DNA of 64,000 nucleotides, from positions 242,385-306,384 of the forward strand of contig NIVC01001361.1 of NCBI GenBank assembly GCA_002269645.1, in the 5' to 3' direction. A program made the position numbers and the translations under genes. Position 1 is the stretch's first letter. Every line of letters begins with the position of its first letter. This document shows positions 1 through 64,000 of this stretch, in pieces. The DNA comes from Macrostomum lignano (Eukaryota). Below the pieces are notes generated by a model that was given only the letters and a program-made list of their open reading frames with translations, was not told the origin of the DNA and ran no database searches.

Positions 1-974
1 TAATAACTAAATCTTGCTTGTCTGTTTATATAATTCAAGAAGAAGCAACTCAAGCTACAATGAAAGAATACTAGATTTAGGCAATCCTTGACCTTTTTAT
101 CAAAAACATATTTACTGTTTCAGACCCACAGAAAAAAATTAATCTTTAATATTAAAGTACTTTTAAAAAGAAAAAAAACAGGAAAAAAACTGAATATTTC
201 TCTCAGTCTTCCATTATTTTAACAAAAAGTTCTAAAAAACAATAACGTTACACTAGTGCACTACACAGCACAAAACTTATAAATTAATGATATAGGGATA
301 AATATTTTTCGTTCTTTCCTTCATTCTTCAACCGTTCTTCAAGCGAGCTACTCCCCAAGAAATATAGTTGATTAACTTAATTTCATATATACGATTTTCA
401 TACTCAAAAAATCAAATTGAGGTAAGGTAGCACGCTTTAGAAGGCAGAGAAATATAAAAGTGAAATAGATCCTGAAATAGATCTATTTGCCATTCTAACA
501 AAAAATCGGCTGTTAACTTTTAACTGCGACTAGTCAGTTTAGTATCAGCCGTCAGTCGAATTATATTCAGTTAAGTTGGCACTCGACGGCTGTGAATGAA
601 CTAAAAGCTATAATAAGTGGCTTGTAAAACAAATCAAATAAGAATAATTTACATGAGAGAATTTACTACTTTATTTTTGTTGCAAAACTGTAAAATATTC
701 CTATTAAAATTATTTTTTTAAACAAATTTTGTATAAAAAAAACATAATTTTATGTTTATTACACACAATCTCTATTCACTTTTTGTTTTAAACAAAAAAT
801 CTAAGAACAACATTTTAAACTAAAGCATATTTCATGGAAGTCTCAGGTTCATGATTTATCGAAGAAGAATCTTACCCTTGATTCCAGAAAACTGGAATTT
901 GCAATTGCACTTGCACTTTATTAGTTTGTGCAATAATATTTATACCCTGTTGCAAATAGTGTTTAATTTCAGCC

Positions 975-3900
975 ATGAATTTTCTACGCAGGGCTAGCTT
1001 TTGTTCTTTGAAGTTATTTAACAGGTAAATTTTCAATTTTGTGTAGGCCTATGTTCAAATTTTTGTTGAAAATTGTTTAAATTTTGTCAAAATATTTTAC
1101 ATCTTTTGTTATGGTTTTTTTACTTTGAAGTCTATAGCAACAACGAATGCAGGTTATTAACTATATATTATAATAATTTTAATTAAATTTTGTGTCTATC
1201 AATATCATTAAGCACAAACTAAGAATAGAGGCATTGAGAAAACCTTAACATCTTGTCTATATTTTGTTTATTAATTTACCTTTTTCTATTCAACTTCTTT
1301 TATTTTATAACAATTGTAGTCAAATCAAGTTATCTTTCAAATTTTTCTGTTAATATTACAATTACTAAAATAGAATCATTGCCATTAATTTTGGGGATAT
1401 CATTAGAGGTAGACCTTTGCTTATGTTATGGTTAATTTGATAAAAGGATTTTCTAGCTTTGAACCTAATTTTATAAGTGTATTTTAAGTTCCAAATATGC
1501 AGTTAGAAACTATGAAAATTATTAAATATACTAATTGTTCTCCAAGTTCTCCAATAAAAACAATTCTATTTTTTAGATTATTTATTAAATAACAAAGATT
1601 AATCTTTTTTATCTAGTTTTATTAATAATAAATATTTTTTTAAATTTATTACCTAATGAAGTGTTTTATTTCATTTATGGTCCTTTATGTATTATAATTT
1701 TATATTATCTATCTAAAAAGTATTTGCATTGTATAAATAAATAGAAATTAGATAATATAATATCCAATTTTTCAAGATTTTTGAGACTCAAGATCTATAC
1801 TTTTGAGATGATCAAGATTCAATTAAGATTTAAGATTAACCCTAATTTGCATCTAATAGGCCTATTTATACTTTTATCTATCAATGACAATATTAATATA
1901 GTTACTTGTTAAATCAAATTTATATAATAATAATGGAAAAAACAATGATTATTTAATATTTGAGATTATTAATAACTTGATATATATCAAATATAAGTAT
2001 GATAACATTGGTAAGTTTGCTTCCAGTTTGTTTTGCAAATTTATTTTTAAGTTTGCATCGATACCAAACCATAATGTCTATGAGTATGAGCACTAGAAAG
2101 AGCAGTTTATAGAGAAGTAAATGGAGGGATTATGGAGCAATAGCTAGAGTAGTAGATAGGGCAATAAAAGTAGCAATAGATGAAGCAGTAAATAGAACAA
2201 TAGATAATATGGTATTAGAAATGGTATTAGAGTTTATCATATTTCTTATCCTTTTTGGCCATAGACATCATTTTCTACCATGGCACATTGGCACTATGTT
2301 TTAGTACCAATTTAAACTTAAAAATAATATTAGGAAACAGATTGGAAAATATCCATAACCACATAATATCACATTTAAAAATAGTCATATAATCACAAAT
2401 CTAGACTTTTTAAGATCTCAAAACAGAGATTAAGATTAAAAAAGTGCCAAGATCTTCATAATCTTGACAAAATAAAATATAATAATATTACTGGATTAAA
2501 ATTCATTATTCTAACTCTTATATCATTTAAACATTAAAAATAAAACATATCTTACATTTATATTTTTGGTAGGTTTTGTCTTTTATCAAGTTATTAAAAT
2601 TGATATTACATATAAAAAATGTTAGATTTTTAATTAATACTGAAAAAAGTTAACTTTAAGTTTTCTTTTTCTTCTATGATTCCACAATAGCTATAGATAT
2701 GACTACAGAAAGTTATAGATAAAAAGATTTATAACCAGAATATACAAATATGGATATAGTCATAAAAATGTCTAGTTCCTATATTTGTTAATATTAGGCT
2801 AACCACTTCACAATATATACTAAATTAGTAACTAAAACTTAAATGACTTAAGTTTTAATCCTATATGCACATTGTATAATTGAAGTGCTAGGGCAGGGAC
2901 TAAAGTTAAGATAAATGTTTTTTGCTTTCAATGCAAAAGGTATAAGGAGGCTCTTATGACTTAAAGTTCTTGGTGTTAAAGACTTAAGCAATAAATTCTA
3001 TATACGACATATATATTGTGTGGATTAGATAGTATTGGCTAAAATTAAGATTTATACAATTCTAGATTTTCTTTTTATGCAATAAATAAGTGCAGCTTAT
3101 TAATGAATGATGACCTTCAAAAATCCTTTTTATGTTCACTTTTAATAGTTTTTTGTTGATTTCAACTAACTATAGTATATGATTGGTGTTACAATCTATT
3201 TTTTTCAACTATAGACAGCTACATAGCAGTCCAGCTCTCTCAGGTTTCTTCACTGGTATGAGTGGAGCAAAAAATGAGATTGGTGCCCAGAGCAACAGAT
3301 TGTCTGATGGTAATGAGATCTTCGAGATTCAAAGTAAGAAATAAGAAATTACTGTTTCTCAATTTTCTTTAATAAAAATTCCTAAAAAAAGTTTTATTCA
3401 ATCTGTCTTTTCAATTCCAATTTCAGTACATCTTGTTAGGCCTCATTTTATGCAGACTTATTTGGAAGAGACGTGAGTTTATTTAAGCTATCATGCTTAT
3501 AGTAAACCATTTTATCTAATTTCTACCTTATTAAAATCTTCAGCAAACGATTTCTGGATCTGTTTGACCAGAAAGACTCTGGAGCCGAGCTGATCGGTTC
3601 ATTCACCTGCGAGATTGGGGCGCAAGATGAGGCGCTGCATATCTGGCGATTCAAGGGCGGCTACCAGGTATTTTATGTAGAAGGCTCACTCCCAGCCCTG
3701 GATTGAATGCAAGGGTCACTCCTAGCTATAGAATGAATGCAAGGGTCACTCCCAGCCCTGGATTGAATGCAAGGGTCACTCCCAGCTCTAAAATGAATGC
3801 AAAGGTCACTCCCAGCTCTAAAATGAATGCAGGGGTCACTCCCAGCTCTAGAATGAATGCAAGGGTCACTCCCAGCTCTAAAATGAATGCAAAGGTCACT

Positions 3901-6900
3901 CCCAGCTCTAGAATGAATGCAGGGGTCACTCCCAGCTCTAAAATGAATGCAAGGGTCACTCCCAGCCCTGGGTTGAATGCAAGGGTCACTCCCAGTCCTG
4001 GATTGAATGTAAGGGTCACTCCCAGTCCTGGATTGAATGCGGGGGTCACTCCCAGTCCTGGATTGAATGCAAGGGTCACTCCCAGCTCTAGAATGAATGC
4101 AGGGGTCACTCCCAGCTCTAGAATGAATGCAAGGGTCACTCCCAGCTCTAAAATGAATGCAAGGGTCACTCCCAGCCCTGGGTTGAATGCAAGGGTCATT
4201 CCCAGCTCTGGGATGAATGCAAGGGTCACTCCCAGCTCTGGGATGAATGCAAGGGTCACTCCCAGCCCTGGATTGAATGCAAGGGTCACTCCCAGCTCTA
4301 GAATGAATGCAAGGGTCACTCCCAGCCCTGGGTTGAATGCAAGGGTCATTCCCAGCTCTGGGATGAATGCAAGGGTCACTCCCAGCTCTGGGATGAATGC
4401 AAGGGTCACTCCCAGCCCTGGATTGAATGCAAGGGTCACTCCCAGCTCTAGAATGAATGCAAGGGTCACTCCCAGCTCTAAAATGAATGCAAAGGTCACT
4501 ACAGCTCTGGGATGAATGCAAGGGTCACTCCCAGCCCTGGGTTGAATGCAAGGGTCACTCCCAGTCCTGGATTGAATGCAAGGGTCACTCCCAGTCCTGG
4601 ATTGAATGCAAGGGTCACTCCCAGTCCTGGATGAATGCAAGGGTCACTCCCAGCTCTAGAATGAATGCAGGGGTCACTCCCAGCTCTAAAATGAATGCAA
4701 GGGTCACTCCCAGCTCTAAAATGAATGCAAGGGTCACTCCCAGCTCTGGATTGAAAGCAAGGGTCACTCCCAGCTCTAGAATGAATGCAAGGGTCACTCC
4801 CAGCTTTAGGATAAATACAAGGGTCACTCCTAGCCTCACTCTGGGATGAATGCAAGGGTCACTCCCAGATTTAGGATAAATTCAAGGGTCACTCCTAGCC
4901 TCACTCTGGGATGAATGCAAGGGTCACTCCCAGATTTAGGATAAATTCAAGGGTCACTCCTAGCCTCACTCTGGGGTGAATGCAAGGGTCACTCCTTACG
5001 TGCTAACCTTCTTACCTTAGTTAACTAAAAGTTTATCAGCTGGGTTAATCGCTGAACATCATTATAAGCATCAGTTGCCAACGGAACCGCCGCAGGCCTA
5101 CCAGAAGCACTACCACCTGTACCGGTCCGACCCCGAGCTGCTCAGCTATCGACAGAAGCGCAACGAAATGCTGCGCTCCCGGCGCAATCAAATCTGCTTG
5201 AAGTTCACCTTCTGGCCGGAGGTGGAGCCGCGCAATGGCGAGCACATCTACGAGCTGAGGAGCTACAATCTGCGTCCGGGTGAGCTAGGAGTAATGCATT
5301 TTGGAAATCTCACTCTGAATTTTGGAAATCTCACTCTGAATTTTGGAAATCTCACTCTGAATTTTGGAAATCTCACTCTGAATTTTGGAAATCTCACTCT
5401 GAATTTTGGAAATCTCACTCTGAATTTTGGAAATCTCACTCTGAATTTTGGAAATCTCACTCTGAATTTTGGAAATCTCACTCTGAATTTTGGAAATCTC
5501 ACTTTGAATTTCGGAAATCTCACTTTAGATTTTGAAAATCTCACTTTGAATTTCGGAAATCTCACTTTAGATTTTGAAAATCTCACTTTGAATTTCGGAA
5601 ATCTCACTTCAAATTTTGAAGATCTCACTTTGAATTTTGAGGATCTCACTCTGATGTATGAAAATCTCACTCTGATGTATGAAAATCTCACTCTGATGTA
5701 TGAAAATCTCACTCTGATGTATGAAAATCTCACTCTGATGTATGAAAATCTCACTCTGATGTATGAAAATCTCACTATAAAATTTCGAAAACCTCACTCT
5801 GTAATCTAAAATCGTATTCTTGTATTTTTGGAAGTCCTACTCTGTGTTGGAAATTTCTACTCAACATTTGGGAATCCTCCGCTTAGAAAGTGCAAAGCTT
5901 CGAGAGTATGAAGCAAAATGAATTTTTTTCTTAATGAGTTACCCACTCTTCAAAGCTTTCAATGGGGTGCTTTCATATCCCCGGCACTTCATATCTCAGA
6001 CACTTCATATCCCCGACACTTCATATCTCCGGCACTTCACATCTCAGGCACTTCACATCTCAGACACTTCATATCCCCGACACTTCATATCTCCGACACT
6101 TCATATCCCCGACACTTCATATCCCCGACACTTCATATCCCCGACACTTCATATCTCAGGCACTTCATATCCCGACACTTCATATCCCCGACACTTCATA
6201 TCCCCGACACTTCATATCCCCGACACTTCATATCCCCGACACTTCATATCCCCGACACTTCATATCCCCGACACTTCATATCCCCGACACTTCATATCTC
6301 CCGCACTTCACATCTCAGGCACTTCATATCCCCGACACTTCATATCTCCCGCACTTCACATCTCAGGCACTTCATATCTCCGACACTTCATATCTCCGAC
6401 ACTTCATATCCCCGACACTTCATATCCCCGACACTTCATATCCCCGACACTTCATATCTCCCGCACTTCACATCTCAGGCACTTCATATCCCCGACACTT
6501 CATATCTCCCGCACTTCACATCTCAGGCACTTCATATCTCCGACACTTCATATCTCAGACACTTCATATCTCAGACACTTCATATCCCCGACACTTCATA
6601 TCCCCGACACTTCATATCTCAGACACTTCATATCTCAGACACTTCACATCTCAGGCACTTCATATTTCCGACACTTCACATCTCAGGCACTTCATATCTC
6701 CGACACTTCATATCCCCGACACTTCATATCCCCGACACTTCATATCCCCGACACTTCATATCTCAGACACTTCATATATCCGACACTTCATATCTCCGTT
6801 AGGGTTAGAGTTAATCTGGTCAGAGATATGAAGTGTCGGAGATATGAAAATTCAGAAAAGAAAGCACTTTAACTTGTACTTTATTCGCATCGCAGGCAAT

Positions 6901-7167
6901 CTGCTAGAGTGGGGCAACTACTGGGCGCACGGCCTGCGCTGCCGCCGCAGCGACGATGAGGCCGTCTGCGGCCTGTTCTCCCACATCGGCGATCTGCACC
7001 AGGTGCACCACCTGTGGTGCTACAAAGACTTGGTGCACCGCAACGAGGTCCGCGACATGGCCTGGCACAAGCCGGAATGGGCCGAGACTGTTCGCAAAAC
7101 TGTCAGCCTGATTGACACCATGAGCTGCCGGGTGCTCAAGCCTACGCCATTTAGCCCGCTCCAGTAG
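975..7167 (+). CDS. NIPSNAP: NIPSNAP-family mitochondrial protein (NIPSNAP1/2-like), 6 exons
   Basis: Hand-spliced exons 975-1024, 3215-3333, 3427-3472, 3544-3667, 5096-5279, 6896-7167; all GT-AG with matching phases. Product MNFLRRASFCSLKLFNRQLHSS...ELIGSFTCEIGAQDEALHIWRFKGGY...RNEMLRSRRNQ...IYELRSYNLRPGNLLEWGNYW...FSHIGDLHQVHHLWCYKDL...PFSPLQ matches the two-NIPSNAP-domain pattern and SPLQ terminus. The N-terminus resembles a mitochondrial presequence. Exon 1 is less certain than exons 2-6. Confidence 0.95.
3684..4995 (+). repeat. 30-bp minisatellite (CACTCCCAGCTCTAGAATGAATGCAAGGGT) in NIPSNAP intron 4
   Basis: Direct tandem units visible; the 10-aa periodicity of the overlapping ORFs is an artefact; the last ~190 bp form a longer composite unit. 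Confidence 0.97.
5298..5800 (+). repeat. 21-bp minisatellite (ATTTTGGAAATCTCACTCTGA) in NIPSNAP intron 5
   Basis: Tandem units starting ~18 bp after the donor at 5280; unit variants are spatially clustered (TTTTGGAA first, later TGTATGAA). Confidence 0.97.
5972..6798 (+). repeat. 16-bp minisatellite (CTTCATATCCCCGACA) in NIPSNAP intron 5
   Basis: Tandem units; followed by a GTTAGGGTTAGAGTTA spacer and an inverted copy of the unit at 6823-6848. Confidence 0.97.
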
Positions 7168-7380
7168 GCCGCGGAACTGCAAGCTGTGTACTTTTTTAAT
7201 AATCTGTCCCGTTTTGGTTGCTTAGCTGTAATCGATAGACCAGATCGGTACTATTTCAAGCGATCGCTGAATTATGGGATGAACTATTGATAGTTTGATT
7301 ATTAATTAATTGATACATTGATTAACTGATGGGGTGCTCTATTAATAGCTTCTGAATTTGAGTTGTTGATTACTTTAACC

Positions 7381-7940
7381 ATTGATGAGCTGATGCATCA
7401 ATCATTTAAGTCTTTGATGAGTTGATCCATTGATCAGTTGATGCATCAATCATTTAAGTCTTTGATGAGTTGATCCATTGATCAGTTGATGCATCAATCA
7501 TTTAAGTTATTGATCAGTTGATGCATCAATCATTTAAGTTATTGATCAGTTGGTGCATCAATCATTTGAGTTATTGATCAGTTGATGCATCAATCATTTA
7601 AGTTATTGATCAGTTGGTGCATCAATCATTTGAGTTATTGATCAGTTGATGCATAAATCATTTAAGTTATTGATCAGTTGATGCATCAATCATTTGAGTT
7701 ACTAATCAGTTGATGCATCAATCATTTGAGTTACTGATCAGTTGATGCATAAATCATTTAAGTTATTGATCAGTTGATGCATCAATCATTTGAGTTACTA
7801 ATCAGTTGATGCATCAATCATTTGAGTTACTAATCAGTTGATGCATCAATCATTTGAGTTACTGATCAGTTGATGCATCAATCATTTGAGTTATTGATCA
7901 GTTGATGCATAAATCATTTGAGTTGTTGATCAGTTGATCT
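7381..7940. repeat. 32-bp minisatellite with internal palindromes (TGATCAGTTGATGCATCAATCATTTAAGTTAT)
   Basis: Tandem units downstream of the NIPSNAP stop; each carries TGATCA and TTGATGCATCAA palindromes. Confidence 0.93.
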
Positions 7941-8994
7941 ATTAATTTGGCTAATCACTGATTGGCTGACCTTGTCTACTCTATCTGGATGTACTCGTAT
8001 TTGCTAAAAAATTAATGGTTGCTATGCACAAAAAATGAAAATGTTCAGCTCCCTAAAAATGTTTGCTAAACTTGCTTAATTTATCGCTCTTTCTCTGCTG
8101 TGTGCGCACGTGCTCAGCATTGATTTGCGTTCATGTTTGTGTGTGCGCTGATACGGTTACCAGGTTCATTATGATTGCCTGTAATGCCCAAATTCATCAA
8201 TAGCTTTTTGTCTGTTTTGTAGTAAGCTTAACTGATGTTTACTGATCAGTTTTGCCTGAAAAAAATAGTAGCGAATATTGCATGCTTTGCACAATCGAAA
8301 AAGTTTTTAAAGCTTTGCATTATGTTCATGCTACTACTTAGCTTTGATTAGATAGTAGTATCTTCCATTTGTAGTTTCAAGAAAATTTATTTTTCAGGCA
8401 AAACGCGCTATACAAGGTTTTTGCGTAGCTTCTAAAGTACAACTAATTATTATTTAGTCTACCAACTCGAGTACTTTATATATATTTTTAAATATATTAT
8501 TGTTATTTCCTATATTTTCAGCGTCGGTGACATTCTGCTCCGACCGCGGGTCCCCGCAGTTGGACCCCTCCAAGGGTGGCCTTAGTAAATGCGCACACTG
8601 AGTATTGCTTATCCCTTTATTAGTAGTATAGATAAAAGAAGTAGCATTGTCATTGAAATATATGCAACAGGAACATGAAAATATGAGTGTTTTCGAAACC
8701 ATGTCGCGTGCCGAGCTCGTTACCTTTTTCTGCGCGAGCACAGGCTGTTCAGGCCAACCGGAAATGACCAGAAAATACGGAAATTGGCTGCTTCTTGTCT
8801 GACTCTCGATTTCTCGAACCGGCTTGAGTAGAGTGCTATTGCTCAGTTCTGATAGCAATGTTCTTTTTCTATATATCACGGATATGCCTGCTTTGTACAT
8901 ACATGTGCTAGCTAAGTAAATTGCAGTTATATTTTGCTTAACCAATTTTAGTTAAACCCAGAGTGCAGTGAAGTGCTCCATTTCTTTGTACCTG

Positions 8995-9258
8995 CCATCT
9001 TCCCCAGTTTCTGGGCCAGCCTCCCAGATCCCCAGTTTCTGGGCCAGCCTCCCACATTCTCAGTTGCTGGGCCAGCCTCCCAGATCTCCAGTTGCTGGAC
9101 CACCCAGATCCTCAATTGCTGGGCCAGCCTCCCAGATCCTCAGTTGCTGGGCCACCCTCCCAGATCCTCAGTTGCTGGGCCAGCCTCCCAGATCCTCAGC
9201 TGCTGGGCCAGCCTCCCAGATCCTCAGTTGCTGGGCCATTCTCCCAGATCCTCAGTTG
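8995..9258 (+). repeat. 28-bp minisatellite (GGGCCAGCCTCCCAGATCCTCAGTTGCT)
   Basis: About 9 tandem, partly degenerate units. Confidence 0.92.
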
Positions 9259-9574
9259 CCGAGACGCCATCCTCTTAACGTGCCAGAGTTCAACATGCAG
9301 GTTTAGTGGAATCTTGCACTAAAAGTATCTGTTTAGCCTGTTAATACGATTAGATTTATTTATTAATATAAATTTAGAACAAAAACTCAGGCATAATCAT
9401 AATTTAGTTCCGCAGGATGCCCAACACAAACAATCCTGTCTGTTCCAGTATTTGCCTAAGCGGAAGAGTCAAAGACTGCATATATGGCTTCTCTCTGTCA
9501 GCTTCCTGTGCCCCACAGCTCGCTAGCAGAAGCATGGGGACTGTGGTCTGTATGATGTAGTCAGTGCCAGTCTA

Positions 9575-9960
9575 TCAGTTTGCAGTTATAGCTCGCATCT
9601 GTCTTGGGTTGCACAGAATCATTTTCTCTCGCTCATTCACACGATATGAGTCACGAGAGGCCGCACCCGCGTGGACACTAGCTGCTGCAGCGGTATTCAT
9701 TCGCGCTAACTTCTGCTTTTCTTCTTTTTCTATAGCTACATCTATGAAAAAGTCGAGAGACAGCTGTCCGTCTGACCCGGCTCCGGCCGTGGGGTTTCTT
9801 CCGCTAATTTTTTCTCTCCTTTTTTCGAGGAACCCGGCTTTGAACGAAAGGAAATGATTTTCTCTTTTTTTCATTTCTGCAGCCATCCTGCGCCAGTTTT
9901 CTTCCAGTGTGCGCGAGTGTGCGTGTCGCAGTCGCTGGAACTGCCGATTTGTAAATACTT
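9575..9960 (-). CDS. Candidate terminal coding exon of an unidentified minus-strand gene
   Basis: Acceptor TTTTTATGCAG at 9961-9971, then an open frame (VFTNRQFQRLRHAHSRTLEENWRRMAAEMKKRENHFLSFKAGFLEKRREK...AITAN*); AATAAATAAA on the minus strand at ~9355-9364. No family recognised and no upstream exon linked. Confidence 0.3.
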
Positions 9961-12900
9961 CTGCATAAAAACTGCAGGTGGGATGAAGAAATCGGTTTTG
10001 GTCTGGTCAGTAGGGTTCTGGTTCAGCCTATCGGATAGGCTTGCTTCTTCCAGACCGGACAGATTAGCGAAGAAATGTCTAAATAAATATTTCCCTGCAT
10101 CCCACTGTGTCTGAGGATTCGGAGCGGAATGGGAAAACTAAATAAAATGTAGGAAACCAATGTTCTTGTGTAATGCAGCAACTGCGTGGCCTGTACTTGG
10201 GGAAAGAAATGCAATTCCGGTGGCCTCTGTTTTTTTCAAGGAAAATCTAGTCTGTGGCAGAGAATTTGCATCTGAGAGTGATTTGCTTTGCCCGGACTAG
10301 AGGACTGGATTATAGGGTTAGTTTTTAAGTCTTCCATATATTGTCACGCTTCAACAGCGAAGACATGTAGGGTAGTTTCTGGTTTTACATTTTTCTTGCT
10401 CAACAAAAGCGGGGTTGGTGTGTGTCTGAACTAATTTTAGAAATTCTAATCCTGACCTTAACTGTTTAAATTGTACACTGGGTACCTTGCTGATTAGCAC
10501 TATAGTATTTTGACCTAATAGCGTCAGGCGTAAGTCATTTTTGTCAGAGCAGAAACTGTTGCAGTTTAATTTTTTTGTGCAGACAAAGTTTTTTCCGCGC
10601 GTTCTCTCGTAAGCCAAAATTACCCTGAAAAGTGCACGAAAGCAATTTAGGAGCTCTGCCATGCAGAGTATTAGGACGAGATACTTTAAACTGTTCCGTT
10701 TTGCAATTACCGTCCGTTCATCCGTCCGTCCGTTGAGTTGGTAGAAGGATTAAAATGCGAAAAAAGTGATGCGCAACCCTGTTCTGTTGTAGCTGCTGGC
10801 ACTTCTGTCGGGTTCCATTAATAACTTTCGATTGACCTCTGCATGCAAACTTACGTATTTCAGCAACTTCTCACATCCCATCCGATTATGTAAAGTCTAC
10901 AGACTTGATCTCTTGAACAGATTTGTAGCCTCCTCCCCCATTTAGTGCAGTTTTTAGGCGTTCAAATGCAAAATTGAGGAGGGAAGGTAATTGAAAGGAC
11001 ATTTTTAAACCTTGCGTCATTTTACTACGTGTACTAACAGACCAGAGCGATTTGCTGCGGTATCTTCAAAATACCAATGCTCACTTTATTGATGTCTAAA
11101 ATATTTTATACATCAGAGCAGATTGGTGTCACGCTGTGAGTATTTTAAATCGGACAAAATATCCGCATGCTGCGTGGATGGCATTTAAGCGACAAACTTC
11201 AAAGCGACGCATATGACATCCTCATCCAGGTATAGGTTAACTCAGGGATTTTTTATGCTTTAAGTTTTGTGGTTCCTAAACAATAATTAATGACTGCCAA
11301 TGGCATTCAACTTCATTTTCAGGTCTCTTAAAACAGCTGATTTAAAGGGTCGACAGCAGTTTCTGGCTGGCAGTCACCAGACTATCAAGAGCAGTCTGGA
11401 TTCAGAATCACTGACCTTCAAGCGGAATTTGCCAGAAAATATTGTTTAATTGATAAGATCCATTGAACTATGGAAACCTCTTTAAGTCTTTATTTCGCCA
11501 GATTTCCGCCGTATTTAGCACAAGGAAGGGTCACATATGATCGCTGTACTGGCGTTCTTGTGTGAGCCGCCATTTTGACGCCACTGCGTGTATGTAACGC
11601 CGATTTTATCGTCTGTCCATGACAATACGGCGTCATTTCAGCGAAACTTTTCTACTCCGTCAATATTCGATCGTACCGCAAATTTGGCGATAGTTCCGGT
11701 CGACCCTTGCTCCGTTTTTATCGGTAGAGTCTCGGTGCTTCCGTACCCATTCGAAATTGTTTTTAAACAAAGTGGACGAGCATTCCACATACCGTAACGT
11801 TATAGTTGTAGAGTTTTCATCTCTGTCAGCCATGAATTGATCTCTACAGTGCCAGAGCTTCCCGTTTATTTCGGCTTCAACTGCAGAAAGCCGTATATTT
11901 TTTTTCAAAATTCACTTGAAACTTGTAGAGTTTGAGTGTGGAGTTTGAGTTTGAACTTAAACCTTCAAAATTAGTTCTGATGCAGAAAACATTTTTATTT
12001 CTTGTCCTGATTTGAAGTATTTATTCTGTTTCCTTAAAGTAGGGTCGACAAACTTCGACCCGCGAAGCCTCTCTTAAGAGCCTTGGGTCCTTTGCAACTT
12101 CACAATAGCCATCCAGCCCGGCCCGCTTGATGTTTGTCTTGATCCTGTCTCCATTCTCTTCTTTTCTATTATCTCTCATCCCATCTATCCTCTCATCTCC
12201 TCTCTCGCCTACTCCCTCTAGTTCTCTTCTCTATTCCCACTCCTTTCCTTTCGTCTGGCCCGCAGCTATGAGCTATTGATTCTTTATCTGGCACTTAAGG
12301 TAAAAAAAATTGCCAACCCTGGGCCTAAGAGAGTCATGTCGGACATTAGACCGGCTTTTCAGGTCTTGAATAGAGCTCTCAGGTCTCATCTTTATTCTTA
12401 GGCTTTATTTGTTAGGGAGCTCCGTTTTGGTCAGAGAAGTCATTGCGATTCGGACCACTTAATCCTCTTTCGAATAGCTTCGGCAGCTACTATATATTGA
12501 CTACAGGGCTCTTGGCAAGAAATTTTGCTTGTCTGTTGGCTATTTTTTATTAGAGGCAGGGGGTTGTGTGCACCCTGGCGCACTTTAAGCGACATAGGCA
12601 CACAACCGGCGAGAGGCATTACTCCCCATTCACTTTTATTCTGTTATGCATTTTTGTCCCAATTTTGGGAACAGGGAAACGTATTTCTACTTGAGCCTAT
12701 TTTTGAAAACATGAGACATCAAATAGCTTTTCTATACACTAGCTAATGTCTTCCATAGGACATGAGTTTCTAAAATCTCATGACATCCGGGATCCCGTAG
12801 GTCAGAAGAAAAGACCAAACGCTGGGATTGTAATACCTATAGCCCGTTAGTTGTTCATGCACACCCGTTGAAGTAGTGTAATATCTGTTGATTAATTAGG

Positions 12901-13671
12901 AACTAATAAAAAAAATTTTGGATTAGTCATTTGGGAATCAGCTTTATTAGCTACAGTGTAAACTTGCGCACACCGATTAGCCATGGAGGATGTTGCAGTT
13001 CGCTCTCTTCCTGGGAGAGCTCTCTGTTGTTGAGTCATTTTTGTTGCAAGGCAGAACTTGCTTAAGCGCATTAATATGAATTACGGCTGAATTATTACGA
13101 TAATACGAGGGCATACATTTATTTTGTTTTATTGACCATTCTACGGGGCAGGCAGTAAACTTTTCCGTTCAAGCGCACGCTGCAAGGTCGGGCTTTTATA
13201 TGTCCGGCTGTAATAAAATAAATGCTTGAGGTTGCCGAGCGAGGGAGCGTCACGTTGGGTCCGGCTGGTTCTGACTGCGCACGCGGTGCATCGCAGCAAA
13301 CGTAACTAAGAATATAATACTAACTTTTATGGTGGTACGCGTCCACAGAACGTAAAATAATCATCGACAGTCAATATATGTACGCTTTGCTGCAGTACAA
13401 GCTTAATGTTGGTACTGCACCTTTTAGCAATTGAATTGCTGTGTTGTAACTATTTGGAGACACGATATCTCTTATATCAGGAAGGATTAGTCAATTCAGC
13501 GTAGCGTAGGAACCGCAAAATCCCGGGTTTTGTGATTCTGGGACACGATTAAAAACTGATTTTAAAGCTTTTCAATTGTAATTTAAATGGAAATTTGAGC
13601 TAAAGGAGTTTTGCTTCCCAGAAGTACTAAAAGAAATTATAGTTTTAGGATTTTATAACAATGTTGTTCAG

Positions 13672-15229
13672 CAGGAGCGTCGCCATGGATTTTTTGGTGG
13701 GGGGGGGACAAAGCCAACAATTATACACGTACATGTACATGAATAAATTCCTACATGTACATTATTTTCAAAATCGGTATTATGAGCACTCATTTTGGCG
13801 CCGCAGGCACTCATTTTGGCACCGCAGGCACTCATTTTGGCGCCGCAGGCACTCATTTTGGCACCGCAGGCACTAATTTTAGCGCCGCAGGCACTCATTT
13901 TAGCGCCACAGGCACTCATTTTGGCTCGGCAGACACTAATTTTAGCGCCACAGGTACTCATTTTAGCGCCACAGGCACTCATTTTAGCGCCGCAGGCACT
14001 CATTTTAGCGCCACAGGCACTCATTTTAGAGCCGCAGGCACTCATTTTAGCGCCGCAGGCACTCATTTTAGCGCCACAGGCACTCATTTTAGCGCCGCAG
14101 GCACTCATTTTAGCGCCACAGGCACTCATTTTAGCGCCGCAGGCACTCATTTTGGCACCGCAGGCACTCATTTTAGCGCCACAGGCACTCATTTTAGCGC
14201 CACAGGCACTCATTTTAGCGCCGCAGGCACTCATTTTAGCGCCACAGGCACTCATTTTTAGCGCCACAGGCACTCATTTTAGCGCCGCAGGCACTCATTT
14301 TAGCGCCACAGGCACTCATTTTAGCGCCGCAGGCACTCATTTTAGCGCCACAGGCACTCATTTTAGCGCCGCAGGCACTCATTTTGGCACCGCAGGCACT
14401 CATTTTAGCGCCACAGGCACTCATTTTAGCGCCACAGGCACTCATTTTAGCGCCGCAGGCACTCATTTTAGCGCCACAGGCACTCATTTTTAGCGCCACA
14501 GGCACTCATTTTAGCGCCGCAGGCACTCATTTTAGCGCCACAGGCACTCATTTTTAGCGCCACAGGCACTCATTTTAGCGCCGCAGGCACTCATTTTAGC
14601 GCCGCAGGCACTCATTTTAGCGCCACAGGCACTCATTTTAGCGCCGCAGGCACTCATTTTAGCGCCGCAGGCACTCATTTTGGCACCGCAGGCACTCATT
14701 TTAGCGCCACAGGCACTCATTTTAGCGCCACAGGCACTCATTTTAGCGCCGCAGGCACTCATTTTGGCACCGCAGGCACTCATTTTAGCGCCACAGGCAC
14801 TCATTTTAGCGCCACAGGCACTCATTTTAGCGCCGCAGGCACTCATTTTAGCGCCACAGGCACTCATTTTTAGCGCCACAGGCACTCATTTTAGCGCCGC
14901 AGGCACTCATTTTAGCGCCACAGGCACTCATTTTTAGCGCCACAGGCACTCATTTTAGCGCCGCAGGCACTCATTTTGGCACCGCAGGCACTCATTTTAG
15001 CGCCACAGGCACTCATTTTTAGCGCCACAGGCACTCATTTTAGCGCCGCAGGCACTCATTTTAGCGCCACAGGCGCTATGGTTTGTCTCCCAGCTGCAAA
15101 AGTATTGATTTCCATAACGGGTCACCAGGTGGGGTGGGGGGGACAAAGCATTGGCATATGCCCCCCCCCCGATCTTTTACTGGGGGGGGGGACATGTCCC
15201 CTCTGTCGCCCCCATTGGCGACGCCCCTG
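13672..15229. mobile_element. Non-autonomous TIR element (hAT-like MITE) with an internally expanded 21-bp array
   Basis: Left end CAGGAGCGTCGCCATGG; right end reverse-complements to CAGGGGCGTCGCCAATGG; subterminal G-run GGGGACA / TGTCCCC motifs. No clean 8-bp TSD (flanks share only ATGTTG). Superfamily assignment is inference. Confidence 0.65.
13782..15072 (+). repeat. 21-bp minisatellite (TTTTAGCGCCGCAGGCACTCA)
   Basis: About 60 tandem units; occasional extra T causes the frame changes seen in the ORF track. Confidence 0.97.
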
Positions 15230-15608
15230 ATGTTGATACAAACACAACGATCTGAACCACCTGATTCAGGGACGCAATGCGCTTTCTAAATAATGCCTCA
15301 ACAATTATATGCCGTGGTAAATTTAGCCTAGAGTCAATGACAAGACTATATAGCCAAGAGCCATCTCTGTGTATATGTACAATTTTGTCTCATCCAATTT
15401 CATATTTTCTTAGATATATAACACGTTAACTTGTTTCAGAGAACCGTACTCACACTTTTTTGGCATGACTTCAGTCTGCTGCCAACGGATTTTGATAATC
15501 TTGGTTTCATTTTAAATCTAAACAAATTTAAAAGGGTTGGCTCTCAAGGGCGTAAATTTGCACGAGCCCAGACCCAAGCAGAGATTCCAATTTAACTCCA
15601 AATTAATG

Positions 15609-15681
15609 TGACTGCACTTGGAATCGAGTCTGAGCGGCTAGTACATAAGAGCACCGCTAGACCACCAGGCTACGGCCCCCC
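15609..15681 (-). mobile_element. Degenerate tRNA-derived (SINE-head-like) sequence
   Basis: Minus strand reads GGGGCCGTAGCCTGGTGGTCTAGCGG...GACTCGATTCC, resembling Pol III A and B boxes; no intact cloverleaf seen. Confidence 0.35.
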
Positions 15682-17261
15682 ATTAAACCTATCCTATGTA
15701 GTGCACATGGCTTATGAATAGTTAAAATTTAATATAAATTGTAGTGCACTAGAGGTAACTGCAAATATGGCGCAGGCGGCTCTCTAATGAGTGGCAGAGC
15801 TCCAGCTGGTGCCTGAAACAAGACCGCAGTTTGGGAATTTTCAGGAATGCCGGAAACAAGTATAAGTGCGATAGGCTCTACCTATTACTTATGGACAGGT
15901 ATAGAAACTGCGTGATGCAGGGCTGCAGCTGCAGATAGCAGGCCTCAGCAGTGTGTTTTTACCTAGGTCCACGCGCCGCTGTTGCGTCCCTAGATTTTTT
16001 AAAAGCTTGGCAAATGTTGGTAAGAGAGCGAAAGAGGGGAGGGCTGTCAGCGAATTCCCGTGGATCCCTGGCTGCAGCCCTCTGGGAGGTCTATCTGTAA
16101 AAAAATCGATCCAGCTTCCCATCTACATCTAGATCCCCTGACGCGGCTGGCCACGCAAATCCATCCAAACCCAGTCGTCCTTGTCTTTGCGGCCTGACAG
16201 TTTTTCCGCCATTCGTGCGGCCGTGCCAGTCCAATAAAAAAGGTCTTCGCGTACTTTAGCAGCATTTACATATTCTGAGGGTGTACTTGACAATTCATTT
16301 TCAACCACTATTGGGGTCAGTATTTTTGGTACTTTTTGAAGGTTATACTGGGCAGCACTACAGACTATATCAATAAGTAATTTACTTTTTTTATTTCTTT
16401 TCCCGATATAAATTTGAAGCACTTTTTTGTATAGTGGCGTAGACAAGGGGGTCATGGGGAGGTCATGACACCGCAAACGGCCGACCATTGAAGTTTTGAA
16501 TCTACCAGATCAAGGGTCATTCACGAGACACAAGCACTCTAACGGCCGAACCATGCAAATGAGCTCGATACAGCCACATTTTGCCTTAACTTCCTTTTAA
16601 TTACTTATAATCAGTAGTCAAAAGCAACTCGTGTAGTTGATGGCGATGGGAAAAAACCAAGAGAACATGACTTCAATTAAAGTTCACTTCAACTCAAACC
16701 GTGCATTAGCATAGCAGTCAAAAAAATGCGCGTAGGAACGAAAAATAATGAGCTGAGTTCTCAGTCTGAAAGACCTGTCATTTCCTTCCTTCTCGTACGT
16801 GTTAATTAAATTTTTTCTCTCTATCTCCTCTTTCCTGGAAACTGGAAAATTAAGTATAGTTATTAGAGGTCTCTGGCCGATGAGTCAGCTGGGCAGCTGA
16901 GCTTCATTAGGGGAGAGGTGAGCACACTCTGTGAGCACAATCACAATGCCTGCCGCCCTACATGGGAAGCTTTTTTTAATTTATGTGACACGTTTACAAC
17001 TTATGAATGCCTTTGCTTTTATAGTTATCGTGTACAGTTCTGTTTTGGATAAATTACGACGCTACCATGAGGCAGTCGTGAGAGCAGTATACTTAAAGTT
17101 TGGTGGTATCCGTGACCCAGCTACATGACTGTGCGATACAGTGTATAAATGTATAGTGCTTCTACTATACTCATCGATGCAGTAAATGCATGCGGTTTTG
17201 AGGCCCCAGATATTAAGATATGAGAATGGCAAGGGAGGGGGATGTTTTCACAAAACCTAAA

Positions 17262-17600
17262 CTTCACAAGACCTAAACCTTAAGTGAACTAAACTTCAAA
17301 GGACCTAAACTTCACAAGAACTAAATTCCAACAAGGCCTAAACTTCAACAGACCTAAACTTCACAGGACCCAAACTTTACAAAAATTAAACTTCACAAGA
17401 ACTAAACTTCACAAGAACTAAACTTCACAAGACCTAAACTTCACAAGAACTAAACTCCAACAAGGCCTAAACTTCAACAGACCTAAACTTCACAGGACCT
17501 AAACTTCGCAAGAATTAAATTCCACAAGACCTAAACTTTACAAGATCTAAACTTCAGAAGACCTAAACTTCAGAAAACCTAAACTTCAGAAGATTCAGAA
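17262..17600 (+). repeat. 16-bp minisatellite (GACCTAAACTTCACAA)
   Basis: About 20 degenerate tandem units. Confidence 0.9.
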
Positions 17601-17892
17601 CACCTAAGCTTCATATTCTAAACAACATCAGTGCTGCAAGTCCAAGACTGACAAGTGATAACTTGCAAGTTTGCAAGTCTGCAAGTTTGGATGTCCAATT
17701 CCATAGACTTGATTGTCTATGGCCCAGCCTGTCTCATATTACTTCGAAGCACACAAGCACAAAAGCTCGAATTTAGGAAACAAAAGAGATCGAAGCCGGC
17801 AAAGAAAACGAAAAGACTTGAAATTCTAACTTCGAAAACGGATCGCCACGCGGTTGTGTATTTTGGCACGAGTGTGGTCCAGCTGCAATGTC

Positions 17893-17904
17893 TCAACTCG
17901 CTCG

Positions 17905-17974
<70 letters not shown>

Positions 17975-17980
17975 CTCTCT
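17893..17980. repeat. (CT)n microsatellite
   Basis: Near-pure CT run. Confidence 0.97.
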
Positions 17981-18824
17981 CAGTTCTTTCATGTCATGGC
18001 CAAGCCACCGCGGCCTTGTGGCACATGTGCAAATTCTGTTTCCATGCCAGTGACGCATCGAAAGCGAGTGAGAAATTTGCGGGGGGGGAATAAGTTCTCC
18101 TGATTGTGGCATGCCAAAACAGGCCCCCCCACACCTCTTCAATTGAAGGGTATTGCGTGAGAAAACACTGCAGAAAACTGCAGGAGGCTGAAGCTCTGCA
18201 TAGCACGTGTGTAGCTATAGAAATGAGAGTGAGGTAGGACAGAGAGGAAATTATAGCTGACCAATTGTGGTCTTGCATACGGGGGAGCACTTAATCTGAG
18301 CAGTGCGTGTGCGCGTGTGTGTGCTCATTGTACACCCAGGTAAAATGCAGTCTCCTAAGATTATAGGAGCTTACAAGGCAGAACAATAGAGTAGAGGTAA
18401 TTATTTCTACTGGGCTGTGTGTGTAAGTTGGAGAGAGGGAGAGAGTGAAATACTCGGACAAAAGCTGACTGACAGCTTCGAACAACGAGAGCGTTGCGGT
18501 GTGAAATTCCTACGTATCGCTTTGGCTCAGAGCTGAAAACACAAAGACAGAGAGAAAGACAACGAGAATAGTCTATTGAAAAATATATTCTTCTTTTAAC
18601 TCATAATTGACCAGCAGTCATCTTTTGTCCAGCGCGCTGAAAAGGATTCAATTTGGTGAGTGCCTTAATAACCTCGCAACCCGGCTGAGAGCTGCTCATT
18701 TGGCAACTGGCTTTGTGTGCCGGATGTTTGCCAAAGTTTTTATAGATTGTACCTTTAATTAATACCGTTATTAATGAGATAAAATATACTATATAACGAA
18801 AATAGCGAGAGAGTCTGGAGGACG

Positions 18825-21475
18825 GGGAAGGAGACTGGATGAAGGGGGAGAGAGTGAGACTGGATGAAGGGTGAGAGTGAGACTGGATGAAGGGGAAGAG
18901 AGTGAGACTGGATGAAGGGGAAGAGAGTGAGACTGGATGAAGGGGAAGAGAGTGAGACTGGATGAAGGGGGAGAGAGTGAGACTGGATGAAGGGGAAGAG
19001 AGTGAGACTGAATGAATGGAGAGAGAGAGTGAGACTGGATGAAGGGGGAGAGAGTGAGACTGGATGAAGGGTGAGAGAGTGAGACTGGATGAAGGGGAGA
19101 GAGTGAGACTGGATGAAGGGTGAGAGTGAGACTGAATGAAGGGGGAGAGAGTGAGACTGAATGAAGGGGAGAGAGTGAGACTGAATGAATGGAGAGAGAG
19201 AGTGAGACTGGATGAAGGGGGAGAGAGTGAGACTGAATGAAGGGGGAGAGAGTGAGACTGGATGAAGGGGGAGAGAGTGAGACTGGATGAAGGGGGAGAG
19301 AGTGAGACTGGATGAAGGGTGAGAGTGAGACTGAATGAAGGGTAAGAGAGTGAGACTGGATGAAGGGTGAGAGTGAGACTGAATGAAGGGGGAGAGAGTG
19401 AGACTGAATGAAGGGGGAGAGAGTGAGACTGGATGAAGGGTGAGAGTGAGACTGAATGAAGGGGGAGAGAGTGAGACTGGATGAAGGGGGAGAGAGTGAG
19501 ACTGGATGAAGGGTGAGAGTGAGACTGGATGAAGGGGGAGAGAGTGAGACTGGATGAAGGGGGAGAGAGTGAGACTGGATGAAGGGTGAGAGTGAGACTG
19601 AATGAAGGGTAAGAGAGTGAGACTGGATGAAGGATGAGAGTGAGACTGAATGAAGGGGGAGAGAGTGAGACTGAATGAAGGGGAGAGAGTGAGACTGAAT
19701 GAATGGAGAGAGAGTGAGACTGGATGAAGGGGAGAGAGTGAGACTGAATGAAGGGGGAGAGAGTGAGACTGAATGAAGGGGGAGAGAGTGAGACTGAATG
19801 AAGGGGAGAGAGTGAGACTGAATGAAGGGGAGAGAGTGAGACTGGATGAAGGGGGAGAGAGTGAGACTGAATGAATGAAGGGGGAGAGAGTGAGACTGAA
19901 TGAAGGGGAGAGAGTGAGACTGGATGAAGGGGGAGAGAGTGAGACTGAATGAAGGGGAGAGAGTGAGACTGGATGAAGGGGGAGTGAGACTGGATGAAGG
20001 GGAGAGAGTGAGACTGGATGAAGGGGGAGAGAGTGAGACTGAATGAAGGGGGAGAGAGTGAGACTGAATGAAGGGGAGAGAGTGAGACTGAATGAAGGGG
20101 GAGTGAGACTGGATGAAGGGGGAGTGAGACTGGATGAAGGGGAAGAGAGTGAGACTGGATGAAGGGGAAGAGAGTGAGACTGGATGAAGGGGAAGAGAGT
20201 AAGACTGGATGAAGGGGGAGAGAGTGAGACTGAATGAAGGGGGAGAGAGTGAGACTGAATGAAGAGGAGAGAGTGAGACTGGATGAAGGGGGAGAGAGTG
20301 AGACTGAATGAATGAAGGGGGAGAGAGTGAGACTGAATGAAGGGGGAGAGAGTGAGACTGAATGAAGGGGAGAGAGTGAGACTGGATGAAGGGGGAGTGA
20401 GACTGGATGAAGGGGGAGAGAATGAGACTGAATGAAGGGGGAGAGAGTGAGACTGAATGAAGGGGGAGAGAGTGAGACTGAATGAAGGGAGAGAGAGTGA
20501 GACTGAATGAAGGGGAGAGAGTGAGACTGAATGAAGGGGAGAGAGTGAGACTGGATGAAGGGGGAGAGAGTGAGACTGAATGAATGAAGGGGGAGAGAGT
20601 GAGACTGAATGAAGGGGAGAGAGTGAGACTGGATGAAGGGGAAGAGAGTGAGACTGGATGAAGGGGGAGAGAGTGAGACTGAATGAAGGGGGAGAGAGTG
20701 AGACTGAATGAAGGGGAGAGAGTGAGACTGAATGAAGGGGGAGTGAGACTGGATGAAGGGGGAGTGAGACTGGATGAAGGGGGAGAGAGTGAGACTGAAT
20801 GAATGAAGGGGGAGAGAGTGAGACTGGATGAAGGGGAAGAGAGTGAGACTGGATGAAGGGGAAGAGGGTGAGACTGGATGAAGGGGAAGAGAGTGAGACT
20901 GGATGAAGGGGAAGAGAGTGAGACTGGATGAAGGGGAAGAGAGTGAGACTGGATGAAGGGGGAGAGAGTGAGACTGAATGAAGGGGGAGAGAGTGAGACT
21001 GAATGAAGGGGAGAGAGTGAGACTGGATGAAGGGGGAGAGAGTGAGACTGAATGAATGAAGGGGGAGAGAGTGAGACTGAATGAAGGGGAGAGAGTGAGA
21101 CTGGATGAAGGGGGGGTGAGACTGGATGAAGGGGGAGAGAGTGAGACTGAATGAAGGGGGAGAGAGTGAGACTGAATGAAGGGGGAGAGAGTGAGACTGA
21201 ATGAAGGGAGAGAGAGTGAGACTGAATGAAGGGGAGAGAGTGAGACTGAATGAAGGGGGAGTGAGACTGGATGAAGGGGGAGTGAGACTGGATGAAGGGG
21301 GAGAGAGTGAGACTGAATGAATGAAGGGAGAGAGAGTGAGACTGGATGAAGGGGAAGAGAGTGAGACTGGATGAAGGGGAAGAGAGTGAGACTGGATGAA
21401 GGGGAAGAGAGTGAGACTGGATGAAGGGGAAGAGAGTGAGACTGAATGAAGGGGGAGTGAGACTGGATGAAGGGG
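18825..21475 (+). repeat. ~25-bp purine-rich minisatellite (GAGACTGGATGAAGGGGGAGAGAGT), 2.65 kb
   Basis: Tandem units of 21-29 bp; the 990-aa minus-strand ORF is only the stop-free pyrimidine strand. Confidence 0.97.
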
Positions 21476-22573
21476 ATAGAAAGAGTGGCAGGAGAGCTGT
21501 GGAGATGACAGGCTGAGCCCCTGTAAGCAGCAGGCGCAGTCGAGCTGCTCAGCAAGGGAATTCTGTGAGGCATCTGAGGATCTGAGAGCAGACTGTTCCC
21601 AGATCCCAGATCTAGTGAGCCCCCTGATCTGAGTCTCTGTGTAATTTATACATGAATAGTCGATGGCAAACGGAATAATGCGGCAATCTTCGGGAGATCA
21701 GCTGGTTTGGGTAGTTGAAGGCCGGAATGCGGAACTTCACAGCAAATAAGCAGTTCAGCGGGTTTGAGCACGAGTTCAGTCTAAGCTACTCACAGTGGAT
21801 AAACCTTCTTCCATTCCTTCCCCAGTGTTGACGGGGATTTTTCTAAGCTCAAGAAAGTTTCCCATTGGAGGCCTGTTCTGCCCTATTCAACTGGCTTCCC
21901 ACTTTGAGGAGTCCTTTCTCTACTCAACTGGACTCGATCTACTTGATCAGCAAACTGGATTGTAGATATCGAATCTGACCTATTTATTAAGGGGGTAGAG
22001 AACTGCTCAAGCTAGCCTGCTTTTGCCTTTTATTATCGGAAAAAAAGATTTATAAAGCTCGTGCGTATTTGGATAGTAAGACTTTGGGGAGAAAGGATAT
22101 ACGGAAAGGCTTTTTCCCACTGTATATGCGATGCCCAATACATTACTGAAGTCCGAAATTCCCTCTCGGGTGGTTTAGTGTTTCAAATCATTCACCTGCT
22201 CAGCCACGGAGCAAATATAGAATACCACCAGCCTATAAGCCTCAACATTTTCTGTATAGATTTCTCATTGCAATCTTAGTTTTTTAATTCATGGGTCACG
22301 TGAACCGAGTGATTCCTTTGCTCAACCGTGAACTTGGTTTGTAACTTGTGAGTCTACATAGAATTACATGTATTGTGACTTAGAGAGCGTTGCAAAGAAA
22401 TTGGAATGTTGAGTCTGACCCTCTCTGAACGTTTCTTAAACTCTTCCTTCACTGCGGGTTTTAATTACCCTCGTAATGTCTGTGTTTTATCTTTGTATTT
22501 TTAGCTATCTAAATCTTTTTGCTTTGAAATTTTCCCGTTTTCTGCATGCACCCTGTGTCAAACCCAATCTCCC

Positions 22574-22930
22574 GACACCTCAAACCCCTCACTCCTATTA
22601 CCCCTCTGTGTACACCTCAAACCCCTCACTCCTATTACCCCTCTGTGTACACCTCAAACCCCTCACTCCTATTACCCTCTGTGTACACCTCGAACCCCTC
22701 ACTCCTATTACCCCTCTGTGTACACCTCAAACCCCTCACTCCTACTACCCCCTCTGTGTACACCTCAAACCCCTCATTCCTACTACCCCCTCTGTGTACA
22801 CCTCAAACCCCTCACTCCTACTACCCCCTCTGTGTACACCTCAAACCCCTCATTCCTTCTACCAGTCTTTGTACACCTTAAACCCCTCAAACTCCTCACT
22901 CCAACTACCCCATCAGCGTACACTTCAAAC
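22574..22930 (+). repeat. 37-bp minisatellite (TACACCTCAAACCCCTCACTCCTATTACCCCTCTGTG)
   Basis: About 9 tandem units, degenerating to the right. Confidence 0.93.
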
Positions 22931-23485
22931 CCTTTCCTTACTTCTCCTTCCAACCGATTTAAATATTTTTTAAGCTTAAACAATCATCAAAGGCTGAAGC
23001 CGACACGCTGAAATCATCATCTATTTTTAAATATTGCTACTCGAAATTACAAACTTTACAGTAGGACTCTGAAGTAGCAGTAATGTAGCAGTTAGTGGCG
23101 ATAGAACTGTACTAATAATTATAAATATACGACCAGTTCGCCACAGAGCCACTGCAGCCGTGGGCAGTTAGTCAGTCACTTCAATTTTCCGTTTCCCGCT
23201 CTCCCAACGGAAATTGCTCAGGCTTAGCTTTCTGTCATATTAGTTTTCCCAATTATCGCGTATAAGCGAGCGTTTTTTATTCGCTTTATTCATTTTTTGC
23301 TTTCCGCTTGCACTGTTTGCTGTCAACATTGGAGCAGCATTTGATAGCTTTGAGTTTGGGCCTCTCAGCCACTTTATTTAGTATGCATTAACAGCTAGTG
23401 CCTTCGTTCACGGCTAGAAAGTACTTTACTGGTGCCTTAGAAATGATTTTTTGGTAAGAACCGTAACTAAAGAAAATGGGCTGCA

Positions 23486-24312
23486 GCCTCAGTGTCGTTA
23501 CTCCCTTCCTCAGTGTCTTTGCTCCCCTCCTCAGTGTCGTTACTCCCTTCCTCAGTGTCTTTGCTCCCCTCCTCAGTGTCGTTACTCCCCAGTCCTCAAT
23601 GTCGCTACTGCCCTCCTCAGTGTCGTTACTCCCTTCCTCAGTGTCGTTACTCCCCAGTCCTCAGTGTCGTTACTCCCCAGTCCTCAGTGTCGTTACTCCC
23701 CAGTGCTCAGTGTCGTTACTCCCTTCCTCAGTGTCGTTACTCCCTTCCTCAGTGTCGTTACTCCCCAGTCCTCAGTGTCGCTACTGCCCTCCTCAGTGTC
23801 GTTACTCCCTTCCTCAGTGTCGTTACTCCCCAGTCCTCAGTGTCGTTACTCCCCTCCTCAGTGTCGTTACTCCCCAGTCCTCAGTGTCGTTACTCCCCAG
23901 TCCTCAGTGTCGTTACTCCCCAGTCCTCAGTGTCGTTACTCCCCAGTCCTCAGTGTCGTTACTCCCCAGTCCTCAATGTCGCTACTGCCCTCCTCAGTGT
24001 CGTTACTCCCTTCCTCAGTGTCGTTACTCCCTTCCTCAGTGTCGTTACTCCCTTTCTCAGTGTCGTTACTCCCCAGTCCTCAGTGTCGTTACTCCCCAGT
24101 CCTCAGTGTCGCTACTGCCCTCCTCAGTGTCGTTACTCCCCAGTCCTCAGTGTCGTTACTCCCTTCCTCAGTGTCGTTACTCCCCAGTCCTCAGTGTCGT
24201 TACTCCCCTCCTCAGTGTCGTTACTCCCCAGTCCTCAGTGTCGTTACTCCCCAGTCCTCAGTGTCGTTACTCCCCAGTCCTCAGTGTCGTTACTCCCCAG
24301 TCCTCAGTGTCG
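23486..24312 (+). repeat. 20-23-bp minisatellite (CCTCAGTGTCGTTACTCCCCAGT)
   Basis: Tandem units with length variants. Confidence 0.96.
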
Positions 24313-25127
24313 TTTTCTAACGTCGGTTTCTAGTTAATGTTAGTAAAAGTTGCAGAAGAAGAATATAAAATCAAAATTTGTACGTTGAACTTATTTTTTA
24401 TATACGCAACAGAATATGAAGACAGAATCTCAGGATACCATAGTCGGCAACTGCAGCAGTTGATATTGTTTTGATTTTGTGGTCCTTGGCTCTTTAAACT
24501 TAGCTATGCGTGATTTTTAGTTCCAGGCACGAGTGTTAGTCTAAAAGCCAGAGTCAGTCAAGCAACCAAAATTGCGTCTTGTAGCCTTCAACACCCATGC
24601 CAAAGTTTACTACCCAGCAGTCTGCAGATCTAAACGCCGATTTGTTTATCACAGCAAGATTCGAGTTTATCATTTATTGAAGTTTGCTGCTTTGTTTTAA
24701 CACGCAATTTTACTTACCCAACCTACCTGTGGCTCTAATGCAAGTTAAACTGAACTTAATCCTTGTGCGTTGATCTCATAGCTAGTTGGTCCCTTCTGCA
24801 CTATGGCTACTTGGAACATTTTACCTGCTGTGTATTTAGAGAATAGGGATAGGGGCTAGTACCCCCTTCCCCGGCTCCGGTGTAAAATAACTCCCGGGCT
24901 CATTTCGTTGAAAACCTGCATATTATTTCAAGTGCGCAGCTAAAGTCGCGCGCATTCCATCGAGATCCGGGATATGGGATCTGCGAGCTGGCGGCGCAAT
25001 ATTGGTGGAGAGCATGAAATTGAAATGCACCGCGCCATTGCATGGTCGGAATGCACTTTAAAATCTTGAAACTTCGGGAACAAATTTTAATTTGCTTTTA
25101 ACTGAAGAATCCCAATGAGAGCTATAC

Positions 25128-25552
25128 AGTAACTCTCCGGTGAAGTCTTCAGTCACTCTCCGGTGAAGTCTTCAGTCACTCTCCGGTGAAGTCTTCAGTC
25201 ACTCTCCGGTGAAGTCTTCGGTCACTCTCCGGTGAAGTCTTCAGTCACTCTCTGGTGAAGTCTTCGGTCACTCTCCGGTGAAGTCAGCAGTCACTCTCCG
25301 GTGAAGTCTTCAGTCACTCTCCGGTGAAGTCAGCAGTCACTCTCCGGTGAAGTCAGCAGTCACTCTCCGGTGAAGTCAGCAGTCACTCTCCGGTGAAGTC
25401 AGCAGTCACTCTCCGGTGAAGTCAGCAGTCACTCTCCGGTGAAGTCAGCAGTCACTCTCCGGTGAAGTCTTCAGTCACTCTCCGGTGAAGTCTTCAGTCA
25501 CTCTCCGGTGAAGTCAGCAGTCACTCTCCGGTGAAGTCAGCAGTCACTCTCC
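25128..25552 (+). repeat. 23-bp minisatellite (CAGTCACTCTCCGGTGAAGTCTT)
   Basis: About 18 tandem units with two variants (TCTT / TCAG). Confidence 0.96.
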
Positions 25553-27299
25553 CGTGAATTCCCGTGAACCCTCTAATTAATTCCTCATCTACAGATAAAT
25601 ATTCGATTTCTAGAGACTGAAGATCCTGCTGAAGCGAATTCTCCCATCTCACCCCGATAAACCTGTGAGTGGAGTCTAAACCCGTAACAGTAAAATTGCC
25701 TATTTGATGGAGATTTCCATAACGAAACTGCAGCCAAACTGAAACCTAGTCAAACACTAAGACGGGCAGACGTCGGGTCTATTTGTCCATTGCCTACCCC
25801 ACATTTGCCCAAAAAAATTCCCAAACCGAGGAACCGAAAGAGGAGGCCAAGAAATAAGTAGGATCTTTGCCTCGGACAGGCCGATATCAGCACTTGGCAA
25901 TCTGTGCCCACCCGGACAGCCTGTCCTCTTGGCCGACCCTTCGGTCAGACCCCAAGCCAGGCTCCTCCAGCGGACCCAGTCCTCGGCCTTGATCGATGAA
26001 GGCAGCATGTCACACAACACAGTGGACGCATAATGTCTTACCCAGTTCCGTTTGAACTCTCCAGAACTCTGTTTGATATCCCGTATGGAGAAGAAATTCT
26101 CCCCTTTAGCCCCGTCCAAAAAAATCGTTACTCAACGAGCCTGCGCGATGGTGTTGACACGCGCTATCAGCTATTTTAGGGCGCTATGCGCGAGACCCCA
26201 AATCCCGCCAATCTGCCAGTCGGCAACTCCCATTTTATCCCTTGAAATCCCATCTCGTTACTGCCGGTTTGTTGTTCACGATTGTGAGAGTGGAATTATG
26301 GGGAAGGATGCAGAGCTGATCCAAGGCGCAGTGACCATCACGGCTTATGAGTACTGCCTCATGTTCTGCATGGTGTAGCCTTGCTTCACACTTTTGGTTT
26401 ATGACTTAAAAATACAGGGCGATAACTGACCAAAACGAAGTCGTCAAAAAACGATGGATTTGAGCACTTCTACACACGATTGGGTTGAGCACTCTACACA
26501 CCGTTGAGCATTCACCGCACTATTGCGGTTGCCCTGTAAAAAACTGAGTTCACAAAAAGTCCAAACAAAACTTTATCCCTAACTCATAATTTCCCTACAC
26601 ATTTTCCTTAGTGACTCCCCTAATTCAGTTCAATTTTAATTCCGCAATTTGCTTTTCGATCCCAAATCGCTTGAAACTCGCCATCAGTCAATTAGCAAAA
26701 TGCATTCTAAAATTAAGCTTCCAAATTACAGCTCGGAGCTCATGTGCTCGGATAGACTAAGCTTCCTGCCCCCCCCCCGTTGAAAATGGCCAGCTCTCTT
26801 GCCTAGGCCATAAGCTTAGCTCAATTTTCCTCTATATATTTGCCGCATACACGCAGAGGCGATACAAGTTCGCAAACAAAATTGCATGCGGTAGCCAATC
26901 AGTCAATTTCTGGAATCGATGCCAATTTCTAAATGTTCTTTCAGCACCAGATAGGCAGCCTTGGCGACTCTTTTCCTGCCTCGGTTGAAGCGTTTCTTAT
27001 CCTGCATGACTTGCTGAAGGCCTGATATTCATGTACAGTGTGAGGCAAATCCTGCACAAAGAGCAGACTGGCTAAAATGGGTCACTGCTTTTGCAGGAAA
27101 CCGGATGCTTTTAGCGGAGTCATCGCGGTCTATTGTGCGCCAGCTGTTTGCTGATTGCTTCACCTGTCTCCTGAGTCTCTTTTTCATTCTATTCGAGTGG
27201 CGCAGCCTGATCTGTTGTTGACTTCTCTCCTGTATAATGTAACAGCTTCATACCTTCAGTTAGCTTTACACTGCTCTATTTAGTAGCTTAATAGAAGAG

Positions 27300-27675
27300 A
27301 GAAGGAGGAGAGAGAAAGGGAGAGAGTAGAGAAGAGGTGAGAGAGGAGGGGAGCGAGGAGAGAAGAGAGGAGAGAGGAAGTGTGCGATGAGAGAAGAGAG
27401 GAGAGAGAATGGGAGCGATGAGAGAAGAGAGGAGAGAGAATGGAAGCGAGGAGAGAAGAGAGGAGAGAGAATGGGAGCGAGGAGAGAAGAGAGGAGAGAG
27501 AATGGGAGCGATGAGAGAAGAGAGGAGAGAGAATGGGAGCGAGGAGAGAAGAGAGGAGAGAGAATGGGAGCGATGAGAGAAGAGAGGAGAGAGAATGGGA
27601 GCGAGGAGAGAAGAGAGGAGAGAGAATGGGAGCGATGAGAGAAGAGAGGAGAGAGAATGGGAGCGAGGAGAGAAG
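27300..27675 (+). repeat. 31-bp AG-rich minisatellite (GCGATGAGAGAAGAGAGGAGAGAGAATGGGA)
   Basis: Tandem units visible. Confidence 0.93.
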
Positions 27676-29019
27676 ACTTCAAAGTTTCAAAAGACTCGAG
27701 GACCGGATAAAGAGGCTTTGCAGGCCGGAGTTTGGCTACCAACCACTACTTTAGGTCTTCTCCGCCTTGCTTGCACAAATGTTCAGAGGACTCAATCTAA
27801 CCTGCATCGCATTTACATCCTAAGATGCTATTTTACGAGCGCCAAACAAGCGCAAAAACCATGGCGACGTCCTCGCTTGCTCTTTAATGTCTCTGGCTAG
27901 CTGGCATTCTCTCTCTGGTCTCTTCAAGTAGGTGATTTAGCGGTGATTTAGCGTAAGTAGTAGGTGAAGTAGGTGATTTAGAGGTTGTGAAGTTTCGCGG
28001 TTATGAAGTTTCGCGTTTATGAAAGTAGGTGATTTAGCCGTTGTGAAATTTCGCGTTTGTGAAAGCAACCCCCTTTGCAATCGCCGCACAGTCAGCTCTT
28101 TCCATGGCGGCGGAGCATAAAGATTTGGAAAGTGAAATTTGCACTTAACCCTATCTTATCCGCGCTTTCACCTCGTCCCCCCTAGCCACACCCTCACCCC
28201 CTAAGCCCAAAACCTCCCCTCGGGAGCCTTACCGCGTTCCCCCAAAGGGAGTCAGTCCTAAGTTGTTGATAGTGGCTGGGGTGGGCGTGAGGACTGCATT
28301 TCCAAATGTTTGACCCTTGGCCATTTCTCACCCCGTCTTCCCTTTGCCCTCTGCCTCAGCCAATGGGGCTGGCGTGCCATTGTAAAGCGTCTCTCCCCCC
28401 TGCCAGCCCCCCTACTTCCCCTCGTTTGGAAATTTTGCTATTGAAAGGAAGAAGAAAGGAGGGACGAGGAGGAGAATGACACCGCCCTCTTCCCGTTTTT
28501 CCCCAAGCACGGAGTTTGGTGGGCGGTGTCGCGTTATTCCCCAACCCCTCTCACCACCTCTACGTGACCCTGCCTCCCTTTCCCTGTGTGGGTCGCTTGT
28601 GCTATTTAGGACTTTAGGAGGAAGGGGTGGGGCGCCCCATTGAATCCGACACCCACCCGATTCGTCCGACCAACCCCGAGAGGGCGCAGGGCCGATTGCA
28701 GGGCCAAGGAGAGGGGGAGGGAGCGGGAGGCCTGGGCTTCAAAACAGCCAGACAGGGGGGAGAGAGCCAAGCCAAGTACGCAAAGCAGCTAGCTCCCTGT
28801 CTTTTTTCAACGTGTCTTTTCAAATCCCCATTAATTCTCCGTATTCAGCTGCTTTTCAACACATTTTTTCAGTTAAATTATCATTAATTTATCAAACTTT
28901 TGGCTGATTTCTCTGCTACCAACGATCAGCTTACCGATTCTATTTTACAGGTAAAAACAACTTATTTTTTCTTTGTGTGTTGGACTAGGAAATTGTCGGA
29001 CTGGACCCCATCTCTCATC

Positions 29020-29230
29020 TTTTCTAAAATAATCTCATCTGCTCTTATCTCATCTCATCTCATCTCATCTCATCTCTCTTCTCTCTTATTCTCTTATCTC
29101 ATCGCTTCTTCACCTTATATCTCACCACCTCATTTTTATTATCTTATCCTATCTCATGATCTCGACTCTCGTCTCATATTTCATCGGATCATCTTTATTC
29201 CCTTTCCTCTCCTCTCTTCTCTCCCTTTCT
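29020..29230. repeat. Degenerate (TCTCA)n / CT-rich low-complexity tract
   Basis: CTCAT pentamer run decaying into CT-rich sequence. Confidence 0.8.
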
Positions 29231-30287
29231 CCACCCTCTCCGATTCTTTTCTGTCGTTACTAAAAGTACTAAAAACTGTAAAAATAAAGTAGGTAAGTTG
29301 ATAGCAAGAGCAAAACTATATGACCTAGATATTGAATGCGTATAATGTCAACTTTCTCGTCCGTCAAAAAAGGCTTGTTGCAGTTCGGAACTTCGGAATT
29401 GAGCCAATATGTGAAGAAAATTGGGTGGCTTAGTCAGCCAACATTTGTGGGGAAACGCCCCCAGCACAGCCAGGCCATTTAGTTTAGTGTTTGTTAGTCC
29501 CTGTGTTTCACCCGGGACCGCGGCAATTTTTAGGACCTGGGCTGTGTCGGGAGGGCAGCGAGAGTGAGTGGGGACAGCCCAGCTAGAACTGGGAGGTGCT
29601 TGATTCTCCCCAGCACTGGCGGTGGGAGCCCCCTGGCTGAACCTCTTTATTGCCCTTGCCCACGCAGGCTTCAGCTTGTGCATACGGGACACATTGAACA
29701 AATAAACAAGGCAGTATAGGGAGAGGGAGATGAAGGGCCAGACTGTGCATGGAAGGGAAAACGTTAGAGAATGCGAAGGGTCTCCCGGCTTCTCCTGATT
29801 AGTGGTTTTTCCTACACAAAAGGATTCTACATCTTAAATGGGGATTGCAACCCGCTACATTAGCGAGGACGTAACGTGTGTGAGGCTTGGCTGTTGTCTG
29901 GGAGTAGGATTTCAATTTTTAGATGGATAATGATAGGCCACATACTGAAAACAATCCACTCGCAGTCAAGGAGAAGCTTCTATTTTGCCAAGTTTTGGGC
30001 AAAACGGTTCAATTTGAAAGTAAACAGAACTCAAATGTGCACTTCACACCAGCACTTGACCAGCATGAAGGTGAGCTCAATGGATTGGAATTAAAGGTAG
30101 CAGAGTGCCATAGAATGCAGATGGAAGTGTCTTAACACAGATAAACTCTGTACCGAGCTCATGAGCACTGTGCTCCGGCAACAACCCAGTGGTAGATTTG
30201 AGACAGAGGGGCCGGTCTGAACTCCTGAGAAGGGCACGCACACTTCGACTCGATCTGACTTGCCGTTTACAATACAGTAGCTACTGC

Positions 30288-30346
<59 letters not shown>

Positions 30347-30355
30347 CAGATAGAC

Positions 30356-30406
<51 letters not shown>

Positions 30407-30797
30407 CAGATAGATATATAGATAGATAGACAGATAGATAGATAGACAGATAGATAGATAGACAGATAGATAAATAGATAGATAGATAGATAGATAGACA
30501 GATAGATAGATAGACAGATAGATAAATAGATAGATAGATAGACAGATAGATAGATAGAGAGATAGATAGATAGATAGATAGACAGATAGATAGATAGATA
30601 GATAGATAGACAGATAGATAAATAGATAGATAGATAGACAGATAGATAAATAGATAGATAGATAGATAGATAGACAGATAGATAGATAGACAGATAGATA
30701 AATAGATAGATAGATAGACAGATAGATAGATAGAGAGATAGATAGATAGATAGATAGACAGATAGATAGACAGATAGATAGATAGACAGATAGATAA

Positions 30798-30838
<41 letters not shown>

Positions 30839-30983
30839 CAGATAGATAAATAGATAGATAGATAGACAGATAGATAGATAGAGAGATAGATAGATAGATA
30901 GATAGACAGATAGATAGATAGATAGATAGATAGACAGATAGATAAATAGATAGATAGATAGACAGATAGATAGATAGATAGAG

Positions 30984-31014
<31 letters not shown>

Positions 31015-31028
31015 CAGATAGATAGATG

Positions 31029-31070
<42 letters not shown>

Positions 31071-31120
31071 CAGATAGATAGATAGATAGATAGATAGAGA
31101 GATAGATTGATAGATTGATA
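30288..31120 (+). repeat. (GATA)n microsatellite with GACA/TAAA/GAGA interruptions
   Basis: About 830 bp of GATA tetramers. Confidence 0.98.
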
Positions 31121-33149
31121 GATTGATAAATAGAAAAATATGTAAGTAGATGAATAGAAAAGTAACCCTAGCTTTCTTGTGAATTTCCATACAAGCACTA
31201 ATAGAAATAGAAAGTGCTTCTCATCTTCTTGATCACTCTAAATATTGATTCAAAAACTTCAACCTACTAAAAGGTATTGCAGATCTACTTCATGTTTTGA
31301 CCCTTAGTTCTTTTTGAGTGACGATAAGTTCGAAGTAGATTCAGTCAATTTCAAGCTCGATTGGACTTTTGCGCTTCTCAATACTCTGTTTCGCATCAAC
31401 CGAATTGCGATGATTTCAAAGCAAATTTCTCGAATGAAAGAAAGTGCACCCATGGAATAATCGGCGCGCTGTCGGCTCGATATTCGAAACTGTCTGGGCA
31501 TTTTTAATCGCTACTTGATGGCTTTTCCGTTCCAAAAAATTCATCGCGGAACACAAAGCGGCAAGAAGCACTAAATTGCGCTGCTGTATGACATTGAACT
31601 GATTGGATATGCAACACACGGTTGGCTTGTCTTTCTAGCTAATTTAATTCCAGGTAGCTAGCAATTTCACTTCATGCGATAGTCAAGCTCAAGGTACTAG
31701 CTTCAGTTACCAAGTAAAAAGGCAAAATATTAAATGCTTAGGACAGGAGAACTGTGTGGCTTGGCTCTGTTGGTATAGCTGTGTGCCATGCTAATGAGGG
31801 CCCATGCATGCAATTTTTCACATTTTTTGGCTCGGTTTTCCATGCAAGAAAATTATACAGCGATACAACGTCAAATGGGTTTTTCAAGACTATATTATTC
31901 AAGAAAAATATAGCGCGTAGTTATTCGCTATATGAATTCACTTCAAGGCGCTGTTAGGCAGGCTTAGGTTAGGTCTCGTATAGCTGTGACTTGTGAGTGT
32001 GCCGTTAATTATTCCTATGCAATGTCAATAGGCTCTGTGTATTATGAGAGCGCGACAAAGAGGAAACGCGCTTCTCGGGGTTCGCTTGTCAGGTAACAGT
32101 AACAGGGCTGGCTCTCCGCGTAGCTGGTTGCTTTTCTCACTGAAATAACTCAGTCATTGCGTCTCACTTGTCATGCCCGCCCGTCTCCAGGTCCCTATCC
32201 TGGCTCTCTAATGCAGTCTTTTTATCCATATCTTTGCAATGCATCTTTTAGCCATGATCCGGTATCTTCAATTCATTCAGGTTTCTCTCTCTCTCTCCCA
32301 TCTCTCCCAGAACTGATCGATTCAAAAGTGTGTACTTTCTACGCGTCAAAGTTTAGTTATTGTTAGTCCCCAGTCAGTTTGCGAACCAGAGAGCTCACTA
32401 ATAGTGAATAATAATAGTTGGATATTTTTCTCTTTCCCAACTGCACTGTAACCGACACTTTCAGACTTAATTGGAGCACGCGCTGAGAACTATATACTGT
32501 TTCTCACTGAATCCTGCCAGTGGCAATTCCATATTTGGCTATAGCTTGGGTTGGGACTGGCCTCTAAGATTCATTTCCATAGTTGTTTAGTTCTATCTTG
32601 TCATTAGAACATAGAGCGATGCGACCGAATGCAAACACGGAGGCTATTGATTCGCTTGGGTCACGGTGAGGAGTCGAATGAAACTAGGTAGGCGTTATAT
32701 TAGCTGTCGCCGTCGTCTCCTTGGTGTACACCCCGCGGGAATCGCAGCATTATTGATAGTATAGGAAAGGGAGCGGTGGATCTGAGAGAGACTAAGCGAA
32801 GGGCGAGCGCGCACACGCGCATTTCGTCCCTTCCACCTTAATCCCTCCAATCCGCACTCACTTCAGTCAGCCTTTCCCGGTCCCATTTGCTTCAGTGTTC
32901 AATGTGTATCCCCTATTTTATGTCCTTCAGCCAGTGTGTCACCTGCCCGTTCGCGTTCACCTCTCTTTCCCGTCACCTCCCCTCTCCAGTTTCTGGCTTA
33001 AATAAAGCCTTTATTGTAGCTGAGTGGCAAGAGGCCTTCCTTCACGCTCCCAACTGCAGCCAGTTTTTACAAGCGGTAGGAGGAATATTCTTTATCAAGC
33101 CTCTGCTACGACATCCTCACCCACAGGGACAGTTACGAAGCTGCACGTC

Positions 33150-36100
33150 ATGTCAAAAAATTCGGTTTACCTGGTTCTAGCAGCAACTCTGGCGGCGATA
33201 TGCGCCGTTTCTGATGCGACGCAACTCTGCTTAGATATGCAGACCGCAATCCAGGCCGAGGCCGCTAACGTTGTTATCTGCGGGTTTCCAAGGTCGTCTT
33301 ATAGCACCGGCGGCATTGAGACAGCAAGAATACCAGTTGCCTGTCATCGAAAAGCTACAGGCATCGCCAGCCTACTTCAAGCTGAGGCCGGCTACCAAAA
33401 TATTCAGGATTCTATGGATATTTGTTTCATGAGAGTGAAGCCTAATGATGAGGGCATTACGATTTTTAACATTGACCTGGTCGAAGACAATTATGGTGAT
33501 GCTTTTAAAAAGCGAGAAATTCGTCTGCAGGACTCGGTTGCGGAGATTGTCGGAATCTCGTCGGGCTTTGCGATCAAAGGCCCAATCAGCAGCATCAACC
33601 CGGCCGTGTTTGCTGACACTGGATCGCCGCAAAGGGCTCAGCTTAAGAACCTGTACCTGGCCTTTACCGAACTGCAGACTCTAGATTTGTCTCTGTTGAA
33701 GCCATTGAATCTGCAAGAGCTTTTTCTCGTCAATAATTCTAAACTGACTCGGATTGTTAACTACAAAGACGCTCCAATGTCCGATTTGACAACTTTCATC
33801 TCGTGGAATAATAACCCGTCGCTGATTGACTGTCGCAATCTGCTTGGTCTGCCTAGTACTATAACAAAAATCGGCATTCTGCAGAAAGGCCTAAATAATA
33901 GTTGCGCCCAGTGCCATCTGCCGAAAAAATGCGAGCTGCTGGTCAGAATGAATGAGCCAGAGTTGAAATATTTTCCTGGCTTAGGTTCGCAATCGCAAAA
34001 TTTTCCTTTTCCTATGGAACATATGAAATTTCGTCCAGCGACCTTCCTTCCTGAATTTGTGCCCTACAAGTCGTACAATATTGCTCCAGAAACCACAAAA
34101 GCAGCCACCTGTCAGACGGAATGCAGTTGTCAAAAGTGGCCTCCGCCAGGTAAGAAGCTAAATGATTCAATAGACTAAACTTTTGCTTATTCAAATGTTT
34201 TTTGAGTGGCTGGCGTGTGTCAAAGTCAAACTTTTGAAAAGTTCTTGGAAGTCGATTTTGACGTTAGATACACAATTTTGGCATAGCTGTAGTTCGTGTC
34301 GTTCAGATTGGTGCCCCGACGTTCAAAGTGCCTCAAATAATTTGAGGGGTGCCACTGTGAGGATTTCATAGTCTCTGGCGCTCTCTAAACGTTACTGGCT
34401 AGATGGTTGCCAGTTAGGGAGGTTGCCAGTTAGGGGGTTTCCAGTTAGGGAGGTTGCCAGTTGGGAAGGTTGCCAGTTGGGAAGGTTGCCAGTTGGGAAG
34501 GTTGCCAGTTGGGAAGGTTGCCAGTTGGAAAGATTCATCCCGACGGCAGTCTCATTCCGACGGCGCTTTTTGCGCCAGCAAGTTTAGCGGCAGAGGATCA
34601 GCATATTAGAAGATCAAAGTGCGCAGAAGCCGAGCGTGGAAATGTCAGGTTAAGCACTTCCTAGACTTTAAGACAAAATAATTTTTAGTCTACATCTTCA
34701 CCATTTCTTTTATTTTCGGATAGCGAAATACGAGTAGTTTACAACAGACTTTTAGAGGACCACACGGGTGCGTCTGACTTCGTCTGGTTTGTCTTAACTC
34801 GCATTTCAAGAATTGCGTTCAGCTCGATTTTTAAGACTTGATTTCGAATTAGCTCGTACAACGCGCTTGTCTATCCGAATCTTTGAAAGCTTTCATACTT
34901 TCTCGAAAGGTCACTTTCATGAATTTACAGGGTGGCCTACGTAACGTGCCTGATGAAACAGGGTGACGACTCGACTGTCAGTTAAAATTTTGTCAACATT
35001 GGTTGCAAATCAAAAAAGTTATTAACGTTACGCGTTACGTGGGCCACCCAGTATAATCTTAACTTTGAAACCCTGTATTTGTCAAACCCACATTAGAAAT
35101 GCTTTCGTTTTCCGTCATACTTTCAAAATTTTTAATGATAGTGATTAAAATTGGGACTGCGATGATTGACTGCCAGTGACAATTGACTCTCAGTGATAAT
35201 TGGCTATCAGTGACAATTGACTGCTAGTGACAATTGACTGCCAGTGACAATTGGCTATCAGTGATAATCGACTGTCAGTGACAATTGACTGTCAGTGACA
35301 ATTGACTGTCAGTGACAATTGACTCTCAGTGATAACTGGCTATCAGTGACAATTGACTGTCAGTGACAATTGGCTATCAGTGACAATTGACTGTCAGTGA
35401 CAATTGGCTATCAGTGAAAATTGACTGCCAGTGACAATTGGCTATCAGTGACAATTGACTGCTAGTGACAATTGACTGCCAGTGACAATTAACTGCCAGT
35501 TACTGCCAGTGACAATTGACTGCCAGTGACAATTGGCTATCAGTGACAATTGGCTATCAGTGATAATTGACTGTCAGTGACAATTGACTGCCAGTGACAA
35601 TTGGCTATCAGTGATAATTGGCTATCAGTGACAATTGACTGTCAGTGACAATTGGCTATCAGTGACAATTGACTGTCAGTGACAATTGGCTATCAGTGAC
35701 AATTGGCTATCAGTGACAATTGACTGTCAGTGAAAATTGACTGCCAGTGACAATTGGCTATCAGTGACAATTGACTGCTAGTGACAATTGACTGCCAGTG
35801 ACAATTGACTGCCAGTTACTGCCTGTGACAATTGACTGCTAGTGACAATTGACTGCCAGTGACAATTGACTGCCAGTTACTGCCAGTGACAATTGACTGC
35901 CAGTGACAATTGACTGCCAGTTACTGCCAGTGACAATTGACTGTTGGTGACAATTGACTGCCAGTTACTGCCAGTGACAATTGACTGTTGGTGACAATTG
36001 ACTGCCAGTGACAATTGACTGCCAGTTACTGCCTGTGACAATTGACTGCTAGTGACAATTGACTGCCAGTGACAATTGACTGCCAGTTACTGCCAGTGAC

Positions 36101-36657
36101 AATTGACTGCCAGTGACAATTGACTGCCAGTTACTGCCAGTGACAATTGACTGTTGGTGACAATTGACTGCCAGTTACTGCCAGTGACAATTGACTGTTG
36201 GTGACAATTGACTGCCAGTGACAATTGACTGCCAGTTACTGCCAGTGACAATTGACTGTCAGTGACCCAATAGTGCTGTTGTAGGAAATTTGCAGCTAAA
36301 CTGTAAAATTCTAGTTTTTTTCGAATTGCTACCAGTCAATTGTTACTGGCAGGCATGCTGGCAAATGCCCGAATTTATGGTTTAACATAGGCATCCGATT
36401 TTCCCCATCCATATAAAAAAACAGTGGACTCGACAAAAAACAGCGCAGCTACTAGCGGAGAAAGCGGCACCTCCAGCGGCACCTCCAGCGGCACCTCCAG
36501 CGGCACCTCCAGCGGCACCTCCAGCGGCAACGCCGTCGGCCAGGAGAGACAGGCGACTGGAGACGGCGGCGGCGGCGGCGGCACAGGCCGGGTGTCGGGC
36601 TCAACTCCTGTCATTGCCATCGCTTTGGTCTTGTTCCGTCAGTTAAGCCAGCTCTAG
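33150..36657 (+). CDS. Secreted leucine-rich-repeat protein with Ser/Gly/Thr stalk and probable GPI-anchor signal, 410 aa, 2 exons
   Basis: Exon 1 33150-34149 (donor G|GTAAGA) joins exon 2 36425-36657 (acceptor ACAG|TG) in phase 1. Signal peptide MSKNSVYLVLAATLAAICAVSDA; LRRs LKNLYLAFTELQTL and LQELFLVNNSKLTRI; LRRCT-like NNNPSLIDC; stalk (GTSS)x5; hydrophobic tail PVIAIALVLFRQLSQL. Confidence 0.8.
34405..34530 (+). repeat. 16-bp minisatellite (GTTGCCAGTTGGGAAG) in LRR-gene intron
   Basis: About 8 tandem units. Confidence 0.9.
34928..35051. mobile_element. 124-bp Tc1/mariner-type MITE
   Basis: TA|CAGGGTGGCCTACGTAACG ... CGTTACGTGGGCCACCCAG|TA: 19-bp near-perfect TIRs flanked by TA on both sides. 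Confidence 0.8.
35165..36265. repeat. 17-bp quasi-palindromic minisatellite (TGACTGCCAGTGACAAT) in LRR-gene intron
   Basis: Tandem units centred on CAATTG, with a shorter TTACTGCCAG variant enriched in the right half. Confidence 0.96.
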
Positions 36658-37714
36658 CCTCGTTCGGTCTAATGTCTGTTATTAACCCGTGACGAAATCT
36701 ATTTCGAAATTGTGCCGCGCCTGGATGCGGATGATAAGTGCACTAATTTAAATTTAGCACTAATCTAAATTGACTAAAAAACTAAACTCCGCCGCTGAAA
36801 AGCTATACTATGATTCTGGTTCTGGAATCAGAATCTACATCTACAATATGACAAGCCTCCTTATAAGGGCTAGAGTATAAAGACTAATGAGCTGGGAGTT
36901 CAAAATCATCTAAAAATAGGACGGTGTAATGTTTCCCTAATATAGATTACAAGTGGTCTTTGGCATGGGCCTCGGTGGTCCTACCTCCCTGCCCCTGCCG
37001 CCCTCCTACTCCCGTTACCCTACGCAATCTACAATCTTTATTTTCTTACCCTCCCCAGCCATCTTAACATTGATTGCTACGTACATTGTGTGTATGTACG
37101 TTTAGTCGTTCATTTAAGTGTGTACGATTGTCGTGTGTACATTGGATTACCACCCCACCTCCATTTCAAGACCTCTATCTACACCTTTATGGTGATCTTT
37201 CTACAATAATAATACCGTAAAGTACACGAAAAACTGTATATTGTTACGTTAGAATGAGCATTAGCAATGTAGGCGCTTGATAGTTGCTGAAAATGTTTAG
37301 CTTTTTAATCTTTACATAATCCAATTCGCAAAGGAAATTCCACCCCCTTGGCTAAATAACTGCTTCACTGGCTCGAAATGCAGCTTACGAGATCGGCTAT
37401 TAGTTTGCTATAAACTTATTTTCCGCTGTTGCACTGCACGTTTAAACAAAATCCAAGTACGTATGGGGGATAGCTAAGACAAGTTCAGCCGAGCAATGCA
37501 AGTACTTAGTATGTAAGTTTAGAAATCAACCTGCTTCTAAAGTATGGGCAATAATAGTGAGAATCTCTATGTAGTATGGACTTCTACATAGCGCATCATG
37601 CGCAACATAGCGCATTATATCACAATGACATAGCGTCATTGTCCCAACAGACTGTTTTCAAGAGACTTTCTCTTTTAAAAAGCAACCAACTTGACCTTAG
37701 CGATTTTAAAATGT

Positions 37715-38322
37715 CAGGACCACTAGAAGTTATGTGACATCTTTCCTAAGTTTAAAACACGGATACTAGAATCTAGATGGGCCACTCAGGTATATATGCT
37801 TGGTAAAAAGGCTTTCTACTTTCAGTTCAGTAGCAAAGAAGAATACATAAGCTATTTTTAACAGTTAAGGCAGCTGAAACGACTCTGATAAGTTTAGAAG
37901 ACCAAGCTTGCAGGCGTAAACAACTTGCTAATTGATTCAGCAGTAATGTACATTGGCCAGTCCACTGAAGTGTACAAGGCAGCTTTAGGGTGGAAGTCCG
38001 AGAGAAAGACAATAAAAATTGGGTGGCGGGCGGGGGTAGCTTAAACGGTTGGAAGGTTTAAGCTGGGGGGTAGGAGCCAATAAATAAGTCTTGGCTTTAA
38101 AATCATTAAATGCTTCTGTTTAACTTGCTACTGAACTGAAAGTAGCTTACACGCAAATGTGCTGAGTGGCCCATCTAGTTATTCCAGTATCTGTGGTTTA
38201 AATCGATGAAAGATAGGTTTCTATCTCGCTATGCAGTTTAAGCGAAATCGGGCCTTAAAAATTATCCATAGAACGCCGGTGTTTCGTCCTGATAAAAGGG
38301 TCCTTACTTCTAGTGGTCCTTG
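37715..38322. mobile_element. Outer TIR element enclosing the P-like MITE
   Basis: CAGGACCACTAGAAGT ... ACTTCTAGTGGTCCTTG inverted ends; the same end motif recurs at 50605. No TSD found. Confidence 0.5.
37758..38195. mobile_element. P-element-like MITE (same family as 50261-50565)
   Basis: CACGGATACTAGAATCTAGATGGGCCACTCAG ... CTGAGTGGCCCATCTAGTTATTCCAGTATCTGTG inverted ends; flanks GTTTAAAA / GTTTAAAT (7/8 TSD match). Confidence 0.75.
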
Positions 38323-40035
38323 TTCAAACTAACTCGTGTTGGCTGGTCATCGACCCATTATTCTTCACAAAGAAATTTCTGGCGCTTTTTTACGAGTATA
38401 ATAATTCCTATTACTAGTAACAATATAGGATTTGGAATTGCCTACTGCTACGAATGTAGCGGATATTTTTCTCCCGCAGCTTCCTCTATCTATCGCTCGT
38501 ATATATATAAAATTTATAGAATTGCTTTTGCCAGCTCAGCTAGATCCTCAGTTTAGTCAAAAGCTGCTAACAATCTGTCTCCATGGCCGCTGCTTAAAAT
38601 TCTCTGCGTGTAAGCTGCCTTTTTTGTATTTCATGTGCGGTATAACGCAATATATTACAGCCCCAGTTTGTTAATCTACTACATTGCTTATTCTCTTATT
38701 GTACAATGATTATTATTGTTTGTGTTCTCTAGTTCTCTGCCATTTATTTATGAAGCGAATTGAATTTTTACGTTTTTACCTTGTTTTGCTTTTCGTATCG
38801 CACGAGAAGCACGCCCTTTGTTAAAACAGTAAAAGCAACTGAATTATATTCAGTATAACTAAGTACTACCAGTATAATCCATCTGCCAGCTTGTACCGCA
38901 CTGCTAGACTGACAAATATGCATATTTCCAACTCTTATAGCTACCTTGATTGTTGATTTAACTGTAGCGTTTGAAACACTTGTGCGCAAAGTTGAACCAA
39001 ATCCTACCAACCCAGACTATACGGCACACAGCATTGAGTGAAAGATTTTAACAAGTACGTTTCATTCATTACGTTAATTAATTTCATTAGTTTAAATTTG
39101 AAACACCTAACTTAATTAATTATAGAAATGAAATTGATAGTTGATTTTAATGTTTATTAGTTTAAAATTGAAAATTACCGTGAGGCATGGTGGTTGATTT
39201 CCATTTTTGTTAATCTTAAATTAAGGAATTGCTATTCTCTTTCGGTTTTTGAATTGATTAAATTAGTTTAAAATTAACAAACTATAAATTACTTGAAGAA
39301 AAAATCGATTTTTGATTTTTTGCTTTTTAGTGTAAAATTGAAAACAACAGTTACCACAATACATGAAATTGGTAGTTGAGTTTGATTATTTATTAGTCTA
39401 AAATTAACTTTAACTGTCATTTAAAGCAGCAGATAAAAATTGTACAAAAAGTTATTGTACAATGTGATTGTACATTATTTTTATTGCTAAAACAGAAAAT
39501 TCCGGCGAGTTTTGCAATAAAATGGGGCTTTTTAAGTAAACCCTCTCAGCTGTTGTTGTGCCCTTGTGTGAAACAAATTTTGGTAAATTTAAATAAATAA
39601 ACTTAAGTTAGGTATCCATGTGCCCTATTCGTTTACTATGCTGATATGCTTCTTTATGTCCAGTGTAGTATGCAATGTAAAAGCGTTATTCAATGTAGTC
39701 AATAATTATCAAATCACTAGTATCTATTATATTTTGTTTGAATTGTCCAAACTAGGATTTTTGAATTCTTGTTCCACCATTTCGTCTAAATATTCAGATA
39801 AAAGCATCGTGTTGTGTTGCAGAACATCGCTCGCTATTTATGAACTTTTACTTTGGTACTTGACAGGGTGCAATGAAAATCTGTTTTTCTAAGCGAACCG
39901 TCTCAGCCTAATAAAAAAGACAACTATATTAAATAGCAATTTATTCAAGTTATTTTTCAACGCTCGCAGGAAAACGCTGTCGCTTTCTTTCTATACATTT
40001 TTTAGATTTCATGGCCAGATGGCTGAGATGATAAC

Positions 40036-42685
40036 GGATTGCACGGCTCAGCTCCGTTTCCCAACCAACAATGATGGGTCAGCTCCGTTTCCCAACCAAC
40101 AATGATGGGTCAGCACCGTTTCCCAACCAACAATGGTGGGTCAGCTCCGTTTCCCAACCAACAATGATGGGTCAGCTCCGTTTCCCAACCAACAATGATG
40201 GGTCAGCTCCGTTTCCCAACCAACAATGATGGGTCAGCTCCGTTTCCCAACCAACAATGATGGGTCAGCTCCGTTTCCCAACCAACAATGGTGGGTCAGC
40301 TCCGTTTCCAAACCAAAAATGGTGGGTCAGCTCCGTTTCCCAACCAACAATGGTGGGTCAGCTCCGTTTCCCAACCAACAATGGTGGGTCAGCTCCGTTT
40401 CCCATCCAACAATAATGGGTCAGCACCGTTTCCCAACCAACAATGGTGGGTCAGCTCCGTTTCCCATCCAACAATAATGGGTCAGCACCGTTTCCCAACC
40501 AACAATGGTGGGTCAGCTCCGTTTCCAAACCAAAAATGGTGGGTCAGCTCCGTTTCCCAACCAACAATGTTGGGTCAGCTCCGTTTCCCAACCAACAATG
40601 TTGGGTCAGCTTCATTTCCCAACCAACAATGTTGGGTCAGCTCCATTTCCCAACCAACAATGATGGGTCAGCTCTATTTCCCAATCAAAAATGGTGGGTC
40701 AGCTCCGTTTCCAAACCAAAAATGGTGGGTCAGCTCCGTTTCCCAACCAACAATGGTGGGTCAGCTCCGTTTCCCAACCAACAATGGTGGGTCAGCTCCG
40801 TTTCCCAACCAACAATGTTGGGTCAGCTCCATTTCCCAACCAACAATGATGGGTCAGCTCCGTTTCCAAACCAAAAATGGTGGGTCAGCTCCGTTTCCCA
40901 ACCAACAATGGTGGGTCAGCTCCGTTTCCCAACCAACAATGTTGGGTCAGCTCCATTTCCCAACCAACAATGATGGGTCAGCTCCGTTTCCCAACCAACA
41001 ATGGTGGGTCAGCTCCGTTTCCCAACCAACAATGATGGGTCAGCTCCGTTTCCCAACCAACAATGATGGGTCAGCTCCATTTCCCAACCAACAATGATGG
41101 GTCAGCTCCGTTTCCCAACCAACAATGGTGGGTCAGCTCCGTTTCCAAACCAAAAATGGTGGGTCAGCTCCGTTTCCCAACCAACAATGGTGGGTCAGCT
41201 CCGTTTCCCAACCAACAATGGTGGGTCAGCTCCGTTTCCCATCCAACAATAATGGGTCAGCACCGTTTCCCAACCAACAATGGTGGGTCAGCTCCGTTTC
41301 CCATCCAACAATAATGGGTCAGCACCGTTTCCCAACCAACAATGGTGGGTCAGCTCCGTTTCCAAACCAAAAATGGTGGGTCAGCTCCGTTTCCCAACCA
41401 ACAATGGTGGGTCAGCTCCGTTTCCCAACCAACAATGGTGGGTCAGCTCCGTTTCCCAACCAACAATGTTGGGTCAGCTCCGTTTCCCAACCAACAATGT
41501 TGGGTCAGCTTCATTTCCCAACCAACAATGTTGGGTCAGCTCCATTTCCCAACCAACAATGATGGGTCAGCTCTATTTCCCAATCAAAAATGGTGGGTCA
41601 GCTCCGTTTCCAAACCAAAAATGGTGGGTCAGCTCCGTTTCCCAACCAACAATGGTGGGTCAGCTCCGTTTCCCAACCAACAATGGTGGGTCAGCTCCGT
41701 TTCCCAACCAACAATGTTGGGTCAGCTCCATTTCCCAACCAACAATGATGGGTCAGCTCCGTTTCCAAACCAAAAATGGTGGGTCAGCTCCGTTTCCCAA
41801 CCAACAATGGTGGGTCAGCTCCGTTTCCCAACCAACAATGTTGGGTCAGCTCCATTTCCCAACCAACAATGATGGGTCAGCTCCGATTCCCAACCAACAA
41901 TGGTGGGTCAGCTCCGTTTCCCAACCAACAATGGTGGGTCAGCTCCGTTTCCAAACCAACAATGATGGGTCAGCTCCGTTTCCCAACCAACAATGGTGGG
42001 TCAGCTCCGTTTCCCAACCAACAATAATGGGTCAGCACCGTTTCCCAACCAACAATGATGGGTCAGCTCCGTTTCCCAACCAACAATGTTGGGTCAGCTC
42101 CGTTTCCCAACCAACAATGGTGGGTCAGCTCCATTTCCCAACCAACAATGGTGGGTCAGCTCCGTTTCCCAACCAACAATGTTGGGTCAGCTCCGTTTCC
42201 CAACCAACAATGATGGGTCAGCTCCGTTTCCCAACCAACAATGTTGGGTCAGCTCCGATTCCCAACCAACAATGTTGGGTCAGCTTCATTTCCCAACCAA
42301 CAATGTTGGGTCAGCTCCATTTCCCAACCAACAATGTTGGGTCAGCTCTATTTCCCAATCAAAAATGGTGGGTCAGCTCCGTTTCCCAACCAAAAATGGT
42401 GGGTCAGCTCCGTTTCCAAACCAAAAAGGGTGGGTCAGCTCCGTTTCCCAACCAACAATGATGGGTCAGCTCCGTTTCCCAACCAACAATGGTGGGTCAG
42501 CTCCGTTTCCCAACCAACAATGGTGGGTCAGCTCCGTTTCCCAACCAACAATGGTGGGTCAGCTCCGTTTCCCAACCAACAATGGTGGGTCAGCTCCGTT
42601 TCCCAACCAACAATGGTGGGTCAGCTCCGTTTCCCAACCAACAATGGTGGGTCAGCTCCGTTTCCCAACCAACAATGATGAGTCA
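40036..42685 (+). repeat. 31-bp minisatellite (GGGTCAGCTCCGTTTCCCAACCAACAATGAT), 2.65 kb
   Basis: About 85 tandem units; variant patterns recur with a ~837-bp period (e.g. identical ORF starts at 40226/41063, 40288/41125, 40443/41280). Confidence 0.98.
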
Positions 42686-43848
42686 GCTCCTCTTTCCACA
42701 CTGACTCGCCTATAAGGAGTTGCTACGCTAAGTAACTATCAACGTGTTGAAATGAAATTTTAAAAACCAAGTGAAGTCCATACGAGCCTACAGTACAGTA
42801 CATGAGTTGCCGCAAGATTTCATATATTTGACAGCAGTGCACTAAAAACCTATCGAATAGCTATTAAATGATAAAATTCTGTTTTTGCATCGTATAGCAG
42901 CATGTAAAAGGCTTTTAAACGGATAGTTACGTCAGCTTGAGTACAACAGGTTTGGACATGCAGTCAGCGTGGGAACACATGTTACTTGTAGCTTACTGAA
43001 TGAATGCGCACAAATTTTCGAGCTATAGAATTGCAGAGAGCATTGTGTTTACCCACACGGACATGTGTATTAAGGCACTGTCAGGCGATAAGCCAGAGAT
43101 CCGCTAAACTGATGCTCAAAATACTCGCATGCAGTATATCGGGCAACAGTTTCAAGCAAATCGCACTGGACAAAAAACTAACAGATAAAATATGCAAACT
43201 TATCAACTCGCGTATACTGAGGAATAGTTTTGTTTTTAAATATTAAAACGGCGACTAAGATTGCTGGTAAATAAATATGCGGTTTTTAAAACGCTCTAAT
43301 TTTTTAGCTTGAAAAAGATGAACAAAAATCTTAGGAAGTAGCGCAGAGTGAATAGTTGCTAACCGCATTAATTCGCTTCCTAAACGGAATACTGTAGTAG
43401 GAGTTGCAAAAAAACTAAGATTTGCTGCCACATGAAATGGCATTCTAGCTTAATACGAGATATTAAGAAAGCGCGCTAAGCTGCAAATAATACTACTTAT
43501 AGCAAGCAGACGCAAATACTAGACAGAAATCTTTATACCCGAAAATCTTTGCCAGACTTGATCAACTTCCTTGGCCTTGCAAAAAAAGCTGAAACGCACA
43601 AACTGAGTAAAAGCGATTGTTAAAAATCGAAAAAGAAAATATAAACTTAGGAGACGCAAAAGCAACAAAAAAGCGCACTTTCCCAGAATTCTGCGTTTTT
43701 CGGACTCTACGAACTTGCTCCATCCAGTCTGCTATCACTGCTCACCCGACTGACTGTGCAATCAGCTCTCTGCTCCACTCTTTACTTCCACTCTCTACTC
43801 CGTCGTCACAGTCCGCTTCCTCTATTTCTTCAGACTCGGACTCGATGC

Positions 43849-46800
43849 TCAATGTGAGTCAAGGATGTGGCGCTGGCCTCCGAAGGTCATGCCACTCTGG
43901 CTGGCCACCTGGCCCTGTCCCGGCCCCATCTGCAGGCCAATGACCGAGGCGCCCTCTTTGCTGCCCTCGCTAACGCGGCCGTCGGCGATGTGACGGATGC
44001 CGCCGAACGACATGCCGCTCTGGTTGGCCCCCTGCTTCTGGCCGAGACCCATCTGCAGGCCGATGACGGCAGAGCCCTCCGGCGTCATCTGGTCGCAGCT
44101 GAGAATAAAAAACAAGTTGACTATTGTCAGTTAAAATGAACGATGGAGTCAATTTAACTATCATTGAGTGCGCTAATTGAAATGGAGCTCCTTGGGAGTG
44201 AGCTACTTGGGAGTGAGCTACTTGGGAGTGAGCTACTTGAGAGTGAGCTACTTGGGAGTGAGCTACTTGGGAGTGAGCTACTTGGGAGTGAGCTACTTGG
44301 GAGTGAGCTACTTGGGAGTGAGCTACTTGGGAGTGAGCTACTTGGGAGTGAGCTACTTGGGAGTGAGCTACTTGGGAGTGAGCTACTTGGGAGTGAGCTA
44401 CTTGGGAGTGAGCTACTTGGGAGTGAGCTACTTGGGAGTGAGCTACTTGGGAGTGAGCTACTTGGGAGTGAGCTACTTGGGAGTGAGCTACTTGGGAGTG
44501 AGCTACTTGGGAGTGAGCTACTTGGGAGTGAGCTACTTGGGAGTGAGCTACTTGGGAGTGAGCTACTTGGGAGTGAGCTACTTGGGAGTGAGCTACTTGG
44601 GAGTGAGCTACTTGGGAGTGAGCTACTTGGGAGTGAGCTACTTGGGAGTGAGCTACTTGGGAGTGAGCTACTTGGGAGTGAGCTACTTGGGAGTGAGCTA
44701 CTTGGGAGTGAGCTACTTGGGAGTGAGCTACTTGGGAGTGAGCTACTTGGGAGTGAGCTACTTGGGAGTGAGCTACTTGGGAGTGAGCTACTTGGGAGTG
44801 AGCTACTTGGGAGTGAGCTACTTGGGAGTGAGCTACTTGGGAGTGAGCTACTTGGGAGTGAGCTACTTGGGAGTGAGCTACTTGGGAGTGAGCTACTTGG
44901 GAGTGAGCTACTTGGGAGTGAGCTACTTGGGAGTGAGCTACTTGGGAGTGAGCTACTTGGGAGTGAGCTACTTGGGAGTGAGCTACTTGGGAGTGAGCTA
45001 CTTGGGAGTGAGCTACTTGGGAGTGAGCTACTTGGGAGTGAGCTACTTGGGAGTGAGCTACTTGGGAGTGAGCTACATCACTAGAGCTAAAAGTCACTAT
45101 GACAGAAAAGCTATACGTAATCAATGGGGAAACGCCCTCACCGAATGTCCGCAATGTGCCGCTGACCACCAATAGACATGCCGGCTTGGCTGGCGCACTT
45201 GTTGGTGCCCATCTGCAGGCCGATGACTGCGCTGCCCTCTGGCGTCATGTTGTCGCAGCGGATATCCGCGATGTGCCGCTGGCCACCCATGGACATGCCT
45301 AAGTACGAATTTGTTCAATGAATTAAGATTTTTTCAAAGACACAATAGAAAAAATGCCAATAATCTCCCAGAATTTAGAACACTTATAGTTTCTGTCAGC
45401 TCATATATAAAAGGTTTTTGCTTAATACGCGTAATATTTGGAATGAGGGTTGTGGGCCACCTTGGCGCAACGCTTTATCGACATCGGTTCCACAACCAGC
45501 GCTCTGAGGCAATTCTGGCCGTTCCGCTGACTCCTGAGCACACATGCAAGCGCGCCAATACTGTACTCAGGCACGCACTCATACACGCTCACACAGGGTG
45601 TACAGCGGCCCTGACTTTCTAATCGTCAGGCATGTACACTCTCTGTGCCTTGGGACGCTGGGCCCTCGTGGCTGTGAATCGCATGACAACTTCCCAGCCG
45701 AATTTTGAGCACACGCCCCAAATGAATCAAATCAGGAGTTGTGGCGTGAGAGTCAGACACGCTTACTGCTGAGCTCTTCTGCCCCGGGATTTCTGCTTTG
45801 TAAAGTTATTTACGCTACATATCGGCAATTATCAAGGAGTTCAAGTCGGAGGCGCGGCACTCACCTTTCTGGCTGGCGCACTTGTTGGTGCCCATCTGCA
45901 GGCCGATGACCGCGTTGCCTTCTGGCGTCATCTCGTCGCAGCGAATGTCCGCGATGTGCCGCTGGCCGCCCATGGACATACCTGTGGAAGAATTTTTGGG
46001 GCATAACCCTTGAATTTAACCCACTGACAATTACTCACCTGGCCCCTTAAAGCATTGCGTTTGCTTGTGTAGAAACTAATGAGTAACTCATCTAGCAAAA
46101 TTAGACTCACCCTTCTGGCTGGCGCACTTGTTGGTGCCAGCCTGCAGGCCGATGATGCCCTCGGAGGAGCGCAGCTGCTCGGCGGTGAACTGGCGCGCAT
46201 TCTTGTAGGTGGGACGGGGTCCGCACACGGGGCCGCGCATGCCGTGGCGTTGGCACTGGAAGAAGAAGCAGGAAGTGGATGTTTGTAGGCGGATGTTGAA
46301 GCGGATGTTTGGAGGCAGATTTTGAAGCGGATGTTTGGAGACGGATGTTGATCAAAGCGGATGTTTGGAGCGGATGTTGAAGCGGATGTTTGGAGGTGGA
46401 TGTTGAAGCGGATGTTTGGAGCGGATGTTGAAGGTGATGTTTGGAGCGGATGTTGAAGGTGATGTTTGGAGCGGATGTTGAAGCGGATGTTTGGAGTGGA
46501 TGTTTGGAGCAGAAGCCAGGCTAGTAAAAGTCGTACCTCAGTTCCAAGCTGAAGCAGCGTGTTTAACACCTGGGCCATGTTTCGACCTTCGTAGAGGTCG
46601 ACAGTTTGGAACAGACTGGCCTTTGGAACACCGTAGGCCATTGCACAGTTCAGAAAAACCTGGAAATTAAGATTTTGAGGAAAATCTAGATCCATTAAAA
46701 GCAGCTGTGATTAATTAAACCCTAAGGTCCATCAGTCAATAACTGGTGATTCAGACTGCTGGCCCCACGATGACTAATATCCAAAGTCCAAACTGATCCC

Positions 46801-47308
46801 CTCACCTCGATGTTCTCCATCTGCTTGAACGGGGCGCTCATTGTCGAATACACAATTGGCCGGCGAATTCGCTGCGCCTCCGGAGTCAGACTCGGAGTCT
46901 GGTTGAGCACCGACTCCATGAGCTGGATGAGCACGATGCCGCTGCGCAGGCTGTAGTAGACATTCTCCCGGCCAGGTTGAATGTTCGCCCCGGGAACCAG
47001 GGCGTTGATCCAGCCGATCACCTCGCGCTCAGCCTCGGGCTCGTACTTGGCGTTGAGCTGCAAATCAAAGCAAATTTCTGGGGCTTTCAACTGTTGTCTA
47101 CTTTTTTAGATAATTTCTCAATAGTACTGAAACTCGACATCAAGCTTTCACTGGTTTCATCAGCTTTTACTTCATTTCCTTCATTTCCGAAAACTAGACT
47201 TGTGGCGCAAACGTAATCTCAATGCATAATTGAAATCGTACAATATGGCCTTCTCACCTTCCTGTTGATAACTACATCCATTCCATAGTCCTGAACTCGA
47301 TTAGCCAT
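43849..47308 (-). CDS. CNN: Calponin: CH domain plus five calponin repeats, 364 aa, 7 exons
   Basis: Exons 47308-47258, 47057-46806, 46659-46537, 46255-46111, 45981-45865, 45298-45142, 44098-43849; all GT-AG and phase-consistent. MANRVQDYGMD...KYEPEAEREVIGWI...SAPFKQMENIEVFL...LFQTVDLYEGRNMAQV, then 5x IGLQ(A/M)GxNxxASQxGMxxGxxRHI-type repeats (4 and 5 more divergent). Confidence 0.96.
44191..45075 (+). repeat. 15-bp near-perfect array (CTTGGGAGTGAGCTA)x59 in calponin intron 6
   Basis: 885 bp = 59 units; only one variant unit seen (CTTGAGAGTGAGCTA at 44236-44250). Confidence 0.98.
46270..46510 (+). repeat. 12/13-bp composite array (GCGGATGTTGAA / GCGGATGTTTGGA) in calponin intron 3
   Basis: Alternating tandem units. 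Confidence 0.9.
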
Positions 47309-47448
47309 GACTGCGCGAGCTACTCAGTACGTTCGCAGATCAAAAAAATACACTTCAGGCGAAAGAATTCGTTGGTAAAACTAACTTAAGAATCGAAAAG
47401 GCCAGCGAGCGCAGAAATTATCAAGCTCTCGATGTTCCGTTGGCTGAT

Positions 47449-47867
47449 CTTATAGCAGAGAGTCGGGCCCGGACAGATAAAATGAGGGAGCGGCCGAGAA
47501 TAAACGAAAAAAGCAACTGCATGGATCCGGAGCGGGTTCGGTCTAAAGTAGGGGGTTGGTGGCAGACTGGTTCCAGCGCACAGTGACATCGGGTAGAAAT
47601 GGTCTGACCCTCGGTCGTAACGCCCGCTCCGAATCCTCCTGGATACGTTCAGCATATCTTCCAATGCTAGAACCGCTCTTCGTTTCCGGCTCTGCAAAAT
47701 GCAGCAGCAGCAGCAGCAGCGCCATGCTGTACGGATTCGGTGCTGTCCCGATCGATAGTCTAGAGACGTTTTGGCTGCTTCACCTTCCCCCCGCTCTCCG
47801 CGAGCGAATGACCCCGCGGAAAACTTCCAGAATCTTCCATGTCTAACCTTTACCTTTCCATTTATGG
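47449..47867 (-). promoter_or_regulatory. Putative calponin promoter: TATAAG (47449-47454) and CArG box CCATTTATGG (47858-47867)
   Basis: Motifs are directly visible 140 and 550 bp upstream of the ATG. SRF/CArG control of calponins is established in vertebrates, but a few CArG matches are expected by chance in 64 kb. Confidence 0.4.
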
Positions 47868-48819
47868 ACAGTTCCTTTCTTTCTAACCCCCCCCCCCAAA
47901 CCAGCTTCCCTTCGGTTTAGGGGAAGAGCGAAGAATCCGCTGGTGTGGGGTGAAGGGAGCCAAAGCGGTCTAGAGGAAAATGTCAGGCATTGGGGAATGC
48001 GGAATTCGGGAGCATTAGAGGGGAACGATGGAGGCAAACTTTCAATTCTTTCGTATCGCTATGGCTTTGAAGCTTTGTCAGCCCGCCCCAGCGTTGCCAA
48101 AGCCGGTAGGGGCGCTTCAATCCTCCCCACCATACCTGAAGGCTCTTAATTCCCTTTAGCTATAGGTAGATACTTGTGTTTACGCCGACTGATTTACGAC
48201 TGCGTGCCCTAAATGCGCAACAGGGCTTAAACAACTTGCTCAGTCAATCTTGATGAAGAAGAGAAGCGCTGGTGGTCGGCTTTTATTCTGGGCGCCTGCG
48301 CCCAAACAATATGCAACATGCTGTCGAAATTTCCTTCTTATCGAAGCCTACAAAAAAATACCAGCAACTTCAGCCGGTTTGGTAAATTTAAATGTCACTC
48401 ACTGCTGATAGAAAGTCCAACTAACTAAAGACCAATAAACTGAAAGCTTTATTGAAAGCAATTTAAGATGCGTTACCAAAGACACGTACATTTACTTCGT
48501 TTCTTAGCACAGAACTAGAAATTTAATCGCCTTCTAAACTAATTAAGCTAGTCCGACTGAAGCTGGCGACTTCCTAACTTCATATGCTTTCTTGACAGTA
48601 AAGAAGCTGAGAAAACTGTTGTTAAGTGCTAAAAAACTGGAGAATTCAATTATGGCTCATGTATTTTAAGGCGAACTCGGGCTCCTTAGTCAGATTTTTA
48701 CATTTGTCACTCGTGGCTGGCTGGCTGTCTGTCACTCCTTGTCTGTCGGTTATTACGTCCCGCAGGCAAACGTCGCTATCCCGGTTATTATCGCTTTAGA
48801 GGTCACTCAATTCTGGCTA

Positions 48820-48925
48820 AGCTGTCACTCCTAAGGTCACTCAATGCTGACTATACTGTCACTCCTAAGGTCACTCAATGCTGACTATACTTTTACTCCT
48901 AAGGTCACTCAATGCTGGCTATTAC
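48820..48925 (+). repeat. 34-bp short tandem array (AAGGTCACTCAATGCTGACTATACTGTCACTCCT)
   Basis: About 3 units. Confidence 0.85.
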
Positions 48926-49254
48926 CAAATAGTTACATTCATTTGAAAATTACTAAGGCTTGAAGCAGAAACTGGTACTCGAGACCAGACAGTAAGTATC
49001 AGATTGATTGAGCATCTTTATACCTATCATCTATTTTTTATAGTACATCTAGTTACGCAATGCCTTACAATATTATATCGATCAAAAAATTTGCATTGCT
49101 TACGAGCGCAAAACATCAGTAATGACTTTTTAATAAAGTAAATGCAAGTGCTAGCCCTGAAAAAGAAAAGCGACGTAGTTAACCAAAGCGAGTAAATCTG
49201 AAATTTCAATCCGCTCCAGTCATCGAAGATTTTTAGCTTTTTATCCCTCCCAGA

Positions 49255-49425
49255 GTCATTCAAGGCCGTTGGCCGTATATCCCGCCAAGGTTACTCATGG
49301 TCTGGCCTTGTATCCCTCTCAAGGTCACTCAAGGCCGTTGGTCTTATATCCCTCTCAAGGTCACTCAAGGTAATTGGCCTTATATCCGCCTCAAGGTCAA
49401 CTCAAGGCCGTTGGTCATACATCCT
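49255..49425 (+). repeat. ~36-bp short tandem array (CAAGGCCGTTGGTCTTATATCCCTCTCAAGGTCACT)
   Basis: About 4-5 degenerate units. Confidence 0.8.
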
Positions 49426-49575
49426 CATTTAAGACTACTAGTAATAGAGAACCTCACAATTTAAAGGAAAGTTTGTAGAACTGACTTAATAAATTATTAC
49501 AGGAGGAGATAAATTACAACTTCAAGTCAGTATACGATGGCTGAAACAGTACTTTTGATACAACCAGAAAAAACG

Positions 49576-50133
49576 TCAATAATTGCCCATTTTTGACGCC
49601 GTTCTGTTTATCGAGTCTATAAAATAATCCTCCGAAACTGTGTTGTCGACGTTGTCCATTGATTGGTTCTTGATTTCCGCTATTGGAATCTTTGATTCGA
49701 CCTTTGGCATTTTCGGCGTGCTTCGCGTGCGCAGTTTGTAGGAGCCGCTAAAAAGCAAAAGTGCACGGGATCTACATGTAGGTGGTAGATAGGATCTGGT
49801 TCTGGCGACTGGTTTGAGTAGTTTGTAGAAAACTTTCAAATGCGCGCCCAGTATATTTTGTACTCTACTGGAAGTAGTCGGGGTGCTTTCTTATACGCAT
49901 TGGGGCACTAAAGCGAACCCAGTCTGGACTCACATTTGATCGCCATTCTGAGAAGCCAGCTTTCGACGATGTTGAAGACGTCTCTTTTGAATTAGCATTG
50001 CGCTCACGAGAATTATCATGAGCAGATTGAGCACAGTGAATATGGTGAACAGCACCATAATCAGGTCCATGCCAGTCCTATTTGTAGACGGTTGCGAGAC
50101 AGGTGTCGTCTGATTTTTTTCACCTATTGCCAT
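49576..50133 (-). CDS. Orphan 123-aa single-pass membrane protein, 2 exons
   Basis: Exon 1 50133-49934 (AT|GTGAGT) joins exon 2 49747-49576 (TTTTTAG|C) in phase 2. In-frame TGA upstream of the ATG. TM segment LIMVLFTIFTVLNLLMIILVSAMLI followed by QKRR stop-transfer; N-terminal NQT and NRT sequons. Confidence 0.72.
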
Positions 50134-50260
50134 GGTGTGTATGGATAAGTCCTGCGCTTGATGTCAATCCTAGGTATTTTCAGAAATTATGCGGCAACAA
50201 ACATTGAAAGTATTGCTTTGGTGCCATGCCATAGACAAACGAGTTATGCGATGTCTCAAC

Positions 50261-50565
50261 CACAGATACTATAAACACTAGATAGGCCACTCCAGCTAAT
50301 TTTCACAACACGACAGTTTACTCTACTTTCTGATTAGTAGTAGTAAAAACATTTTAGCGTTATTTATATTTTTTAAAATAAAAAACAATGAATGCAATGC
50401 AGCAATTGTGTTAGCAAAACGATGTCTCAAAAACAGTCACTCGATTTTTCTAATTTAGCAAATAATACTGTTGCTTCCTATCATTGCTACTAAGCAGAAA
50501 GTAGAATAAAAAACTTGCCCAGAAAGTTAGCCTGAGTGGCCTATCTAGTGTTTATAGTATCTGTG
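50261..50565. mobile_element. 305-bp P-element-like MITE with perfect 8-bp TSD
   Basis: GTCTCAAC|CACAGATACTATAAACACTAGATAGGCCACTC ... GAGTGGCCTATCTAGTGTTTATAGTATCTGTG|GTCTCAAC: 32-bp perfect TIRs. A 5'-CA end with 8-bp TSD fits the P superfamily; hAT not excluded. Confidence 0.88.
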
Positions 50566-51151
50566 GTCTCAACATGTCTCAACATGTCCGTTACATTTTC
50601 TGGTCAAGGACCACTAGAAGAAGAAGGAGACTTCGTTTCTTGGAAAATTTATTAAAGTCTGATTTTCACGGAAAAATACACTAGCGAGATAGGAACTTTT
50701 CACTTTTTTCCCTTTAAAATGGTGATAGCTTTTTATTGGAAGTAGATACAAACCTCTTTTTTGATATAACTTACAAAACATGTTGCTTCAAAGGATTTTA
50801 TGAAGATTTTTTAACAATTAATTGATCTTCATATTATTTTAGTTACTAGCTATATCATGCAGCAATTATAGTTTAAAGCTAACTATAGTGACTAACTTGA
50901 ATTTTACAATATCTTTTTAATCGAATGCATCTATTTGTTAGCAATATATCATTAAAAAACAGTTGGCTATAATTATATGCATAGCTAGTATAGCTAAGGT
51001 ATAGCTACATAATTCAATACTTATCTCAGAGATATCTATGGCCAAACTCTCTTTTCGGTAGAATGCACGAGATGAGCAGTTAATTTATTTAAATTTACTT
51101 TTTCTTTTTGTTTGGTTTGCGTTATAGCAGCTGACACAGGTATCCAGAGCC

Positions 51152-54100
51152 ATGGCCAAGCCAGACGAGGAAGCCACTGGTCGAAAGCGAAACATCCTGT
51201 TAGAGACTTTTGACAGTATCCGGGACGATTTGCGTCGAGGCGAGCATCAATTTGCTGTTAAAGTGCGCATCGTTCGTGGCCGGCAGATTCAGGGCGGCAA
51301 TGTGTCACCCAAGGTTAAACCTTAAATATGATTATAATTGATATAAATAGTGAGCTATATAGTAACTTATTCTGGTTCTTTCATGGCTGCTTGGGTCTAC
51401 ATTTCTGTAGGAGGTTGAGTATACGTTTCTGTAGGAAGTTGAGTATATGTTTCTGTAGGGGGTTGAGTATATGTTTCTGTAGGGGGTTGAGTATACGTTT
51501 CTGTAGGAGGTTGAGTATATGTTTCTGTAGGGGGTTGAGTATATGTTTCTGTAGGAAGTTGAGTATATGTTTCTGTAGGGGGTTGAGTATACGTTTCTGT
51601 AGGAGGTTGAGTATATGTTTCTGTAGGTGGTTGAGTCTACGTTTCTGTAGGGGGTTGAGTATATGTTTCTGTAAGGGGTTGAGTATATGTTTCTGTAGGG
51701 GGTTGAGTATATGTTTCTGTAGGAAGTTGAGTATATGTTTCTGTAGGGGGTTGAGTATATGTTTCTGTAGGGGGTTGAGTATATGTTTCTGTAGGAAGTT
51801 GAGTATATGTTTCAGTAGGGGGTTGAGTATACGTTTCTGTAGGAGGTTGAGTATATGTTTCTGTAGGTGGTTGAGTCTACGTTTCTGTAGGGGGTTGAGT
51901 ATATGTTTCTGTAAGGGGTTGAGTCTACGTTTCTGTAGGGGGTTGAGTCTACGTTTCTGTAGGAGGTTGAGTCTACGTTTCTGTAGGAGGTTGAGTATAT
52001 GTTTCTGTAAGGGGTTGAGTCTACGTTTCTGTAGGGGGTTGAGTATACGTTTCTATAGGGTGTTGGGTCTACGTTTCTGTATAGGTTGAGACGTTTCTCC
52101 AGGGGTTGAGTCTGTCTACGTGTCTATAGACAATGGGGTCTAATATCAACATACTATCTTAACTGAATATAATTTCTCAGCTTCGCTCAAAATCAACCAG
52201 GTGTGCGTCTTATTTATGAAGCAGAAGCGTTGGACCCAGAGAGAGACGAGCAGCACAAATCAGCCATTCTGGGGCGAGAGTTTCCATTTTAGCTGCCTGA
52301 CCAATGTTGAAACCCTGCTGCGCGAGAATGTCACATTTCGCGTGGTGAACAGTCGAATGTTCAGGCGCAACCTGCTCATTGGCGAGTTCCAGCTCAGCAC
52401 CGTGCTGGTGGCTGGCGAACGCGATCGGTCCATGTTCAACCGTTGGTTGGCTATTGTCGATCCGAAGGACCCAGCCACCATGTGCAAAGGATTCTTGCAG
52501 GTCTGCGTGGCCCTGGTGTTCCCCAACGAGCCGGAAGCTCAATGGCCGGACCCGTTGGCTCATAATTCCAGCGTTGAAGACCTGGAATCTACTGTGCTAA
52601 CCTGCTCAGGCTACGCATTCCTAAAGATTACCTTCATACTGTCGGTTTATGTAATGCAGGATATTCCAACACACGATATCAAGGGACAAAAGGTTTGAGT
52701 GGAAGATATTTAAGGCATGATTGGGTGCTGGATAGATGCTTTTACAGTCGCCAGCAAGTTGGTTACATTTTAATGTGTTTGAAATCACTCGTAACAAACA
52801 TCGCTAACGTTTAAGATTATTGAGCCCAGGTGGAAAGCAATTTTATAAGAAAGAACTGAGGGTATTAGGCTGGCTACTATAAAGTAATCGTTTCTCGCAA
52901 AACCACATTATCATGCATAATCGATTCATCGTCAACAATGCACCTCGCCCAGGTAACCAGCGTGGCTATGGGGCTATCTTTTGCCGGCAAGTCGGTGGTT
53001 ACGGAGCCAATTTTCCTGCCAGATTCTGTATCGGAGCCTCTGCAAGTTAAAAAAATCCTGCGACTTACTGTGTCTTGGCCTTCTATGTGCACCAAGCTCA
53101 ACTTTAACCTATACTCTGCCCGCGAAAAGTCTTTAACACCTCTCTGTTGCCACTCGTTTTGCATTCAGGACATTGCGGTGGAGAGTGCGACAGCGCTAAG
53201 ACGGAATGTTAATTCCATGGCTACGAAAAGTGCTGAGCAGCAAACGTCATTGTATGAGCGAACCTACGACGGAAATCGGCGCCGCTCCGATGAAATACAC
53301 CACGAAGCAGGGGCCGTCGGTAAAAAAAATCATGAAAAAACTGATGGCTCAAAGCAGACGTCAAAGGATGACGGCTTCATGCCAAAAATCGGGCCTTGCT
53401 TTGTTAATATGTACGGCGCGCCTCTGGACACGTTTGAGGATAAAATTGACATTCAGTATATTCGCGAGATGAACGACGGCACTATTGAGGGCTGCGCCTA
53501 CCGGGGTCGCGTATTCGTCCGCCTACAGAGCGAGTTCTGCGAGAGCGCCGCGGACGATACTGGCATCCGAGATCTCGAGCTTGGCGCCAAGGAGCAGCGA
53601 GACTTACAGGCGTATGCCAGGTCCAACACCTTCCTACTGTTTGGGACAATCAGCGCTGTGCCTCTTGTGGCCGATGCCAAGAGCCCCGTCCAGTTCGAGC
53701 TCTCAATTGGGCACAACGGCGTCAATAGCATGAGCGCCGCCACCCATTCGAACTGCTATCCGTCAATCTCATTCAGCATTAATCCCAAGGAGATCTTGAA
53801 GACACAGCGGTTGCTCAGCGGCCACTCGTACTCAACCCTAACGCTGGACAATGAGAAGCCGGCCTTCCTCATCGAGAGCAGCTGGGAGGATATCCGCTAC
53901 CGAATGCACTTTTACAATTACGTAGTTAATCTGCATGCAAGTTGGGAGCGGAGCAAAAGTCTGATAGTCATGAGCTACAAGCTGGGACTGCCTCGGGATC
54001 GAGTTCTCTTGTCCATCAGGAGCCTCTGCTGCGAGCTTCAGCAGTGCATGTCTCAGACTCCTGTGCCCAGCAGCACCGCTATGGAGGCGGGCATGAACGA

Positions 54101-57100
54101 TATGGATAAGCAGTGGAAGGCGATGCGCTGCCAGCAGCTCAAAGATATCTTCGACAAGCTGAACACCATTCACAGAATGGCTATTGCTGCTGCGAATTCG
54201 AATAGGCAGATTGAGATGAACCGAGTCGCCTCTCAACTATGCGAAAAATTGACAGATGTTTCACTCTTATTGGAAAACATTAAAAAGGAACCGCAGCTCA
54301 GCATACCGGATGTATTTATATACATGCTGGTCAATAACGAGCGTAAAGCATATGCGCGCCTGCCCGTTGCTAGTATTTATTACTGCCAGGTGGACGCGGT
54401 GCAGTATACGCTGGCTGACTCTCTGGACAAATCCACACCGGATTTGACTCGCTATCGAGGCTCAAAAGCCAATAGAATGGAAACAATCTTCTTCAAGCAC
54501 ATTCCCGGGCTAAGGGGAATCGATCCCGAGGCCTACTGGCCTATTCCTTGCATGGCTCGAATAAAACTGCTTTTCGGCCTGAGCACAACAATGCGCAACG
54601 GCGTGCTGCCTCCTGTCAGCTACTACGGCATCATCTATGAATGCACAAAAATTAGCAGCTTCTTTGATTCAGTTTGTGGCGGACAACAGACTCCCGAGCT
54701 GCTCAACTTCAAGACCGACGCGTCTGGCGTCAACTCAATTGATGCAAGCAGCAGCCTGATCAAAGATAAACTCTGCCAGACAGACGAGGATAACTCGGCC
54801 AACTGGAGGTGGACCAGCGAGTGGTCACCCTGGCCGGATACTTCCGTGCTGGTGAACTCGCTAGTGGAGACAGTATATGACTACGCATACATGGTGCACA
54901 TGCGCGAGAATCCGGTAGACCGAAGCAAAGCCGCGCACTGGCGCTTCCTAGGCTATTACACCGAGGGAATGGTTCGCATTCCGGTCACGGGCAACCGGCC
55001 GGACGTCGATTTTAACATCGATCCCCAACGATGGATTGTAGTGATGGAAAAGGATCCGCTGACGGGTGAGGAAGTTGGCTGGATAGAGGTGAAGGACTCA
55101 GAAGAGTACTGCAAGGACATGAAGTTCTCCCCAAAAGAGGTAACAACAACAGTAAGGCTGGAAAGCAATTTTGCTCGGAAGCAACTGCAGAGGAAACGGA
55201 GACGTCGGGATGTAGTTTATACGGAGTCCATCAATATCACGTTTGTTAGATCGAGCGACAAGCGCTGGAACCTGACGCGCATAAACAGATTCGATGGTTT
55301 TAACAAGCAAATTGAGCTCAATAGGAATGCAATTCGAAGTTGGACGCAGCTGCAAAATCTGAGTCCACTGCCTGTCGACTTAGTCAGCGATTCACTCTGG
55401 CAGTTTGGTCAAAATCGTGATTCAGTCTCATCAAAGGAATCCGGCGATGAAAATCCGAAGACTCGGGTTTTTAGATGGATTGACGATTGGCAGGAAATGA
55501 TGGAGCCAATGGTTAGCAGTGACAAGCGGCTAGTCGAGGTGGTTCTTGAGCGGCGCAAGATTGCTCTTGACGTGCCAATTAATTCTGATGATAAGGCCGT
55601 CCCAGAGAATCATGGCTGCACTGAATACGGCCAGTCACTAACAGAGAGTGTTTTTCATATGAGCCCGCAGAAAGGCGACAGGTTGAAGCGGGTTCGGCTC
55701 CGGCGCTCGATTGACCCTGGCGAGGTCAGTCTGAGCCTGCAATCCACGATACGAGATCGCACCATAAAATTGGCTCCTTATCCAACATTTATGGTGCAGC
55801 GCAGGGTAGGAAAAAAGTCGCGCCTCTGCTGCCTGTTTAACAGCATTGACCAGTTTCCGGCGCCCACCACGGTGACGGCAATCGTAGATGCGCAGCAAAT
55901 CTGCCGCTGGGAGATGCGATGCTACTTTCACGAGGCTCGCGACTTGATCGTAGCCGACAGGAAGGATCGGCTGTACCTGTACGCCATCCTAAGCGTGGCC
56001 GGTGTCAGCGTCGCCTCCTCAATAATTGAGAACGACTTCAACACTCAGCTGTGGCGATGGAATGAGACAATCATCTTTCGCAACTTGGTATTCCATGAGG
56101 ACGTGGAGCAGGTAGCAGCAACGCCGCCAGTTGTTGTGATTGAATTTTTTCGCAAGCTACCAATACACAACGACATGTTCCTCGGTCGATGCATTGTAGA
56201 TAGCGAGAACTTTGTCGTTCAGGTAGATGAGAATCAGACGGAAGACCGCGTACCTGTGCTCCAATGGTACAAAGTGCACTTGCTTAACATAGAAGACGCG
56301 GGCTGTGTGCTGGCCGGTTTCCACTTTCGACATCGGGACACGTTTCGACCGTCGGCAAAAATCTTTGAGAATTCTTTTCTAACTCCACCGTCGAAGAACA
56401 TGGTGGAGTTGTTCAAAAAGGATCGAGTTGTGCTGGACAATATGCGCCGGTTTGAAATACCAGACGCCATTCTGCCCGTGCTTGCGCCTCACGTACTAAA
56501 GATTACCTCGTGGGGTTTGCGCCAGCTGCGCAAGTACATGCTTTCAAGCGTGACCAGGCCGACAATCGAGTTTCGCATAGGGCACAATGTTATTCAGACA
56601 AAGAGTTTAACGCTTGAGAAGAGCCCAAATTTTTCCCAGATGTCTCACTCGCTGCTGATCTTTCTGCCAGTGGAGATCGCCTACCTGCCGGAGCTGTTTA
56701 TTGTTGCCAGGGATGCCAGGTCGTTTGGTCGGACGCCGCTTACTGGCATGGCTAAGATACCCCTGCATGTGTGCCGGTTCAAAGATCAGGTATGCCACAC
56801 GGCTGTTTTTTAACTGGTTTATTCCAGCGTCAGTGTCTGTTCCATTTGATTGTGACAACAGCGGCATAATTTTACTCCTATAGGATTGAGATTTTAATGG
56901 GTGCATTAACACGTTTATACGTTATCACATTTTGTGATAATATCACTTATATTTTTCTTTTTTATCCCAAACTCGTTAACTAAAATGGAGTCAACGTGTC
57001 TAGAAGTCAGAATAATTATCAGCTCAATCCTTCTGATCCTCAATGCCCATGCAGGTTCGCCTTGAGGAGCTGGACCCCGAGGAGATCGACTTCTTTCTAA

Positions 57101-60100
57101 ACGACCTGTGCGGCCGAATCCGCACAATGTCCAGGGCCCAGAATGAGACATACAATCATGTGCATCATCCTTTGCGGCAGGACTTTTCCCGCGAGTTCTT
57201 CTTCCTGTTGGAGCCGCCGCCTGTATTGCACCCAACTGCTGTGCTCAGCGACTTCCAGATTAAGCAATTGAATACGATGCTCACTCAAAAGTCGAAGTCT
57301 CAAGGTTTCAAGGCGAGACTTCGCAGTGCAATTTTTAGTTTCGTTGCGCCTGACAATGAACAGGGCACCGTGGAAACGGACGGCCTGGAAGAGTTCAACG
57401 TCAGGGCTGCTCTGGGCGATGAGACCCTCTCTAAGACCAAACCCGACTGGTGGTGCAAGTACTATCTATCGAAGGAAGACGACTCAACCAAGGCCGTCAA
57501 CTACTTGGAGGGCGATCGGCTCGAGTTTTATCGAACCAGCCTGGAGGACGCGGAGGTGACTATTGGCGATCCGGAATCGCTAAGGGCGGCTGCAAAACGA
57601 CTGGGCGAGCTTTACCAAATTAGTTCTGAAATTGAATCGAATGTAGCAAAGTCTGATGAAGACATGACGGCAAGCCTCGGCATCGTGAAGTACAACGGCT
57701 TCGAGGATGTGTTTGAAGAAATCAATCTGCAGCGCTGCAATCAGATGACCGGCGACGAGGAGGGTCGCAAATTCGGCTGCTTCCTTGGAAAGGTGCGACT
57801 CTACTATGTTGGAGCTTTAGCTGGAGCTGCCGAAGTTAGCGAAAAGCTCGAAGATCTTTACAAGACCAAACAAAAGATGCGTGAGCTGCCGTACAATCCT
57901 CTGTATAGCAGTGTGCCCGTGGAAATGGCTGATCAGGAGTGTCTGGTGCGGGTTTACATTGTGCGTGCATTAGAACTTCAGGCTGGAAGCTTCTCTAACC
58001 TGCCAAACTCCTACGTTGAAGTGTTCACTGCAGACAACAAGAGCGAGAATCAACTGCGCAGCAATCGAGCCTCCTCTGTGGAGATGGACAACAACCCTGT
58101 ATACGGCTGCATGTTCGAGCTGTACTGCATTTTACCAATGCAGACCAGACTGCGCGTTCGAGTCATGGACAAATCCGGTTTACTATTCGACGAAGAGATC
58201 GGCTCTACGTCAATCAATTTGGAGCGGCGTATGACCACTATCTACCGGGCCAGCTGCGGCCTGCCGCAGAACTATCGCTTGAGCGGCATCAACGCCTGGC
58301 GAGACGTGCAGAAGCCCAGCCAGATACTCTCTCGGCTCTGTCGCCGGTTCGGCCTGGAGTCGCCACGGGCTGAGACGTTGCACGAAGACACCGACGACCA
58401 GGCCGGCGCCGGAGACGACGACGAGGCGAGGCGAGATTCAGGCGCCAAGGTGCTGCACAGGTACAAGGTTTTCCCGCCGCGAACTTGGCAGGGAGAGAAC
58501 CGGCACCGCAAGTTGCGGTCCGTCTCTGGCTACCGCGACAATAGATCGCAAATGTTGGCTATGCAAAGCAACGTTGAGGACGAAGATAATTCTGGCGCCG
58601 AGAAGCCGCAGGTTGCCGAGGAGAACGAAGGCAGCAGAGCCAGCTCCCGCGGTAGCTTCCGCGGCAGCTACCGAGAACGCAGCGGAAGCCGTGCTGGGGG
58701 CGGTAGCCGCCTCGGTGATGGCGATGCCATCTCAGTATCGACGGATGGAGACGATGAGGAGGAAGAAGTTACGGCTGGAGCAAGCCCTCTCTTGGATATG
58801 ACGCCTAACTTTCTCACCACCAACATCATCTCAGCCATTCGCCAGGTGACGCCCCGCGCAGCTCCGAAAACCCAGTTGCCAGCCGTGTTCAAGTTAGAGG
58901 AATTTGATCGCATGAACGAAGAACGCGGAATTCACCTAGGGCCCAACGATCATGAGCCCGAAATCTGCAGGGAGCGCCTAGCATTGAACATTCTTCGCCG
59001 ACTGCCGTTGGTTCGGGAACACGTTGAAACTAGACCGCTGTACAATGCCTTGCAACCTGGCTTGGTGCAAGGCCGCCTGGAGATGTGGGTGGATATCTTC
59101 AGCTTGGGAGGCCTATCCCAGCGAGGCGCTAGTGACGATGGCAAGAAGCTCAAAGCCGAGGAGATGATTTCAAAGCTTCGCGACTTGCTGCCGCCTGCGG
59201 TGAGCATCGCGCCGCGCGAACCTCAGCCGTACGAGCTACGCGTGGTGATGTGGAGCGTCCACGATGTCATCGCCGAGCTGACCAGCCAGGAGAAAACAAC
59301 CGGCGACTTGTACATCCGCGCCTGGATGGAGGGCCTCGGTGATACGCAGGAGACGGACGTGCACTACAATTCGTTGCAGGGTGAGGGCGAGTTCAACTGG
59401 CGATTCGTGTTCCAGCTGGACTATCTGCCGCATGAGAGAACCATCTGCGGCAAGCAGAAGGTCAGCCTGTTCACCCGTGTGCTCACCAAGATCCCCCCGA
59501 TGCTGCACATCCAGGTGAGCCTAAAGTGATAGAACTAAAAAACTGACACGGTTTGTTGAATGCTCCAAACAGGAAAAATCAGAGGAATGAGGGACAAGTC
59601 GGTGGGATGAAAGACAAGTTGGAGGGATGACAGACAAGTCGGAGGGATGAGAGACAAGTCGGAGGGATGAAAGTCAAGTCGGAGGGATGAGAGACAAGTC
59701 GGAGGGATGAGAGACAAGTCGGAGGGATGACAGGCAAGTCGGAGGGATGAGAGACAAGTCGGAGGGATGAAAGACAAGTCGGAGGGATGAAAGTCAAGTC
59801 GGAGGGATGAGAGACAAGTCGGAGGGATGAAAGACAAGTCGGAGGGATGAAAGACAAGTCGGAGGGATGAAAGAAAAGTCGGAGGGATAAAAGACAAGTT
59901 GGAGAGATGAGGGACAAGTCGGAGGGATGAAAGTCAAGTCGGAGGGGCAGAAGCTACCCGTGCAGTCTTAACCCGAAACGGAATCCCATCAAATGAAACT
60001 TAAAACTGATCAGGTTTGGGACAACCGACGCTTCCGTTTCGACGACTTTATCGGCAGCGTCGAGCTGGACCTCGCCAAGCTGCTGCAGCCGGCGCGGCAC

Positions 60101-60619
60101 AAAGACGAATGCCAGCTGCGCCAGCGATGGCAGATGGGCTCTGTCAATGACATGCCCGGCGCCCGGTCCATCGTGTCCAACCGGTCAACCGTCTTGAATT
60201 CCGCTGTCGCAGTCCCGACGCCCTCCGTCAATCTGTTCGAAGTGCAGCGGGTCTATGGCTACTGGCCGCTGAGCGCCTGCAAGTCTATGGAGGCCCTGGA
60301 AAGCAAGTCCGGTGCCTGGATGGTTGGCAAGGCTCTAATGGAGCTGGAGATTCTGTCGCGAGAGGAAGCCGAGCTGAAGCCGGCCGGCCTGGGCCGAGGT
60401 GAACCCAACCAGCATCCGTACCTGCCGCCGCCGAGCAGGCTAACAATCAGCAACAGCTTCTGGTCCAGCGCTTTGGCCGCGTTTCGAACCATTTTCTGGC
60501 CAAAGTACAAATGGTACATCATAGCGGCTCTGCTGGCGGTGGCCTTTCTGGCCATCCTAATAGTCGCCATCGTACAGATGCCGATGTCGACTCTCACAAA
60601 TAATGCCGTAAATATTTGA
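51152..60619 (+). CDS. Divergent type-I (DysF-containing, dysferlin/myoferlin-like) ferlin, 2518 aa, 5 exons
   Basis: Exons 51152-51313, 52201-52692, 52953-56789, 57055-59514, 60014-60619, all phase 0. Multiple C2 domains; FerI/FerA/FerB-like motifs (GFMPKIGPCFVNMYG, EGCAYRGRV, EPQLSIPDVFIYM); nested DysF-like Trp/Arg motifs (~54780-55730); PWRD-like AWRDVQKPSQ; EHVETRPLY; TDVHYNSLQGEGEFNWRF; C-terminal TM. No C2A seen. Confidence 0.95.
51400..52125 (+). repeat. 24-bp minisatellite (TTTCTGTAGGGGGTTGAGTATATG) in ferlin intron 1
   Basis: About 29 tandem units. Confidence 0.96.
59580..59945 (+). repeat. 20-bp minisatellite (GTCGGAGGGATGAAAGACAA) in ferlin intron 4
   Basis: About 18 tandem units. 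Confidence 0.96.
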
Positions 60620-61623
60620 TAGATTTAAGATTGAAAGCCGCAATTTAGCTTGTGACAAGCTTACCTCTATAGCAAATATTTTCTTTTTTATTCATGCTTT
60701 CTCATTCATACAAGTCTTTTTAAATGTAGATTCTGTTACTGTTTAATTTTTGTAGTAACATCTTTCGCTGTATCCTAGCAAGAGTTTTATCCGTAACAAT
60801 GTCCGTACACTGTTTAGAACAAAAATAGGTCTGCCATAACTACAGCGCAATTTCTGCACACTCGAGTCTTTCTGTAGTTATTCGACCATGCTTTCTCGAC
60901 GAATTTGCCTCGCGTGCAGTTGCTTGAGGGCAGACACAGTCGGGTGATAAGTAGAGAGAGCAAATGAGCGACTTGCCGCCGTGGCGTAATGCAATACATT
61001 ATTCCTATCAACTCGATTTACTCGCACCGATGGCTGCTCCTTCATCTGTTGGGGTAATTTTCTCTGTCTCCCTGACTCTGCAGATAGTTGTCTGTCTTGC
61101 CGGTCCGTTCCGTCAAGATGAAACGGCCGAGCGGTTTGGCTGGTTGGCCTCCATAAGAGGCTGGCATGCGCAAAATCTCCCGTTTGAAGATAAGGCCGCC
61201 CCAGCCAAGGTTTGAAGCGCCACCAAACGAGCTGTCACGGGCGCCTGTAACGAGCCGCTCTTAGAGTGGAAACGGAGCCCAGCCTCTCAGGTCTTCTCTG
61301 TGAAGATTCCGAAGAAGTTTCGCCATAGTCGGGAATGCAATTTGTCAGGCAAACGAGGCGTAGGCTTCCTCATAGTAGCTTCCTTTCCTCATCTCTCTGC
61401 CTTCGTCTTCATCTATTTCTTTCACGGCGCTAGGAGACTAGGGGATGAGGCCGAGCGGGACAGAAATTGAATTATGACTCAAATACGCGCCAGTTTTTTC
61501 TCTTTTCAGGGAGGAAAGCAGCGGAAAGAGCGGGTGGAATGATTGAATTTCCCAACGGGCCGCCCCCCACCAGCCCGGTCACCTACTCGACTGATATTAT
61601 TTGGCGATAGGGCGCAGCTTCAG

Positions 61624-61743
61624 ATTGGCTCTTCTATCACTTCCACTCAGGCCAGCGCCTGCCACTAGGAAGGAGAGAGATTGGCTCTCGGAGGTTGATG
61701 GCGCCCGCAAGATAAGTAGGGCCTCATTTTTGCCGGCTATAAG
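61624..61743 (+). promoter_or_regulatory. Putative bHLH-gene core promoter: two reverse CCAAT boxes and TATAAG
   Basis: ATTGG at 61624-61628 and 61680-61684; TATAAG at 61738-61743, about 50 bp before the ATG. Confidence 0.45.
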
Positions 61744-61793
61744 CAAAGAAGGGCGAGCATATTAGCGCTCCGAGCCAATAATCCGAGCCAGGA

Positions 61794-62943
61794 ATGACGG
61801 AACCGTCCAGTGTCACCGTTAGAGATAAAGCCGCCGAGGACCGGGCAAGCGGCTACTTCTACGATGACAACGACATCGACGTTGACAACGAGGACGACGA
61901 CTTCGGCGACAAAGAAAGAGCTGAGTTGGACGACGACCCCGGCTGCTGCAATGAGCTTCCGCAACAGCTGCAAGCTTCGTCGTACTCAAGCGGACTTCAG
62001 TCAGCTAGGTTCGGTGAGAAGGTTCCGCAGCCGTCGCGGCCGCCGCAGTCTCACGGCCGGCACCAGAAGAGCCAGCAGTTGCAGCCGCAGCCCGGCAAGG
62101 AGTCCAAACGGCTGCGGCTGAATGTCAACGCCAGGGAGCGCCGTCGAATGCACGATTTGAACGACGCCCTGGACGAGCTGAGGAGCGTCATTCCCTACGC
62201 CCACTCGCCTTCGGTACTCGACGATTAATAATTTGCTATTTTTAAAGTAGTTTGTTAATTGAGCTCAACTTGAAGAGGCTCAGAAACAAAAACTGTCTTG
62301 TACGTGGATTGTCGTGTCGTCACGCTGAGACCGTACGGGCCTGAGGACCCGATAAAAAGCAACACTGCACTGCCATTTCTGCGCCAAATGACACAGGAAA
62401 AGACCATAAAGGCTAAAACCAAAATATGTGCCATAAACATGTAGTTCCATTTGGCACAATATCCGATTGAAATAACTGTGCCAATATGCATACTCGTTGA
62501 GAGCACACTTTTACACAACTCTGCCAACTGTGACACAACCCACGTCAGTTGGGCTCACTTGGGGGCACTGTTGGCACATTTATTTTTGGTCGGGGATTAG
62601 AGGGAATGTTCAGGGGCCGCCGTACATGTACACCCGCGAGAGCGTGGGTGCTCAGGGATCAGCGGAAGGGACAGGGCCGCTTGCCTTCTCCTTGCAAAGT
62701 AACTATAGCTCAACCAAAGAGTGTCTTGACCAATCCTTGCAACCTCAGGTGAGAAAGCTGTCCAAGATAGCCACCCTGCTGCTGGCCAAGAACTACATCC
62801 TGATGCAGGCCAACGCGCTGGAGGAGCTCCGACAGATCATCACCAGCATCAACCGGCAGACTGGGGTGCTCGGTGCACCGCGCCCCGGCGCAACGCCGGC
62901 CGGCAGGCGCTCCATCAGACCGCGGCTGCCACGGCTGCGCTAA
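61794..62943 (+). CDS. BHLHE22: Olig-family bHLH transcription factor (BHLHE22/BHLHE23, Beta3/Oli-like), 2 exons
   Basis: Exon 1 61794-62213 plus exon 2 62749-62943 (phase 0) gives [35 protein letters not shown]|[28 protein letters not shown], essentially the BHLHE22/23 domain. The true C-terminus may run to 63089 (see findings). Confidence 0.95.
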
Positions 62944-64000
62944 ATGCCACGGAGCACGAGCTGGCGGACGCTGCGGCCACCGCCACTTCGGCATGCCGAC
63001 GGCAAAGTCTCGACGGCGAAGGCGACGACGGCGATATGAACGACGCCTCTGCTGACGATTCTGCCGACTCTCAGAGTAGATCTCAGTGAAGCCGAGTGAC
63101 TCAGAGAACGTGATCCTGATGAAGCAATTAAGCTTCTTTACATTGTATTAAAAACTAAATTTCCTCACAATTTGTCGCACATAATTACTTGCATCAGAAC
63201 TACTTCAAGTAGTTGACTAAATATACTCGAACATAATGAATTGCCTGCTGACCACGAAATTCCAAGATAATTTTTTATTCGAAGTTGTAGAAAACTCGGC
63301 GAAGTATCTTTTATCGAGTTTCAGGCGTTCCTGTAACGAAGCGGACTGTTAATAAATGTCAAATTCTAAAAAACCTGACTCAGTGTCAGGTTCAAACTCT
63401 CAGTGTATAAATAAAAAGCGAAGAAAAACGGTAACTTATGTACTGTTTCGATACATATCGGCTACGCATTTATGCATGATTCAGCTGGCCTAAAAGTCAA
63501 TTCGACTCAAGAGATGACAACTTGTTTACAATAGTAATAATTTTCGATTAATTTTGTTCGATCAATTAATTCTACGAAGCTAAAATAAAAGAATGATCAT
63601 ATACGAACATTCGAACTTCGAATAGCCAAGACTCCGCTGACAAAAGGATAGGGTTGCATAAGCGGATAATGCTAGCTCAGAGCGACAGAGAGCGGAAAGT
63701 CACGATTTAACCTCGGCGCGAAGGTCGCAGTCATGGATCCCTCAGTTCTGTGGAATTTGGCGAAGTAGCCGCTTTACTTAGCCTACCCCAGACAGAGGCC
63801 GGCGTCACTGCCCTTTTATACCATTGTGCTCAGCACTTGTGCAATATTATTTGTTGACAAAAAATTATTACAAGTAGCCTCATCAGACTACTCATATCAA
63901 CTAAGTAGAAATGTTAAAGTTTTTCCTGTATTTTTGCAGGGAAACTAAAAAAGACAAAACAGTACGTTACATATTATGTTAACTGTCTCAACAGAACACA

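What the first reader, a model, noticed from the sequence alone, without database searches (positions are those of the whole stretch)
3684..49425. Eight minisatellite arrays share the exact core TCACTC (GAGTGA)
Seen: arrays with units of 15-37 bp, otherwise dissimilar, each carry TCACTC. They are 3.7 kb (GGTCACTCCC), 5.3 kb (TCTCACTCTG), 18.8 kb (reverse, TCTCACTCTC), 22.6 kb (CCTCACTCCT), 25.1 kb (AGTCACTCTC), 44.2 kb (reverse, GCTCACTCCC), 48.8 kb and 49.3 kb (GGTCACTCAA; these last two may be related). Three more have one mismatch: 13.8 kb GCACTC, 23.5 kb TTACTC, 35.2 kb TCACTG. That is about 8 of 21 arrays, against roughly 1 percent chance per ~25-bp unit on both strands. Inference: a sequence-specific factor (recombination initiator or chromatin protein) or a common seed element nucleates or stabilises tandem expansion, analogous to minisatellite cores and PRDM9 motifs in mammals. 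This would be a motif-directed satellite-birth system.
Basis: partly seen in the sequence, partly recalled or inferred. Interest (0 to 1): 0.85.

Follow-up and report, generated by a model that had tools for sequence, protein, structure and literature searches.

The report
Flatworm minisatellites sharing the word TCACTC
Eight otherwise unrelated minisatellite arrays in this stretch of the flatworm Macrostomum lignano genome do share the word TCACTC, but that word is one of a set of favoured short words in the genome's very numerous minisatellites, so the case for a dedicated motif-driven repeat-making system is weak.

Summary
TRF finds 21 minisatellite arrays in the window, and 8 carry TCACTC in their consensus unit at the stated places.

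The window belongs to the Mlig_3_7 assembly of Macrostomum lignano. About a third of randomly sampled DNA in this genome is minisatellite.

TCACTC in tandem register is the most frequent of 20 hexamers counted genome-wide: 361,228 matches, against an estimated mean of about 61,000 and 9,575 to 95,123 for four rearrangements of the same letters. It is at background frequency in non-array DNA.

It is not a sharp motif:
- Sibling words (CTCACT, ATCTCA, TCTCAC, CACTCT, GTCACT, TCACTG) reach 165,000 to 259,000.
- A trinucleotide model trained on arrays that lack the core ranks TCACTC 29th of 4096 and predicts 3.3 times the uniform rate.
- In an unbiased 178-kb sample, only 3 of 75 arrays carry it.

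The window's 8 of 21 is therefore a local excess, at about 5e-5 per window under the vocabulary null. That is within reach of a genome-scale scan.

The arrays share no flanks and no similarity beyond the core, except one clearly related adjacent pair and a second that shares a 9-mer. This rules out one transposable element.

The word is over-represented and slightly protected inside arrays, but nothing shows a binding factor or a motif-directed birth process.

The parts
3681..4995 (+). Minisatellite, 30-bp unit x 43, core GGTCACTCCC. It fills almost the whole intron between two NIPSNAP exons. Its last copies are 65-bp compound units with extra cores (TCACTCCTA, CCTCACTCTGGG).
   Evidence: TRF; sequence; NIPSNAP exons
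5298..5801 (+). Minisatellite, 21-bp unit x 24, core TCTCACTCTG. It starts 19 nt after a GT splice donor of the NIPSNAP gene.
   Evidence: TRF; sequence; junctions
18831..21475 (-). Minisatellite, 25-bp unit x 108, core on the reverse strand (GTCTCACTCTCTCC). It is 2645 bp here, about 240 bp in contig C352 and about 960 bp in C2131.
   Evidence: TRF; paralogue spacing
22575..22889 (+). Minisatellite, 37-bp unit x 8.5, core CCCCTCACTCCTAC.
   Evidence: TRF
25127..25558 (+). Minisatellite, 23-bp unit x 19, core CAGTCACTCTCC.
   Evidence: TRF
44185..45076 (-). Minisatellite, 15-bp unit x 59.5 (99% matches), core on the reverse strand (GCTCACTCCCAAG). It lies in an intron between two calponin-repeat exons of a reverse-strand gene.
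   Evidence: TRF; translations; CH domain
48800..48922 (+). Short minisatellite, 34-bp unit x 3.6, two cores per unit (AGGTCACTCAAT and CTGTCACTCCTA).
   Evidence: TRF; sequence
49242..49414 (+). Short minisatellite, 36-bp unit x 4.9, core AGGTCACTCAAGG. It is related to the 48800 array (shared AGGTCACTCAA, z = 6.9).
   Evidence: TRF; sequence; pairwise alignment
13786..15074 (+). Minisatellite, 21-bp unit x 61, with the one-mismatch word GCACTC. It belongs to a dispersed family also seen on contigs C1, C3 and C1750.
   Evidence: TRF
23487..24314 (+). Minisatellite, 23-bp unit x 38, with the one-mismatch word TTACTC.
   Evidence: TRF
35165..36266 (-). Minisatellite, 17-bp unit x 69, with the one-mismatch word TCACTG on the reverse strand.
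   Evidence: TRF

Best explanation
The eight arrays are ordinary, length-variable minisatellites in a genome that is saturated with them. The window is from Macrostomum lignano, assembly Mlig_3_7, where about a third of randomly sampled DNA is minisatellite.

Across this genome, repeat units are built from a biased vocabulary of short words. Those words are rich in the trinucleotides CTC, TCA, TCT and CAC and their complements, and poor in A/T-rich and CG-containing trinucleotides. TCACTC (TCA + CTC) is one of the most favoured words and sits in roughly 4-6% of arrays genome-wide.

The window holds a local excess (8 of 21). Part of it comes from adjacent arrays that are related: 48800 with 49242 clearly, and the variant end of 3681 with 5298 through a shared 9-mer. 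The rest is a regional concentration of the kind a genome-scale scan will pick out.

Shown here:
- the arrays and the shared word
- the genome-wide over-representation
- the comparable enrichment of sibling words
- the trinucleotide model's prediction
- the absence of shared flanks
- length variation between paralogous copies

Inferred: the vocabulary reflects how arrays arise and spread in this genome. That could be slippage-prone sequence, or descent of many families from a limited stock with rapid remodelling of units. It does not require a dedicated factor that reads TCACTC.
For: Genome identity. The assembly has 764,410,778 bases in 5269 contigs, and the longest contig is 2,680,987 bases. 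This matches Table 2 of PMC5730564.

Unbiased sample. In 177,802 bases from 18 contigs, 58 kb lies in 75 arrays, and only 3 of them carry TCACTC. In that sample, 167 of 2080 hexamers are shared by at least as many arrays.

Whole-genome tandem counts:
- TCACTC 361,228
- CTCACT 259,379
- ATCTCA 254,685
- TCTCAC 239,830
- CACTCT 227,412
- GTCACT 213,688
- TCACTG 164,657
- CACTCC 144,829
- CTGAAG 114,086
- lowest: CCTTAC 9,575

Trinucleotide model. An order-2 model trained on units without the core predicts TCACTC at 3.3 times uniform, rank 29 of 4096. It correlates with the counts at r = 0.81.

Vocabulary.
- CTC, TCA, TCT and CAC are 1.5-1.8 times commoner in units than in non-array DNA.
- 29 of 68 random arrays hold a word within one mismatch of TCACTC. 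That ties for first place with CTCTCA, ATCTCA, CCCTCA and others.
- Several 5-mers (TCTCA, CTGAA, CACTC, CCTGA) are each 3-4 times enriched.

Composition check. In the random sample the word occurs as often as unit composition predicts: 3 seen, 1.25 to 3.2 expected.

No single source. There are no shared flanks. Similarity round the core is no greater among window arrays than to arrays elsewhere, 1.06 against 1.10 bases.

Neighbour effects.
- Neighbouring arrays of different families share 8-mers 7.5% of the time, against 3.2% for distant ones.
- A cluster on contig C1 shares CCACCTCACTCC.
- Arrays sit at the same positions in three paralogous copies but with different lengths.
Against: The local excess is large:
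- Under the order-2 vocabulary null, a hexamer shared by 8 or more of 21 units arose once in 20,000 simulated windows.
- Fisher's test for the window against the random sample gives p = 0.0002.

TCACTC is the top of all 20 words counted. It is 2.2 times commoner than TCACTG, which has the same model prediction.

Inside arrays the core window is about half as variable as the average window (0.54, one-sided p = 0.018, 11 arrays). It also tends to sit near the 5' start of the array.

The trinucleotide model was trained on only 65 units. It may absorb degenerate copies of the same motif, which would make the composition explanation partly circular.
Confidence: 0.5

Rival explanations
1. Local descent. 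The core-bearing arrays of this region derive from one or a few ancestral arrays that were copied locally. Their units were then remodelled by indels, internal duplications and homogenisation of different variants, until only a short patch remains in common.
For: - Adjacent arrays share 9-11-mers: 48800 and 49242 share AGGTCACTCAA (z = 6.9), and the variant end of 3681 shares CTCACTCTG with 5298.
- Neighbouring arrays in the random sample share 8-mers 2.3 times more often than distant ones.
- On contig C1, four to five arrays between 89 and 279 kb share CCACCTCACTCC, and arrays at 50 and 55 kb share GCACTCCTG.
- CTGAAG arrays share a long block, CCTGAAGGATCGGGAAGG.
- The end of array 3681 shows a unit gaining a second core through a small insertion.
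Against: Most window pairs show nothing beyond the hexamer. Mean extension is 1.06 bases, the same as to arrays on other contigs. There are no shared flanks. The arrays lie on both strands over 46 kb and are interleaved with 13 arrays that lack the core. Neutral divergence would not leave the same six bases intact in all lineages.
Confidence: 0.2
2. TCACTC, more exactly S-TCACT-S/Y, is a cis-acting element that nucleates or stabilises tandem expansion. It could be read by a protein or be a preferred site of slippage or nicking.
For: - It is the highest of 20 hexamers counted genome-wide, and overlapping words fall off on both sides.
- It is at background in non-array DNA.
- The core window is half as variable as the rest of the unit inside arrays (p = 0.018).
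- The core lies near the 5' start of arrays (mean offset/period 0.25, n = 10).
- The flanking positions are restricted: C or G before the core in 20 of 21 arrays, and never G after it.
- The window excess is about 5e-5 under the vocabulary null.
Against: - Sibling words that occur in arrays without the core (ATCTCA, TCTCAC, TCACTG) are nearly as enriched.
- The residual over the trinucleotide model is at most 1.8-fold, within the scatter of the other words.
- Only 3 of 75 random arrays carry the core, so more than 90% of arrays arise and persist without it.
- No factor, hotspot or recombination data are available.
- The variability and position tests rest on 10-11 arrays and on approximate TRF boundaries.
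Confidence: 0.15
3. Constraint from transcription. Many arrays sit in introns, and selection on the sense strand of the pre-mRNA shapes which words and orientations survive, for example by avoiding donor-like GTGAG runs. This would favour TCACTC on the sense strand.
For: The three arrays whose host gene could be read have the core on the gene's sense strand: 3681 and 5298 in NIPSNAP, and 44185 in the calponin-like gene. The complement GAGTGAG resembles a splice donor.
Against: Only three cases, with no annotation for the other five arrays. Such selection could explain orientation but not why the word is common. Genome-wide forward and reverse counts are equal, as they must be without knowledge of gene strand.
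Confidence: 0.07
4. Common transposable element. The core is a remnant of one mobile element that carried a repeat-prone segment to all eight sites.
For: Some minisatellite families in this genome are dispersed. The 13786 family and the 9001 family recur on other contigs.
Against: Self-comparison of the window with arrays masked finds no repeated flanks next to the core arrays. The units are unrelated outside 6-9 bases. No terminal repeats were seen.
Confidence: 0.03

Closest known systems
Jeffreys' minisatellite core (GGGCAGGAXG) shared by human hypervariable minisatellites
   Same: Arrays with different unit lengths and sequences share a short exact word. The arrays vary in length between copies of the locus. 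The word is over-represented among arrays genome-wide.
   Different: The word here is only 6 bases and is C/T-rich with one A. Most of its excess is predicted by the trinucleotide make-up of units, and sibling words are almost as common. No link to recombination was or could be tested. This comparison rests on my knowledge of the human literature, not on a tool result.
PRDM9 hotspot motif (CCNCCNTNNCCNC) in mammals
   Different: The sequences do not match: CCACCTCACTCC has C where the motif requires T at position 7, by direct reading. No zinc-finger factor was sought or found, and no crossover or break maps are available. This is resemblance by idea only.
Cryptic simplicity and slippage-born minisatellites (Tautz 1986; Haber and Louis 1998)
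   Same: The favoured words are one step from (TC)n or (AC)n dinucleotide repeats (TC-AC-TC, A-TCTC-A). Units gain extra cores through small internal insertions. Arrays expand and contract between paralogous copies.
   Different: Purine/pyrimidine strand asymmetry of units is only slightly above control (0.616 against 0.596, not significant). The arrays are therefore not simply degenerate (TC)n tracts.
Tandem-repeat richness of the Macrostomum lignano genome (Wudarski et al. 2017, PMC5730564)
   Same: Same assembly. The paper reports an unusually high fraction of simple and tandem repeats (15% of the genome) that hampers assembly.
   Different: The paper does not describe unit vocabularies or shared words. 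Full-text searches for Macrostomum with minisatellite or satellite DNA found no such description. My TRF sample gives a higher array fraction, about 33%.

Membership tests
Minisatellite (VNTR) arrays | Head-to-tail copies of a 10-100 bp unit | tested here: met
   TRF periods are 15-37 bp, with 3.6-108 copies and 77-99% matches.
Minisatellite (VNTR) arrays | Copy number varies between alleles or paralogous copies | tested here: met
   The distance between conserved flanks differs between contigs: 2645, about 240 and about 960 bp for array 18831. Arrays 22575, 25127 and 44185 differ in the same way.
Core-sharing minisatellite superfamily (Jeffreys type) | Otherwise dissimilar units share an exact short core | tested here: met
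   8 of 21 arrays carry it. No more than 5 shared any hexamer in 2000 shuffles. Pairwise alignments show little beyond the core.
Core-sharing minisatellite superfamily (Jeffreys type) | The core is enriched among arrays genome-wide beyond what unit composition predicts | tested here: inconclusive
   It is top of 20 hexamers (361,228 matches). The order-2 model predicts 3.3 times uniform, leaving a residual of 1.65-1.8-fold within the scatter. Random sample: 3 seen against 1.25-3.2 expected. Sibling words reach 165,000-259,000.
Core-sharing minisatellite superfamily (Jeffreys type) | Association with meiotic recombination or instability | not testable with these tools
   No population, pedigree or break-mapping data are available.
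Transposable-element-derived satellite family | Arrays embedded in homologous flanking element sequence (terminal repeats, shared flanks) | tested here: not met
   Self-BLAST of the array-masked window finds no shared flanks at the core arrays. The only local repeats are the calponin-repeat exons at 43.9-46.2 kb.
PRDM9-type motif-directed system | A sequence-specific factor that binds the motif | not tested
   No search for a candidate factor was made. Finding a zinc-finger gene would not show binding.
PRDM9-type motif-directed system | A sharply defined motif whose one-mismatch variants are much rarer | tested here: not met
   TCACTG gives 164,657 matches against 361,228 for TCACTC. Overlapping and sibling words reach 214,000-259,000.

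The most novel reading that the evidence does not exclude
S-TCACT-S/Y is a real cis-acting element of minisatellite dynamics in Macrostomum lignano. It would be a preferred site of slippage, nicking or protein binding that raises the chance that a unit expands and is kept uniform. Its regional concentration, as in this window and at 89-360 kb of contig C1, would mark domains where that process is active. This would be a lead to why about a third of this genome is minisatellite.
Probability: 0.12. Interest if true: 0.8.

Novelty: new member of a known kind. Interest (0 to 1): 0.3.

Why it matters
If the word were a true cis-acting core, it would give an experimentally tractable handle on how minisatellites are born and maintained. 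Macrostomum lignano can be made transgenic, and its genome is unusually rich in such arrays.

As things stand, the useful result is narrower. Minisatellite units in this genome use a biased short-word vocabulary, with TCACTC at or near the top, and word usage is regionally clustered. This is worth a proper genome-wide analysis, but it needs no new kind of system.

The case also shows that shared-hexamer coincidences in repeat-rich genomes must be judged against the genome's own repeat vocabulary, not against a uniform model.

Tried and rejected
1. More random genome sample. Loci from later searches could not be cut either. The family-level sample therefore stays at 75 arrays.

2. Finding the organism through protein homology. 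The search with the 830-aa ferlin exon found nothing because of the length filter. Assembly statistics settled the identity instead.

3. Fetching paralogous DNA through an exact-protein look-up. No record was found.

4. Strand bias of core arrays on contig C1. I rejected this. The listing prints forward-strand matches of a contig first and stops at 100, so it says nothing about strand.

5. A second core, TTTAGCG, seen in several units. Genome-wide it gives only 44,862 matches, below the mean.

6. Homopurine/homopyrimidine asymmetry as the cause of the vocabulary. The difference is not significant (0.616 against 0.596).

7. A longer conserved element round the core. Overlapping words fall off on both sides. 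The 12-mer CCACCTCACTCC is a local subfamily on C1 only.

8. Non-coding RNA or tRNA origin of the units. There are no Rfam or tRNA hits in the window.

Full report
**What is in the window.** Tandem Repeats Finder lists 42 rows that collapse to 27 arrays. Of these, 21 are minisatellites with a period of 10-130 bp and at least three copies. The three one-mismatch cases are also correct. The word occurs 276 times in the window against 36 expected, almost all of it inside these arrays. In 2000 shuffles of the units, no hexamer was shared by more than five arrays. Given each unit's own mono- or dinucleotide composition, 0.43 or 0.90 arrays with the word are expected.

**Where the window comes from.**
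- The window is contig C1361:242385-306384 of an assembly of 764,410,778 bases in 5269 contigs, whose longest contig has 2,680,987 bases.
- These figures match the Mlig_3_7 assembly of the flatworm Macrostomum lignano: 5270 scaffolds, 764,424,962 bases, the same longest scaffold, and a separate mitochondrial genome (PMC5730564).
- The genes in the window are a NIPSNAP gene (+, 3.5-7.2 kb), a calponin-like gene (-, 43.9-47.1 kb), a ferlin with very large exons (+, 52.1-60.6 kb) and a bHLH gene (+, 61.8-62.9 kb).
- Arrays 3681 and 5298 lie in NIPSNAP introns. Array 3681 begins 13 nt after a GT donor and ends 25 nt before the acceptor.
- Array 44185 lies between two calponin-repeat exons.

**Is it one element?** No. 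With arrays masked, the window has no repeated flanks next to the core arrays. Pairwise local alignment of the 21 units shows one clearly related pair, 48800 and 49242 (z = 6.9). Otherwise only 8-9-mers that include the core are shared. The number of matching bases next to the core is the same among window arrays (1.06) as between window arrays and core arrays from other contigs (1.10).

**Genome-wide frequency, unbiased sample.**
- I took 18 stretches (177,802 bases) from 18 contigs. 58 kb (33%) lies in 75 minisatellite arrays, so this genome is saturated with them.
- Only 3 of the 75 arrays carry TCACTC. 167 of 2080 hexamers are shared by at least as many array families in that sample.
- Given unit composition, 1.25 (mononucleotide) to 3.2 (dinucleotide) arrays are expected.
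- In non-array DNA the word is at background: 47 seen, 54 expected.

**Genome-wide frequency, whole-genome counts.** The genome search counts every match of X N{9,31} X N{9,31} X on both strands.

| Hexamer | Matches |
|---|---|
| TCACTC | 361,228 |
| CTCACT | 259,379 |
| ATCTCA | 254,685 |
| TCTCAC | 239,830 |
| CACTCT | 227,412 |
| GTCACT | 213,688 |
| TCACTG | 164,657 |
| CACTCC | 144,829 |
| CTGAAG | 114,086 |
| CCTCAC | 113,085 |
| GCGATT | 101,773 |
| TCACCT | 95,123 |
| ACTCTA | 86,083 |
| CATTCC | 57,055 |
| TCCACT | 50,608 |
| TTAGCG | 44,862 |
| GATCCA | 25,645 |
| GAAGTC | 16,623 |
| ACCTAG | 9,959 |
| CCTTAC | 9,575 |

The mean per hexamer, scaled from my sample, is about 61,000. 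TCACTC is therefore the top of 20 words and about six times the mean. It is 4 to 38 times above four rearrangements of the same letters (TCACCT, CATTCC, TCCACT, CCTTAC). The fifth, CTCACT, overlaps it.

**Why the excess is not a specific motif.**
- Sibling words are almost as frequent, including words found in arrays without the core: ATCTCA, TCTCAC and TCACTG.
- An order-2 Markov model trained on 65 random-sample units that lack the core ranks TCACTC 29th of 4096 and predicts 3.26 times the uniform rate.
- That model's predictions correlate with the counts at r = 0.81 over 18 hexamers. TCACTC's residual of 1.65-1.8-fold lies within the scatter.
- The trinucleotides CTC, TCA, TCT and CAC are 1.5-1.8 times commoner in units than in non-array DNA. 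AAA, ATA, AAT and ACG are about half as common.
- 29 of 68 random arrays hold a word within one mismatch of TCACTC. That ties for first of 2080 with CTCTCA, ATCTCA, CCCTCA, CTCAAG and TCTCAA.
- Several 5-mers are each enriched 3-4-fold: TCTCA, CTGAA, CACTC and CCTGA.

TCACTC is thus a leading member of a vocabulary, not a unique signal.

**What still speaks for some role of the word.**
- It exceeds TCACTG, which has the same model prediction, 2.2-fold.
- Overlapping words fall off on both sides of it.
- Inside 11 arrays the six core positions vary about half as much as an average six-base window (0.54, one-sided p = 0.018).
- The core tends to lie near the 5' start of the array.
- In 21 arrays the base before the core is C or G in 20, and the base after it is never G.

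These are weak tests on few arrays. The variability test carries a mild ascertainment bias, because arrays were chosen for an intact core in the consensus.

**The local excess.**
- Against the random sample, the window's 8 of 21 gives Fisher p = 0.0002.
- In 20,000 simulated windows of 21 units drawn from the order-2 vocabulary, a hexamer shared by 8 or more units arose once, and by 7 or more six times.
- The genome holds about 12,000 windows of this size. So roughly 0.6 to 3.6 such windows are expected by chance in a whole-genome scan. I do not know how many windows the first stage read.
- If adjacent arrays with shared longer words are merged (48800 with 49242, and the variant end of 3681 with 5298 through the shared CTCACTCTG), the count of independent loci falls from eight to about six. 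By my own binomial estimate, six or more of 19 loci at 5% per locus has a probability of about 2e-4 for this one word.
- Regional clustering of word usage also appears elsewhere. Pairs of different-family arrays within 10 kb share an 8-mer 7.5% of the time, against 3.2% for pairs from different contigs.
- Contig C1 has a run of arrays between 89 and 279 kb that share CCACCTCACTCC.

**Age and behaviour of the arrays.** The unique flanks of arrays 18831, 22575, 25127 and 44185 recur at 95-99% identity on contigs C352/C4117 and C2131. There is an array-sized gap at the same place in each copy, but the lengths differ: 2645, about 240 and about 960 bp for 18831. For 3681, the units on C352 and C2131 are the same family at 99% and 92% identity. 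The arrays therefore predate the divergence of these copies and behave as length-variable minisatellites.

**Verdict.**
- The inference of a motif-directed satellite-birth system is only partly supported. The word is over-represented in arrays genome-wide and slightly protected within them. Most of that follows from a general trinucleotide vocabulary, more than 90% of arrays do without it, and nothing bears on a factor or on recombination.
- The best reading (confidence 0.5) is a vocabulary effect plus a local concentration, helped by related neighbouring arrays and by selection of an extreme window.
- Local descent of all eight arrays (0.2) and a true cis-acting core (0.15) remain open.
- One transposable element is nearly excluded (0.03).

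Full-text searches found no paper describing shared words or cores in Macrostomum minisatellites.

Noticed in passing
window 3668-5020 and 5279-6831: Two introns of the NIPSNAP gene consist almost entirely of minisatellite arrays. Array 3681-4995 starts 13 nt after the GT donor and ends 25 nt before the acceptor AG. The next intron holds arrays 5298-5801 and 5972-6798.
   Followed up: partly
window 3681, 5298 (+) and 44185 (-): In the three arrays whose host gene could be read, TCACTC lies on the sense strand of the gene. The complement GAGTGAG would resemble a splice donor. Only three cases, and not tested genome-wide.
   Followed up: partly
G000 contigs C352:600.7-605.1 kb, C4117:30.0-32.1 kb, C2131:12.9-36.6 kb: The region exists in three copies with 95-99% identical flanks. 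Arrays sit at the same positions but their lengths differ up to ten-fold. C2131 has an extra insertion of about 1 kb at the point matching window position about 23022.
   Followed up: partly
L001-L018 (random sample of the genome): About 33% of 178 kb of randomly chosen DNA lies in minisatellite arrays of 11-108 bp units, roughly one array per 2.4 kb. The genome paper reports 15% for simple and tandem repeats.
   Followed up: partly
window 13786-15074; L012:4806-5232; C1:452 kb, 478 kb, 797 kb; C3:101 kb, 228 kb: The 21-bp family GCACTCATTTTAGCGCCGCAG is dispersed over many contigs. The 28-bp family of window 9001-9259 recurs in L001:4665-6344. Some minisatellite families are therefore mobile or very old.
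   Followed up: partly
C1:195 kb, 565 kb, 695 kb, 697 kb; L018:6044-8896: Arrays with different 31-34-bp units share the long block CCTGAAGGATCGGGAAGG. This is a clearer example than TCACTC of a minisatellite superfamily related by descent.
   Followed up: no
window 52144-60619 (+): A ferlin gene (C2, FerI, FerB, ferlin dsRNA-binding-like and ferlin C-terminal domains) has unusually long exons, with open frames of 1314 and 830 codons. A minisatellite (59582-59946) sits in the gap before the last exon.
   Followed up: partly
window 50259-50567: This stretch matches its own reverse complement at 68% identity over 317 bases, so it is a diverged palindrome or inverted repeat of unknown nature.
   Followed up: no
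L008:2285-2985 and 9027-9871: TRF reports 84-bp periodic arrays that read as tandem C2H2 zinc-finger coding repeats on the reverse strand, flanking large 24-bp minisatellites. I judged this by eye only.
   Followed up: no
window 1-3500: The first 3.5 kb has 28.5% G+C, against 40-52% for the rest of the window. It holds no arrays.
   Followed up: no
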